Below are positions 1 through 54,415 of a stretch of DNA of 54,415 bases, piece after piece (the first letter of the stretch is position 1; the number at the start of each line of letters is the position of its first letter). Origin of the DNA: Sanchytrium tribonematis (Eukaryota); assembly GCA_018985235.1 (NCBI GenBank), contig JADGIG010000012.1:1-54415 (forward strand), in the 5' to 3' direction. Made by a program: the position numbers and the translations under genes. The notes beneath the pieces were generated by a model that made no database searches, had not been told where the DNA came from, and saw nothing but the letters and a program-made list of their open reading frames with translations.

Positions 1-1
1 A

Positions 2-1124
2 AAATCCCCAAAAACAGTACCAATACGTAATTTAAAGCAATATCTAAACGCATCTGTACAAAAATATGTTGAGAAGAACGGCTCTAAAATACGAAAACTG
101 TTGAGAATGAATTTATATTCTCACAAGTGCTATAAATGTGGATCAATGCGAAAAAGAAATCAATTAAAGTTTGAAGTGCATGAATCTTGTAAACAATTAG
201 TCTGCAAAACGAACAAGCAGGGCACTATAGGTTGCAATGATTTGAAACTTGTAAACATTACATCTGAAATCAAAGTGTTATCACTGACTGACATTCAGAA
301 ATTGCGACTAGTTCGAGTATTTACAAAATTTAAAGACCTAGTACATGTCAATATCAACGATTTAAGAAATCCTTTGGTTTAAGTGTAAATCTGGAGGCTT
401 GGAAAAATCTTCGCGGTCTAACAAGTTGCAATATGCCTTATTCTGTAGATCCAGACGGATCTCCATTAAGTGAGACAGCCACAATTGCATTGAAATATCT
501 TTCAAGATTTAATATCTATTATCATAGTTTAAGTCCTGATCATGATCTATTTAAAACTGTAGTTGAATACAATAAAAAAGGCCATCGCGTACTTTCAGAT
601 TTTCACGGCAACCTAACCCTTAAAGAAATTAATAATGGTGCTAATAAAACTGCTGGGATTGAGGATTTTGAATTTGATAGACTACAACTAGGTGAATTTG
701 ATTCCGTAAACAAAACAAAATGTTCAGTACAAGATCAACATCTAGCTCCTATATTAATGGGATTAAAGCCAATACAATTTCCGGTAATAAAAGCAATTCA
801 AAATTTAGATTTGATCCCATAGAAACAACAAAAAATGCAAGCAAAAGCTACCAAATTTAATAATAATTTAGAACCGATTCTTTTCTTTTTTTATACCCAG
901 ATGGTGAAAATGGTATGAACAAAAACGAATCTAAGTATGTTAAAGAAGTCATGAAACGTCTGTTACATGAAGATGATCGATTTAGATCTGGCGCAGAATG
1001 GCAAGCATTTCATTTAGATTATTTGGAAAAGAAAAGATTACAATTTCAACAAATAAAACTACCAAAAGATCAGAATTCCCAGATCACAAAACAAATAAAA
1101 CTTGTAGATTCAAAATATGATTAA
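2..1124 (+). mobile_element. Decayed Helitron-like RepHel N-terminal fragment (pseudogene), 5'-truncated by window edge
   Basis: ORFs 101-382, 433-822 and 915-1124 join into one frame across a -1 shift near 360, a TAG at 820-822 and a -1 shift in the T-run 881-892. Joined peptide has CYKCG, IALKYLSRFNIYY and LEPILFF-LYPDGENG...KRLLHEDDRFRSGAEWQAFHL, resembling the AL.WL..NN..Y and FP.LFP.G...RL...D.RF motifs of Helitron proteins. Confidence 0.6.
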
Positions 1125-2503
1125 AAAAGTACCAAATTAACGAAGATTACAGTACTCCCATCCCAACCAATATCCGTGGTGGTTGTCCAAATTTCCTACA
1201 ATTAGATGTAATCTTAAACAGTAGATGAATCTAATAATACTGACTTGCATGAATATATAAATGATTTATAAAAAATAATGCCCATTTGTAGTTATTTCTG
1301 TCGTGGTGGATTTCCAATTTGAATCTATCTTTCTAGAATAGCAGCGAACAAATCTAAGAGAAAATTATCTTTTTTGATACAATCTATCCACCTATAATTA
1401 TCTTCAAAATCTTGCTATCACCATATCTTCTAGAGTAGAATTCGGTGGGAGAAATTGAGAGTTCAGTCCATTAGTATGTATATCCAATAACTAATTTAGA
1501 TGGAAATCAGTCTTTTTTATATCATTGAAAATCACAATGATCTCAGCAAAATTCTCTGTGAAATATTTCCTATTTGCTGTTAAAATTTGACCCAGTTGAG
1601 TTCCAAGGTAAAATTTAAGTTCATCTCAACCTCAGAGTAAAATCAACCAAAGTAGATCCGATGGCATTAAAGGGCAAAACAAGGGGGTCCAATCAAAAAT
1701 AAACATCAAAAAATGGGTCATATTATTTCCCATATTGTAGTTGACAGTGAAGCACTGAAATTTAAAATTTTTTTACATGCGAAAAACATTAGATCAGCAG
1801 GTGTGACTTACAAATTCAAAAGCAAGAACAATCCTACTTAAATTAAAGTATAAATCATCGATGAACTGCTCCTTTGTCCCTAATATCTCTCGTTTTTGAC
1901 TTTTTGATAGAGATGCATAAGGTAGAAAAGGAGTCGAGTGTCTTTATCGATGGAAGTACTTTCTTGTTAGACAGGACAACGTGCTCACCTTACCCTTCAT
2001 AGGAATGCAAGTCACAACCCCACATTAACTATTTTTCTAGGTACAAATTCAATTGGGTCGTATTTTGAAGATGCACAATGTACAAGGTGGTCATATTGTT
2101 ACTAAAGGGTCTAGAAATTATGTTTACTAATAAATTGATTGTCATTTAATTTTGAATGGAATTTCTTTTGTTCATCTCCCACATCTCGAAACCGTGGATA
2201 ATTTTGACGGTCACTTTAGAAAATTTGTTGTGAACTAGTTTTAAAAGTAACTGCCATGTTCATTGAGACATAGATAACACATACCTCAAATTTTTGCTCG
2301 AGATCAAGTATGAGTACAGTTTTGAATTTGGGGCTCAATATTTAGTCAATAAAGTATCTATTGATTTAAAAGTTTTTACTCGAGGTAACTTCATGTGGGA
2401 AATTGTCCAAAAATATATTATCCAAGACACTGAATCGAAAAATTTGAAAATAAATTGTAATAAAACAATTTAGGACATAAAATAAATTTTTTGAAACTTT
2501 TGT

Positions 2504-5500
2504 ATGACTCTTGACAGTGTCAACAGTTTCATCGAACTTCTTGATCATTCTCAGATCACTCAACTTTTCGATTTCTTTGGAATTATTTCCGACAAATCTG
2601 CAGTAAATCTGCAAAAATTTGCGGCATATCATGGACTGACGATCGAGACTCTAAAGCTTGCTCTACAACATAAAAATGTAGCAGTGGGTATAGAGAATCA
2701 TCGGTTGGGCCAAGAATGCAAGTTGCAATACTTTTTAAAGACCGTTGGTGCCAATGAATGTCATTGGAGAGATTCTGACGATAGTCAGATTATTATTTCA
2801 GACGAAATAAAATCCGCGTATTTTCAATCGGTTGAAAGTCCTTACACAATAAGGACCGAAAGCGATTTGATTACATTTCAATTTATGAAATGCGCGATAG
2901 ATTTGAAAATAAAAGAACTTCATGCAAGAGGAAAGAAAAAAGATTTGCTTCATATCATCTATACAATCGTCTTGATGAACTGGGATGGACCAAATATAGT
3001 AATTGTGAGAGATGAAGATTTTCTTAATCGAGATCTGAAAGTGCTGGGTGACTTTGGCACTGCTTTTCGGAAGTACGAAAAGCTGACTTATAACGAGTTT
3101 CGCGCTAAAAATTTGGATCCATTTTTTGTCTCCATGAGTAGTTACATAAAGAAAAACAAAGACGTTGGATTTAAAGTCAAGTGGAAAAATGGAATTACCA
3201 CCAAGGTTAATGTTGAAGATTTGCTTTCTTACAGAATTTCTAGGTTTTGCGAAAAGCATAATTGTAGAGACTTGGAAGAATACAAATTACATATCAAATC
3301 AGAAAGCAATAATCAATCAGAGATAAGCAGCCGAATAGACTCAACTGTTTATAAAATACCGCCAAGTCATATTCTTAACTTTAAAAAGTTAAAACCGGCT
3401 GTGAGCCCTAATTTAAGCTTAGATGTATCGGAAATTGTCTCGAATGCTTCAGACAGAAATGACAAAGACTCTGTATCTTCCAAAGATGAGATTGCTGCCA
3501 TTGACACTCAGAAACCTGCTTTTAATTTATTGGAAATTGGAAGCAAAGCTAATATAGATAATGGTTTGAATAAGGTGAAAAGTGTTTTAGACTTGACTGT
3601 GCCCCGCAAAAGAACTGGTCCCTCAGCTCAATCTTCCCGGGAACCACAAAAGAAAACAAGAGTGGAAAATTCGATAAAACCCTCGAAAGAGTATAAAGAT
3701 CCTCCAAAAGATATAAGTCATATTCTTGTCGATGTTGAAACTGCCACAAAAATTCGTAAAAAAAAGATTCAACCCGAACCTATCAATATTACAAATCCTT
3801 CGGTTAAAAAATTTGGCCTTGACGCGATTTTGAAACCGATAAAAAATCTACCCAAATTACAGGCCGATATATCTGAAAATCCATTGGCCAAATCTAGTGC
3901 GGATTCAGAAGCTTCTAGATCTTTGACAGATATGACAGAAACAGCAAAAAATTTAGGGGGAAATACTACGAGAATCAATGAACAAACCTCTCAACCCCTT
4001 TCAAAAAGTACAGTAACTTCGCCATTAAATGATCCAAATCAAAATAATGTTTCGCTGATTAAAACTTCGCACAAGTCTCTACAGAAGAAGAATTTGCCTT
4101 TACACGATAAATCTGAAAAGTTAGAAAAAAATAATGCAGAAAGTATTGAATGGAAAAAAATTGCGAGTGATCCAATTCAGATTTCCAATCAACCTAAGAA
4201 GTCCCAAAATGTTGGATTTATAGTGATGACTTCGGAAGCACCTACGACATTCCCAATAAATGAAGCGCCAAATTTAAGCATGGAGCCGAGTGATGTGGAA
4301 AAAACAAAAAGTGTGGATGTCGAAAAGGTAGCTTCAAAAATGACAAATCCTACACTTTTGGAAATTAGATGCAGGCTCAATCAGGAAAATAATCACGCTA
4401 GGATCGAGAAAATAAGGTCTCGATTTTCTGATTCGGACAAACAAAAAATAAAAAAGCCCGTACCGGATCCAATAATCAATAAGATCGAGAACTTAGAAAC
4501 TAAAAAAGTACAAAAATCTTACCTCAATAAGACTAACGTAAAGAGTGAAAACTCAGAATCCCTTCATGCCATTGATATTCTTAAAAAGAAAATGGAGGAA
4601 ACCCATCACAATAATAACCCAGCACCTGAAGTTAGGGAATCTAATAGCCCTGAGACTCCTGAATTGGGCGAAGAGTATCTGAAAGTTGCAACGCCTTTGA
4701 CACCAGAAACAGTAGAAGTAAAAGAGGTTCCAGAAATAAGTCTTCCACATTACCAGCAAGTACGAATTTACCTTCAAAAATATAATGAAGAAAAGAACGA
4801 TGTGAAGACCTTTTTTACTACAAATATTTCATTGGATGAATTGTCGAAAATTCCTATTGAATTTCATGAATTGTTTCTCGATTCTATGATTGATACTGGT
4901 GATATTCGAGATTTGAAGCCAATTGTGTCTTTAAAGCTCTCGAGAAAAAAAATTCCTGAAGAATTCTACACTCGATCGGAATTAAAACAAATTGTGGGTG
5001 TACAAGAAAGTTACTTGTTTACGCTTAACCGAGACCACTCCAGCAATTTATTTTATATTAACTTTTTTGAAGCAAACGTTACAAAAAGCGACTTTGTAGA
5101 AGATGTCTACAAGTCCAAGGTGATTGTAGAAGAATATGACATTTACGATGCAAATATCTGGAAACAGGAATATTTGTCGCGAACTGTTTTTTTACCCATA
5201 TATACCAAGCTGATCAGCGCGCATTCTTTGTGTTCTCCAAGACAATTGAGATATGGTCAAGTTTCAGTAATCGGTTTTGGGACAGAATTTGATATTTTGA
5301 GAGAATATTTGAAAGGGTTCCCTTCTTCTGTAACTGGAACGTCGCTGATGATTGTACCAAAATCTGGATTCTTTCAACATTTTGTGCATTTCGCGAATCC
5401 ATTTTTGTTTTCTGATGTTTTTTTATTATTCTATTTGGAACAAATGTGGCACATAGAAGATACCAAGCCTTTGCTATTTTTCCATTCATCATCTGTGGTC

Positions 5501-5710
5501 GAACAATCCAATTTTCGAGTGACTTCTTTTAGTTATCTCGAGGGACACTCGAAATTTTCTGCAGAATATTGTGGAATATATACCGTTTGTCTCTCAAATT
5601 TCGCAAAATGTGCTTACATCGTCACAAATGAAGATTCGGCTATATTTGAGTACAAATATTTTAAGAGAACGAGTATAGAGGATATCCCCATAGAATTTAT
5701 TAATAAATAG
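2504..5710 (+). CDS. Large hypothetical protein (1068 aa): globular N- and C-terminal regions, long K/S/E/N-rich disordered middle
   Basis: Uninterrupted 3.2-kb ORF with AATAAA at the stop; no family recognised. Confidence 0.8.
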   Translation: MTLDSVNSFIELLDHSQITQLFDFFGIISDKSAVNLQKFAAYHGLTIETLKLALQHKNVAVGIENHRLGQECKLQYFLKTVGANECHWRDSDDSQIIISDEIKSAYFQSVESPYTIRTESDLITFQFMKCAIDLKIKELHARGKKKDLLHIIYTIVLMNWDGPNIVIVRDEDFLNRDLKVLGDFGTAFRKYEKLTYNEFRAKNLDPFFVSMSSYIKKNKDVGFKVKWKNGITTKVNVEDLLSYRISRFCEKHNCRDLEEYKLHIKSESNNQSEISSRIDSTVYKIPPSHILNFKKLKPAVSPNLSLDVSEIVSNASDRNDKDSVSSKDEIAAIDTQKPAFNLLEIGSKANIDNGLNKVKSVLDLTVPRKRTGPSAQSSREPQKKTRVENSIKPSKEYKDPPKDISHILVDVETATKIRKKKIQPEPINITNPSVKKFGLDAILKPIKNLPKLQADISENPLAKSSADSEASRSLTDMTETAKNLGGNTTRINEQTSQPLSKSTVTSPLNDPNQNNVSLIKTSHKSLQKKNLPLHDKSEKLEKNNAESIEWKKIASDPIQISNQPKKSQNVGFIVMTSEAPTTFPINEAPNLSMEPSDVEKTKSVDVEKVASKMTNPTLLEIRCRLNQENNHARIEKIRSRFSDSDKQKIKKPVPDPIINKIENLETKKVQKSYLNKTNVKSENSESLHAIDILKKKMEETHHNNNPAPEVRESNSPETPELGEEYLKVATPLTPETVEVKEVPEISLPHYQQVRIYLQKYNEEKNDVKTFFTTNISLDELSKIPIEFHELFLDSMIDTGDIRDLKPIVSLKLSRKKIPEEFYTRSELKQIVGVQESYLFTLNRDHSSNLFYINFFEANVTKSDFVEDVYKSKVIVEEYDIYDANIWKQEYLSRTVFLPIYTKLISAHSLCSPRQLRYGQVSVIGFGTEFDILREYLKGFPSSVTGTSLMIVPKSGFFQHFVHFANPFLFSDVFLLFYLEQMWHIEDTKPLLFFHSSSVVEQSNFRVTSFSYLEGHSKFSAEYCGIYTVCLSNFAKCAYIVTNEDSAIFEYKYFKRTSIEDIPIEFINK

Positions 5711-5716
5711 ATTTGT

Positions 5717-5913
5717 AAGGATGCAGCAACACGTCAGCTAACAGTCCGAACCATCCTACTGTTAATTCGAGGAATATGTCTTGGGTGGGACCATACAAAC
5801 ATGCACTTACAAACCCATGAATGAGAAATATTACTGAGCATACGTAGACTGGTGTAGCCATTGCTCCTTTTGTTTTGTGAGGAATCTATAAATTTCAATG
5901 ACAAATTTTTTAG
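5717..5913 (+). ncRNA. Candidate structured non-coding RNA (identity and strand uncertain)
   Basis: Complementary ends AAGGA(5717)...TCCTT(5865), perfect stem TAACAGT/ACTGTTA (5739-5764), TGGGT/ACCCA (5782/5813), followed by T-runs; relatively GC-rich intergenic block. Confidence 0.3.
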
Positions 5914-6028
5914 TTCGAATATTTTAATCATATCATGCACAGAGCATAATTCATACCTATTTAAAAAAAATTTTAAAATTGCTTGTCAATTATCACTTCA
6001 TATTTTTTGAAATATCTCCCTGTTAAGC

Positions 6029-6788
6029 ATGTTTCGCAATGTTTATGATTCTGACAATTCTACATTTTCTCCACAAGGAAGACTGCACCAGGTAGAGTAT
6101 GCGATGGAGGCCGTCAAACAAGGTAGTATTTGTATTGGTTTAACCGTCAAAACACCCGGTGCCGAAGACGATAACGTTGGAATTTTAATTGCATTAAAAC
6201 GATCATTTGGCCCTCTGTCTTCATATCAGCAGAAAATATTTAAATTAGATAACCATCTTGTAATGGGCATTTCTGGGTTGAGTAGTGATGCAAGATTACT
6301 AGCTAATTTTATGAGAAATGCCTGTCTAAGTCACAGGTAGATTTTTTTAATTTAGAGTAACTTTCACAAGGGAGTTGATGCCTCAAAAACTGATGAATAC
6401 CATGCTTTTGAAAGCACAAGAAAACACGCAAACATATGGCAGAAGACCTTACGGCGTAGGTTGCTTGATTATGGGATACCATAATGATAGTATACAATTG
6501 TATCAGTTTATGCCAAATGCGACTGCTTTTCCATATCATGCAGTTGCCATTGGAAATAGATCACAATCTGCTAGAACCTATTTAGAAAGAAATATGGATT
6601 CCATTAAAGAATGTACTAAAGAAGAGGGAATCACTCATGGCTTAAAAGCTCTACTTTCTGGAGTTGAAAAAATTGATCAAGAATCAGTTTGCATTGCTGT
6701 TGTTACCAAAAATGGAGTAGAACTGCTAGAAGGAGAGAAATTGGCACCTTATTTGGCTCAGGTACAAGACCAGATGCAAGTTGAATAA
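6029..6788 (+). CDS. PRE5: 20S proteasome subunit alpha-6 (PSMA1/PRE5), 2 exons, 246 aa
   Basis: MFRNVYDSDNSTFSPQGRLHQVEYAMEAVKQGS; YGRRPYGVG; AIGNRSQSARTYLER; joined by intron 6337-6355. Confidence 0.96.
6337..6355 (+). other. 19-nt spliceosomal intron (phase 2)
   Basis: GTAGATTTTTTTAATTTAG; removal restores ACLSHR-VTFTRELMPQK. Confidence 0.92.
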
Positions 6789-6818
6789 AAAGTTAAATTT
6801 AAGGAGTAAAATACGGAG

Positions 6819-7592
6819 ATGATTTTTTTTGGTTTAATTTTTACACGAGTTGACCGAGGTATTTACGATCTCGTTGTCAAAAATATAGAGAGCTGTAGAA
6901 ATCTTTGCAGAGATCGCAGATATTGCTACCAATGGGAGACTTTAAAAGATTCACCATTTTGTTACACCTACAGTTTCGTGGAAACATCCACAAGGGATGA
7001 TGTTGCTGACAACGGTACGTTTACAAATAGAATTAATCAAATACCCACGATTGATAATTATTCCGTTTCGTTACAGTTGCCAAACTCTGACTTGCTTCCT
7101 TATTTTAGAAATGGCGAAGAATTCGATAATTTCGACATATCAAATTGCAGAGATACTTGCACGAATGAACCCAAATGCATTGCATTTTCTGGATTGTCGT
7201 TTAATTCTAATTTATGTCAATTCTTTTATAATTTTGAATCAGAAAATGTTACCAACGTTGTTCATTTTGGTCCCAGTTACGTTTATGTTAAAAATGGAGT
7301 GAGTTTAGATTTGCCAAAAACTCATAATGAAAATCAACCAGTGGTAGATGACATGTTTACACCGGGATCGATTGCAGGAATCGTCGTCGCAGGACTCACG
7401 ATTTTGCTCGGTAGTTGCTATGTCTTTTATCGTAGATGTTTGATGGTTCCGAAACTAAGAAGAAATCAAAATAATATTAATTTGGAATATGATCCGCAAC
7501 ACTCCATTCTTCTCCAAGATAAATCCACCACACAAGTTGATCAAGCTGAGTTGGAACGGAGGTATATCCCTAATATCACAGTTATTGAATGA
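6819..7592 (+). CDS. Single-pass membrane protein with two PAN/apple-like Cys modules
   Basis: ESCRNLCRDRRYCYQW and SNCRDTCTNEPKCIAFS (CxxxCxxxxxC pattern); TM GSIAGIVVAGLTILLGSCYVFY followed by RR. Confidence 0.65.
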   Translation: MIFFGLIFTRVDRGIYDLVVKNIESCRNLCRDRRYCYQWETLKDSPFCYTYSFVETSTRDDVADNGTFTNRINQIPTIDNYSVSLQLPNSDLLPYFRNGEEFDNFDISNCRDTCTNEPKCIAFSGLSFNSNLCQFFYNFESENVTNVVHFGPSYVYVKNGVSLDLPKTHNENQPVVDDMFTPGSIAGIVVAGLTILLGSCYVFYRRCLMVPKLRRNQNNINLEYDPQHSILLQDKSTTQVDQAELERRYIPNITVIE

Positions 7593-7607
7593 AGTAATAT
7601 TTATTTC

Positions 7608-9087
7608 TTAACAAACTCCATGAGCTTTGTGACTTTTTTTACCCTTTGATTTTTTTGCAGGGACACTGGGTGTGGGATGTTCTCTGGAGTATCTTTCCTG
7701 AAGAAACCCGACCGAGCTAGACAACGCCTCCACAAATTTTGCAGCTAAATCTTGAGAAAATGATTCCCTCACAACTGTTCTTAAAATATAAATATCTTCA
7801 GCACCGTCCGCTAATTGATAAGCCGGTACAATCCATTGATATTCTCTTAGCTTTCTCTCCAAATCAAAAACAGTAAATCCTTCAATATTTTCCTTCAACT
7901 TAAAAGTAACTAAAGGTGTACCATTGTCACTGCTAATAATTTCAAACATTCCCAACTTTTCGATTTCTTGAGCAAGATAGTCAGCGTTTTGACGACAACT
8001 AGTCATAATCTTTCTGTATCCTTCCTTTCCCAATCGCAACAAATTATAGTATTGGAGAATTGCTTGACTAGAAGACTTTGAGAAATTTAAAGTGTAAGTT
8101 TTTTCAACGCCTCCAAGATAGTGCAAATCGAAAACAAGTTCATCCGGTAGTTTCGAATGATCTCTGAACACAATCCATCCTTAATAAAAAAATATTACCT
8201 GCTCCTGGATACACGAGCCCATATTTATGACCACTCACATTTATAGAATAAACCAGAGGTAATCTAAAGTCCCACTCAAGATCGGGATATAAAAATGGTG
8301 CGATGAATCCTCCCGTTGCTGCATCAACGTGTATGCCAATATTCGTGCCATTTTTTGAATTAAATTTTTCTAAACGATTATTTAAATCTTTAACATCGTC
8401 AAAGTGTCCTGTATAAGTAGAACCAAGTAGAGAAACAACACCAATTGTATTTTCATCACATAATTTGACTAACTCTTCGTTATTACCATCAAATTTCTTA
8501 GGAGAGATTTTTGCGTATCTTGGTTCAACGTCAAAAAACTCTGCAAATTTCTTCCAAACAACCTGTACAGTACTTGCCATAACAATATTGGGATGATAAT
8601 GGTCTTTTCCTTTGGACTTTCTCTCCCGTTGCCATAGTTTTTTCATTGCTAAAGCACCTAGTATACATGCCTCAGAAGATCCTACGCAAAAAGTCCCATT
8701 TGAACTTCCATTGCATTCGGGTGCATTCCATAATTTTGCCAGCATAGCAACGCATCGCTCCTCTATTTCAGCAGTTTGAGTGTAGCAACTCATGTCCGCG
8801 TAGTTTTTACTTGATGTTTCCAACAATAATTGGTTTGCTTCAGGTTCCATCCAATTAGTCACAAAAGTCGCTAGATTTAATGAGGGATTTGCGTCCAATG
8901 CTAACTCATCGTGAATAATTTGGTAAACACATCGTGCATCTGAAGAATTTTCAGGCATCTCATATTTCGGCAAAGTTTGTTCCATATATCTACCAGTATA
9001 TGCGAAAGTATGCATATTAGAAGACTTGGCTCTTCTTGATGATCTTGAATTTTCTTTTGAAGTATCTGTAGTACCGTGAACTGTCAT
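7608..9087 (-). CDS. GAD1: Glutamate decarboxylase (PLP-dependent), 2 exons, ~486 aa
   Basis: NLATFVTNWMEPEA, VGSSEA, HVDAATGGF, SGHKYGLVYPGAG|WIVFR; joined by intron 8180-8198. Confidence 0.95.
8180..8198 (-). other. 19-nt spliceosomal intron (phase 1)
   Basis: GTAATATTTTTTTATTAAG; removal restores YPGAGWIVFRD. Confidence 0.93.
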
Positions 9088-9271
9088 GTTAAGTTTCAAG
9101 GTTATCCATCCAAATGTTATAACGAAATTAGATCGACACGTTTCGATTTAGTTTCAGTATTATTTCACAGTTGTAGTAAATTAAACGCCGGATAGTGTGC
9201 TCTCTGCGGGACAATGTCATACTATTAGTCTTGTGCAATTTATTTGCTCGTATACTTATTTTAAGAATAAT

Positions 9272-9667
9272 TTATTTTGGGGTATTCGGTTTTATAACTT
9301 GTATTCTACCCTTTGGAACGTACTGAAATTCGTCATGGCGACCATCTCTAACGGCCGATATTTGAAAATTAACACGCGGAAAAAATAATATAAATCCCTT
9401 TTCTAGCTGAGATATTCTACCAGTATTTCTGATTCCAACTTGGGTTTTGCATCTTCTACAATGTATGTTATCATTGGGGTCCAAATTGACAGACTGTAAC
9501 GCCATTCCCACGAAAATGGCATTATTTTCATTAAATTCTAAAAACATTGTAGAATCTGCTATCACAACACCACAATTTTTACATTGAGCAATAAATACTT
9601 GGTCTTTCATTTCTAATTGTGTCTCAGGATGATGACCTTCAGATTCGTTTGTTTCCACTTTAATCAT
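9272..9667 (-). CDS. Yippee/Mis18-like zinc-binding protein
   Basis: QCKNCGVVIADS...IHCRRCKTQVG, two CxxC pairs with Mis18/Yippee-like spacing. Confidence 0.6.
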   Translation of the reverse strand: MIKVETNESEGHHPETQLEMKDQVFIAQCKNCGVVIADSTMFLEFNENNAIFVGMALQSVNLDPNDNIHCRRCKTQVGIRNTGRISQLEKGFILFFPRVNFQISAVRDGRHDEFQYVPKGRIQVIKPNTPK

Positions 9668-9733
9668 GTAATGAGTTTGGAATGCAAGGGATGTTTCTTA
9701 TTTTTCATAGGTACAAAAGAATTATTACATTTG

Positions 9734-9991
9734 TCAATCCAAAGTGGTATCTTTATTATTAATTACTTGATTTATAGCTTGCAAGTCGTTTAAAAGTAAG
9801 CTCTTTTTCATTTGAGCATTCATGGCCATCAACGCCTCTGAACTTTTCATAATTGATTGTATTCTAGAACTGATAATCAAGCCATCGAGATAACTTTGTT
9901 CAACTGTCTTATTTCCAATTTTGGAATTTTGCAACACCTCATATATTGCCAATTCAATTGTTTCCAATTCTTTTTCAACTTGATCTCGCAT
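9734..9991 (-). CDS. MED22: Mediator subunit 22-like
   Basis: SIMKSSEALMAMNAQMKKSLLLNDLQAIN resembles the Med22/SURF5 C-terminal motif. Confidence 0.6.
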   Translation of the reverse strand: MRDQVEKELETIELAIYEVLQNSKIGNKTVEQSYLDGLIISSRIQSIMKSSEALMAMNAQMKKSLLLNDLQAINQVINNKDTTLD

Positions 9992-9998
9992 AAAATGT

Positions 9999-10006
9999 CA
10001 AGGAGA
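9999..10006. promoter_or_regulatory. CAAGGAGA element in the 26-nt gap between divergent ATGs (example of a recurrent start-proximal motif)
   Basis: Same motif recurs near many start codons in either orientation (see findings). Confidence 0.5.
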
Positions 10007-10017
10007 AAATTTTGTAC

Positions 10018-11028
10018 ATGACTACCTATGTGAGCTCTAGAGAGGGCTACAGAGGCGTTTATATGAAGAAGTCAAGCAAAAATATTATGTTTGTTCCTGA
10101 TAAAGATATCCTAAGCCCATCGAAAATTAAAAAATGGCTTTCTTGTTGCGATCTAGAGCAATTGCCAGATATGGAAACCTTGACAATGGCTTTGATTTGT
10201 TCCAAGGACATGCCACTTTTGAGTTACTTTGATGAACTACCTTGGGAACAAGACATGTTATTATATCACAAATTAGATCTTCCACCTCATTTTCAAGATT
10301 TATTAAACTTACAAAAGCAATTTATTAAATCAATCTACTCAAAACTCTTAAAGTCTGCATGCAATTCTCATATACAATTGCTGAAAGACAAGACTTTATT
10401 TCTAAATGCCTTTGTTATGATGAATACTAGGTGCGTTGCGGTACAGAATGAGGTTTTATTAATGAAAGGCTTTGACATGCTAAATCATAATACAAAATCA
10501 ACAGTTGAACTTGACGTAGTAGATGGTGGAATAGAATTACGAAGTTCCGTAGAAATAGCAAAAGATGAACAAGTATTTTTAAATTATGGGCCTCATGATA
10601 ATTTATTTTTACTCGTAGAATACGGCTTTGTGCTTGATAATAATGAAAATGATCTAATTAATGTCACTCATTACCTCTTGCCACTACTTACCAAGTCGCA
10701 AAAAATCTTATTAAAGGACAATCATTTCTTGGGAGACTATTGTGTGGGGCACTCTGGCTTTGATTTTAGGTCTAGAGTTGCATTACATGTGTTGGAACAT
10801 AACACATTTACGTTTGAAGTGCTAGAATCATACCCTAATTTAATGATCAAGATTTTAGATTGCGCAATTCAAGACTATAAAAATATGCAATTCGGTTTGA
10901 GCTATTCATCTTATATTGAACTTCAAAAACTAAAATCAATCCATATGGAAATTTTAAAGTACTGGAAGGCCTATTTATTAAATGACTTACCAATGCATTT
11001 GACTTCAAATCCTAATTCTTGTAGATGA
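10018..11028 (+). CDS. SET-domain protein lysine methyltransferase (RKM/SETD4-like)
   Basis: GYRGVY, FDMLNH, EQVFLNYGPHDNLFLLVEYGF. Confidence 0.88.
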   Translation: MTTYVSSREGYRGVYMKKSSKNIMFVPDKDILSPSKIKKWLSCCDLEQLPDMETLTMALICSKDMPLLSYFDELPWEQDMLLYHKLDLPPHFQDLLNLQKQFIKSIYSKLLKSACNSHIQLLKDKTLFLNAFVMMNTRCVAVQNEVLLMKGFDMLNHNTKSTVELDVVDGGIELRSSVEIAKDEQVFLNYGPHDNLFLLVEYGFVLDNNENDLINVTHYLLPLLTKSQKILLKDNHFLGDYCVGHSGFDFRSRVALHVLEHNTFTFEVLESYPNLMIKILDCAIQDYKNMQFGLSYSSYIELQKLKSIHMEILKYWKAYLLNDLPMHLTSNPNSCR

Positions 11029-12462
11029 GCATGAGGTAAAATAATTCTGCCATCAAAAACAAAAGGAGGACTAGTCATCACTTCCTTTACTTTTCGGAAG
11101 TCACAGGCATTAAATTCATCCCATTCGGTAAGCAAAACGAGGGCATGAGCATCAATTACCGCATCCAGTGACGAATTACAAATAGTTACATTTTCGTGGA
11201 CTTGATTAATAAAAAGTACATTCAGTCTTGGTATCTAATACACCTTCTGCAGTTGTTAAATCCATTTCAATTTGCTTTGCAGACACTTTTGGATCATAAA
11301 TACGTAAACGAGCACCTTCTATAAGCAATTTTTTGCAAACTCTAATTGCGGGTGATGCTCTAGTATCTCCAGTATTCTTTTTAAATGCAAATCCCCAAAT
11401 TGCAATGACTTTGTCAGTCACCGTGGAAAACATTGAAGTCACAATTTTCTCTACAAATCGATCAGTTTGATGATCATTCATTAAAAGTACTTGCTCCCAA
11501 TATTTGGCAACCTCTGGTAAATTCAAACTTTCGCATAAATAGCAAAGATTTAAAATATCTTTTGTGAAGCACGACCCACCAAATCCAACACTTGCTTTTA
11601 AAAATTTAGATCCAATTCTGTTGTCAAATCCACAAGCGTACGCCACTTCTGATACATCCGCCCCTGTCTTTTCACAAATTGCAGATAAAGCATTTATACT
11701 TGAAATTCTTTGAGCTAATAATGCATTTGCTGCTAATTTTGACAATTCACTAGACCATAAATTAGTGGTGATAATTCTGTCTAATGGAACCCATTTCGCA
11801 TAAATAGACGCAAGGGTTCTTACAGCCTTAAAACCAGATTCGTTTGACAAACTTCCCATCAGAACTCGATCAGGGTTCATTAAATCTTTAATTGCAGTTC
11901 CTTCGCTTAAAAACTCCGGATTACTTAAGATATCAAATTGATGATTACTACTAGACAAAATTCTTTCAATGCTTTCTGCTGTTTTGCATGGTACTGTTGA
12001 TTTCTCCACGACTATTTTGTTGCCTTTACATGCCTTATTGATTCTTCTTGCTGACGCCTCGATGTATTTCAAATCAGCTGCACGCCCAGCACCCACACCT
12101 TTGGTTTTTGTTGGAGTGTTAACACTCACAAAGATGATATCTGCAGCATCTAAAACTGCATCAATATCTGTGGAAAAAAATAAATTTTTCCCTCTAGCTG
12201 CTAATACAATTTCTTCGAGACCTGGTTCGTATATAGGAATCTTGTCAGAGTTCCACTGGTCAATTTTTTCCTGATTAACGTCGACCAACGTGACTGTTAT
12301 TTCTGGGCATAGATGTGCAAATACTGACATGGTTGGTCCACCAACATATCCTGCCCCGATACATGCAATTTTTAAACCCTTGATGTCAATTAAATCTTCT
12401 TTGCGCAAAGAATAAATATTATTTAAACCAGGTATACTATTAGCTCTAAAGTGTCGTTGCAT
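10971..12462 (-). CDS. UGDH: UDP-glucose 6-dehydrogenase, 2 exons, ~490 aa
   Basis: [33 protein letters not shown]; exon 2 gives LLTEWDEF...FVFDGR after intron 11201-11219. Confidence 0.96.
11201..11219 (-). other. 19-nt spliceosomal intron (phase 1)
   Basis: GTACTTTTTATTAATCAAG; removal adds the missing UGDH C-terminus (FHENVTIC...TEWDEF...DGR). Confidence 0.92.
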
Positions 12463-13071
12463 TTGTTTCAGCAAATCTTGTTCGAAATTTAACTCGTATC
12501 ATATGGTCACGACGTCCGCTACGGCGGCAATAGCAAGAATCAGGTTAAGTAGATGATCACTTGAAAAAAGTAATATTCTGGGCTTCAAATTTTATTAGTA
12601 GAAAAGACGGTCTTTAAACTTTTGAGCGGCCAAGCCTGTGTCACCCAAGCTTCATTCCTGTACGTTTTTAAATCTAATATGTAGACTTGGTCGCACCATT
12701 ACCGATTTCTCAATTACTTTCATCTTGTCGAGAGTATATAAAGAAAATAACTCTAAATTTTAGATGGTACAGATTCGACCAATTCAGTTTTTAGAATCAT
12801 TGGGACTTCATTCCGCTATTCGCCACAGTCGGATTCTTTTATAGTTATGCAGGAAATAGATGGTATCATCGTTTGCATGATGATCCAGAGATTCGCGAGC
12901 CAAGTGAGCAATTGAAAGCACCTCATTTTTTGGATAGGGTTAATGACGAGAAGATATTTAGCAAAGCTTTTAAAAAACAAGCTATGGAACATTAATAAAT
13001 CCATAAACTAACTTCTGGCCAACACCAATTCGTCAATGCTCCCAATTTAGTTTTTGTTTTAGACAATTTCT

Positions 13072-13257
13072 ATGAAACTTGACTTCTTTCGACAGGCTAT
13101 TAGATCAAATTACGAGGTTCTACCAATGCTTTCTTTGGTAGGTTTTGGCTTTGGCTATGGCTTTTACAGATTGGCGAGAATATTGTCAAAAGATCCTGAT
13201 GTTCACTTGAACCGAAAAAAGGCAAAAAGAGACGAGGACACATTCTTGCAGCAATAA
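13072..13257 (+). CDS. NDUFA4/COXFA4 (B12D/MLRQ)-like small mitochondrial membrane protein, copy 1
   Basis: NYEVLPMLSLVGFG...RLARILSKDPDV; single TM; stop inside AATAAA. Confidence 0.7.
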   Translation: MKLDFFRQAIRSNYEVLPMLSLVGFGFGYGFYRLARILSKDPDVHLNRKKAKRDEDTFLQQ

Positions 13258-13288
13258 AATTGATTGTTAAAAATGGTAACTCGTTTTA

Positions 13289-14320
13289 CTAAATGTCGAT
13301 GTCTAATTTATCGTGCATTAGTTTTTGGAACATTTCTGGACCACTCAAAAATTTCGATAATTCTTGCTGAATGTCTGCAGGACAGTCATCCAGACAAGGA
13401 CTTTGACATTTGGAAAAGGTTTCGAATGTAATAAGTACACCTCTTCTGGACAAGTTATGGATAAGAACACTTTCTTTGTTGCAATATTTGGGTATAGGCC
13501 GACGAAATTTTCTGTTATGGCTAAAGATATTTGGATGAATCCCGTCGTGATTGATCATATCTACATTGAGACCAGCCAGCCATATCCCCAATAAAGCGTC
13601 TTCGTTGTTCATATATTTTAACCAACCATTCTGATCTTGTTTCACAAGCCAGTATAGAATATCAACACTTAAAGCATACCCAGCACCCGCCATATACTGC
13701 GGATAATATGAAGCTGTATACTCTTTGTTCTCCCATGGACCGCTTCTAAGAACTGGTGCATTTTTGTACACTCTTCCTATTACGACTTTCTGAGGTTCAT
13801 ACTCCAATAAAATGCTTTGCAATTTTTGAGCATTTAGCCATATATCCGTATCAGTTTTAAATATCCACTTAAGTCCTTTAAAGTTGTGCTTATTTTCATC
13901 AATATACTTGTAAATAGCAACCATTTTATGACTCAGCATATTATAGTTTTCAGATATGTCTAGTAAAATAATATCATCATTTTGCTGCAATTCCAGTTCC
14001 AACGCATTTTTGTCTTGAGAATTTAAATCGTTTTTACCGATAAAGAACAATAATTTCATGCTACTTGGCAAAGATTTTTTCCAGGTCGACCGTATAGCTT
14101 TTCTATAGTGATATTGTATCTGGGTTGTAATGGAAGGAATCACAATGAGTGTATTGAATTCCTCTTCCACCACTGGAATCTTTAATTTTGAACTTGTTTG
14201 AACCTCAACAACAGATGATACTGGTTTGAATAAAACATACAAAACAAACACGATTAATAAAACAATAATCCCTCTGGTAGTCATTGGACTCATAAATCTT
14301 TTGGATGGTTTGTCTTTCAT
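13289..14320 (-). CDS. GT31 beta-1,3-galactosyltransferase-family type II membrane protein
   Basis: N-terminal TM; RKAIRSTW, ENYNMLSHK, KTDTD, YPQYMAGAGY, EDALLGIW; start inferred at MKDKP. Confidence 0.9.
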   Translation of the reverse strand: MKDKPSKRFMSPMTTRGIIVLLIVFVLYVLFKPVSSVVEVQTSSKLKIPVVEEEFNTLIVIPSITTQIQYHYRKAIRSTWKKSLPSSMKLLFFIGKNDLNSQDKNALELELQQNDDIILLDISENYNMLSHKMVAIYKYIDENKHNFKGLKWIFKTDTDIWLNAQKLQSILLEYEPQKVVIGRVYKNAPVLRSGPWENKEYTASYYPQYMAGAGYALSVDILYWLVKQDQNGWLKYMNNEDALLGIWLAGLNVDMINHDGIHPNIFSHNRKFRRPIPKYCNKESVLIHNLSRRGVLITFETFSKCQSPCLDDCPADIQQELSKFLSGPEMFQKLMHDKLDIDI

Positions 14321-14616
14321 TCTAATAGAATATTGAAGGGGGTCAAATGTTTTGAGAAACAAATATTATAAACACACCAATCAATATCTTTTGTGATGGT
14401 CACATTCGTCAAGACGTCATACAGATTCTGTAGATAAGACAATCAATATTTAAAATGAGCTTTATTTATTTGTGACAAATTGGAGATATTGGAGTACCAT
14501 AAGAAGTACTTGTACATCAATGCAATCATATAATTGGTTCCGGTCTAAATTTCTATTTTAAATCGGTGAATCCTAACTATTCTGTATAAAAAGGAAAATG
14601 TCATTCAAAACTACAA

Positions 14617-14799
14617 ATGAGACCTTTACAAGCAATCAAGAACAATTATGAATTACTTCCACTCTTCGCCATAGTTTCTGTCGCATTAGGTTGTGGAACT
14701 GTCTTGGCTTCAAACATCATTCTTCATGACAAAGACGTACAGTTTAGAAAAGTAAAGGAACAAGGCCGATTTATACACATGATAAACAAACAAGAATAA
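14617..14799 (+). CDS. NDUFA4/COXFA4-like small membrane protein, copy 2
   Basis: AIKNNYELLPLFAIV...LHDKDV, similar to 13072-13257. Confidence 0.65.
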   Translation: MRPLQAIKNNYELLPLFAIVSVALGCGTVLASNIILHDKDVQFRKVKEQGRFIHMINKQE

Positions 14800-14877
14800 A
14801 TACTATTTACCTTCTAAAAAATTGTTGAAACAACTTCATAATATTGAGACAACAATAAACAAGCCATAAACTTCAAA

Positions 14878-15240
14878 ATGAGCTTTTCGCGAAATTTTAA
14901 CAACAGCCGATTCATCATCAATAGCTTGGAAGTAAATGTCAATGCAAATATCACTCTCAAGGTTAGGGGCACACATATCGAAATATCAGGAAATTGGACT
15001 AAGTATGAACTTACTTACAGTCCATTGACACTCAATTTTACAGATACTCAATTGATAATAGAGAATCCCGCTAGAGATTCATTTGTCCTCAAGACAAACC
15101 ATTCAATCAGTGATACAGAAATATTTCAGAATTGCGGTGTTGGTTGTTGGTCGTACAATGCAACAGCGTATTCTCCTGCATCTTTTCACACTACTGATCT
15201 TGCAATCATTTTAATATGGATAATAAATTTTATTCTTTAG
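14878..15240 (+). CDS. Hypothetical protein with hydrophobic C-terminus
   Basis: 120-aa ORF ending LAIILIWIINFIL; several NxT/S sequons. Confidence 0.55.
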   Translation: MSFSRNFNNSRFIINSLEVNVNANITLKVRGTHIEISGNWTKYELTYSPLTLNFTDTQLIIENPARDSFVLKTNHSISDTEIFQNCGVGCWSYNATAYSPASFHTTDLAIILIWIINFIL

Positions 15241-15976
15241 ACTCTGGATTATCTGGTTTTACTGGACAAGCATTAGACGCTCGTCCGTTGTTCTTGGACA
15301 TTGCATCAGAGGGGAAAGGGCAACCAAAATCATTTCTGCGTAGCTTATGATGCAAATCTAATTTATCGGAAATTTGATAAATGGGAGATTCTGAGATATT
15401 GAGACTTTTAACGTTTTCTAGTTCTTCCGCAGTATATACTCGCATTCTACTAGATCCTGGATATTCGGTGCATTCACTAAGACACTGAGAATAACTCAAT
15501 CCACTATCAAGTTTGGCTACAAACTTTTCCATATTTTTGAAAGGCACAAAGCCGTCAATTAGATGTAAATCAAGTAGTTCAGGAATATAAAACTTTTTCT
15601 TGTGTTGCGCGAGATGTTTTCTAGTAAGTTCATCCAGTTTAAATTCGATATTTACAGCCTCCAGTTCAGTCAATTCACTAGTAACAACAATATGTTTAGA
15701 AGAAGTTGTTAATATTTTTTTAGCAATAACAATAGTATAGGGTTTAATATTGTCAAAAGATTCCACCAAGTCGGTGAACAAAACAGAGCATTCTAAATCA
15801 GTAGGTTGTTTTGTGGAAATTCGTCGATATTTTGGTGCATCAAAAATCAGCATCCCGTTAAAGTTGATTCCTTGTAGGTCTCTTTTTAAAGAAGGGTTAT
15901 GGTATGGACATTGACTTTTGGTTTGTTTTTGGTATAATTTGAAGTATTCGAGTAGTAATTCTGGTTCAGAAATCAT
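15230..15976 (-). CDS. Hypothetical protein with three Cys-Pro motifs
   Basis: 248-aa ORF; QCPYH, GCPF, ACPV. Confidence 0.65.
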   Translation of the reverse strand: MISEPELLLEYFKLYQKQTKSQCPYHNPSLKRDLQGINFNGMLIFDAPKYRRISTKQPTDLECSVLFTDLVESFDNIKPYTIVIAKKILTTSSKHIVVTSELTELEAVNIEFKLDELTRKHLAQHKKKFYIPELLDLHLIDGFVPFKNMEKFVAKLDSGLSYSQCLSECTEYPGSSRMRVYTAEELENVKSLNISESPIYQISDKLDLHHKLRRNDFGCPFPSDAMSKNNGRASNACPVKPDNPESKE

Positions 15977-16011
15977 TTTTAAAATTTGAAAACTTTCTCC
16001 TGAAATTTACA

Positions 16012-16359
16012 ATGCAGATTAAGCGACTCCGTCACGAACTTAATAAAGTATATTGCTATATCAGGCATGAATGCACACTAGGTAAGGAAGGCGCTGTTTT
16101 GCAGCTAAGCGCGGGATCTGCTAGAAAATATGATAAAGAAGTGATGGTTGTACCATCATTGCGGAAATTGAAGACCTATCCTCGTATTTATTCGATGATG
16201 GGATATCCTGTTGCTAATTTAATTGAATTTCTTGAAGATGATAGGAGACAAAATATCAAAAGATTAGGACAAGTCGTGCCACAATGGAAAAAGTTATCGG
16301 AAAGAATGATCAAAGAAGACGAAGAGTCACAGGATGCGGGCTTATTGCTCAATAAATAA
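16012..16359 (+). CDS. Hypothetical basic protein
   Basis: 115-aa ORF with upstream TCTCCTG and stop in AATAAA. Confidence 0.6.
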   Translation: MQIKRLRHELNKVYCYIRHECTLGKEGAVLQLSAGSARKYDKEVMVVPSLRKLKTYPRIYSMMGYPVANLIEFLEDDRRQNIKRLGQVVPQWKKLSERMIKEDEESQDAGLLLNK

Positions 16360-16483
16360 ATCAAGATGATTCTTTTATATTTCAACCATTCGAAACTCAT
16401 CCAATTTCCTTCATGCTGACCACGTGCTACTTAAATCATTGGTAATTTGTAGGTGACGTTAGTAAAACCGATAGTAAAGTCAA

Positions 16484-17260
16484 ATGCATTTGGATAGAGC
16501 AGACTCACTTTTGGACACTCCGGTTCCGGATGAAATTAAGAATCTAATAGCAGGACATTCGTTCACTTTGGCATACCGCATTCAAAATTTCAAGTTGGCA
16601 GGGCAAATCAGAAAAAAGAATCCCATACATTTAGAGTTTATATTTCGAAATGGCGAGCACAAGAAAATTGTGAATGTTGCTTTCGATGGAATGTGGAAAT
16701 TTGATGATGACCAGTATTGGCTAAAATTTAAAAATGAGGTACAATTTAAGGAAAAATTACTAATAATATTGAACAAGAAGCGAAAAATGTTGCAAAAGAT
16801 ATGCAGCAGAAATTATGAGGATTCTTTCTCGGTATACCTCAAGTATCCTTCATCCCAAACATTTTTATTGGTAACTGATGTTCTATTATTTTATAAGCCT
16901 ATTTCTGAAATGGTAGATGAGATAAACTTGAACGATCTTAATGAATTCATAACTGAATATATAGAATGCGTTGATTTTCCGTCAAAGATGAGCTTCTCGA
17001 ACAAGATGAATTTTAGGAAAAAGCTTAATGCAAATTTTACTCTGGTAATCTGCAAATCTGGTTCGGAAGTAAAAGCTTATAAGGTTTATCATTTTGGTAA
17101 TGTTTGCTACATGGTTAAAGACTTCAGTGGTATTGATACTATAGCTAATTCGAAAGGCATGTACGACTTGTTTATGGGAAATGAAATCGTCACATGCATA
17201 CAATTTGAAAGGGATGAATGTCTCTTAATGTTGAACGATATGATTCTAGAAAAAAAATAA
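16484..17260 (+). CDS. Hypothetical protein
   Basis: 258-aa ORF, stop in AATAAA. Confidence 0.65.
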   Translation: MHLDRADSLLDTPVPDEIKNLIAGHSFTLAYRIQNFKLAGQIRKKNPIHLEFIFRNGEHKKIVNVAFDGMWKFDDDQYWLKFKNEVQFKEKLLIILNKKRKMLQKICSRNYEDSFSVYLKYPSSQTFLLVTDVLLFYKPISEMVDEINLNDLNEFITEYIECVDFPSKMSFSNKMNFRKKLNANFTLVICKSGSEVKAYKVYHFGNVCYMVKDFSGIDTIANSKGMYDLFMGNEIVTCIQFERDECLLMLNDMILEKK

Positions 17261-17307
17261 ATTTATTCATTTCAATTAGCTACTTATTGAATGAGGAATC
17301 AGGCTTC

Positions 17308-18222
17308 TTAAATCAATTTGTATGGCACGGTATTTATAGGCGATTGATGTTGAGGTGAAAGATCTCCTGCATTTAATTGTTCAGTTACTATAACATTAAG
17401 ACTATTTGCCACTCCATTGGGTGTAGCAGGACTTTTCAAAATACTTTTTGAGCCTTTTCGTTGACCAACATTCAAATCAGTACTTGAAGAAAATTTCCGT
17501 GCAAATTCTTGGGACAAGTGACTGGATTTGGAGGATACTTTTCTTTCGATCGGTATTTCCGGAACAGGAGGTGCATGCTCATCGTGGATATCACTAAGAT
17601 ATTTTGACATCGACTCTTCCATTGAGATATGCTTTTCGCTTTGAGTGGGGCTGACTATCCTAGAAATAGACTTTTGCTGATTTCTATTCTTTGATATTGA
17701 GTATTTGATTTTTTTGAATTGATAGTGAATTCCATCAACCAAAAAACATTTTTCTTCTTGATCAAAAGTTGTCTTATTTACAATCTTCATCACAACAAGT
17801 TCAAAAACTTCCAGAGATTTGATGTCTTGAAAGAGAGTATCATATGCAATTATATCCGCTTCTTTCAGAGCTAATTTTACAGTAGATAAGGAATTGCTTT
17901 GAATTGCATACTTCAGAACGTTCTCCGATATAGATTTGTCTTGCAGAATCTTAACTATCGCCGCATGGCCATTTAATGCAGCCTCATCAATCGCAAATTT
18001 TCCAGCATGAATTGCATTAATATTTACATGACTTTTTAAATATTTGACAAGATCCAGATATCCTTTCCTGCAGGCTATATGAAGTCCATAGCTATCAACG
18101 ATCAGGTCACGAATTACAGGAACAATTTGCCGGACTGCCATAACATCTCCACTATCGCACGCCATTAAATAATTTTGCAACTCGGCTTTGTTATCGTGGT
18201 CAGAAACTTTTGAGTTTTTCAT
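17308..18222 (-). CDS. Ankyrin-repeat protein
   Basis: LHIACRKGYLDLVKYL, AIDEAALNGHAAIVKIL, LKYAIQSNSLSTVKL. Confidence 0.85.
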   Translation of the reverse strand: MKNSKVSDHDNKAELQNYLMACDSGDVMAVRQIVPVIRDLIVDSYGLHIACRKGYLDLVKYLKSHVNINAIHAGKFAIDEAALNGHAAIVKILQDKSISENVLKYAIQSNSLSTVKLALKEADIIAYDTLFQDIKSLEVFELVVMKIVNKTTFDQEEKCFLVDGIHYQFKKIKYSISKNRNQQKSISRIVSPTQSEKHISMEESMSKYLSDIHDEHAPPVPEIPIERKVSSKSSHLSQEFARKFSSSTDLNVGQRKGSKSILKSPATPNGVANSLNVIVTEQLNAGDLSPQHQSPINTVPYKLI

Positions 18223-18346
18223 TTCTTTTGATTGTTATCTTTAATCTTCTTAATGTGAAGTATTCATATTAATAATTTCCAGACCAATCAAGATGTTACA
18301 GCTTGATTGAAGTTATCCCAATCACTGCAAGGAAAAGCTCGGAGAT

Positions 18347-18862
18347 ATGTTTGACAATCTTTCTTTAATTTACCCTTTGAAAACTATTAAAAGAAAAGGG
18401 TGGGTTTTGCGTAAGATACCGAATGTTGAGAGTGTCGCGGATCATTCTTATATGTTGGGCCTGCTTGCTCTCACGGCCAAATCATATTACAAAAATTCCC
18501 AGATTAATTTCGATCATTGTGTTCAAATAGCCTTGATTCACGATCTAGCGGAAGCCCAAGTAGGAGACATTACACCACACGATGGTGTCAGCGAAGAAGA
18601 AAAATTTAATTTAGAAAAAAAAGCCTTTTCAAAGCTGCCCCAAGATTTACAGAATCTCTGGCTGGAATATGAGAAGCAAGAGACAATAGAATCTCATTTT
18701 GTCAAAGATTGCGATAAGTTTGATATGATTTATCAAGCTTATTTATATGAGAATGAGCACAATGTCAATTTACAGGAATTTTTCGACAGCGCTTCTTTTA
18801 AAACATCCATAGTTAAAGAATGGGTATCTAAATTAAATGCAACTAGAAATAAAATTGTTTAA
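18347..18862 (+). CDS. HDDC2: HD-domain 5'-deoxynucleotidase (HDDC2-like)
   Basis: KRKGW, ESVADHSY, IHDLAEAQVGDITP, KDCDKFDM. Confidence 0.92.
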   Translation: MFDNLSLIYPLKTIKRKGWVLRKIPNVESVADHSYMLGLLALTAKSYYKNSQINFDHCVQIALIHDLAEAQVGDITPHDGVSEEEKFNLEKKAFSKLPQDLQNLWLEYEKQETIESHFVKDCDKFDMIYQAYLYENEHNVNLQEFFDSASFKTSIVKEWVSKLNATRNKIV

Positions 18863-18919
18863 TATAATTGGCTGCTCTAAATTTTGGCGTGTTGCATTCC
18901 ATATTTTGGTTTTGTCTCG

Positions 18920-19339
18920 ATGATACCAGGAGCACTTCCAGAAAACCTCGAAGACTTTGATAATTCAGATACAGCTAATGAGATTATTCATTTTGTAATC
19001 TACTGCTTTATTTATTTGATAATGAGCATCAAACATATCTACAACCATCATAATTTAATTCATAATAGAACTATGGAACGACTACATCCAACTATTGTGA
19101 GACCTGTGAGCAATTCAACCCGAAAGCACAGCATCCAAACATTAGTTAATACAGAATCCTCTGAAGATTCAAGTGTCAAAACTGCGAGTTATGATAATAT
19201 TCCTGAGACTGTCAAGCTGCAACACCTTATCTTGGAAAAAAATGATCAAATTAGGAATTTGGAATCAAGATTGGAAAATCTAACAACCGCAAGAAAAACT
19301 TCTATTCGGAATATGAGGTATATATTCAAAAAAGAATAA
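18920..19339 (+). CDS. Hypothetical protein with TM segment and C-terminal coiled coil
   Basis: IIHFVIYCFIYLIMSI; LILEKNDQIRNLESRLENL; first ATG at 18920. Confidence 0.55.
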   Translation: MIPGALPENLEDFDNSDTANEIIHFVIYCFIYLIMSIKHIYNHHNLIHNRTMERLHPTIVRPVSNSTRKHSIQTLVNTESSEDSSVKTASYDNIPETVKLQHLILEKNDQIRNLESRLENLTTARKTSIRNMRYIFKKE

Positions 19340-19349
19340 ATTTTTCCCC

Positions 19350-20300
19350 ATGAATTTCGCTACTGTGCTTCCCATTATTGACAAATGTCTTTGGAGAAAA
19401 TATCTTATCAGAACAACCGAAAAAGATCTTTTATTTTACCTTGACAAGGTTCAATACAAATTCCAATGCATTGACGCTTTAAAATACTTAACTGAAGAGA
19501 AAAATTTAAAAAATTCTGAACAGCCTGAAACTCTTGTGATCCTGAATAGCGATGTCATGAATCATGATGACTTCGATCTGTCATACTTTATGAATCAACT
19601 TGCCGATAAAATAATACTATTTACCAACGAGTGTTCGAAAAAGGTAAAATTTGACATTGAATGCTCCCTCAGACCAGCCAAAAAACTCTATGATGATATT
19701 TGCGTGCATGAAAGGTCGATGTTTTTTACTTTATTAGAGTGGGCCAATTTATGTGCGAATAGTGGCTCTGTAGAAAACGAAATTTCAAAGAAGGAAAAAC
19801 AACTTATAAACTTCCAAAAACCCATATGCCATCACCCATGTACAAAAAGACTTGGCAAAATACTTGATTATAATCTTAACTCGAATTCAAAATTTCCGCT
19901 TCCGAAAGGCTGTTTGCTCCATGGCAGAACTGGTTCTGGTAAATCCCAAATAGCAAAACAATTATGTTATACTGCAGGATATTACGCTATATTTGTCTAC
20001 TGTACCGAGTTATATTGTAAATATGTTGGAGAAAGCGAAGCTAAATTGAGAGATTTATTTGCAGATGCAAGACAAATGCAACCTACAATTTTAGTTTTTG
20101 ATGAATTTGAAGCAATATCGAAAGTTCGCGGAACAGAAAATGTAGATGACAGGATGCTTACATGCCTTTTGACAGAACTAGATGGTGTTCAGGAAAGAGG
20201 AGACATATTCGTTGTGGCTTGTGTAAGAGATATTAGCAAGGTAGACTCAGCCTTAAAGAGGCCAGGGCGCTTTGATTTGTTGATCGACGTTGAAAAATAA
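19350..20300 (+). CDS. CDC48/AFG2-related AAA+ ATPase with a single intact module
   Basis: PKGCLLHGRTGSGKS, KYVGESEAKLR, VFDEFE, LLTELDG, RPGRFD. Confidence 0.85.
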   Translation: MNFATVLPIIDKCLWRKYLIRTTEKDLLFYLDKVQYKFQCIDALKYLTEEKNLKNSEQPETLVILNSDVMNHDDFDLSYFMNQLADKIILFTNECSKKVKFDIECSLRPAKKLYDDICVHERSMFFTLLEWANLCANSGSVENEISKKEKQLINFQKPICHHPCTKRLGKILDYNLNSNSKFPLPKGCLLHGRTGSGKSQIAKQLCYTAGYYAIFVYCTELYCKYVGESEAKLRDLFADARQMQPTILVFDEFEAISKVRGTENVDDRMLTCLLTELDGVQERGDIFVVACVRDISKVDSALKRPGRFDLLIDVEK

Positions 20301-20307
20301 AAATGAT

Positions 20308-20700
20308 TTAATCAAAATTTTGGTAATACTCAAGCTTAATTTTTCTTTTTAGTTTAAGTCTTCGACTAATATATTCTTGCAAATTGGCACAGTCGCTATA
20401 CAACTTACTTTCCAAATGATCCTCAGTACCTTTATAATAAGGCGTTGCTTTCCAGTCCACTTGACAAGAAAGCCTTTCGCCTGTCTTATTTAAAACGGCC
20501 TCTGTTTTAGTTTTAAACAATATGGTTGGGTAATTACTTTGCAAAATGCTTTTGATATTATTATTCAATCTTAATATTTCCACTTCTGTGTAGACCGAAT
20601 GCTTATAGTCTGACCTTGCTGGGACGATTCGTGGAATCGGTTTGTTCTGAATGGGATTAAAAATATGTTTTAATCGTGGAGGTATGTGTACTGGTTTCAT
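20308..20700 (-). CDS. Hypothetical protein, possibly mitochondrial RbfA-like
   Basis: Basic N-terminus; C-terminal LQEYISRRLKLKRKIKLEYY weakly recalls the RbfA L..RL.LR..P.L.F motif. Confidence 0.4.
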   Translation of the reverse strand: MKPVHIPPRLKHIFNPIQNKPIPRIVPARSDYKHSVYTEVEILRLNNNIKSILQSNYPTILFKTKTEAVLNKTGERLSCQVDWKATPYYKGTEDHLESKLYSDCANLQEYISRRLKLKRKIKLEYYQNFD

Positions 20701-20837
20701 TTGTAAGGAGTTTCTTTCTCATAATAGCTTTATCATTAAGCTTAATATCAAATTACGATAACATCGATCATCTGGCTAATATTTGTAAATAATGGAAAAC
20801 CTTGAATGAAATCAAATTCAAAAGGATTTTTTGACAC

Positions 20838-21983
20838 ATGAAGTTGTCACTAATTCACCAAAATTGGAAAAGAAATGAGCCTTACGAGATCGAATACAAT
20901 TATAGGGATGGGCCACAATTAAATGAAAATTCAGTCGATCCACCGTGCAAACATGATGGAAATGGTGAAATAATTAAAATGAATGATAAAATATATTTGT
21001 GTACACTCAATTTAGTATTTGTAATTGCATCAGATCCTCAGACCAAGTTCATGGATCATTCTTTTATTGAGTATGAAAATTGCACAATTCTAAATGTTGA
21101 AAAGGAATTTGCGATCGTGATATTATCGGAATGCATAAATACTGTAACCAAGTGTAACCCAGAAAGATTCAATATGCTTGAATTGGATATTTTTGATCGT
21201 ATTCCAAAAAGAAAATACAATGATCAACTTTCAACGGACGAGGAATTTACAATCCGTCATACTAAATCTCGAATGACAGATGGCCGAATTCATCAGAAAA
21301 ATCAAATTTATTCATTTAACGATACCATCGAGAACGGTAGGTTACTGAGCGATGAGCAATGGTCAACTCCGGATCTTGAAATAGATCACATTTTGTCGAG
21401 GTCAAAATGTGCCAATTCGCAAATTGAGGATAATTGGGATGACTTTGACCCAAACGATATTATCAAATCGCGAGATATTACTAAAACTCAAGAGATTACA
21501 ACCACTTTATTATCAGAAAATTGGGACAATTTTGAGGAAGACACGGGACTCAAAACTGCACACATTGAGCAATTTGCTCATTCTATAGCCTCAGCGGAAC
21601 TAAAAACAAAACAGGTTAAACACACACCAGAAGATCAATGGGATGATTTTGATGTCAATGAGGTTTTAACGAATATCGACAATTCAAAAACGGAAGACAA
21701 GTCGAAAAATTTTAAGCTTAAATTGGGCAAAACTCAATCAAACGATGATTCTTGGGCTGACTTTGACAATGATGATCTTTTAAATACAGTTCAGCAGTCG
21801 GAAATCAAAGAGTCAAATAAGTCAAAGATGGATCATTCTTTACCCGGTACAAATTTAAATTTTAACATGCCGAAATTCGAGAATATTAAGGAGAATCCTT
21901 TGCCACAAACTAAAATGTTCGATTTACAAGGTGAACAACCAACTCCTCCTTTTGATTGGAGGAATTTAGATCTTGATTTTTAA
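20838..21983 (+). CDS. Hypothetical protein with repeated acidic WxxF motifs
   Basis: DNWDDFD, ENWDNFE, DQWDDFD, DSWADFD in a disordered C-terminal half. Confidence 0.7.
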   Translation: MKLSLIHQNWKRNEPYEIEYNYRDGPQLNENSVDPPCKHDGNGEIIKMNDKIYLCTLNLVFVIASDPQTKFMDHSFIEYENCTILNVEKEFAIVILSECINTVTKCNPERFNMLELDIFDRIPKRKYNDQLSTDEEFTIRHTKSRMTDGRIHQKNQIYSFNDTIENGRLLSDEQWSTPDLEIDHILSRSKCANSQIEDNWDDFDPNDIIKSRDITKTQEITTTLLSENWDNFEEDTGLKTAHIEQFAHSIASAELKTKQVKHTPEDQWDDFDVNEVLTNIDNSKTEDKSKNFKLKLGKTQSNDDSWADFDNDDLLNTVQQSEIKESNKSKMDHSLPGTNLNFNMPKFENIKENPLPQTKMFDLQGEQPTPPFDWRNLDLDF

Positions 21984-21999
21984 TCCCAAATTATAAAAC

Positions 22000-22671
22000 A
22001 TGCCAAGACTTCCAATCGAATTGATAGAATACATTTCTGCGTTTCATTTTTCAACTAGCTATTCTCTAGGATTTAAAGTCATGGCAACGAAAATAAGAAA
22101 ATACGATCCAATTTACATGGACATCAAAACTTATGGTGATAATAATGAAGTAAGAAATTTTACTTTGGAATGGAGTCATGAATGGATATTAACCAATGAG
22201 CAATTTAAACTACATTCATATTCAATCGACGCGATTGTTGCGAAAATTAATCCAGGTTTATGCCACAGAATAAGGTACTTTATCCGTGACAGTAATCATT
22301 TTCAGATAGAGCTTTTTTCTGGCTATATATGTCCGAACAAAGATTTGTCCTCTAGTCTATATTTAATGATTTATCATTTCTTGACTGTTGACGGTTTGAA
22401 AGTTGTGAAACCTGAATTTTGGCTTAAAGCAAAATATATCACTAATAGAGCAGTGGATCACATTTGGGTATTGGACGGCGATGAACTTGTTCTTGTGAAA
22501 AGGTTTGTAAAGTATGGCGTCATTTTAAATTACTTGTATAAAACGGAACATATTGCCAATATAGCTAACGGATATTTTAATATTCTCAGACAATTTGATG
22601 ACTCTTTTATCGAAGTCAAGACCAAGGGCTACCAGGACATCTATTATTTATTGAGTAAAACTAAGATTTGA
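22000..22671 (+). CDS. Hypothetical protein with F-box-like N-terminus
   Basis: MPRLPIELIEYISAF. Confidence 0.55.
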   Translation: MPRLPIELIEYISAFHFSTSYSLGFKVMATKIRKYDPIYMDIKTYGDNNEVRNFTLEWSHEWILTNEQFKLHSYSIDAIVAKINPGLCHRIRYFIRDSNHFQIELFSGYICPNKDLSSSLYLMIYHFLTVDGLKVVKPEFWLKAKYITNRAVDHIWVLDGDELVLVKRFVKYGVILNYLYKTEHIANIANGYFNILRQFDDSFIEVKTKGYQDIYYLLSKTKI

Positions 22672-22900
22672 AGTCTGTCCGAACTTCTTTGCATCCTTCT
22701 TTCATAAAACCGAGCCTCTGCTTAATGGTTTGCATATCTTTTACTGTGTCAGACAACATTGATGTAACGAATGGATCACTTTGCTGTTGGGAAATGCCTT
22801 CATATCTTTGAGCTTTTTGAGACAATTTAGCTACATTAGTATCAATCTCTTTAATTTTGCTAGCTATAAATTGCGAAGGATCACTATGGTTGACGCTCAT
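22661..22900 (-). CDS. Small coiled-coil protein (79 aa)
   Basis: MSVNHSD...IASKIKEIDTNVAKLSQ...VKDMQTIKQRL; fits the gap if CWC22 starts at 22952, with CTCCTT (22927-22932) between the two ATGs. Confidence 0.5.
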   Translation of the reverse strand: MSVNHSDPSQFIASKIKEIDTNVAKLSQKAQRYEGISQQQSDPFVTSMLSDTVKDMQTIKQRLGFMKEGCKEVRTDFKS

Positions 22901-22951
22901 GAAATAATGAATCTGTTCAAACAATCCTCCTTTAAACAACTTGCCAATTTT

Positions 22952-24496
22952 ATGTCCTATATTCCACCAATTAGAAATACAAGAACAATTTCCGATGATC
23001 CGAAAAGTGAAGAATATCAAAGATATCATTGGGAAAAATTGAAGAAGTCCCTTAATGGTCAAATTAACAAATTAAATAGTAAAAATATAACGGAAATTGT
23101 TCCAGAAATCATTCAATTAAATCTGGTTAGAGGTGCAGGAATATTTTGCAGAAGCATTATGAAATCACAACAGCTCTCTTCTTTATTTACTTCTGTGTAT
23201 TGTTGCTGTGTAGCTATTTTGAATACTAAATTTCCAAGCTTGGGTGAGTTGCTGGTTCAAAGACTTGTCGATCAATTTAAAAAGTCCTTCAGAAGGCAGC
23301 AAAAACAATTATGTATGGATACAACTACTTTTTTGGCACATCTCACCAATCAATTTGTAGTGCATGAGCTTTTGATTCTTCAAATTTTATTTTTGTTGTT
23401 AGAAAATCCTACAGATGATTCTATAGAATTAGCTGTCAATTTAACAAAGCAAGTCGGACAGCATCTTTTAGACAGCTCTCCTAAAGCGTTAAATGCCGTT
23501 TTTGACCGTTTAAGAGGTCTCTTACATAATACAGAAATACATTTAAGGACTCAATACATGGTGGAAGTCTTATTTCAAATAAGAAAAGATGGATTTAAGG
23601 ATTATCCTCAGATTCGAGATGAATTAGATTTAGTGGAAGAAGACGATCAAGTCACACATTCCGTGACACTTGAGGACAAACTCGATACTCAGGAACTACT
23701 CAACGTTTTTAAGTACGATGAGAATTATGTCGGAAATGAAATGAAGTATGACCAAATTCGTACGGAAATATTGGGCGAACCAACGAGTGATGAGGAATCG
23801 GAAAATTTATCTGAGCCTGAACAAGCTGAAGTAGAAGTGATTGACAAGTCTGGGAAGGACTTGATTGATTTGAGGAAAAGAGTATACCTTACATTGAAGT
23901 CTAGTTTGAGTTTTGAAGAATGTACCCACAAACTTATAAAACTCAATATTCCAGAAAAATTTAAACCTGAGTTGCCAATAATGTTGCTTGATTGTTGCGG
24001 TGACGAGAGAACATTCAACAATTTCTATGCTCTCATAGGAGAAAGACTTTGTAGGTTGAATCCGTATTGGACTGAGGTTTTTGAAAATTATTTTGCTACA
24101 CTTTGGGATTCTGTTGACGACAAAGAAACTGGCACCATTCGTAATATAGGATCATTCTACTCGCATTTATTAGTAACAAAAGCAATTAAGATGACAATTT
24201 TCAAGATTGTTTATTTAAGCGAGCGAAAGACAACATCTTCGTCCAGAATATTATTAAAATTTATTTTGCAGGAAATGAGTACTGTTTTAGGGCAATCCAA
24301 AATGAAAGATTTGTTTTTTGCTGAAGATAATTTGGAAAATTTGAAAGGAATTTTTGCTAAAAAGAGAGTTTCTGATGCTCGTTTTGCTGTTAATTATTTA
24401 ACTTCAATCAAGTTAGGATACCTAACTGATGATCTTCGCCTATGGATAAAAGGCGAAGATTCTGAGGGTCCACCTTCAAAGAAAATAAAAAATTGA
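22952..24496 (+). CDS. CWC22: Pre-mRNA splicing factor CWC22 (MIF4G + MA3)
   Basis: YIPP, EYQRYHWEKLKKSLNGQINK, LLENPTDDSIE, TTSSSRI, RFAVNYLTSIKLG. Confidence 0.95.
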   Translation: MSYIPPIRNTRTISDDPKSEEYQRYHWEKLKKSLNGQINKLNSKNITEIVPEIIQLNLVRGAGIFCRSIMKSQQLSSLFTSVYCCCVAILNTKFPSLGELLVQRLVDQFKKSFRRQQKQLCMDTTTFLAHLTNQFVVHELLILQILFLLLENPTDDSIELAVNLTKQVGQHLLDSSPKALNAVFDRLRGLLHNTEIHLRTQYMVEVLFQIRKDGFKDYPQIRDELDLVEEDDQVTHSVTLEDKLDTQELLNVFKYDENYVGNEMKYDQIRTEILGEPTSDEESENLSEPEQAEVEVIDKSGKDLIDLRKRVYLTLKSSLSFEECTHKLIKLNIPEKFKPELPIMLLDCCGDERTFNNFYALIGERLCRLNPYWTEVFENYFATLWDSVDDKETGTIRNIGSFYSHLLVTKAIKMTIFKIVYLSERKTTSSSRILLKFILQEMSTVLGQSKMKDLFFAEDNLENLKGIFAKKRVSDARFAVNYLTSIKLGYLTDDLRLWIKGEDSEGPPSKKIKN

Positions 24497-24578
24497 TCTT
24501 AAGGGCTTTACATATTTTCTAAATTTATCGAAGATCTCTGGTAAATTTATTTTGATCTGCGGTGGCTAAGTCACAAAA

Positions 24579-25202
24579 ATGATTTGTAGTTGGAAGAACT
24601 GCGGAAAATCCATCGAACTTAAGGAAGACTTCATATTACATGTGAAAGAACACGGCGAGAAGTCAGAAAATAATCGTTGTTTATGGAAAGCGTGTTCTAT
24701 AAAGCGCGAGTCCAAAAATGGTTTACTGAGTCATATCGATGTTCATTTCGACTTCCCGTTATTCAATTGCCCTCATTGTGATACGGGATTTAAAAGAATT
24801 CACGATTTGAAGCGTCATATTCAGGCTAAAAGATGCCAAGTTCTAAAAATGAAAAAGAAAGAGGATCGGAAGCAATTGATGTCGCCTAGAACTAGTGAAG
24901 AAAACGTTTTGGAAAACATTCCTGAGTCTCCTTCCTTGGATATGAAAATTCTCAGTGACCGCAGTTCGAAAAATGTGATTGCAAGCAAAAGAATTAGAAA
25001 TACCACCGTCTCAATCAGAAAGAAGCAGCGACATGGCTCTTCACAAATGCCAACAACAATGTCATTGAATAAGGATGTTAAAAGATCAAAGGGAGATCTT
25101 TACATTAATAGCCCACCAGAATTCATCAATGTCCCTGCATTATCACTCATTAGTTCATTACTCCAACAGGAATTGTTAAAATTGGAGGGCGAAACCCAAT
25201 AA
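24579..25202 (+). CDS. C2H2 zinc-finger protein (3 fingers)
   Basis: CSWKNC..H..EH; CLWKAC..H..VH; CPHCDTGFKRIHDLKRH. Confidence 0.88.
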   Translation: MICSWKNCGKSIELKEDFILHVKEHGEKSENNRCLWKACSIKRESKNGLLSHIDVHFDFPLFNCPHCDTGFKRIHDLKRHIQAKRCQVLKMKKKEDRKQLMSPRTSEENVLENIPESPSLDMKILSDRSSKNVIASKRIRNTTVSIRKKQRHGSSQMPTTMSLNKDVKRSKGDLYINSPPEFINVPALSLISSLLQQELLKLEGETQ

Positions 25203-25508
25203 ATTTTAATTCTGAATGCTTTTATCATTTTTATAAAAAATTAACTCATTTCAAGCCACTGCAGTCAAGCCACATATTTCAAAGAATACAGCCGCATTTG
25301 GTCCGTAGGATTTCTGTATATAATGAAGTAATTCTTAATAAAGAGGTTTCGGCTTGCATAATTGAAACACCACTTTCACTAAGTGCATTTATTTTGAGAT
25401 TTAGTATTTGGATTCAGCAATTAATATTAATTTTCAATTTGAAACCAGTTTGAAAGCATAAACTGAACAATTTTCTCAGGAAATAAATTTTGAAACTTGT
25501 CATTTGGG

Positions 25509-26600
25509 ATGGATGCCAAGCCTAAAATTGCTTTTTACATTTCTCCACATGGTTTCGGACATGCAGCTAGAAGTGTTCCGGTAGTTGAAGCTTTAAAAGA
25601 GCATTTTGACATTCATATATGTGCGGGATCTCATCACAAAGAATTTTTCCCATCTTTTGATTTCAGAATTATCGATCATTGCCACACAGTTGTCCAGGAT
25701 GATGCTTTTAGCATTAACGTAGAAAAAACACTTTGTATGCTGCATGCAGAATTTAGTAATTGGGCTTCATTTACAGAGCTAGAGAGATTATTTTTGAGCG
25801 AAATTCAGCCCAAATTTGTAATTAGTGATGCTGAATTTATACCACTGGCTGCTGCACAAATCCTTGAGGTCCCTTCTTTCGTTTTTTCGAATTTCAGTTG
25901 GGACTTGATTTACGAGTCATTTGATTCTGTGGAAGTTGATAAACACAAGCAAATTATTTTTGAAATGAAGAAAATATACTCATCTGCCCACACTGTATTT
26001 GAATACCAGGGCCGGTTGTCTAGTCTGCATACTTCAAAAATTGATATTCCACTATTTGGAAGAATATCTGATGCTAGCAAATCGGACTTGACAAAAAATG
26101 TTGAACATTTAACCAAAAAGTGGGTATTGTGTATTTTTGGGGGCCACCAAGCAGACACATTAGTGAAAAGATTGACACGCATTAATATTCCAGATAATTA
26201 CATTGTTTTTATGTCTTTTAATGAAGTCACTGGTACAAAACTTCTCAACAATTGTTTTGCTGTAAATAACAGAGATCATATACTAGACTACATTAGCGCT
26301 AGTGATGTAATTGTAAGCAAATTGGGATATGGAATTGTTTCTGAAGTGCTTTTGCATGGAAAGCCATTAATATATGTAAAAAGAAATCCTCCATTTGTAG
26401 AGGAAGAGTCGCTTGAAAAAATGCTTCACAATAGAGGTACTGCTCTTGAAATATCTAAATACGACTTCTTGAATGGTAATTGGCAAATAAAAGAATCTCA
26501 CAATACACTAAGTAGTTTCTCACCACGCTCCAATGAAGGTGTTAGAATCATTGTGAATTCGGTCCTTCAAATTTACCAAGATATCGAAAGAAGAAAATAA
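25509..26600 (+). CDS. GT-B glycosyltransferase-like protein (L-arabinokinase N-terminal-like family)
   Basis: YISPHGFGHAARS, SNFSWDLIY, DVIVSKLGYGIVSE, RNPPFVEE. Confidence 0.75.
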   Translation: MDAKPKIAFYISPHGFGHAARSVPVVEALKEHFDIHICAGSHHKEFFPSFDFRIIDHCHTVVQDDAFSINVEKTLCMLHAEFSNWASFTELERLFLSEIQPKFVISDAEFIPLAAAQILEVPSFVFSNFSWDLIYESFDSVEVDKHKQIIFEMKKIYSSAHTVFEYQGRLSSLHTSKIDIPLFGRISDASKSDLTKNVEHLTKKWVLCIFGGHQADTLVKRLTRINIPDNYIVFMSFNEVTGTKLLNNCFAVNNRDHILDYISASDVIVSKLGYGIVSEVLLHGKPLIYVKRNPPFVEEESLEKMLHNRGTALEISKYDFLNGNWQIKESHNTLSSFSPRSNEGVRIIVNSVLQIYQDIERRK

Positions 26601-26656
26601 TAAAAATTTTATCTGGTTTGTAAGAAGTCAAGATTTCATGGGGAGAAAATTAAAAC

Positions 26657-29600
26657 ATGACAAAATCAGTAGCAATTTTGCCTGGTGACGGCATTGGAAT
26701 TGAACTGATGGAGGAATTAAAGCCTTTTTTTGATGTTCTTGAGCTGAAATATGAAATTGGCGAAATTGGCGCTGCGCCATTTCACAAATCGGGAGACGGA
26801 TATCCGGCTAAGACTAGAGAGCTAGTTGCCAAAAGTGACGCTGTTCTACTTGGCGCAGTTGGAGATGGCGGTGAGGCTGGCCTTCTAGCACTTAGAAAGG
26901 ATTTGCAATGTTTTGGAAACTTAAGAATGATTCCAAAGATCAAGTATTTGCAGAAATTTTCTCCGATTAAGGATTTTAAAGTCGACTACATGCTTATGGT
27001 GAGAGAACTTTGCAGCGGTATCTACTTTGGAGAGCACAATATATCGGACAACGAGGCAAGTGATGTTATGAAATATACCAAAGAAGATGTCACAAGAATT
27101 GCAATGTTGGCTGGGAAAATTGCCCAGCAGGAGAATCAAAAGATCATAATTGTTGATAAAGCTAATGTTTTAGCATCGTCAAAATTTTTCAGACAAGTCG
27201 CGACTGATTGCATTAAGAGCAATTTTACCAATGTTGATATAGAATACTGTCTTGTAGATGCAGCTGCCATGCATTTAATTAAGAACACATCGAAAATGGA
27301 GGGCGTCGTTCTAACAACAAATTTATTTGGAGATATCCTTAGCGATGAAATGTCAGTACTTTGCGGTTCAATTGGATGCCTACCATCTGCTTCTGTATGT
27401 GGAGTACCACCATGCAAGGGCTTGTACGAGCCTATCCATGGATGTGCCCCTGATATTGCAGGGAAAGGTATATGTAACCCGATAGGCACGATTTTAAGCA
27501 TTGCGCTTATGTACCAATACACATTTGATGACTACTTGCTGTCGGACAAAGTTGAAAAAGCCACCGAATACATACTACAAAAAAATATGGTAACTGCCGA
27601 CCTTGGTGGAAATTGCAGTACAAAACAGGTTGTTACTGCATTTCTTGAGGTTTTCCAAAAAATGAGCAATATTCCTAGAATTATCAGCAACTCCAGGCCC
27701 TTAAATCTCACAGAAAAAATTCTCTTGCAGCATGCAATAGGAGAGGTAAATATTACACCCGGCGAAATCATTAATATTAAAGTGGACTGGACTTTAGCCA
27801 GCGAACTTACTTGGAAAGGTATGGAGAAAACGTACAATGTAATGAAAAGACCGCCTATTCATAGAAGTGATAGGTTTTGGCTTGCTATTGATCACACAGT
27901 CGATCCCTCAATCAATCACATGGAAAAACCGAAAGCATTGATTGAGGCAAGCACTAAATTTGCCGAAGAAGCGAAGCTTGTTGACTTTTATGGCCCAAAT
28001 CATACCATTTTACATACGGAATTTTTCCGAGAAAGAGCTCTACCTGGTCAAATCATCATCGGTGCTGATAGTCATTCTTGTTCATGTAATTTAAATTTAT
28101 TTAGCTGGTGGTCTAGGGAATTTTAGTGCTGGAATGGGAGCAGCAGACGTAGTTATGCCTTTGGTGACTGGTGAGACATGGCTCAAAGTACCAGAAGTTT
28201 TAGAAATCAGATTTGTTGGTACGCCTAATTTTGGTATTGGTGGTAAAGACGTTATTCTTTATGTATTAGGCCAACTAAAACGAAACACCGTTGCTCACGA
28301 AAGATGCGTGGAATACACAGGTGAAGGACTTAAATATTTGAGTTGTGATGCAAGATTTGCAATTGCTAATATGACCACTGAATTTGGAGGAATTGCAGCT
28401 TGTGTTTCCCCAGATGAGGTGACATACCAATACATTGAAAAGAGAAGTAATAAGAAATTTCGAAACCAGGATGCCTTATACATGAAGCCAGACTCAAATT
28501 GTACTTATGCTGAGTCATTTACAATTGACTTAGCTAAAGTAGAGTCCTTAGTTGCTCTTTTCCCTTCTCCTGATAATGTGGTGACCGCTAGTTCAAAAGA
28601 GGGAATGAAATTAGATGGACTTTTTATTGGAGCTTGTACAACTGGTGAAGAAGATCTTATCCTTGGAGCCTTGGTTTTGGAAGCTGCTTTGAATATGAAG
28701 GTGAATATCAAAAAAGGAAAGAAAAAGGTTACACCTGGAAGTGTGCCAATTTTAGCGAAATTGCGAAAATTAGGTCTTATTGACATTTATGAAAAAGCCG
28801 GCTTCGAAATTGGCAGCCCTGGCTGCAGCTATTGCTTAGGTATAGCTGCAGATAAAGCTGGGGATGGGGAGGTGTGGCTTTCTTCTCAAAATAGAAACTT
28901 TAGAAACCGGATGGGAAAGGGAAGTATTGCCAACCTTGCTAGTGCTGCCACAGTTGCTGCATCATCCTTGTTCATGCAAGTCACAGATCCCAAACCGTAT
29001 CTGGAAGCTATTGATAAGAACAAATTTCATAAACTTATGAAAGAATGGACAGAACAATTGCCTACAAAGTTACCTTGGAAAGACCCAAATCCCGAAATTG
29101 TCTTTGATGAAGCTGTAGATCTTGACGACATTTCTCCAACAACTAAACCTTGGATAATCAAATCAAAAGTACAAAGGTTCGGTGATCATATTGACACTGA
29201 TGCAATTATTCCTGCTGAATTCATGCCTGGTAAAGATGATCTTGATCTAGGTACCCATTGTTTTGAATATGTGAGACCGGAATTTAGACAAAAAGCGAAA
29301 GAAGGATTTCAAATAGTAGTCGGTGGATATGGTTTTGGTTCAGGCAGCAGTAGAGAAGAGGCACCGCGTTCTTTAAATGGATCCGGAATACAAGCGGTCA
29401 TTGCAAGAAGTTACGCTTTTATTTACGCCAGAAACCAACCAAATATGGCACTTCTTGGAATCACTTTGGATGACGAAGAATTTTACAAAAACGTTGAAGA
29501 AGGTGCCGAAATTGAAATAGATGTGCCTCAAAGAAAAATTTTGGTTCACAGATATTCTCAAACTTCTTCAGCAAACTCCCCACCTCATATTTGGAGTTTT

Positions 29601-29819
29601 AAACTGAGTCAAATTGAGGAATCATTACTTAAAGGTGGCGGGGTCACTCAGCTTTACCAAGATTACGGAAACAACATGTTTCGTGCGGCCATGACTGGAT
29701 TAAAGATGAAAAAATGTCCTCCTGAGCAGTTCCTCAATCAAGATCCCTTGGAAGTCGGAAAACAGAACAGAAAAGACGTCAAAGGTAGTTGTGACACAAA
29801 AGAAACATTAAATTGGTAA
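26657..29819 (+). CDS. Triple fusion: isopropylmalate dehydrogenase (LeuB/Leu2-like) + aconitase-family isomerase large (LeuC) + small (LeuD) subunit; 2 exons, 1047 aa
   Basis: LPGDGIG, VRELCSGIYFG, DKANVL, NLFGDILSD, EPIHGCAPDIAG; then GADSH|, GACTTG, PGCSYC, NRNFRNRMG; then IDTDAIIP, GSGSSREEAP. Confidence 0.9.
28086..28104 (+). other. 19-nt spliceosomal intron (phase 1)
   Basis: GTAATTTAAATTTATTTAG; removal restores GADSHSCSSGGLGNFSAGMGAAD. Confidence 0.93.
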
Positions 29820-29829
29820 TAAAATATAT

Positions 29830-30597
29830 TTAGTAGTGATTGGGTTGTTTTTTGTACTCTTCTGGAATATCGCAACCAAGAGAAGGCGACCAGGACAGCT
29901 GTATCTCTCTCTTTGTTGAGCACTGAATAGTATTCTTGCCTTTCTCGGGATCATCTGCGTCTCTTTTCTTTCTGTTCAGGTGCTCTTTTGGAAGCGGAAT
30001 AATTGTGCCAGACTTTGCCGCAACTCTTTTCCAACTAATGTTTTTAGATTGGGGAAATTTATAAGAGTCAAGCACCTCGCGGTCTACTAACTTCCAAGAC
30101 ACTTTCGAAGGAATTTGAGTTGATGGATCTATCAATTGCACATTAGAGTAGTGTATCCAGTTATGCATTTCAATGGTTTGACCTTGCATTAAAAAATTAT
30201 TCGGAATTCTTTTGTTAATTTTGTAAATACCTTCAACTTTGATCATATTTCTATTACGATCAACTTCAAGCACTTTTCCCTGTCTTTTATCTTCTGGTAA
30301 CCTCACACTAGAGTCACCAAAAACTAATTTTCCAGAGACAACTTGAACAAGATCGCCAACATAAATCTTCCAAGAATCGGCTTTGATAAGATCTTTTCGA
30401 GATACCTTAATCTTCCCATTTTTCTCAATATATCTAGCTGTGATTTTTCCTGTTTTCCTCTCATAGTTTGGATCACCTCGTGCTTTTGCGAAATCTTGTC
30501 TTGGCACATTCATCAAAGGAAACTTCTTCGGCATTGGCACGCCTAATTTAAATCCGTATGATTTAACACTGCGTACAACATTACGAAATTTCATCAA
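29830..30597 (-). CDS. MRPL24: Mitochondrial ribosomal protein uL24m (KOW)
   Basis: WKIYVGDLVQVVSGK...KRQGKV...IKVEG, IHYSNVQLIDP. Confidence 0.85.
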   Translation of the reverse strand: MMKFRNVVRSVKSYGFKLGVPMPKKFPLMNVPRQDFAKARGDPNYERKTGKITARYIEKNGKIKVSRKDLIKADSWKIYVGDLVQVVSGKLVFGDSSVRLPEDKRQGKVLEVDRNRNMIKVEGIYKINKRIPNNFLMQGQTIEMHNWIHYSNVQLIDPSTQIPSKVSWKLVDREVLDSYKFPQSKNISWKRVAAKSGTIIPLPKEHLNRKKRDADDPEKGKNTIQCSTKREIQLSWSPSLGCDIPEEYKKQPNHY

Positions 30598-31161
30598 AAA
30601 TCAAGGAGACAATTTGGAGGAATTATTTATCCAAGACTTATTTTTGATTTCTTTAAAAATTACTTATACATACATATTTACATGGCAAATTATCTGAAGT
30701 AAGCACCTTATGAAAATGACATTTATCTCAGCTAAAAGATTGAATTTGTAAGTTTAAACTCATTACGAGTCTCATATCTCCATAAGCACCTTGATGGCCA
30801 CGATGATATTGGTCTCGCTAGGATTTAGTTATTGAGCAAAATACTATCAATTAGATAGGCGATTTAATAAACTAACGGTACTTCTGGTATAATCTCACAT
30901 TTAAAGATGGACGCGGTAAACAAGATGCCAATAGATAAACCAGTTAACAATATCATAATAGTAAATTCATTTGGCAAATCTTTTGTATTTTTTTAAATTT
31001 ATTGATCAATCCTCAATTCCTACATTACGTATAAAAATATGACCAAAATTGAATGGAATATTTTTCTTCTACTTTTTTCAAAAATTTGCAAGATTATTCA
31101 AGGATAGAAATATAAAATTAGATTTACAGGATAATTTCCATGTTTTGAAAAAAATGCAAAT

Positions 31162-33210
31162 TTATTCAGTTAAAACCTCATCTAAAATATTGGCCTCGAT
31201 TGCAAATTCGATCAAAATAGTAATAAGATTTGGAAATCTTTCCAGAAAATAATGAATCACACACATAAATGAAGGTTGGTGCTCGTTTGACAAGATATTT
31301 AAAATATGGGGTGGTAGTTCTTGAAAATGATTCACCAAATTTCTTACAGCTCTTAATAAATCCTGCATCAAGTGAGGATAATATCTTCTAAATTGTATCA
31401 GATGCTTAAATATGTTATTGTGGATGTATTGCGACCAATCATTTTTATAAACATCTGAAAGTGCTTCTAGTTTTTTTAAAAGAATCGACTGTCCACGCTT
31501 TTCTGTCTCCAATCTATTGCTTATATTACAAATAAATGCAAGTTTCTGCTTCTCTGACCAAAAGAACGGACTCGAGAGGATTTCGTGGCAAGTTGGCCTT
31601 ACTTCATATTCGTAACTGATCATGTCGGAAATTAATAAATCTGCTTCAAAGGATTCGTTAGCGTCTAACCCAAATAAGTCGAATTCATATTTTCCATGTA
31701 AAATATTTAGCTCCCTGGACATTATATCACCAAAAGGGTGCACTCCGTGGGACAATATAAAATGTACAATAAGCCCAACTGCAAATATGTCGCTCTCTTT
31801 GGTCAGTCGCAAGACACAATCGGGATTTTCAAGCATTTTTAAAATCTCGGGACTTCTCCAACCTTTTGTACCATTAGGAGCAGTCATAAAAGATGATTTG
31901 GAATCATCTAACATTTTTCCCAAGCCAAAATCTGTAATTTTAAACAGAAAGTAATCCTGATGCTTTTGATAAAGAATATTTACAGGCTTTAAATCTCTGT
32001 GAACTATTTTTAATTCGTGAATAAATTCCAAGCCTTGAACTATTTGCTTAATTATATTTTTTGCATCGTAAATGGGATAATTTTGAATAAATTGATCGAG
32101 ATTTCCATCACAAAGCTCCAATACCACAAATGCAAAATTCAAATTCTGTGAAAGAAAAAAAAGTCTCACCACGTGTTCATTGATGTCAGTTGATTGAAGC
32201 AATTTAACTTCCTTTTCTGCGATTGCGACGAAGTCTTTCAACATTCTTTTAATAGCCACTGGTCTCCCGTTAAAGGAGCCTTTGAAGACCACTGTTCCAT
32301 TGCTGCCGTAACCAAGTACATTCTCTGACAATACTAAATTTTCCATTGATTTGTGTTTTGTTATTTCAAATTTTGCTTCCATAAATCTAGGGAAAAAAAG
32401 AGATTTTTTGAAATATAATACGGTATATGCTATCAATATTCCCACAATAACAAAGATCGCTCCGTAAATTTCAAAGTAATCGAGCTTTTGTTCCCTCAAA
32501 ATATTAGTCGATGGGACTAATGAACACTGAGGATAAAATGGACTATTAATATCACATTTTAGAGGCAGTTGTAAGTCTTTGCTAAACCTTGAAAGAGCCA
32601 AATCTTTAGGTTCTGCAGATTTGTCTATTGCGACTACATGTGATATCGAATGGGTTTGTGCATCAAAATAACCGAGTATGTCATCATCAAAATCATATCT
32701 CCAGTTCTCATGCTCAAGGGACTTTTCATTTATCTGCAAATCACCAGTCAATACTTTGTCATGTCCATGTAATTTGGTATATTCAAGATCCCATGAAATA
32801 TCCTCAACCAAGTGAATTAGTTTGAGACTATAAGTACTAACTCCTATAACCACTCCATCTTCTACGCATTGAGCACTATTTACCGCTTCTATTTTCCCAT
32901 TTTTCACTGCTACAAAGTGATTTTTAATTTGACCAGTAACCAAAATCTGGCCACTTTTTGTCGGTGAGCGCAACGTCAATTCCAGAATATTTAACGGTAA
33001 TTTTTCTGAATATTCATCGACACCGTAATAAAGATTCCCGTGTTTGTCTAGCTTGTAGAAATAATTCGTTGGTTTTGAGGATTTAATACGTATCAATGGC
33101 GGTAACTGAGCAGTAAATTGCTCATGACCATTGATTTTGTTTATTCCAGTGACGGTGCCCTTTTTTGTATACACTAGAAGTAATTGGGAGGGCTTTTGTA
33201 TCAAACTCAT
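31162..33210 (-). CDS. IRE1: IRE1 kinase/endoribonuclease
   Basis: Luminal region, TM, LGYGSNGTVVFKG, VAIKR, HRDLKPVN, DFGLGK, GTKGWRSPE, KEN domain DLLRAVRN..NHF. Confidence 0.93.
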   Translation of the reverse strand: MSLIQKPSQLLLVYTKKGTVTGINKINGHEQFTAQLPPLIRIKSSKPTNYFYKLDKHGNLYYGVDEYSEKLPLNILELTLRSPTKSGQILVTGQIKNHFVAVKNGKIEAVNSAQCVEDGVVIGVSTYSLKLIHLVEDISWDLEYTKLHGHDKVLTGDLQINEKSLEHENWRYDFDDDILGYFDAQTHSISHVVAIDKSAEPKDLALSRFSKDLQLPLKCDINSPFYPQCSLVPSTNILREQKLDYFEIYGAIFVIVGILIAYTVLYFKKSLFFPRFMEAKFEITKHKSMENLVLSENVLGYGSNGTVVFKGSFNGRPVAIKRMLKDFVAIAEKEVKLLQSTDINEHVVRLFFLSQNLNFAFVVLELCDGNLDQFIQNYPIYDAKNIIKQIVQGLEFIHELKIVHRDLKPVNILYQKHQDYFLFKITDFGLGKMLDDSKSSFMTAPNGTKGWRSPEILKMLENPDCVLRLTKESDIFAVGLIVHFILSHGVHPFGDIMSRELNILHGKYEFDLFGLDANESFEADLLISDMISYEYEVRPTCHEILSSPFFWSEKQKLAFICNISNRLETEKRGQSILLKKLEALSDVYKNDWSQYIHNNIFKHLIQFRRYYPHLMQDLLRAVRNLVNHFQELPPHILNILSNEHQPSFMCVIHYFLERFPNLITILIEFAIEANILDEVLTE

Positions 33211-33340
33211 GAAAATGTTTTAAAAGGAACAAGCCAAGGATTTAAATCTTGTTACATTTATGCTGAGTCTGAATGATGCTTTTTATAAACCAAATAGAGT
33301 ACTCGTGGCGATGGAAACATTGAGGATAAAGTATTCGAAA

Positions 33341-33487
33341 CACGTGATGGTGTGACTAGGATTTTTTACTCATGTGATTCACTATTAGGAAATTTGTACA
33401 AAATTAAAAAATAATATTCTTAGCCAGTTCGATTGTAAACTAATAGTGTACCAATATCTCAGCTTCTTGGTCGATAAAATCATGTGA
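33341..33487. promoter_or_regulatory. Cluster of three E-boxes (CACGTGA, TCATGTGA x2)
   Basis: 33341-33347, 33370-33377 and 33480-33487, in the IRE1/bHLH divergent intergenic region. Confidence 0.5.
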
Positions 33488-33567
33488 TCAGTCTGTGAAC
33501 GCTTGTAACACCCCGTACTACGTTACGCTTCGATTTGGCAAATAAAAGGGAGGGGTTCCCAAACTTT

Positions 33568-34314
33568 CAAATGAATCAATCGTATTCGAACTACGGACAG
33601 CAGCAAGAATACTACTCGCAATACAACAGTCCTACAGTACAATCTCCATCCTACCCAAGTGCTGAAAATAAAGGCTACTATTCGCCGCAATTACGGCCGC
33701 CAGTGTCCCCTCATCCACAACATTTGCCAAGTCTACAACAATCTCAGCATTATAGTATGTCTCTGCCTTCTCAATTACATTCACCGCACAATTTTCATTT
33801 ACAACAAGAAGTTTATGGCAGTTCTTATGACACCGTTGGAAATGATATGGAACAGGTTAACAGAACTATTCAAGTTGTTTATGAAAAGAAAAGAAAGAGA
33901 CGCGAATCCCACAATCAAGTAGAACGCAGAAGAAGAGATAATATTAATGACCGAATCAAAGATTTAGAAAAACTTTTACCTATCAGTTTTCTTCCGAATG
34001 ACCCTACCTCAAAGTTATCCAAGGGTCAAATCTTGAGGAAATCTGTGGAATATGTGCAGCATATGCAGCAGATGATAGCATTTCAAAAAATGAGATCGGA
34101 ACAATTAGAGGAATTACTTATTATTAATGGAATTGAAGTTCCTGGTTTCGACTTTAAAGGATTGTCTCCTGACACGTTGTTAAATGTCCGTCCTAACATG
34201 CGTTTAAGCGATCAGCAAGAGGACGATGATTATGACGCACAAAGTACACCTAATGAAATGTACACTGCTTCTGGAAATGAGGACCAACAAGTTTTTTCTA
34301 TGAGCATACAGTAA
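33568..34314 (+). CDS. bHLH-zip transcription factor (MiT/TFE-USF-Rtg3 type)
   Basis: KRRESHNQVERRRRDNINDRIKDL...SKGQILRKSVEYVQHMQ. Confidence 0.9.
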   Translation, partial: QMNQSYSNYGQQQEYYSQYNSPTVQSPSYPSAENKGYYSPQLRPPVSPHPQHLPSLQQSQHYSMSLPSQLHSPHNFHLQQEVYGSSYDTVGNDMEQVNRTIQVVYEKKRKRRESHNQVERRRRDNINDRIKDLEKLLPISFLPNDPTSKLSKGQILRKSVEYVQHMQQMIAFQKMRSEQLEELLIINGIEVPGFDFKGLSPDTLLNVRPNMRLSDQQEDDDYDAQSTPNEMYTASGNEDQQVFSMSIQ

Positions 34315-34356
34315 GAGTATATCAATGTATAGTAAATTATCTTTTGTTATGAATAT

Positions 34357-36241
34357 TTATTGCGATTCTTCATTTTGATACTGGTAGGGATTTCCTATCA
34401 AGTGTTCCTTAGTATATTCTGCGCCATATTCTGTGTATTCTTTTTTAGTGATGTAAGCATTCTTATTTGCAGATTTGTAGTATTCAAAAGCACCTGTATA
34501 GGCCTGATTAATAGAATCATTATAGATAGCGACTGTAGTTCCAGTAGGCAAATTTGACTGTAAATCATGTAAGAGTCTATTTTCTAGTCCTTTAATTTTG
34601 GATAGACAGCCTGTCAAGTAAAGCGTGTCGAAATGATGCACTTTATACATGGATTCAAGTATTTCGGATACACCACGCTCATCACACCCAGAGAGGTAAG
34701 GCTTAAATAAGACTTCGGGTATTCTATACTTTTCAACGTTAATATGAATTTGATGTGCGTTTTTTTGATTTTTGTTGTAAAATTCTACATTTTCAACAGT
34801 TCTGCTGTGAAGATCAAACATAACTGGGGCTGAACCACCATGGGCCAGCCAACTTAAGATTGTGGGTGGGTTGGTCAGGGAGCTAGGATCGTAACGAACT
34901 AGTACGTCTTCAATTTCACCCAGTTCATTCTCAATATCTAAGCCTTGCCCCGATTGTGTTTTCTAAGTTAGTCAAGTATACGATATCGTGATAAACATTC
35001 CAGTCCGCGTCGTTCATACCAAAATTATCCCCAACTGATGGTTCTTTATTACTTTGATCGATGATTTTTGCCATTTCGCGCATTCTATTGTTGCTAGATG
35101 CGGATCGCCTAGTCGTATCTAATTTACGAACCTCTAATTGATCTAACAATAACTTCCTTCGCAATTTTAGTTCTTCGATATATTCCTCCGATATTTCATC
35201 CTTAGACGCCTCATTATCAGCCTGATCAACGTCCATTGCATTCATAAGATTTTCTGTTTTTGCCACACTAGCTTCCAACTTCTCAATTTGAATTTCGACT
35301 CCTTTTGCGAATTCTTCAACATCATCTACCGTTTTGTAATTGTTTTCTTTCAATAACCTCAATCTTTCTGATTTTTTTAAATTATTTAAAGTTTCTAAAA
35401 AATTTGTTAACTGCATATGCTGCATCCTAAAATTTTCTAATTTTTCTCTTCTCTTGTTCAAATTCATCTCTCTAAGTCTCTTTCTATTGGCATTTTGCTT
35501 GTCTTTTTGAGCGAGAATCTCTTCCTCTGTTAGCGATTCTTCTGCATGAAAAGGATATTGTTTCGTGAAATTGTGATTTTTTAAATTTGAAGGAATGGCA
35601 AGCTCTCTTAAAATGTCATCATAATTTTCAGCAACGGTAGCTTGTCTCAAAAACATATCTTCAGCGTCAAATTTGGGCATGACGATAGGAAAACTAGGAT
35701 ACTTCAACTGTAATGTTTTTAAAAGTAAGTCCACAGCATCATTTTTTCCAAATGGTATAGTTTTGCTTGCCTCAAAGTCTACAGAGAAGGAATTTTTAGT
35801 TGAATTTATAGCAAGAACTCGTGTACTGAGATTTCCAAAATCAATCAAAACACTTTTAGAAGATTTTTTGGAAAATGCATAAAAAGCAGCCAGGGAGTCT
35901 ACAAAATAACTCACTTTTGGGATATTGTAACACTCGAATAAAATTTCATTGGATATAGACCTGCACCCATAAGGAACGCACAATGCTTCTGATATTGCAA
36001 TTGACGGTGCATCAGCCAAATCGAGGTTGGTGAATATGTATTCTAGAGCGTTATCAAAAGCTCCGTGCGAAGTCAGGAATTCTCTGTCAAATGCACTTCT
36101 GGCGCGAATGTTGCAATCACTACCAACATATATACCATCATCTCTCTTTTCATTTACATTTACAAAGTCCAATGTGGATTCTTTACCAAATCCCGCTTGA
36201 CAAGTTCCAGTACCAAAATCAATTATCAGAGGCTTACTCAT
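34357..36241 (-). CDS. ARP5: Actin-related protein 5 (INO80 complex), 2 exons, 621 aa
   Basis: IIDFGTGTCQAG, LQLKYP, DNFGMNDADWNVY, HQIHINVEKYRIPEVLF, EHLIGN; intron 34963-34981. Confidence 0.9.
34963..34981 (-). other. 19-nt spliceosomal intron (phase 0) with CTAAC branch site
   Basis: GTATACTTGACTAACTTAG; removal joins VYHDI|KTQSGQG...RYDP to the 34357-34821 frame. Confidence 0.93.
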
Positions 36242-36416
36242 AGCAATATCTGTGTTTTAACAAGGAGAGCAAATATTTTTGCCATTCCAACAAGAGAATA
36301 CAAAAGCTGAAACGATACAACATTAAAAAGTATTCAGTATTTGTGGCCCATCGTTATCAAAGGAAGAAGCATGTTTTACAAGTTATTTATTTGACCAATC
36401 CCTTGTGAAACTTAAT

Positions 36417-37358
36417 ATGACAACAAAAATCTCCAATGCTGCGTTGCTTTCTAATGCACCTGAAAGTTGCCCTGGTCCAGAAACTGAAAAGGCTGGTAAA
36501 AGTGAAGCATGCTTTGGTTGCCCAAATCAAAATATATGTGCAACGGAGCCAAAAGAGGATTCCGATTTGATTTTGATCAAAGAGAGGCTATCAAGCATTA
36601 AAAACATTATTTTAGTAATGAGCGGGAAAGGCGGTGTTGGAAAAAGCACTGTTGCGTCGCTTCTATCTTTAAAATTATCAGAAAATTCGCAAGTGGGGGT
36701 CATGGATGTAGATCTGACTGGTCCATCCATACCCAACATGCTAGGCGTCGATGAGGAACCTGTTCACCAGTCCAGTACTGGATGGACCCCGGTTTATGTT
36801 CATGACCAATTGTGTTGCATTAGCATTCAATTTCTATTACCAACAAAAGATGAAGCTGTAATTTGGAGAGGCGACAAAAAGAATGGAATGATCAAACAAT
36901 TTATGAAAGACGTCGAGTGGGATGAACTTGACTATCTGATAATAGATTCACCACCTGGCACTAGTGATGAGCATTTAAGCACAATTAAATTATTGCAACA
37001 AACTTCCAAAATTAGCGGCTGCATTTTAGTAACGACTCCACAGCAGGTAGCAATCCAAGACGTCAAAAAGCAGATCAATTTTTGCAAAAAGCTAAATTTG
37101 AATATCATTGGCCTCGTTGAAAATATGTCAGGATATGAATGTCAAAATTGTCACAAGTCTAGTGAATTGTTTGAGTGCAATTCTGATGGTGTCGATAATT
37201 TATGCAAAGAATTTAATGTTAGTCGCATCGCGAAGTTACCCATAGATCCATTTGTTGGTCAAAGTTTAGACGACGGGGAGAATTATTTTGATGCCCATCC
37301 AAATAGCACTTCGACTAAAGAATTTAAGGGTCTAGTTGAGCGTATCTATGAATTATAA
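36417..37358 (+). CDS. NBP35: Cytosolic Fe-S cluster assembly factor NBP35/NUBP1
   Basis: APESCPGPETEKAGKSEACFGCPNQNIC, SGKGGVGKST, DSPPGTSDEH, ENMSGYEC..C. Confidence 0.95.
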   Translation: MTTKISNAALLSNAPESCPGPETEKAGKSEACFGCPNQNICATEPKEDSDLILIKERLSSIKNIILVMSGKGGVGKSTVASLLSLKLSENSQVGVMDVDLTGPSIPNMLGVDEEPVHQSSTGWTPVYVHDQLCCISIQFLLPTKDEAVIWRGDKKNGMIKQFMKDVEWDELDYLIIDSPPGTSDEHLSTIKLLQQTSKISGCILVTTPQQVAIQDVKKQINFCKKLNLNIIGLVENMSGYECQNCHKSSELFECNSDGVDNLCKEFNVSRIAKLPIDPFVGQSLDDGENYFDAHPNSTSTKEFKGLVERIYEL

Positions 37359-38141
37359 TTTAAGATGCATAAATAATATTTTTCTTTCAAAGTGATATAT
37401 CTGGGGAATGCAAATGTCGTTGATAATTAGGCAATTATACATTTCTTTTATAAAATTGCAAATATCTATATCTAATATTGTATCGCTGGCTAGATGCTTT
37501 GTTAAATATTTTGTCATATTAAAAGGGCAATAGGTTTGATTTTTTAAGATTTTCAAGTGTCGACTGACATGTCTCACCAATAGATTGGAGGGCTGGTGAC
37601 CGCAAATCAATAAAAAACAAAATAATGTATCTGCCGCGTCCAAAGGTCTTGTGGTCCACAAATGGCTAGGTTGTTTCCTAATATTGCATATTAACTTATT
37701 TCTAATCAAATTGAGGTATCTATATAGTTCTTCCATCTTCAAAAGCAATGCTTTTCCTAACTTTTCGACTTGAATCTCTTTCAGCTTAGCCTCTTTTAAG
37801 CTGCCAGAAAGCAAGTTTTCTAATAAAGAGTGTGATTTAATGGGATCGAGTGGATTAAATTCAGTTTTTGTGATGGCATCGACGTACATTGGTTCATAGT
37901 ACGGAAAGTGTGGCCATAGAGATAGATTGCCGTTACTACAAGCTAGAATATTCATATAAAGATCTTGGTATATGGACTGAAAAAGTCCGTTAAAGTAACA
38001 AAGTTGTTGAAATTTCAATTGATTTCTTTCTAGTGTTTTAAGAGTATCTTCTAAAGTCATTTCTTCCTTACCACTTTTATCATCCTCAAATTGAGTTGAA
38101 ATTGACGGGACATACTCAAAGTCTGATTCAGATCCAAACAT
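37353..38141 (-). CDS. Hypothetical protein
   Basis: 262-aa ORF; only a faint VPS9-like LDAADTLF...PSNL resemblance. Confidence 0.6.
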   Translation of the reverse strand: MFGSESDFEYVPSISTQFEDDKSGKEEMTLEDTLKTLERNQLKFQQLCYFNGLFQSIYQDLYMNILACSNGNLSLWPHFPYYEPMYVDAITKTEFNPLDPIKSHSLLENLLSGSLKEAKLKEIQVEKLGKALLLKMEELYRYLNLIRNKLICNIRKQPSHLWTTRPLDAADTLFCFLLICGHQPSNLLVRHVSRHLKILKNQTYCPFNMTKYLTKHLASDTILDIDICNFIKEMYNCLIINDICIPQIYHFERKILFMHLKL

Positions 38142-38484
38142 GGGAAAATCGATTTATCCAAAAATACCGAATAAGATTTGTTACTTATTATTTTCAGGCA
38201 AAAATCTATCTACGTAAGTTCCAATTTTAAGAATGTTTATCGTAGACGCCATTGTTACGTTTCTTCACATCGTAATTTTATTTTAGACCATAAAAATACA
38301 TGAAATCAATAAAAAATCGAATCATTCCAAATTTTAAATTGTGAGTCACTAATCTCAAACAAGTTCGACTTAGCGTATGCTGTTATGGCTGTGTGAAATC
38401 AAATAAACTCGAAATTCAGTCACATGATCACCAAAGTCAAGCTACTTTAAGGACGTTACCAAAGCTAAAACATTTGGAAATATA

Positions 38485-38961
38485 ATGGAAGATCAGGCAG
38501 CTACTCAGCTGAGCAAAGCTCTTAGTGTGATCCTCAACGAGAAAACGGGACAAAGAAAATTTAAAACGCTTGGTCAATTTCAAGAGGCACCATCGGGGAC
38601 CAATATTTTTATTAGAGGCTTGCCTGCTTACATGACGGATGATTGCTTGTTCCGTATTGCAAAATGTTATGGCGATATTCAATCATCAAAGTGCATAATA
38701 GATTCTCGAACTCAACGTTGCAAGGGATTTGGATTCGTGATGTTCAGCAATGCTGACCAAGCATATTTATGCATGGAAGGTTTGAAGAAAATTGGACTTT
38801 GGACTAGTTTAGCTAAAGTTCAGACGTCTCAGCGAATGGAGGAGACCCTAACACCATCTTCACAAAGCATGATTTTAGATTATTGCTGGGGAGCAAACGA
38901 AGACTGGAATTCGAAAAATTCGTTATTAGAAACAAGCTTTAATAGCTTAGCCATTACGTAA
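38485..38961 (+). CDS. Single-RRM RNA-binding protein (MSSP/RBMS-like RRM1)
   Basis: TNIFIRGLP...YGDIQSSKCIID...CKGFGFVMF. Confidence 0.85.
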   Translation: MEDQAATQLSKALSVILNEKTGQRKFKTLGQFQEAPSGTNIFIRGLPAYMTDDCLFRIAKCYGDIQSSKCIIDSRTQRCKGFGFVMFSNADQAYLCMEGLKKIGLWTSLAKVQTSQRMEETLTPSSQSMILDYCWGANEDWNSKNSLLETSFNSLAIT

Positions 38962-39037
38962 TTTAAATTCATAAAGTACATCAGAAAACTCACAACCATT
39001 GAACGCATGGACGCCTTTTGGAGAACATTAAATAAAT

Positions 39038-40303
39038 TTATGTATTTTGCTTTAAAATAGCATGCCAATCTTTCTTGTTTTCAATGAAGAGTCCTTGTAA
39101 TTGGGCTGGTGAGATTTTAGGATAATAGTAGCGTATCTCGTTGACAAAATGAAGCGCACTTTCATCGTTCTCGTTATAAAATCTTTTGAACATTTCTTTG
39201 ATTTGAATGTTATCTGCATTGCCCATTTCTACCATTTTATCTACTCTTCCCGGTCTAATTAAAGCCGGATCCAACTTTTCAATATGGTTGGTGGTCATGA
39301 ATATCAATCGCTCTTCAGATGCAATCACCCCATCCAAAGCATTTAGTAATCCAGAAAAGGTTACAGCTGATTGGAATCCTTCCTCGGAAGTACGTTCAAC
39401 GAATGCGGCATCCACATCCTCCACTAATAAAATAGATCTTGATGGTGCGTTTACAAGTAAGTATGCCAAGCGGTCATCAGTCAGTCCTCGTTCACTTAGA
39501 TTGATCACACAGATGTTGTATTCGAGAAATCCAGCCAAGGCTTGGATAAAAGACGACTTACCAGTACCCGGAGTTCCATATAGCAAGTATCCTCGTCGAT
39601 AAGGGATCCCCCTGTCATGATACCAATTTTGTGAGCCTAGAAATTGATTCACGTCTTGAAGAATTTCATCTTTTTGACCATTTTTTAAAATAACGCTATC
39701 AATGGGGCGCTTTCTTCTGGGCTGGCCGAAAGGTCTCCAGTCTGGCCCTTTACTCATGTAAACCACAGTTTTGTTGTGTTCCTTTTTCATTGCTAATGTT
39801 TTAGAGTCCGTTAGCATATCAGCAAAAAGCTTCTTTCTGTTAGCCAGTGTAGTTATAGTCACAGATTCAAATGGCTGGTTGTTTGCAAAATCGATAACTT
39901 CCTCGTTTCTATTTCTTTCAATTTGAAACCAATTATTTTTATATTTGAATAAATGTTTTCCAACTCCCGGTTGGTAATTTAAATTTGCCTCTACGGCGCC
40001 TTGGTCATGACTTTTAATGGAAGTTTGTACTGTAAGCTTGTTACAAAACATGTTTCTATTGGCGAAAATGTTTTTTTCATAGTGTTGAGAGAACCATTGC
40101 ATAAACCAGTGGAAGGACTTGTCTCTATTGCTTAATTCCAAGGTTACAAATGCTCTTTCTCGGGCAACAATGGCACCAGCTCTTGCAAACTTTGTTAAAA
40201 TAGCAAAACCGGTCCCTAAGCCCATCAAGCCCAGTACACCAAAGTCTCCCAACTGTTGAGTTAATTTGGAATTAGCAATTGATACGACGTTTTCATTTGA
40301 CAT
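39038..40303 (-). CDS. BCS1: Mitochondrial AAA chaperone BCS1
   Basis: PGVGKH, WRPFGQPRRKRP, GIPYRRGYLLYGTPGTGKS, TFSGLLNALDGV, RPGRVD. Confidence 0.96.
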   Translation of the reverse strand: MSNENVVSIANSKLTQQLGDFGVLGLMGLGTGFAILTKFARAGAIVARERAFVTLELSNRDKSFHWFMQWFSQHYEKNIFANRNMFCNKLTVQTSIKSHDQGAVEANLNYQPGVGKHLFKYKNNWFQIERNRNEEVIDFANNQPFESVTITTLANRKKLFADMLTDSKTLAMKKEHNKTVVYMSKGPDWRPFGQPRRKRPIDSVILKNGQKDEILQDVNQFLGSQNWYHDRGIPYRRGYLLYGTPGTGKSSFIQALAGFLEYNICVINLSERGLTDDRLAYLLVNAPSRSILLVEDVDAAFVERTSEEGFQSAVTFSGLLNALDGVIASEERLIFMTTNHIEKLDPALIRPGRVDKMVEMGNADNIQIKEMFKRFYNENDESALHFVNEIRYYYPKISPAQLQGLFIENKKDWHAILKQNT

Positions 40304-40506
40304 TCAATCTAAAATTTTTTTCTCCGCCTAATTTCTAATATAAAAGTCTCGTTCAGATTTGCCTTGAAGAAGAAAAAATAAAGCACCAAGATTTAATTTT
40401 TAAAGTGACCACAGATTATCAACTTATTTCACACATGTGAATCGAAATCAATTCTTCTTGAGTTGTGGCATTCTTTCAACTGAGAGGAGTTTTTCTAACA
40501 AACCTA

Positions 40507-42984
40507 ATGGAATCTGGATTTCTTCAGAAGATACAACAATATTATACGAGCCCTAATAAAGCCCTGTTTGATGAACTACTAGAATTTCAACATCAACCAC
40601 AGGCATGGCAGTGCGTAAATTATCTTCAAGATAAAAATCCATATTTAAAAACATTTGCACTTAGTACTATCAAGTATAAATGCAAATTTGGACTAACAAC
40701 ACTATCTGCAGAAGAACAACAAGCATTACTAAAGCAATTATTGCAAGTTCATTGCTTCGATGGTGCTGCATTAATTTTATCGCATCACATAGAATGGTTG
40801 GATCTTTGTCCAAATGTCGCAGATGTTTTGAGCGAATGTGCATTACTTGATGACTTTCCACCAATTCAACTGTCCAAGTACCTACCTGCATTGAGCCAAC
40901 ATCCCATGGGCGTTGATACAACTGGACGACTTCTCCAAAAATGTAGCATACCACTTGACAGAATATCCGGATTTCTAGACGAAGCATTGAAGACTAAAAA
41001 TTTTATTTTTCTTACTGAAGTGGCCTCTGTATATTTTAATTCTGGAGAATTATTGGAGAAGCTAGCACAATACGCAGCCTCCATCCCTTTGCAAGAACTT
41101 GACTCAGAAGAACTTATTGACTTTATATACATGTGTTGTGAATTGGGAGAAGCTAATGTAAATATGATGATAAGGCAACCAGAGAAATATTCCCAATTTT
41201 GGAATGTATTAATTCAAATATCTGGATTTCCTATTTTACATACAAGCATTTTTTGGTCATATATATCCGAGAGATTGCATCAAGAAAAGAATGTCAATTT
41301 TGCTGCGTTTGTCCATATATTCACCGAGTTAATCAAAGTGATCTTCCCTATGGCCTGCTACAAAGCTGACATGGACAATCAAGAAAAAGAGGATTTTAGG
41401 CAGCATCGAAAAGACATAACAGAAATCCTGCAATATTCGTTTCGAGAAATTGGTGATTTGTATTTTGAAACCATTCAACAATTTCAAGGGAAATGGGAAT
41501 ATACAGAGGCCAAGTATTTTTGCATCAGAAGTATCGGGTACGATCTTGATAAAACTAAAGAATATCCAAATTTAATGACTATCTTACATGACACTCAGTT
41601 CAAGGATCACCCAAAAGTTGTGTATGGAAAATGTTTACTGACTCAAACTGTCACGCCATATTTTTGTAATAACAAAGAATGGTACTCAACAGCAATACAG
41701 TGGATAGGGGAATGTGCGCAAATATTGGACCAAGACAAGGAACTCTTAAATGCAGTGCTAAGGTCACTCAGTTTTTTATTAGATGACGCGGTGAGGTACC
41801 ACATGGATGTTTTAAATTTGATTAATATTGATATGGTTGCATCAACTTTCCAAGCGGCGTGGAATGCGAAAGACAAAGAACCATTGTCAAATTTTTGTCG
41901 CTGTTGTGATGTTTTGCTCAAAAGGCAAGATTTCAACCAATTTATACATAGCAGTATACTTCCTAGTATGCTGGAAAATCTTGGGCATGAGCCATATTGC
42001 GTACTTTTTCTTGGGCTTTATTTGGAATTTGTGAATGACCCTTATTGTTTACAAATAGTACAAAAGGTTTTACAATCAAACATTTCAGCGAGTCCATTTC
42101 TAGCTAGATTTTATAGATCTGCGCCGAAACATGCACAATCTTTTGATGATCTGAAGACTTTGATCACTCAACTTATGGGTTTAAGCTATTTCAAAGGTCA
42201 AATCCATGCACTAGAGACCATAATACAACAAGGTTATGAAAAATGTCAAGGAAATACTGAATTGACAAATGAGTGGAACACTTTAACTTTGCAGGTTTTT
42301 GAGCATTTACTGACTCAGCCATCAGATGATGCAGAGTTAGAAAATCTCTCAGACTGTTTTCAAATGCTATTTTATGATCATTATCAAATATATTATAATT
42401 GTAATCCTCAAGCTTTGAATTTTTTTGTCACCAATCTTTTGAAAGAATACATTGCTCAGACTGAAATCCCCGAAAATATACAGGCCTTAATTGACTGGAG
42501 CGTTTGCATTCTTGAAATTGTAGACACTACTGTGCTGGATTTATATCATTCTACATGGAAACACAAATGGTCAAATGTAAACTTTTCAAATGATTTGAAG
42601 ACGCAAATAATTTCAGGCATATTTAATTCCATACCTATATTTGTATTTGAATCCTGCAAATTCAAATATCCTACAAGCAGACTTCGGGAAACTGCAGTCA
42701 TGTTTATCGTAGTTTTCAAATATGCATACGAGAATAAGATCATAAACGAACTCAAAGCTTCATTCGCTCAATTCTATGATGCAAACTCGCCTACCCCGGC
42801 CTATAGAACACAAATGCAAGTATTTTTAGACGATATGTTTACCAAATCACTGGTTGAAGTTCAAGCTGGATTAGCAGAAACGAATCTGGCAGACAAAAAG
42901 AGACAATACAGAAGAGGTGTGACTCATGTACTGGGTGCTCTACGCATGCAAAAGCAGTGGTACGACACACTTCAAAAAGCCTAA
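40507..42984 (+). CDS. Importin-beta-family HEAT protein (transportin-3/importin-13-like)
   Basis: LLEFQHQPQAWQ...FALSTIKYK (IBN_N-like), EKEDFRQHRKDI, WEYTEAKYFCIRSI. Confidence 0.75.
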   Translation: MESGFLQKIQQYYTSPNKALFDELLEFQHQPQAWQCVNYLQDKNPYLKTFALSTIKYKCKFGLTTLSAEEQQALLKQLLQVHCFDGAALILSHHIEWLDLCPNVADVLSECALLDDFPPIQLSKYLPALSQHPMGVDTTGRLLQKCSIPLDRISGFLDEALKTKNFIFLTEVASVYFNSGELLEKLAQYAASIPLQELDSEELIDFIYMCCELGEANVNMMIRQPEKYSQFWNVLIQISGFPILHTSIFWSYISERLHQEKNVNFAAFVHIFTELIKVIFPMACYKADMDNQEKEDFRQHRKDITEILQYSFREIGDLYFETIQQFQGKWEYTEAKYFCIRSIGYDLDKTKEYPNLMTILHDTQFKDHPKVVYGKCLLTQTVTPYFCNNKEWYSTAIQWIGECAQILDQDKELLNAVLRSLSFLLDDAVRYHMDVLNLINIDMVASTFQAAWNAKDKEPLSNFCRCCDVLLKRQDFNQFIHSSILPSMLENLGHEPYCVLFLGLYLEFVNDPYCLQIVQKVLQSNISASPFLARFYRSAPKHAQSFDDLKTLITQLMGLSYFKGQIHALETIIQQGYEKCQGNTELTNEWNTLTLQVFEHLLTQPSDDAELENLSDCFQMLFYDHYQIYYNCNPQALNFFVTNLLKEYIAQTEIPENIQALIDWSVCILEIVDTTVLDLYHSTWKHKWSNVNFSNDLKTQIISGIFNSIPIFVFESCKFKYPTSRLRETAVMFIVVFKYAYENKIINELKASFAQFYDANSPTPAYRTQMQVFLDDMFTKSLVEVQAGLAETNLADKKRQYRRGVTHVLGALRMQKQWYDTLQKA

Positions 42985-43025
42985 TAAAAATATTAAAAAT
43001 TAATTTGGTTTTTTTCAAACAAGCA

Positions 43026-44336
43026 ATGGGCATCTCTAATTTATTAGCTAATACTCGATCAATTCAAAAGCCTATTAAAATTAAAAGCTTAAGGAACAAG
43101 AGAGTAGCTGTTGATGCTTTTGGGTGGTTGCATCTAGCCTTATATCCTTGTGCTGAGGATATTTATTATAACAGGGCATACAAGACGAAAATGGTTAAAT
43201 ACTTTATGCAAAGAGTAACGAGACTAGTGGAGAAAGGTATAGAGGTACTCATCGTATTTGACGGCATGCGTCTACCCGCAAAATTGAATACACATCAAGA
43301 CAGGAAACAGAAACGCAGCGACGCACTTGAAAATGCTAAGAAATATACTAATATTGATATTGATGCAGCAAGAAAATATATGCAGAGTGCAGTAAAAGTA
43401 ACATCAGAGCATGTTGCACTAGTGCAAGCCGAGTTAAAGAAGTTTGATATTAAATTTATGGTCAGTCCATTTGAAGCGGATGCGCAATTGGCCTATTTAT
43501 GTAAAAACGGACACGTTGATTATGTTATAACAGAAGACAGCGATTTATTAGCTTACGGCTGTCCGCGTGTAATATTTAAACTTGACAAAAGTCAAAATGG
43601 AGAAGGAATGTTAGTCGAGATTACAAAAGGTAAGCAACAATGTACTGAATTAAATATGAAAAATTGGACAGAAAGTCAATTTAGGACATTTTGTATTTTG
43701 TGTGGCTGTGATTACCTTGATAATATTAAAGGCATAGGCACCAAAAAAGCGCATCAATTGGTCTCTAAATTCAAATCAATCGAAAAAATAATCTTCAATA
43801 TGAGAACTATGAAGTGCAGTGTGCCATCGGGATATTTAGAACAATTTAAGCGAATTGAAAGAATGTTTGTTTACCAATATGTTTTTGACCCACAATTGCA
43901 AGAGATTGTTCACCTAACACCAGTTCCTGAAGCCCATGTTAAAGAAGTCTCGAATTGGGACCTTGGTGAAAAATTGTGCAAATCTGACGCATTGCTATTA
44001 TGCCACGGGAAGAAAAGCGCGTTAGATTTTCAGACTTTAAGTGAATCCCAGGAAAGTAATTTGAGCATGGATAAGGAAAATTTGAATATACATACTCCAG
44101 TAGTAGCCAAGGCACCTAAAAAAAGATACTCTGCGCCTACTACAATGAAAGATACCACTAATGTGAAAAAAGTTGAAGAAATAATAATAGTATCAGAAAA
44201 TACACCGCCAATGATATTATCTACTTCTAAGAAAAGAGTGAATAATACGGAATTCCGTAACATGGTGAATTTACCTGCAAAAAAGCCTAAAAAAGTAATT
44301 ACAAATCCATTTTTTCAAAAGTGGTTAAAACAATAA
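43026..44336 (+). CDS. EXO1: Exonuclease 1 (XPG/FEN1 family)
   Basis: MGISNLL, VAVDAFGWLH, VFDG, SPFEADAQLAYL, TEDSDLL, CILCGCDYL. Confidence 0.94.
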   Translation: MGISNLLANTRSIQKPIKIKSLRNKRVAVDAFGWLHLALYPCAEDIYYNRAYKTKMVKYFMQRVTRLVEKGIEVLIVFDGMRLPAKLNTHQDRKQKRSDALENAKKYTNIDIDAARKYMQSAVKVTSEHVALVQAELKKFDIKFMVSPFEADAQLAYLCKNGHVDYVITEDSDLLAYGCPRVIFKLDKSQNGEGMLVEITKGKQQCTELNMKNWTESQFRTFCILCGCDYLDNIKGIGTKKAHQLVSKFKSIEKIIFNMRTMKCSVPSGYLEQFKRIERMFVYQYVFDPQLQEIVHLTPVPEAHVKEVSNWDLGEKLCKSDALLLCHGKKSALDFQTLSESQESNLSMDKENLNIHTPVVAKAPKKRYSAPTTMKDTTNVKKVEEIIIVSENTPPMILSTSKKRVNNTEFRNMVNLPAKKPKKVITNPFFQKWLKQ

Positions 44337-44366
44337 ATTTTTGATTGTCTCTCCTTCAAGTGGCAT

Positions 44367-45044
44367 ATGAATTTTGCACTAAACGTTTTGGGTAAAATTA
44401 TACCCATTCCGCGCCACATAGCCTTTATAATGGACGGTAACAGAAGGTATGCCAGAAAGCAGATGATGGAGACCTCAAAAGGACATTTGTCAGGATTTAA
44501 CACATTAATTAAAATTTTGGAATATTGCCTAAAATCTGGAGTCAAAATTGTCACCGTCTATGCCTTTTCACTGGATAACTTTGGTAGAACTCCCGAGGAA
44601 GTTCAATTCTTAATGAATTTAGCTTTGGAAAAATTTTCAGAATTTAATGATCAGTCCAGCATAATAATGGAAAATGAAATAAGGATACGTGTCATTGGTG
44701 ACATGAAGAAATTTCCAGCTGAAATACAAGATATTTGCAAGAAAGTGGAAATAATGACAAGCAGCCACGATAAATTATTGCTCAACATTTGTTTTGGGTA
44801 TTCCTCCACATGGGAAATACAAAAAGCGATGAACAATACTCAAGAGCAATTAGAGAGTTTTCCAAAGTATATGGAGATATCTAATCCAAATCTACTGGTA
44901 AGAACAAGCGGTGAGAATAGATTATCAGACTTTTTATTATACCAATGTACTCAAGGAACCCAGCTTAAATTCATTGAAAAATGTTGGCCAGATTTGAGCT
45001 TTTTGGATTTTATAAAAGTGTTATTATCATACAGACATAAATAA
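44367..45044 (+). CDS. RER2: cis-prenyltransferase / dehydrodolichyl diphosphate synthase
   Basis: PRHIAFIMDGNRRYA, VYAFSLDNF, RTSGENRLSDFLLYQ, WPD. Confidence 0.93.
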   Translation: MNFALNVLGKIIPIPRHIAFIMDGNRRYARKQMMETSKGHLSGFNTLIKILEYCLKSGVKIVTVYAFSLDNFGRTPEEVQFLMNLALEKFSEFNDQSSIIMENEIRIRVIGDMKKFPAEIQDICKKVEIMTSSHDKLLLNICFGYSSTWEIQKAMNNTQEQLESFPKYMEISNPNLLVRTSGENRLSDFLLYQCTQGTQLKFIEKCWPDLSFLDFIKVLLSYRHK

Positions 45045-45045
45045 A

Positions 45046-47112
45046 TTAAATGGATTGTGTAATTTCATTTTTTGGTCTCTTTTGTTGAAGAATGTCGTTC
45101 AAGTTCCAAAAATACAAAAGAAAGACTTGAAACTCAATTGGAAGATCTTCACGATTTGCTAAATTGCTGCAAGTCTTATCTAAACAATTGAATAATTTTT
45201 CTACTTCTTTACAATCGTTTATGGTTGAAACTTTGGCTCTAGAAGCCTTGGCAATATCTTCTGGTACCTTGTACTGTCCAATAATTTCTAATGTATTGGC
45301 AATATATGATTTTAATTCGTCAAAGTCAAGTAATCTCCAATAAAGAACAGAAATCTCGTAAATTTCTGGTATTGACCCTTCAACAAGAAGTGAAAAGTTC
45401 TGAAATAAATTTTTAGCAAATTTCGGGTCCTTAAAGGAAAATTTTTTCATGCTTTTTTCAAGTACTAGCACAGGAAGATTTGACAAATTCATAAGTAAAT
45501 TTAAAAGTCTTTGCTTATCTTTGGCATAAAACTTTGGTTTATCGATGAAAATGCGGAATAATCGAAAAAAGTGTTTACCCCATAACAAAGATCTGTCTGA
45601 TTTTTGCAGCAAGTCTATGGCTCTGTCTATAACTTTATAGTCTATTTCATTTTTGTTTTTAAAATGATAAACATAGAACCATTTGTCAATAATCCAAATA
45701 TAAAGTCTGATATCGCAGTCATATTCGTTGCAAAAACGCTCCACGACAGAGAGATTGGGGTGATTCGCTATTATTTGAGACATAAGTCGGCAAAATAATT
45801 TTGGTTCCAACTTTGAATTATATGGAATAGTAAACATTTTTAACAGAAAAGGATCGTTTTTTAGTAATTCTTCATGCTCTGACTTTAAAGGGATTCGTTT
45901 TATATGGCAGTATAATATTTGAGCGTCAATAGATCTTGAAATCAAAACTTTTTTTGAAATAATATTCAAAATGGAACTAACATCAGATTGTCCGAGATGC
46001 TCAACATCAACAGTCATTATCAAGTCTTTCAACGCTTCCCATTGCTGCTGCGTCTTATTTTCAGTATATACTAGTGGCACATTCAAGCTCGACTTAATTT
46101 TACTCAACTCTACAGATAAATTAATTCGAGAATTCTTGTACCAGGTCAACCCACCTTTCATAATTTGCTTCATCGCGACTTCATTGTGATACAACAAAAC
46201 AGATCGAACTTCCTTAAATGTAAGACCCTGAAAATCTCCCAATAAAGATGCCGTGCTCTTGGTAAGATTTAATTTGATGGATTCATATACGGCAATTGAT
46301 AAGAGTAGTCCAAATTTCGCTGGTTTGGCGGCTTGAAATTTGGTGATTAATTCTTTGAGCTTGTCGTATTGGTTTTTAGCCAAAAGCAAATTCGAGATGG
46401 CAGTTACGCTACCAATTGAGATAAAATTACATTTTTTTTCAAATTCTTGATAAAACTCATATGCCCGATCAGGGTCGCGCTTGTTAATGAAAAACTTCAT
46501 CATTATGGCATACGTTACATCATCTTTAATGGTGGTATCAAATAAATTAAGAGCTTTATCCAAACTTCCTAACGCTAAATAAGATTTCAACCCGATATTA
46601 TCGAGATGAGTGTCTCTTTCGAAATTAAGCTCTATAGTTGCTTTTTTGTACATTTCAAGGCATTCAGTGGGATTGCTTTTAAACAAATAATTTAGAATTT
46701 TTGAATATGCAAAAGTACTAGGACCTGGTAGGTAATTGAAAAAACCTAGAAGGTCAGAATACATTTTGTTTTTGCTTAATTGAGATAAAAAAAGTTCATA
46801 TTCTGCTATTTCAACATTAAGTTTCTCTGGCGGCAATTCATTGTTGATTATGGCCATATAGGCGAGATTGTTTCTCTTGTTAAAAGTATTTGGAAGATTT
46901 AAAATTTGGTCAATATCTTTGGTCGTCATTGCCCGAGCTCTTTCCAATAATTTGAATTTTTGTGGGGTTCTTTGATAATTTTCCAGTGGGACGCAAGCAT
47001 CAAAGAACCGCATTCCTACTTCATAATTTTGATCTAATAGATTAACACTGATTTTCCCGATTGTCCGAGGAGTTATTGTCGAATTCAATATGGATTGAAA
47101 CACCTTACTCAT
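45046..47112 (-). CDS. Pentatricopeptide-repeat-like protein (probably mitochondrial)
   Basis: PSTFAYSKIL, RDTHLDNIGLKSY...LDKALNLF, DDVTYAIMMKFF...DRAYEFYQE. Confidence 0.7.
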   Translation of the reverse strand: MSKVFQSILNSTITPRTIGKISVNLLDQNYEVGMRFFDACVPLENYQRTPQKFKLLERARAMTTKDIDQILNLPNTFNKRNNLAYMAIINNELPPEKLNVEIAEYELFLSQLSKNKMYSDLLGFFNYLPGPSTFAYSKILNYLFKSNPTECLEMYKKATIELNFERDTHLDNIGLKSYLALGSLDKALNLFDTTIKDDVTYAIMMKFFINKRDPDRAYEFYQEFEKKCNFISIGSVTAISNLLLAKNQYDKLKELITKFQAAKPAKFGLLLSIAVYESIKLNLTKSTASLLGDFQGLTFKEVRSVLLYHNEVAMKQIMKGGLTWYKNSRINLSVELSKIKSSLNVPLVYTENKTQQQWEALKDLIMTVDVEHLGQSDVSSILNIISKKVLISRSIDAQILYCHIKRIPLKSEHEELLKNDPFLLKMFTIPYNSKLEPKLFCRLMSQIIANHPNLSVVERFCNEYDCDIRLYIWIIDKWFYVYHFKNKNEIDYKVIDRAIDLLQKSDRSLLWGKHFFRLFRIFIDKPKFYAKDKQRLLNLLMNLSNLPVLVLEKSMKKFSFKDPKFAKNLFQNFSLLVEGSIPEIYEISVLYWRLLDFDELKSYIANTLEIIGQYKVPEDIAKASRAKVSTINDCKEVEKLFNCLDKTCSNLANREDLPIEFQVFLLYFWNLNDILQQKRPKNEITQSI

Positions 47113-47169
47113 GTTTTGCTCCTGAACTTTCCCATTTTTCGGAGATTATTTGAAACACTTTCCTTGAGA

Positions 47170-48292
47170 ATGGATTTGGATATTCCAGAAAATTTGACTC
47201 CAGTATTGAGAAAACTAGTCCAAGAAATATTGGTTAACCAACCTTCAGATATTGTCCAATTTTGTGCGGATTATTTTAATGGTCTTTTGCGAGAGCAAAG
47301 ACAAGGAAAATTTGAAAATAAGATTGAAGCTCCCCAGCAGCAAGAGGATGACTTGATGGATGAATTTGAAAGTGATGATGATATTGCAGATGATGAGCCA
47401 CCAGTGCAAGTGTCTAGGGGTCGTAGGGTAAGTGTCAGTGCAGAAAGTATGCAGCCTGAAACAAATTTCGAAAAAATAATTATTCCTAAATCAGATCAAC
47501 AAAAAGCAAGACTTGCAGAAAGTGTGCAACAAAATTTTTTGTTTAGAAATTTAGACGAGGATCAATCTAGAGATGTCATCAATGCTATGGAAGAGAGAAT
47601 TGTCAAGCCTGAGGAAGTAATTATACGACAGGGTGATGAAGGCGACTTTTTTTATGTCGTAGAGTCTGGAAAATATGATATATTTGTAAACAAAAATGGA
47701 ACCCCTGTAAAAGTAGTAGAGATTGGTGCAGGTGGAAGTTTTGGAGAATTGGCGCTGATGTATAATGCAACTCGTGCAGCTACTGTTGTGGCAACCTCTC
47801 CTGGTGTTCTCTGGGCACTTGATCGGGTCACATTTAGAAGAATTTTAATGGATAATACCTCCAAAAAGAGAAAACTGTATGAGTCCTTTTTAGAGGAGGT
47901 ACCCTTACTACATTCCTTGGAAGTTTATGAAAGACACAAAATTGCGGACACACTAGAAACTGTATCTTTTCAAGACGGAGATACAGTCATAAAGCAAGGC
48001 GATATTGGCGATTCCTTTTACATCATAGAAGAAGGCGAAGCTGTCGTAACGAAAGTTGACGCACATAATACCACACATGTTGTGCGAAATTTGAAAAAAG
48101 GAGACTATTTTGGTGGTAGTTTTTACTTACAAAGAAATGGCACTTCTCACAGATCAACCTCGTTTGGCAACAATCACTGCAAAAGGCAGAATCAAATGTG
48201 CTACCATGGGTAAAAAGACCTTTCAAAGATTGCTTGGGCCTCTAACTGACTTAATGAAACGCCATTCGGCAAGTTATGAACAAGTTCCTTAG
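47170..48292 (+). CDS. BCY1: cAMP-dependent protein kinase regulatory subunit (type II-like), 2 exons, 367 aa
   Basis: RIIa D/D domain (QPSDIVQFCADYF), RRVSV inhibitor site, FGELALMYNATRAAT, FG|EMALLTDQPRLAT; intron 48116-48134. Confidence 0.95.
48116..48134 (+). other. 19-nt spliceosomal intron (phase 1)
   Basis: GTAGTTTTTACTTACAAAG; removal restores GDYFGEMALL. Confidence 0.94.
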
Positions 48293-48327
48293 AGTTTTAA
48301 TAAATTATTCCGTGATTTTTGAAACAT

Positions 48328-49338
48328 ATGGGTAACAATGCTGCTATGATCTGGTCTGTCACGTTCTTAGGCAGTCTAGTACTATTCATTGCCTTGCTGT
48401 TGAATCCTTTTACGTCCTGGTTTGCATTGTTACTGAGCTTGTGGTGTTACATTGACAAAACACCAAGCAGAGGAGGATACCAACACGGTTTTCGAAGAAA
48501 GTTGTCCAATTGGGTGCGCAAATTGCCTGTCTGGCAAGCATTTCGTAGCTATTTTCCATCCAAAATTATAATCAAGGGAAAACTTGAGAAAGATGGCAAA
48601 TACTTATTGTCGTTTCATCCACATGGTATTATCGGACTTGGAGTATTTACTCAATTTGTATATGATTTTACGCATTTGCAATCTCTTCCACGCATAAGAC
48701 CAGCAACATTGAATTTGAACCTTAAAATACCTTTCCTGCGACATTTGGCTCTTTTAAATGGTTTTATTTCCTGTGACTATGACAGTATGAAATACGTCTT
48801 AGATGGAAAAAATCTTGACAAAGGAGAAATTCAAGAATCAGTCTTGTTGGTGACTGGTGGCGGATACGAAGCGGAGTTTACCAAAGCCAAAACGGTCACA
48901 GTTGCCATTAACAACAAAAATGGATTTATTAGACTCTGTATGGAAACGGGCTCCAAATTAGTTCCTGTTATATCTTTAGGAGAATGCGATACTTTTTATA
49001 TTGTTCGAGAAGAAAGTCAGAAGACCTTATTTCAAAAGTATAGTTTTGCATTGTTGAAAAAAATTCAACCTTTGTTGCGAAAATACTTCGGCATGTCATT
49101 TCTATATTTTTATGGAGATCCAGTATTTAGTTTTCTCCCTTTTCCATTGAATTTGCCCATCATTCCTCGAAAAGTACCTATCACTGTTGTAATAGGTGAA
49201 CCGATATCAGTGCCTCAAACTTCAGATCCAACAAAACAACAAATTGACATGGTGAAAGAAGAATTCCGTAGACAGGTACGTGCCTTAGTCGCTGAGTATG
49301 GTGAACCCCATGGAATTAAAAAAGTGAATTTTCAATAA
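48328..49338 (+). CDS. DGA1: Diacylglycerol O-acyltransferase 2 family
   Basis: YFP, HPHG, GGGYEA, GFIRL...LVPVISLGE, VVIGEPI. Confidence 0.9.
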   Translation: MGNNAAMIWSVTFLGSLVLFIALLLNPFTSWFALLLSLWCYIDKTPSRGGYQHGFRRKLSNWVRKLPVWQAFRSYFPSKIIIKGKLEKDGKYLLSFHPHGIIGLGVFTQFVYDFTHLQSLPRIRPATLNLNLKIPFLRHLALLNGFISCDYDSMKYVLDGKNLDKGEIQESVLLVTGGGYEAEFTKAKTVTVAINNKNGFIRLCMETGSKLVPVISLGECDTFYIVREESQKTLFQKYSFALLKKIQPLLRKYFGMSFLYFYGDPVFSFLPFPLNLPIIPRKVPITVVIGEPISVPQTSDPTKQQIDMVKEEFRRQVRALVAEYGEPHGIKKVNFQ

Positions 49339-49385
49339 ATGGAATTCCTAAAGATTCTGATAAAACTCGTTTCAAATTTTGATTA

Positions 49386-50536
49386 ATGCTCAAAGTTTAT
49401 AATAGAAGCTTAGAAATTATAAATGGAAAAGGCGTCTATTTATTTGATAATAACCAAAAGAGATACCTCGATTTTACTAGTGGAATAGCCGTTTGCTCTT
49501 TAGGACATGGGGATACAGAAATTGCCAAGGTTTTGTTCGACCAAGCCGGTAAACTTTCACACGTTTCTAATTTGTTTTTAAACGAGCCTGCCAAAAAACT
49601 TGCAAAGGTTCTCAAAGTAGAAAGCAAAATGGATTCATGCTTCTTTTCAAATTCAGGAACAGAAGCCAACGAAGCAGCACTTAAATTTGCCAGGAAACAT
49701 GGACATTCCATTCATCGAAAGAAGACTAACATAGTAGCTTTTGCTGGAGGCTTTCATGGCAGAACGTTTGGAAGCTTATCCGCCACGATGACTCCAAAAT
49801 ACAAGAAACACTTTAAACCAACAGTTCCCGGATTTCAGTGCTTTCAGTATAATAATACTGATATAATAGATTTTGGAATAGACGAAAATACTTGCGCTGT
49901 AATAATTGAACCTATTCAAGGTGAAGGAGGTGTTACGCCGGCAACATCTGATTTTTTAAAGAAAATAAGACAGGCTTGTACGCAACACAATGCCATATTA
50001 ATTTTTGATGAGATTCAATGTGGGTTAGCTAGGACTGGAAAGTTGTTTTGCAAACAACATTATGACATACAGCCCGATATTTTGACCATTGCAAAGCCAC
50101 TAGGGTAAACTTACATTTACGTAGAAATGGATTTCCTATAGGCGCAACTTTAGTGAATTCCCAGATATCGAGTATAATGGAGGTAGGGGACCACGGAACT
50201 ACCTTTGGGGGCAGTCCTCTAGCTTGTGCAGTAGGATTGCACTGTTTCAAAAGATTGAATGACACAAATTTATTGAAAAAAGTCAACTCAAATTCTGAAT
50301 TTCTGTTGAAAGAAATATCTAGCTGGGAACACCCAAAAATTAAAGAAATTCGAGGAAAGGGATTGCTACTAGGCATTGAATATGTAGAAGATCCAAAAGA
50401 AGTTATTGAAAAGGCGCAGAGAAAGGGACTTTTACTGGTCGGCGCAGGTAAAAATACTATTCGAATTATTCCACCGCTTATTATTAGTGAGGATGAGATA
50501 AAAGAAGGTTTAGGTATACTCAGGAGTTGTCTCTAA
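49386..50536 (+). CDS. ARG8: Acetylornithine aminotransferase (class III), 2 exons, 376 aa
   Basis: YLDFTSGIAV, NSGTEANEAA, FHGRT, EPIQGEGG, DEIQCG, AKPLG|NGFPIG, HGTTFGG; intron 50105-50124. Confidence 0.93.
50105..50124 (+). other. 20-nt spliceosomal intron (phase 2)
   Basis: GTAAACTTACATTTACGTAG; removal restores TIAKPLGNGFPIGA. Confidence 0.92.
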
Positions 50537-50551
50537 TGTACATTTATTAAA

Positions 50552-53500
50552 TCACTTCTTCAAAACTGCCTTTGCTCTGGTCTTGGCGGAATCTGCAACA
50601 TGTTCTGCCTTCTTCTTTGCGACTTCAGCCTTATTTTTGACTTGTCCAATCTTGACACTGATAGGACTCTCAGGGGCACGCCCACCAGAATCAATTTGTC
50701 GTTGTCGTTGCTTTTGTTTGTACATTTTTCTAGTTTGTGTACAAGTTACAATTAAAGCACTAGATACTGCCAAAATGATCACCACAGCAACAGCTATGGT
50801 AAGGCCACCCAGTTTGTCATGAGTAAGCTCATTGCTCTTGTCAGTGTCATTTCTCTTAAACGAATTGCTAGAAGTGTAATACAAAAGTCCTGCGCCCAAT
50901 GCTAATACAGCAGCGGCATCACAGAATGTTTCCACCATATTTAAGTGCTGTTCTTTATATGGTCTGTAATGTATTATCGCAACAAGGTATAATGTTAAAC
51001 AAACTTGAACTGCTATCGCTTGAATTCCAATATAATTCGCAAAGAAAACATTTGTCAAAATAACAAAAAGCTTTAAAAATAATTGGACAGGAATAAAAAT
51101 ATCCAGACCAGGCTTAAAATTGTTGTGACTTCCAGTCAAAATCTTATTGCTAACATATCTGCAGTTTTCCCAAGCCTTAGTTTTAAATTTCTTTTGCTCT
51201 TTAGTGACAAAAAAGAATACATAAATGACTGGTATACCCAATATGTAGAAGATCAAACTCAAAACACCAATTGGTAAATGGGCATACCAAGTCAAATTAT
51301 AGCACTCTACATCAGGGGCCTGTACTAAAAAGTATTTTGTGGTATCACCGTACTGGATTTTACGGCATGAGAAATACGATATTCCCATATTAGCAATGTT
51401 AACATATAACAGAGTAACTGCAATGTAATTCATTTTCAAACCAAGATACAAATTATCCATAAATTTTTCACGAGGGTAACTCCAATTGACTACAAAATTG
51501 ATTTTTGTAAATTTTTGAAGCTGTGGTAGTCTGGTTGGGATTGGAGTTTTCAATAAAAGCTTTTTGATGAAACCAAAAATTGTGAAAATTGGATATTTAA
51601 AATGAGGACTGAGCCATATTGGAAAAGTCACAAAAATTGCCAAAAATATGAGCGGAATCACAAAAATACTGATAAATTTGTCATAATAACTGACAGCTCC
51701 ACCAGAAAGACACTCGGGTGCAGTGACATCCAATGAAAATGACAAATTTCCAAAAAAACTCAAGACTCCTGACAAAAGGGGTGGCCATTGAAGTTCCATA
51801 TTATTCATAATATACAAGTACTGTCCGAAATTGATCAAAATAGTGATAGCTGCCAAACTGACTCCTTTCCTTAATAAATAGAATATGACTAATCCCAAAA
51901 ATATAATCACAATAACCATGATTGCAATCATTTCCTGTCTTGTATTTTTACATTTAGTACACTTCAGTCCACTTCGATAGTAGCCCGGAGTGCAAGTGCT
52001 ACACCTATCACCAGTATATCCAATTGTGCAATTTCCATTTGCGCATGACTCTTCTGGTGTACATTGCTAGATTAGTAGAAATTACGAGAAAAGTTCCAGT
52101 AAATGCATCGAATTTCCAACCGTCTTGAGCAACAGGCATTAATGCGCCTGAATCATCACATGCAGCACCATCTGGGCATTTTTCACAAGCTCTATAAATA
52201 TAATCTGATTTCAACTTATTGACAAAATATTTTCTTTTATAAACATTTGGAAAAAAGCCAGGATCGCAGTCCAAAGTAAGCTGCATTTCACAAGTAGAAT
52301 TAACACCATCTACAAATAATCCAAAAGTCAAGCTTCCTAATATGTTAGTACTATTGTCAATCGTAGAATTGATAAAATAGTAAAAGTCATTCATAGAATC
52401 GTTTTTCAAATTAACCATTCCATCTACAAGTCCCTCATTGTTGTAGATTCCACCAATGGATGGGCTATGTGATACCTTTGCTTTTAAAGAATAAGGCATA
52501 AAATTGTAAATTCTATTGGGATCTGAAACTTTAATGTCTCTAAATATGTTAAATTTTCGAAACAAACAGTCACCAATGCAATCTAGCGAATAATTACTAC
52601 TTACAGCAACTGGTCCGCAATTTATAATAGTTGGTTGAATATTTTTAGGATTGATATCCAATGAATAAGTAAATAAACTATTTGTGAAACCATCATTAGC
52701 CTCAGCCAAAATATCGAATGAACCCTCCATCAATTCTGGAATCTTAAAATAGAGAAATCCATTGTATTTGGTTTCCAAATGTCTTGTTTCATTGATGGGC
52801 TGTAATTTACCATCAAGTAAATTTTTACCTGCAGTAGTTCGTAGATCATAAGGAACATCACTAACATACCATTTAAAATTTTGAATAGCATTAGGATCAA
52901 CAAATTGATCTAATGGGCTTAAAAATGTGAGATTTAAATTGAATTGATCCAAGTCCAGATCAACAAACGCATTTTGAATTTGGACCTCCCAGTAAGTTGT
53001 TCCTTCTGATATAGTTTCATTTTTCGTCAAACGAGGCACACGATTACCAAATTGCAAGTTGCTGATTTGAGTTGTCAAATTTCCAAGTTTTAGAAAAGTT
53101 TTAAATTCGCAAAAATTCTCGCCTTTCAGCATATTGGGCAAGACAATTGTGATACTATTATCAGTCCATATACAAGATTGTTTTTGAGTCTGGCAATCTA
53201 ATGTCACATTGTAATTTTTGCACAGAAACACTATTTCTCTTCGATCCATTGATCTTTCTATTTGATCTCCAAATCCTTTTCCATTAATTTGCAGCTTGTT
53301 TCCTTCAACAAACACAGGAGTTTTACTCAGATATCGACTAAGAGTTTTCACAGAAGACTGTGTAATGTATTGAATATTTGTAAATATCATTTTGTTGTAA
53401 GCATAAAATAGATTTTTTGAAGTCAAATTCATGACATGCACTTTTTCACCCATTTGGACAACATCCACAATATCAATTCTAGAGCCATACAGTCTAGGAA

Positions 53501-54413
53501 CATTAAAGTACAAAAATTCATTGGTATTTTTACAACTATCAGCAGGAATGCTGTATAATTTTTGCCCGTCAACCTGAACATGCACAATAAATGTTTGTTG
53601 ATTAAACTGCTCTCCACACGCTGGATTTTTACTCGTACTGTATCCCAAATTAATAAATTCTATCACATACAAATTTCGAGTCGCATCAGCAACTGAAAAT
53701 ATCGAGTTTCTAACTTTTTGTGTGATTGGAATTGCATTCGTAATGTATCCATCAACAAATGTCCATTTTTTAACATTAAGCAGTCCAACAGGAAGAATGT
53801 CATGTCCAATAGTTAGCTGTAAATTGTAATTATCAAAGGCACAAGCATCCTCAACAAGTGGCAAATGAAACGATAATTCATTATTTTCCCATTTCAAAGA
53901 TTGGCCACTGCTTATTAAATATGAAGCATTGATTCCCAAATTTCTAGAGTCTATTAAGCTGAAATTTGTTCCAAAATTTTGACCCGTAATTGTCAAAATG
54001 AATGAGCCAGTGATACATGGATAGTCTTGAGCCAAAAACGAATTTAAAGAAATAGTTTCATTCTTGTATTTTGCAAATCCACCCGTCAGTATTGGTGATC
54101 TTTGAGTTAATTTAGTAGGCTCCAAAGTTGCATCCAAAATAAATCCAGTCATTCCAGTTGAAGATGCTAGATCTGTGTTGAAAAAGTATTGCAAATCAAC
54201 TAGTTGTAAATTACCAGTGGCATACGGAAGATATCCATATCCATTCAAATTGTTGCAAAATTGAATTGGAATTTTGAATGGGTTGATTAAATCGCCCTGA
54301 ATGGTTGCTGTTACATTAAATGGTAGAGACAAGTCATTTTGACACTGAGTAGGACTCAAAAACCATTCTGAAGTAATATTGACTCTGGAATGTGTTGAGT
54401 TGTATGTGATAGA
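50552..54413 (-). CDS. Large receptor-like multipass membrane protein: IPT/TIG-like beta ectodomain, Cys-rich region, multi-TM C-terminus; 5' end outside window
   Basis: LTITGQNFG, LQINGKGFG; CDPG..CEKCPDGAAC..C.PEESC..C..GYTGDRCSTCTPGYY; many TM helices with APECL, FSC, RPYK; frame open to window edge; intron 52067-52085. Confidence 0.85.
52067..52085 (-). other. 19-nt spliceosomal intron (phase 0) with TACTAAT branch site
   Basis: GTAATTTCTACTAATCTAG; removal joins GTFL|QCTPEESC into the 50552-51931 frame. Confidence 0.92.
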
Positions 54414-54415
54414 AT

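Follow-up and report, generated by a model that had tools for sequence, protein, structure and literature searches.

Probable spliceosomal introns of 19 to 20 nt in fungal DNA that groups with the sanchytrids

The inserts of 19 or 20 nt that interrupt nine genes in a 54,415-nt stretch of fungal DNA (hereafter the window) are very likely spliceosomal introns. In our reading, which we hold with good confidence, they are ordinary U2-type introns of a sanchytrid, reduced in length almost to the lower limit, and a largely standard spliceosome would remove them by branching at the A at −6 and then using an AG at a fixed distance. A literature search found no published report of such introns in sanchytrids, and they are likely the shortest spliced introns so far in the opisthokonts (fungus or animal).

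Inserts in nine of 43 genes

The affected genes represent about one in five of the 43 genes in the window, the density is about 0.19 introns per coding kb, and the lengths of all nine introns within the 54 kb are 19–20 nt (Table 1). Eight of them, seven of 19 nt and one of 20 nt, had been listed in the original prediction, and all eight strings were recovered at their positions. It had also been claimed that every ORF break in intact genes is repaired by such an intron. This holds for the eight, but the intron in the RRM protein gene had been overlooked, and a small frameshifted ORF near position 12790 is not repaired. A separate, canonical-looking intron candidate of 26 nt lies at 1474–1499. 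The genome may contain longer introns besides those of 19–20 nt.

Table 1. Predicted introns, exonic matches to the motif, and a spliceosomal gene in the window
Feature	Position	Strand	Phase	Gene or context	Remarks
Intron, 19 nt	6337..6355	+	2	Proteasome alpha-6 (PRE5/PSMA1, 6029-6788)	Exact spacing versus human and yeast chains
Intron, 19 nt	8180..8198	-	1	Glutamate decarboxylase GAD (9087-7608)	Spliced spacing in 115/115 motif-bearing homologs
Intron, 19 nt	11201..11219	-	1	UDP-glucose 6-dehydrogenase UGD (12462-10971)	
Intron, 19 nt	28086..28104	+	1	LeuB-like dehydrogenase/LeuCD-like dehydratase fusion (26657-29819)	
Intron, 19 nt	34963..34981	-	0	ARP5 (36241-34357)	Branch box 6/7 to TACTAAC; frame and colinearity agree, but homology does not fix the boundary
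Intron, 19 nt	38958..38976	+	2	Single-RRM protein gene (38485-39031)	Ninth intron; motif scan and ortholog tail
Intron, 19 nt	48116..48134	+	1	PKA regulatory subunit PKA-R (47170-48292)	Site common to other fungi and three sanchytrid-like relatives
Intron, 20 nt	50105..50124	+	2	Acetylornithine aminotransferase ARG8 (49386-50536)	Exact spacing versus 2e54
Intron, 19 nt	52067..52085	-	0	Large cysteine-rich putative membrane protein gene (to 50552)	Least homology support; branch box 6/7
Intronless gene	22886..24496	+		CWC22 spliceosomal protein	E 1e-145 to S. pombe cwf22; MIF4G plus MA3
Exonic decoy, 21 nt	29230..29250	+		Coding; fits the originally predicted motif	Homolog L001 has the same residues; no T at +7
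Probable exonic decoy, 19 nt	51307..51325	-		Open frame; fits the originally predicted motif	60% GC interior; no T at +7

That removal of the inserts repairs the genes is borne out in so far as each of the eight joins two ORFs; exact homolog spacing is restored in five cases, and only the frame in three. Many other GT..AG pairs restore the frame as well. Therefore, frame restoration alone was rejected as a boundary test, and the boundaries were tested against homologs. In the proteasome subunit, exon 1 ends at human residue 96, and the third residue of exon 2 corresponds to human residue 99. A 7-residue insertion in the same protein was also considered and is not an in-frame intron. The GAD motif is present in 115 of 119 homologs, and the corresponding motif of the Leu fusion is covered by 14 of 16 loci, all of which agree with the spliced spacing. 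The ARG8 junction restores the exact spacing of residues 241 to 245 of 2e54, and alignment of PKA-R likewise gives exact homolog spacing upon intron removal. For UGD and ARP5, the evidence is confined to frame and domain order because the junction falls in a variable loop, and for the large membrane protein there is a sub-threshold Pfam hint.

The distribution of the intron sites among homologs is uneven. Of 116 ORF calls from other fungi, 16 likewise continue into an intron at the PKA-R site, and the UGD site appears, from the protein sequences, to be common to Amoeboradix gromovi and two metagenomic relatives. The GAD and Leu sites are not common to the homologs compared: the GAD intron is missing from the four closest relatives, and the Leu intron from all 14 loci that cover the site. 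No long duplications of the transposon type were found at the junctions, which can slide by 0–2 bases to the left and 0–1 to the right.

A proposed two-part motif and its likely traces in relatives

The predicted motif columns (GTA at the start, Y at −9, T at −8, A at −6, Y at −5, and TAG or AAG at the end) hold in eight of eight inserts. The full motif comprises GTA, an invariant T at +7, then YTWAY with the A at −6, and WAG. The T at +7, found in nine of nine introns, had been overlooked, as had the absence of G at +5 in all nine, for which composition gives P of about 0.21. The A at +3 is likewise found in nine of nine, and T at +8 in six of eight. T at −8 and A at −6 occur in eight of eight, and three of the eight branch boxes match TACTAAC at six of seven positions, which points to the A at −6 as the probable branch site. 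When the interiors were shuffled, at least two invariant 3′-aligned columns arose in 25 of 20,000 cases, and the same together with an invariant 5′ column in 3 of 20,000.

Other elements of the prediction fared less well. The avoidance of CAG is at chance level (P about 0.40), and the supposed lack of room for a polypyrimidine tract is contradicted by the composition: the intron interiors are 52% T, so that a U-rich tract is present, upstream of the branch. The lengths are narrowly distributed rather than fixed, being 19–20 nt here and, by deduction, 19–21 nt in relatives; the 20-nt intron and the deduced 20- and 21-nt introns retain T at +7 as well as A at −6. The motif as first formulated also matches the two exonic decoys, and the version that excludes every one of the 634 decoys was adjusted once these were known. 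A motif scan has a peak at 19 nt (9 versus 0.9 expected), which is circular for seven of the matches and is not counted as support.

The DNA groups with the sanchytrid fungi (Sanchytriomycota), parasites of algae, as judged by its likeness to A. gromovi. The three window proteins searched are all 72–83% identical to those of A. gromovi, the GC content is 35.1% (34.6–36.3% for sanchytrid genomes), and a quick single-gene tree of 35 rows (34 of the 119 homologs plus the window) places the window in a clade of four rows with an SH-aLRT value of 100. Sanchytrids are the sister group of the blastoclads (Blastocladiomycota), which are intron-rich.

The introns of relatives were deduced from protein tails, not from DNA, with anchors hand-chosen at the homologous site; on this basis, with at least six positions covered, unspliced tails of relatives fit the motif at 19–21 nt in five of six cases, whereas those of other fungi do so in 3 of 16 (Fisher p 0.011). 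In two relatives, the stop of the ORF coincides with the TAG of the would-be intron (19 nt in one and 20 nt in the other, with 8 of 12 positions forced); among unrelated C-termini this was so in 1 of 429. At the ninth intron, an ortholog with 65% identity (P0364) has an unspliced tail that accommodates a 19-nt intron whose end coincides with the stop, with 8 of 12 positions forced. A frameshift test with P0003 was marginal (39 of 1000 shuffles), and the PKA-R tail of A. gromovi, which holds little information, fits 20–22 nt and not 19 nt. All six relatives have a forced T at +7, as do 8 of the 16 other fungi (p 0.05). Scans for the DNA of relatives yielded 16 metagenome loci (45–63% best-segment identity), two loci at 56% in a viral collection (none for GAD), and 75 loci in prokaryote assemblies, none of them sanchytrid.

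Splicing machinery and alternative readings

The CWC22 gene is direct evidence of a spliceosome in this genome. The annotation of A. gromovi, in which most early factors are present, contains U1-70K, Luc7, Prp40, BBP/SF1, U2AF65/35, and SF3B1, one U1A/U2B''-like protein and a second SF3b subunit, as well as Prp8, Brr2, Prp16/22, Prp17, Cwc25, Isy1, and Dbr1. Slu7, Prp18, U1C, Prp39, and Yju2 were not found in this annotation, which covers about half of the proteins, and no Rfam family, snRNAs included, was matched within the window.

With such a machinery, each intron would be defined by two short modules, one per end: a U-rich 5′ module with GUA and U at +7, and a 3′ module composed of the YUWAY branch box, one base, and WAG. 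The length slack of 0–2 bases would sit between them. Branching would produce a loop of 14–15 bases, and the 3′ splice site would be set by its distance from the branch, so that Slu7 and Prp18 would be dispensable; Slu7 is not needed at branch-to-3′ distances of 9 nt or less (PMC10158995; PMC3683925). Base-pairing by U1 (about +1 to +8) and U2 (about +9 to +15) could involve neighbouring stretches that do not overlap, and the U1 and U2 proteins would probably bind in turn, not together. A tentative and rather doubtful extension is that all Sanchytriomycota splice almost only introns of 19–21 bases, the shortest in opisthokonts, with a loss of Slu7 and Prp18 parallel to Stentor and with U at +7 as a new donor signal replacing G at +5.

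The original prediction had inferred a modified spliceosome, i.e. that the introns are real and require strongly rebuilt or reduced machinery, e.g. without a working U1. The donor cut down to GTA, lacking G at +5, and the five factors missing from the annotation are compatible with this, and there is a precedent in Mikrocytos, for which 17–19 proteins are reported, with only U2, U4, and U6 identified, at intron lengths of 16–17 nt (PMC10245619). The annotated U1, BBP, U2AF, and SF3b proteins speak against it, the missing G has the composition-based probability given above, and in 7 of 16 other fungal tails the first residues are GI or GN, so that G at +5 is excluded there too. In addition, Stentor, whose introns can be as short as 15 nt, splices them with the full set of five snRNAs (PMC9505925). 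We regard the modification as conjectural and a strongly rebuilt spliceosome as unlikely.

It is very improbable that the inserts are unspliced and reflect ribosomal frameshifting, pseudogenes, or errors of amplification or assembly. Eight of the nine are 3n+1 long, so that a +1 shift would restore the frame; the published sanchytrid assemblies derive from whole-genome amplification; and the frameshift near 12790 lacks the intron motif. Short microsporidian introns are reported to be spliced at under 20% (PMC6349667). However, a frameshift would leave about six extra residues where the spacing is invariant (GAD and the Leu fusion), one insert is 20 nt long, all inserts share GT..AG ends and a common motif, and A. 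gromovi and independent metagenomic assemblies show the same gene breaks. The proteasome subunit, moreover, is encoded by an essential gene.

Degenerate minor-class (U12) introns would explain T at +7 and +8 and a branch near the 3′ end, and the A at +3 adds to the partial likeness to a U12 donor. Such donors have TCC at +4 to +6, which is found in none of the nine; the term U11 has no match in the A. gromovi annotation, and the branch boxes resemble TACTAAC, making this class highly improbable. The least probable reading is removal by an endonuclease, either Ire1 (HAC1-type introns are about 20 bases long, and an IRE1-like kinase/RNase gene lies at 31162-33219) or the tRNA endonuclease: Ire1-type introns have paired hairpins with CNG-CNG loops at the junctions, whereas CNG-CNG was found at the 5′ junction in none of nine by a crude test, the predicted structures differ and share no hairpin (−0.8 to −9.9 kcal/mol), and other fungi have a spliceosomal intron at the PKA-R site.

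Comparison with other short-intron systems

Tiny introns (Stentor, nucleomorphs, Mikrocytos) and a fixed branch at −6 (Yarrowia, Stentor) are already known; what is new here is the lineage. The 15–16-nt introns of Stentor coeruleus share GT-AG ends, AU-richness, near-uniform length, intron-poor genes, and a branch A followed by a 5-base tail, and Slu7 and Prp18 are given there as not found (PMC9505925). In contrast to this ciliate, the introns here are four bases longer, the loop would comprise 14–15 rather than 10–11 bases, and a YTWAY box and T at +7 are visible, in a fungus. The nucleomorph of Bigelowiella natans has introns of the same length (median 19, range 18–21) with a donor of only GT(A) (PMC2483917; PMC10245619), but it is intron-dense and has no branch signature, whereas in the window, which comes from a main nucleus, the branch box is clear and the density is about 0.19 introns per coding kb. 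Mikrocytos mackini, like the sanchytrids a parasite, has few introns of narrow size range and conserved sequence (PMC10245619); unlike its very reduced spliceosome, the sanchytrid annotation retains U1, U2AF, and BBP proteins, and introns are found in metabolic genes.

Among fungi, Yarrowia lipolytica likewise has the branch A at −6 and lacks a 3′ pyrimidine tract, but it has long introns (median 204), whose donor and branch consensus sequences are strong (PMC2483917). Short introns are also found in parasitic relatives of fungi, at about 25 nt in the microsporidian E. cuniculi and about 30 nt in Rozella, and the microsporidian branch word TAAYTT resembles the 3′ module; however, their introns are longer, and microsporidia retain a strong GTAAGT donor (PMC6349667). 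As sanchytrids are sister to the blastoclads, their shortening would be independent of both. Myxobolids and Dicyema, parasitic opisthokonts, have donors cut to GTa and a lowest median of 22 nt; there the conserved A lies farther from the AG the longer the intron, while here it is fixed at −6 and the slack lies upstream (PMC13644364).

The proposed origin independent of ciliates and nucleomorphs is sustained by the intron-rich sister group and by the PKA-R site common to other fungi. The −6 branch would thus be an independent convergence in a lineage with a sister group of ordinary gene structure. If RNA confirms the introns, the minimum for fungi and animals would move to about 19 bases, the shortest values in the reports consulted being about 25 for microsporidia (PMC6349667) and a median of 22 for myxozoans (PMC13644364), and the introns would show how small an intron ordinary splicing machinery can remove. 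The proteins, being fungal, lend themselves to direct comparison with yeast spliceosome structures, which could address the closure of a 14-base loop and a possible loss of Slu7 and Prp18. Were the phylum-wide reading true, it would provide a fungal distance-measuring spliceosome comparable part by part with that of yeast.

In the sanchytrid genome paper, ORFs were predicted without splicing. The public protein sets therefore miss these introns and contain truncated proteins, which, with about one in five genes affected, bears on published claims of gene loss. Truncated public entries were found in this organism for UGD, PKA-R, and GAD, and in A. gromovi for UGD and PKA-R.

Host genes and boundaries of the inserts

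All eight inserts named in the original prediction were present as strings at their coordinates, four on each strand, in a window that has a GC content of 35.1%, is ~87% coding and contains 43 ORFs or genes. The removal of each insert joins two ORFs; many alternative GT..AG pairs likewise join them, and therefore the boundaries were checked against homologs. The spliced spacing was exact in five genes. For proteasome alpha-6, the last residue of exon 1 corresponds to residue 96 of the human protein, and the third one of exon 2 to residue 99. For glutamate decarboxylase (GAD), the motif flanking the junction was found in 115 of 119 homologs, with the spliced spacing in 115/115. For the LeuB-like/LeuCD-like fusion, 14 of the 16 metagenomic loci cover the motif, all 14 with the spliced spacing. 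The spliced PKA regulatory subunit (PKA-R) is colinear with the proteins of Allomyces and Blastocladiella, and the spliced acetylornithine aminotransferase (ARG8) matches the structure chain 2e54 without a break from residue 241 to 245. For UDP-glucose 6-dehydrogenase (UGD) and ARP5, support is limited to frame and order, because the junctions sit in variable loops. The sole homology of the large cysteine-rich protein is a sub-threshold Pfam hint. The observation is confirmed and extended, and the inserts are very probably real U2-type introns.

Probable introns and other features of the window
Positions	Strand	Length (nt)	Feature
6337-6355	+	19	Intron, proteasome alpha-6
8180-8198	-	19	Intron, GAD
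11201-11219	-	19	Intron, UGD
28086-28104	+	19	Intron, LeuB-like/LeuCD-like fusion
34963-34981	-	19	Intron, ARP5
48116-48134	+	19	Intron, PKA-R
50105-50124	+	20	Intron, acetylornithine aminotransferase
52067-52085	-	19	Intron, large cysteine-rich protein
38958-38976		19	Ninth intron, end of RRM gene; motif scan
1474-1499	+	26	Stretch with intron-like signals
7608-9087	-		GAD gene
7608-12462			GAD and UGD, neighbours
12764-12995	+		Small ORF, frameshifted near 12790
13072-13257			B12D/NDUFA4 ORF
14617-14799			B12D/NDUFA4 ORF
19350-20300	+		AAA ATPase ORF
26657-29819	+		LeuB-like/dehydratase fusion gene

The only close homolog of the RRM protein among 1.84 billion representatives, P0364 (65% identity), ends just past the site equivalent to the ninth intron. 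Its tail fits a 19-nt intron in which the intron TAG is the stop codon, and 8 of the 12 motif positions are forced by amino acids. When the same test was applied to unrelated C-termini, 1/429 passed, i.e. P0334, a JGI protein of chytrid-like sequence that reads through at the PKA-R intron site. The P0334 tail can accommodate a 20-nt intron with a fit equal to that of the sanchytrid tails, reflecting either chance or another fungus with short introns.

The fusion is a single gene in which the LeuB-like dehydrogenase is joined to an archaeal-type dehydratase (hacA/LeuC plus LeuD). It recurs in three metagenomic loci (L001, L006 and L016) and may belong to either the leucine or the lysine pathway. 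The AAA ATPase ORF stops right where the core domain ends; it lacks a lid region, and the surrounding sequence shows no intron motif.

Intron motif and proposed mechanism

All eight introns share A at +3, A or T at +5 and T at +7, counted from the 5′ end, as well as Y at -9, T at -8, A/T at -7, A at -6, Y at -5 and A/T at -3, counted from the 3′ end. The interiors have 14% GC and 52% T; of 20000 shuffles of these interiors, 25 yielded at least two invariant 3′-aligned columns. Three of the branch boxes differ from TACTAAC at one position out of seven. The claim that CAG never occurs at the 3′ end carries no weight as evidence (P ~0.40).

As decoys for comparison, coding DNA supplied a further 634 GT..AG windows, 18-22 nt long and on the sense strand. 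The motif of the original prediction holds in 8/8 introns, but it is also matched by two decoys (29230 and 51307). With T at +7, a criterion added only after the decoys had been seen, none of the 634 remains. The match at 29230 was rejected as an intron and is coding, because the homologous locus L001 carries identical residues. No in-frame insert of 18 or 21 nt with the full motif was found in the window.

Two further sites were noted. The 26-nt stretch combines a canonical donor (GTATGT) with a box at -6 that resembles a branch site; it falls within a 1.4-kb non-coding gap and is possibly a UTR intron >20 nt, or a chance occurrence. The frameshifted small ORF lacks the 19-nt intron motif and itself has no Pfam match, and it resembles the two nearby B12D/NDUFA4 ORFs; the frameshift could reflect an assembly error, decay into a pseudogene, or an intron of 28 nt that follows the start codon.

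The GT-AG ends, the motif, the ORF repair, a shared intron position and the presence of spliceosome genes are established. The overall mechanism that we propose, and regard as likely, is that each intron would be defined by a 5′ module (GUA, a U-rich stretch and U at +7) and a 3′ module (YUWAY, one base and WAG). Branching at -6 would generate a loop of 14-15 bases, and the AG would be chosen at a fixed distance from the branch. Both +7 and -6 are kept in the 20-nt intron of the window and in the inferred 20- and 21-nt introns of relatives, and therefore the length slack lies between the two modules. U1 and U2 would pair with neighbouring stretches that do not overlap, and the protein footprints on them, as generally known from spliceosome structures, would probably force binding in sequence. 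The U at +7 may simply mark where the U-rich stretch is strongest.

Placement and putative introns of relatives

The nearest named protein was that of Amoeboradix gromovi in all three homolog searches (UGD 83%, GAD 72% and PKA-R 77%), and metagenomic proteins match as closely. In a quick single-gene tree of PKA-R, which took in 34 of 119 homologs, the window falls into a group with A. gromovi plus two metagenomic rows (SH-aLRT 100), with blastoclads nearest. Sanchytriomycota are described as the sister group of Blastocladiomycota, and a GC content of 34.6% is given for Sanchytrium tribonematis, the second sanchytrid sequenced there (PMC8371127). The homologs and the tree fit a placement of the window in Sanchytriomycota, with S. 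tribonematis as the likely species.

The introns of relatives were read from unspliced ORF calls rather than DNA, with anchors placed by us. For PKA-R, all three sanchytrid-like proteins terminate close to the intron site (within 3-6 residues), and 16 of the 116 remaining fungal homologs do likewise; an intron has long occupied this site in fungi, and in the window it is now 19 nt long. At the UGD site, the A. gromovi protein ends like the unspliced window product. Among the other relatives, one carries seven additional residues in frame (21 nt), another (P0003) has a frame shift, for which the shuffle test was weak (39 of 1000 shuffles), and P0005 is unbroken. With at least 6 positions covered, the full motif fits 5/6 relatives' tails at 19-21 nt versus 3/16 of other fungi (p 0.011), and T at +7 is forced in 6/6 versus 8/16 (p 0.05). 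The PKA-R tail of A. gromovi is nearly uninformative and gives no fit at 19 nt.

The four closest relatives, A. gromovi among them, lack the GAD intron, and all 14 covering loci lack the fusion intron, indicating ongoing gain or loss. Apart from sanchytrid-like proteins, GAD has its best homologs mostly in bacteria or metagenomes, not in named fungi. The GAD intron may be a recent gain in a transferred gene. The relatives of the neighbouring GAD and UGD genes are found, in two sets, on metagenomic contigs of the same size (48634; 7666 and 10250), which suggests that the linkage is conserved.

Spliceosome factors and known short introns

The window contains a gene for CWC22. Spliceosome factors were assigned by KEGG and KOG numbers that we take to denote them. 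Term searches of the annotation published for A. gromovi (PMC8371127, supplementary file 4) retrieved Brr2, SF3B1, a second SF3b subunit, U2AF35, U2AF65, U1-70K, one U1A/U2B''-like protein, Prp40, Prp8, Dbr1, Luc7, Cwc25, Isy1, Prp16/Prp22, Prp17 and a TIA1-like protein, as well as BBP, annotated as two adjoining ORFs. Slu7, Prp18, Prp39, U1C, Yju2 and the term U11 had no match in this annotation; these absences are leads only, because the table, built on unspliced ORFs, includes roughly half of the proteins. Slu7 is reported to be unnecessary if the distance from the branch to the 3′ site is ≤9 nt (PMC10158995; PMC3683925), and Slu7 and Prp18 are reported as not found in Stentor (PMC9505925). 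A true loss of Slu7/Prp18 is conceivable, if somewhat doubtful. The original interpretation, a fixed branch at -6 and a modified spliceosome, is partly supported.

In the accessible text of the sanchytrid genome paper, TransDecoder ORFs are called on contigs, "splic" is absent, and "intron" occurs solely in a reference title (PMC8371127). No published report of sanchytrid spliceosomal introns was found in a search of mainly open-access papers, the main supplement of that paper excepted. The window introns would extend a known intron type to a new lineage and are likely shorter than any others of fungi and animals. Stentor introns are described as 15-16 nt long, with a 5-base tail after the branch A (PMC9505925), those of Mikrocytos as 16-17 nt, with a reduced spliceosome (PMC10245619), and those of nucleomorphs as having a median of 19 and no branch signature (PMC2483917). 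Yarrowia has a fixed branch with the box ending two bases before the AG, placing the A at -6 (PMC2483917). Among opisthokonts, the smallest reported lengths found are ~25 nt for E. cuniculi and ~30 nt for Rozella (PMC6349667), with a median of 22 for myxobolids (PMC13644364). The intron density of the window is ~0.19 per coding kb, compared with 1.30 for Allomyces, obtained by a different method (PMC8476143); a count of 19,375 introns is given for the 10,031 genes of Blastocladiella (PMC9730499). Three fungus-like metagenomic contigs carry GT-AG introns of 31-32 nt in the dehydratase gene (L004 at 1186, L005 at 1216 and 1532, L010 at 8597 and 8915), and L011 has an intron of 50 nt at the same site.
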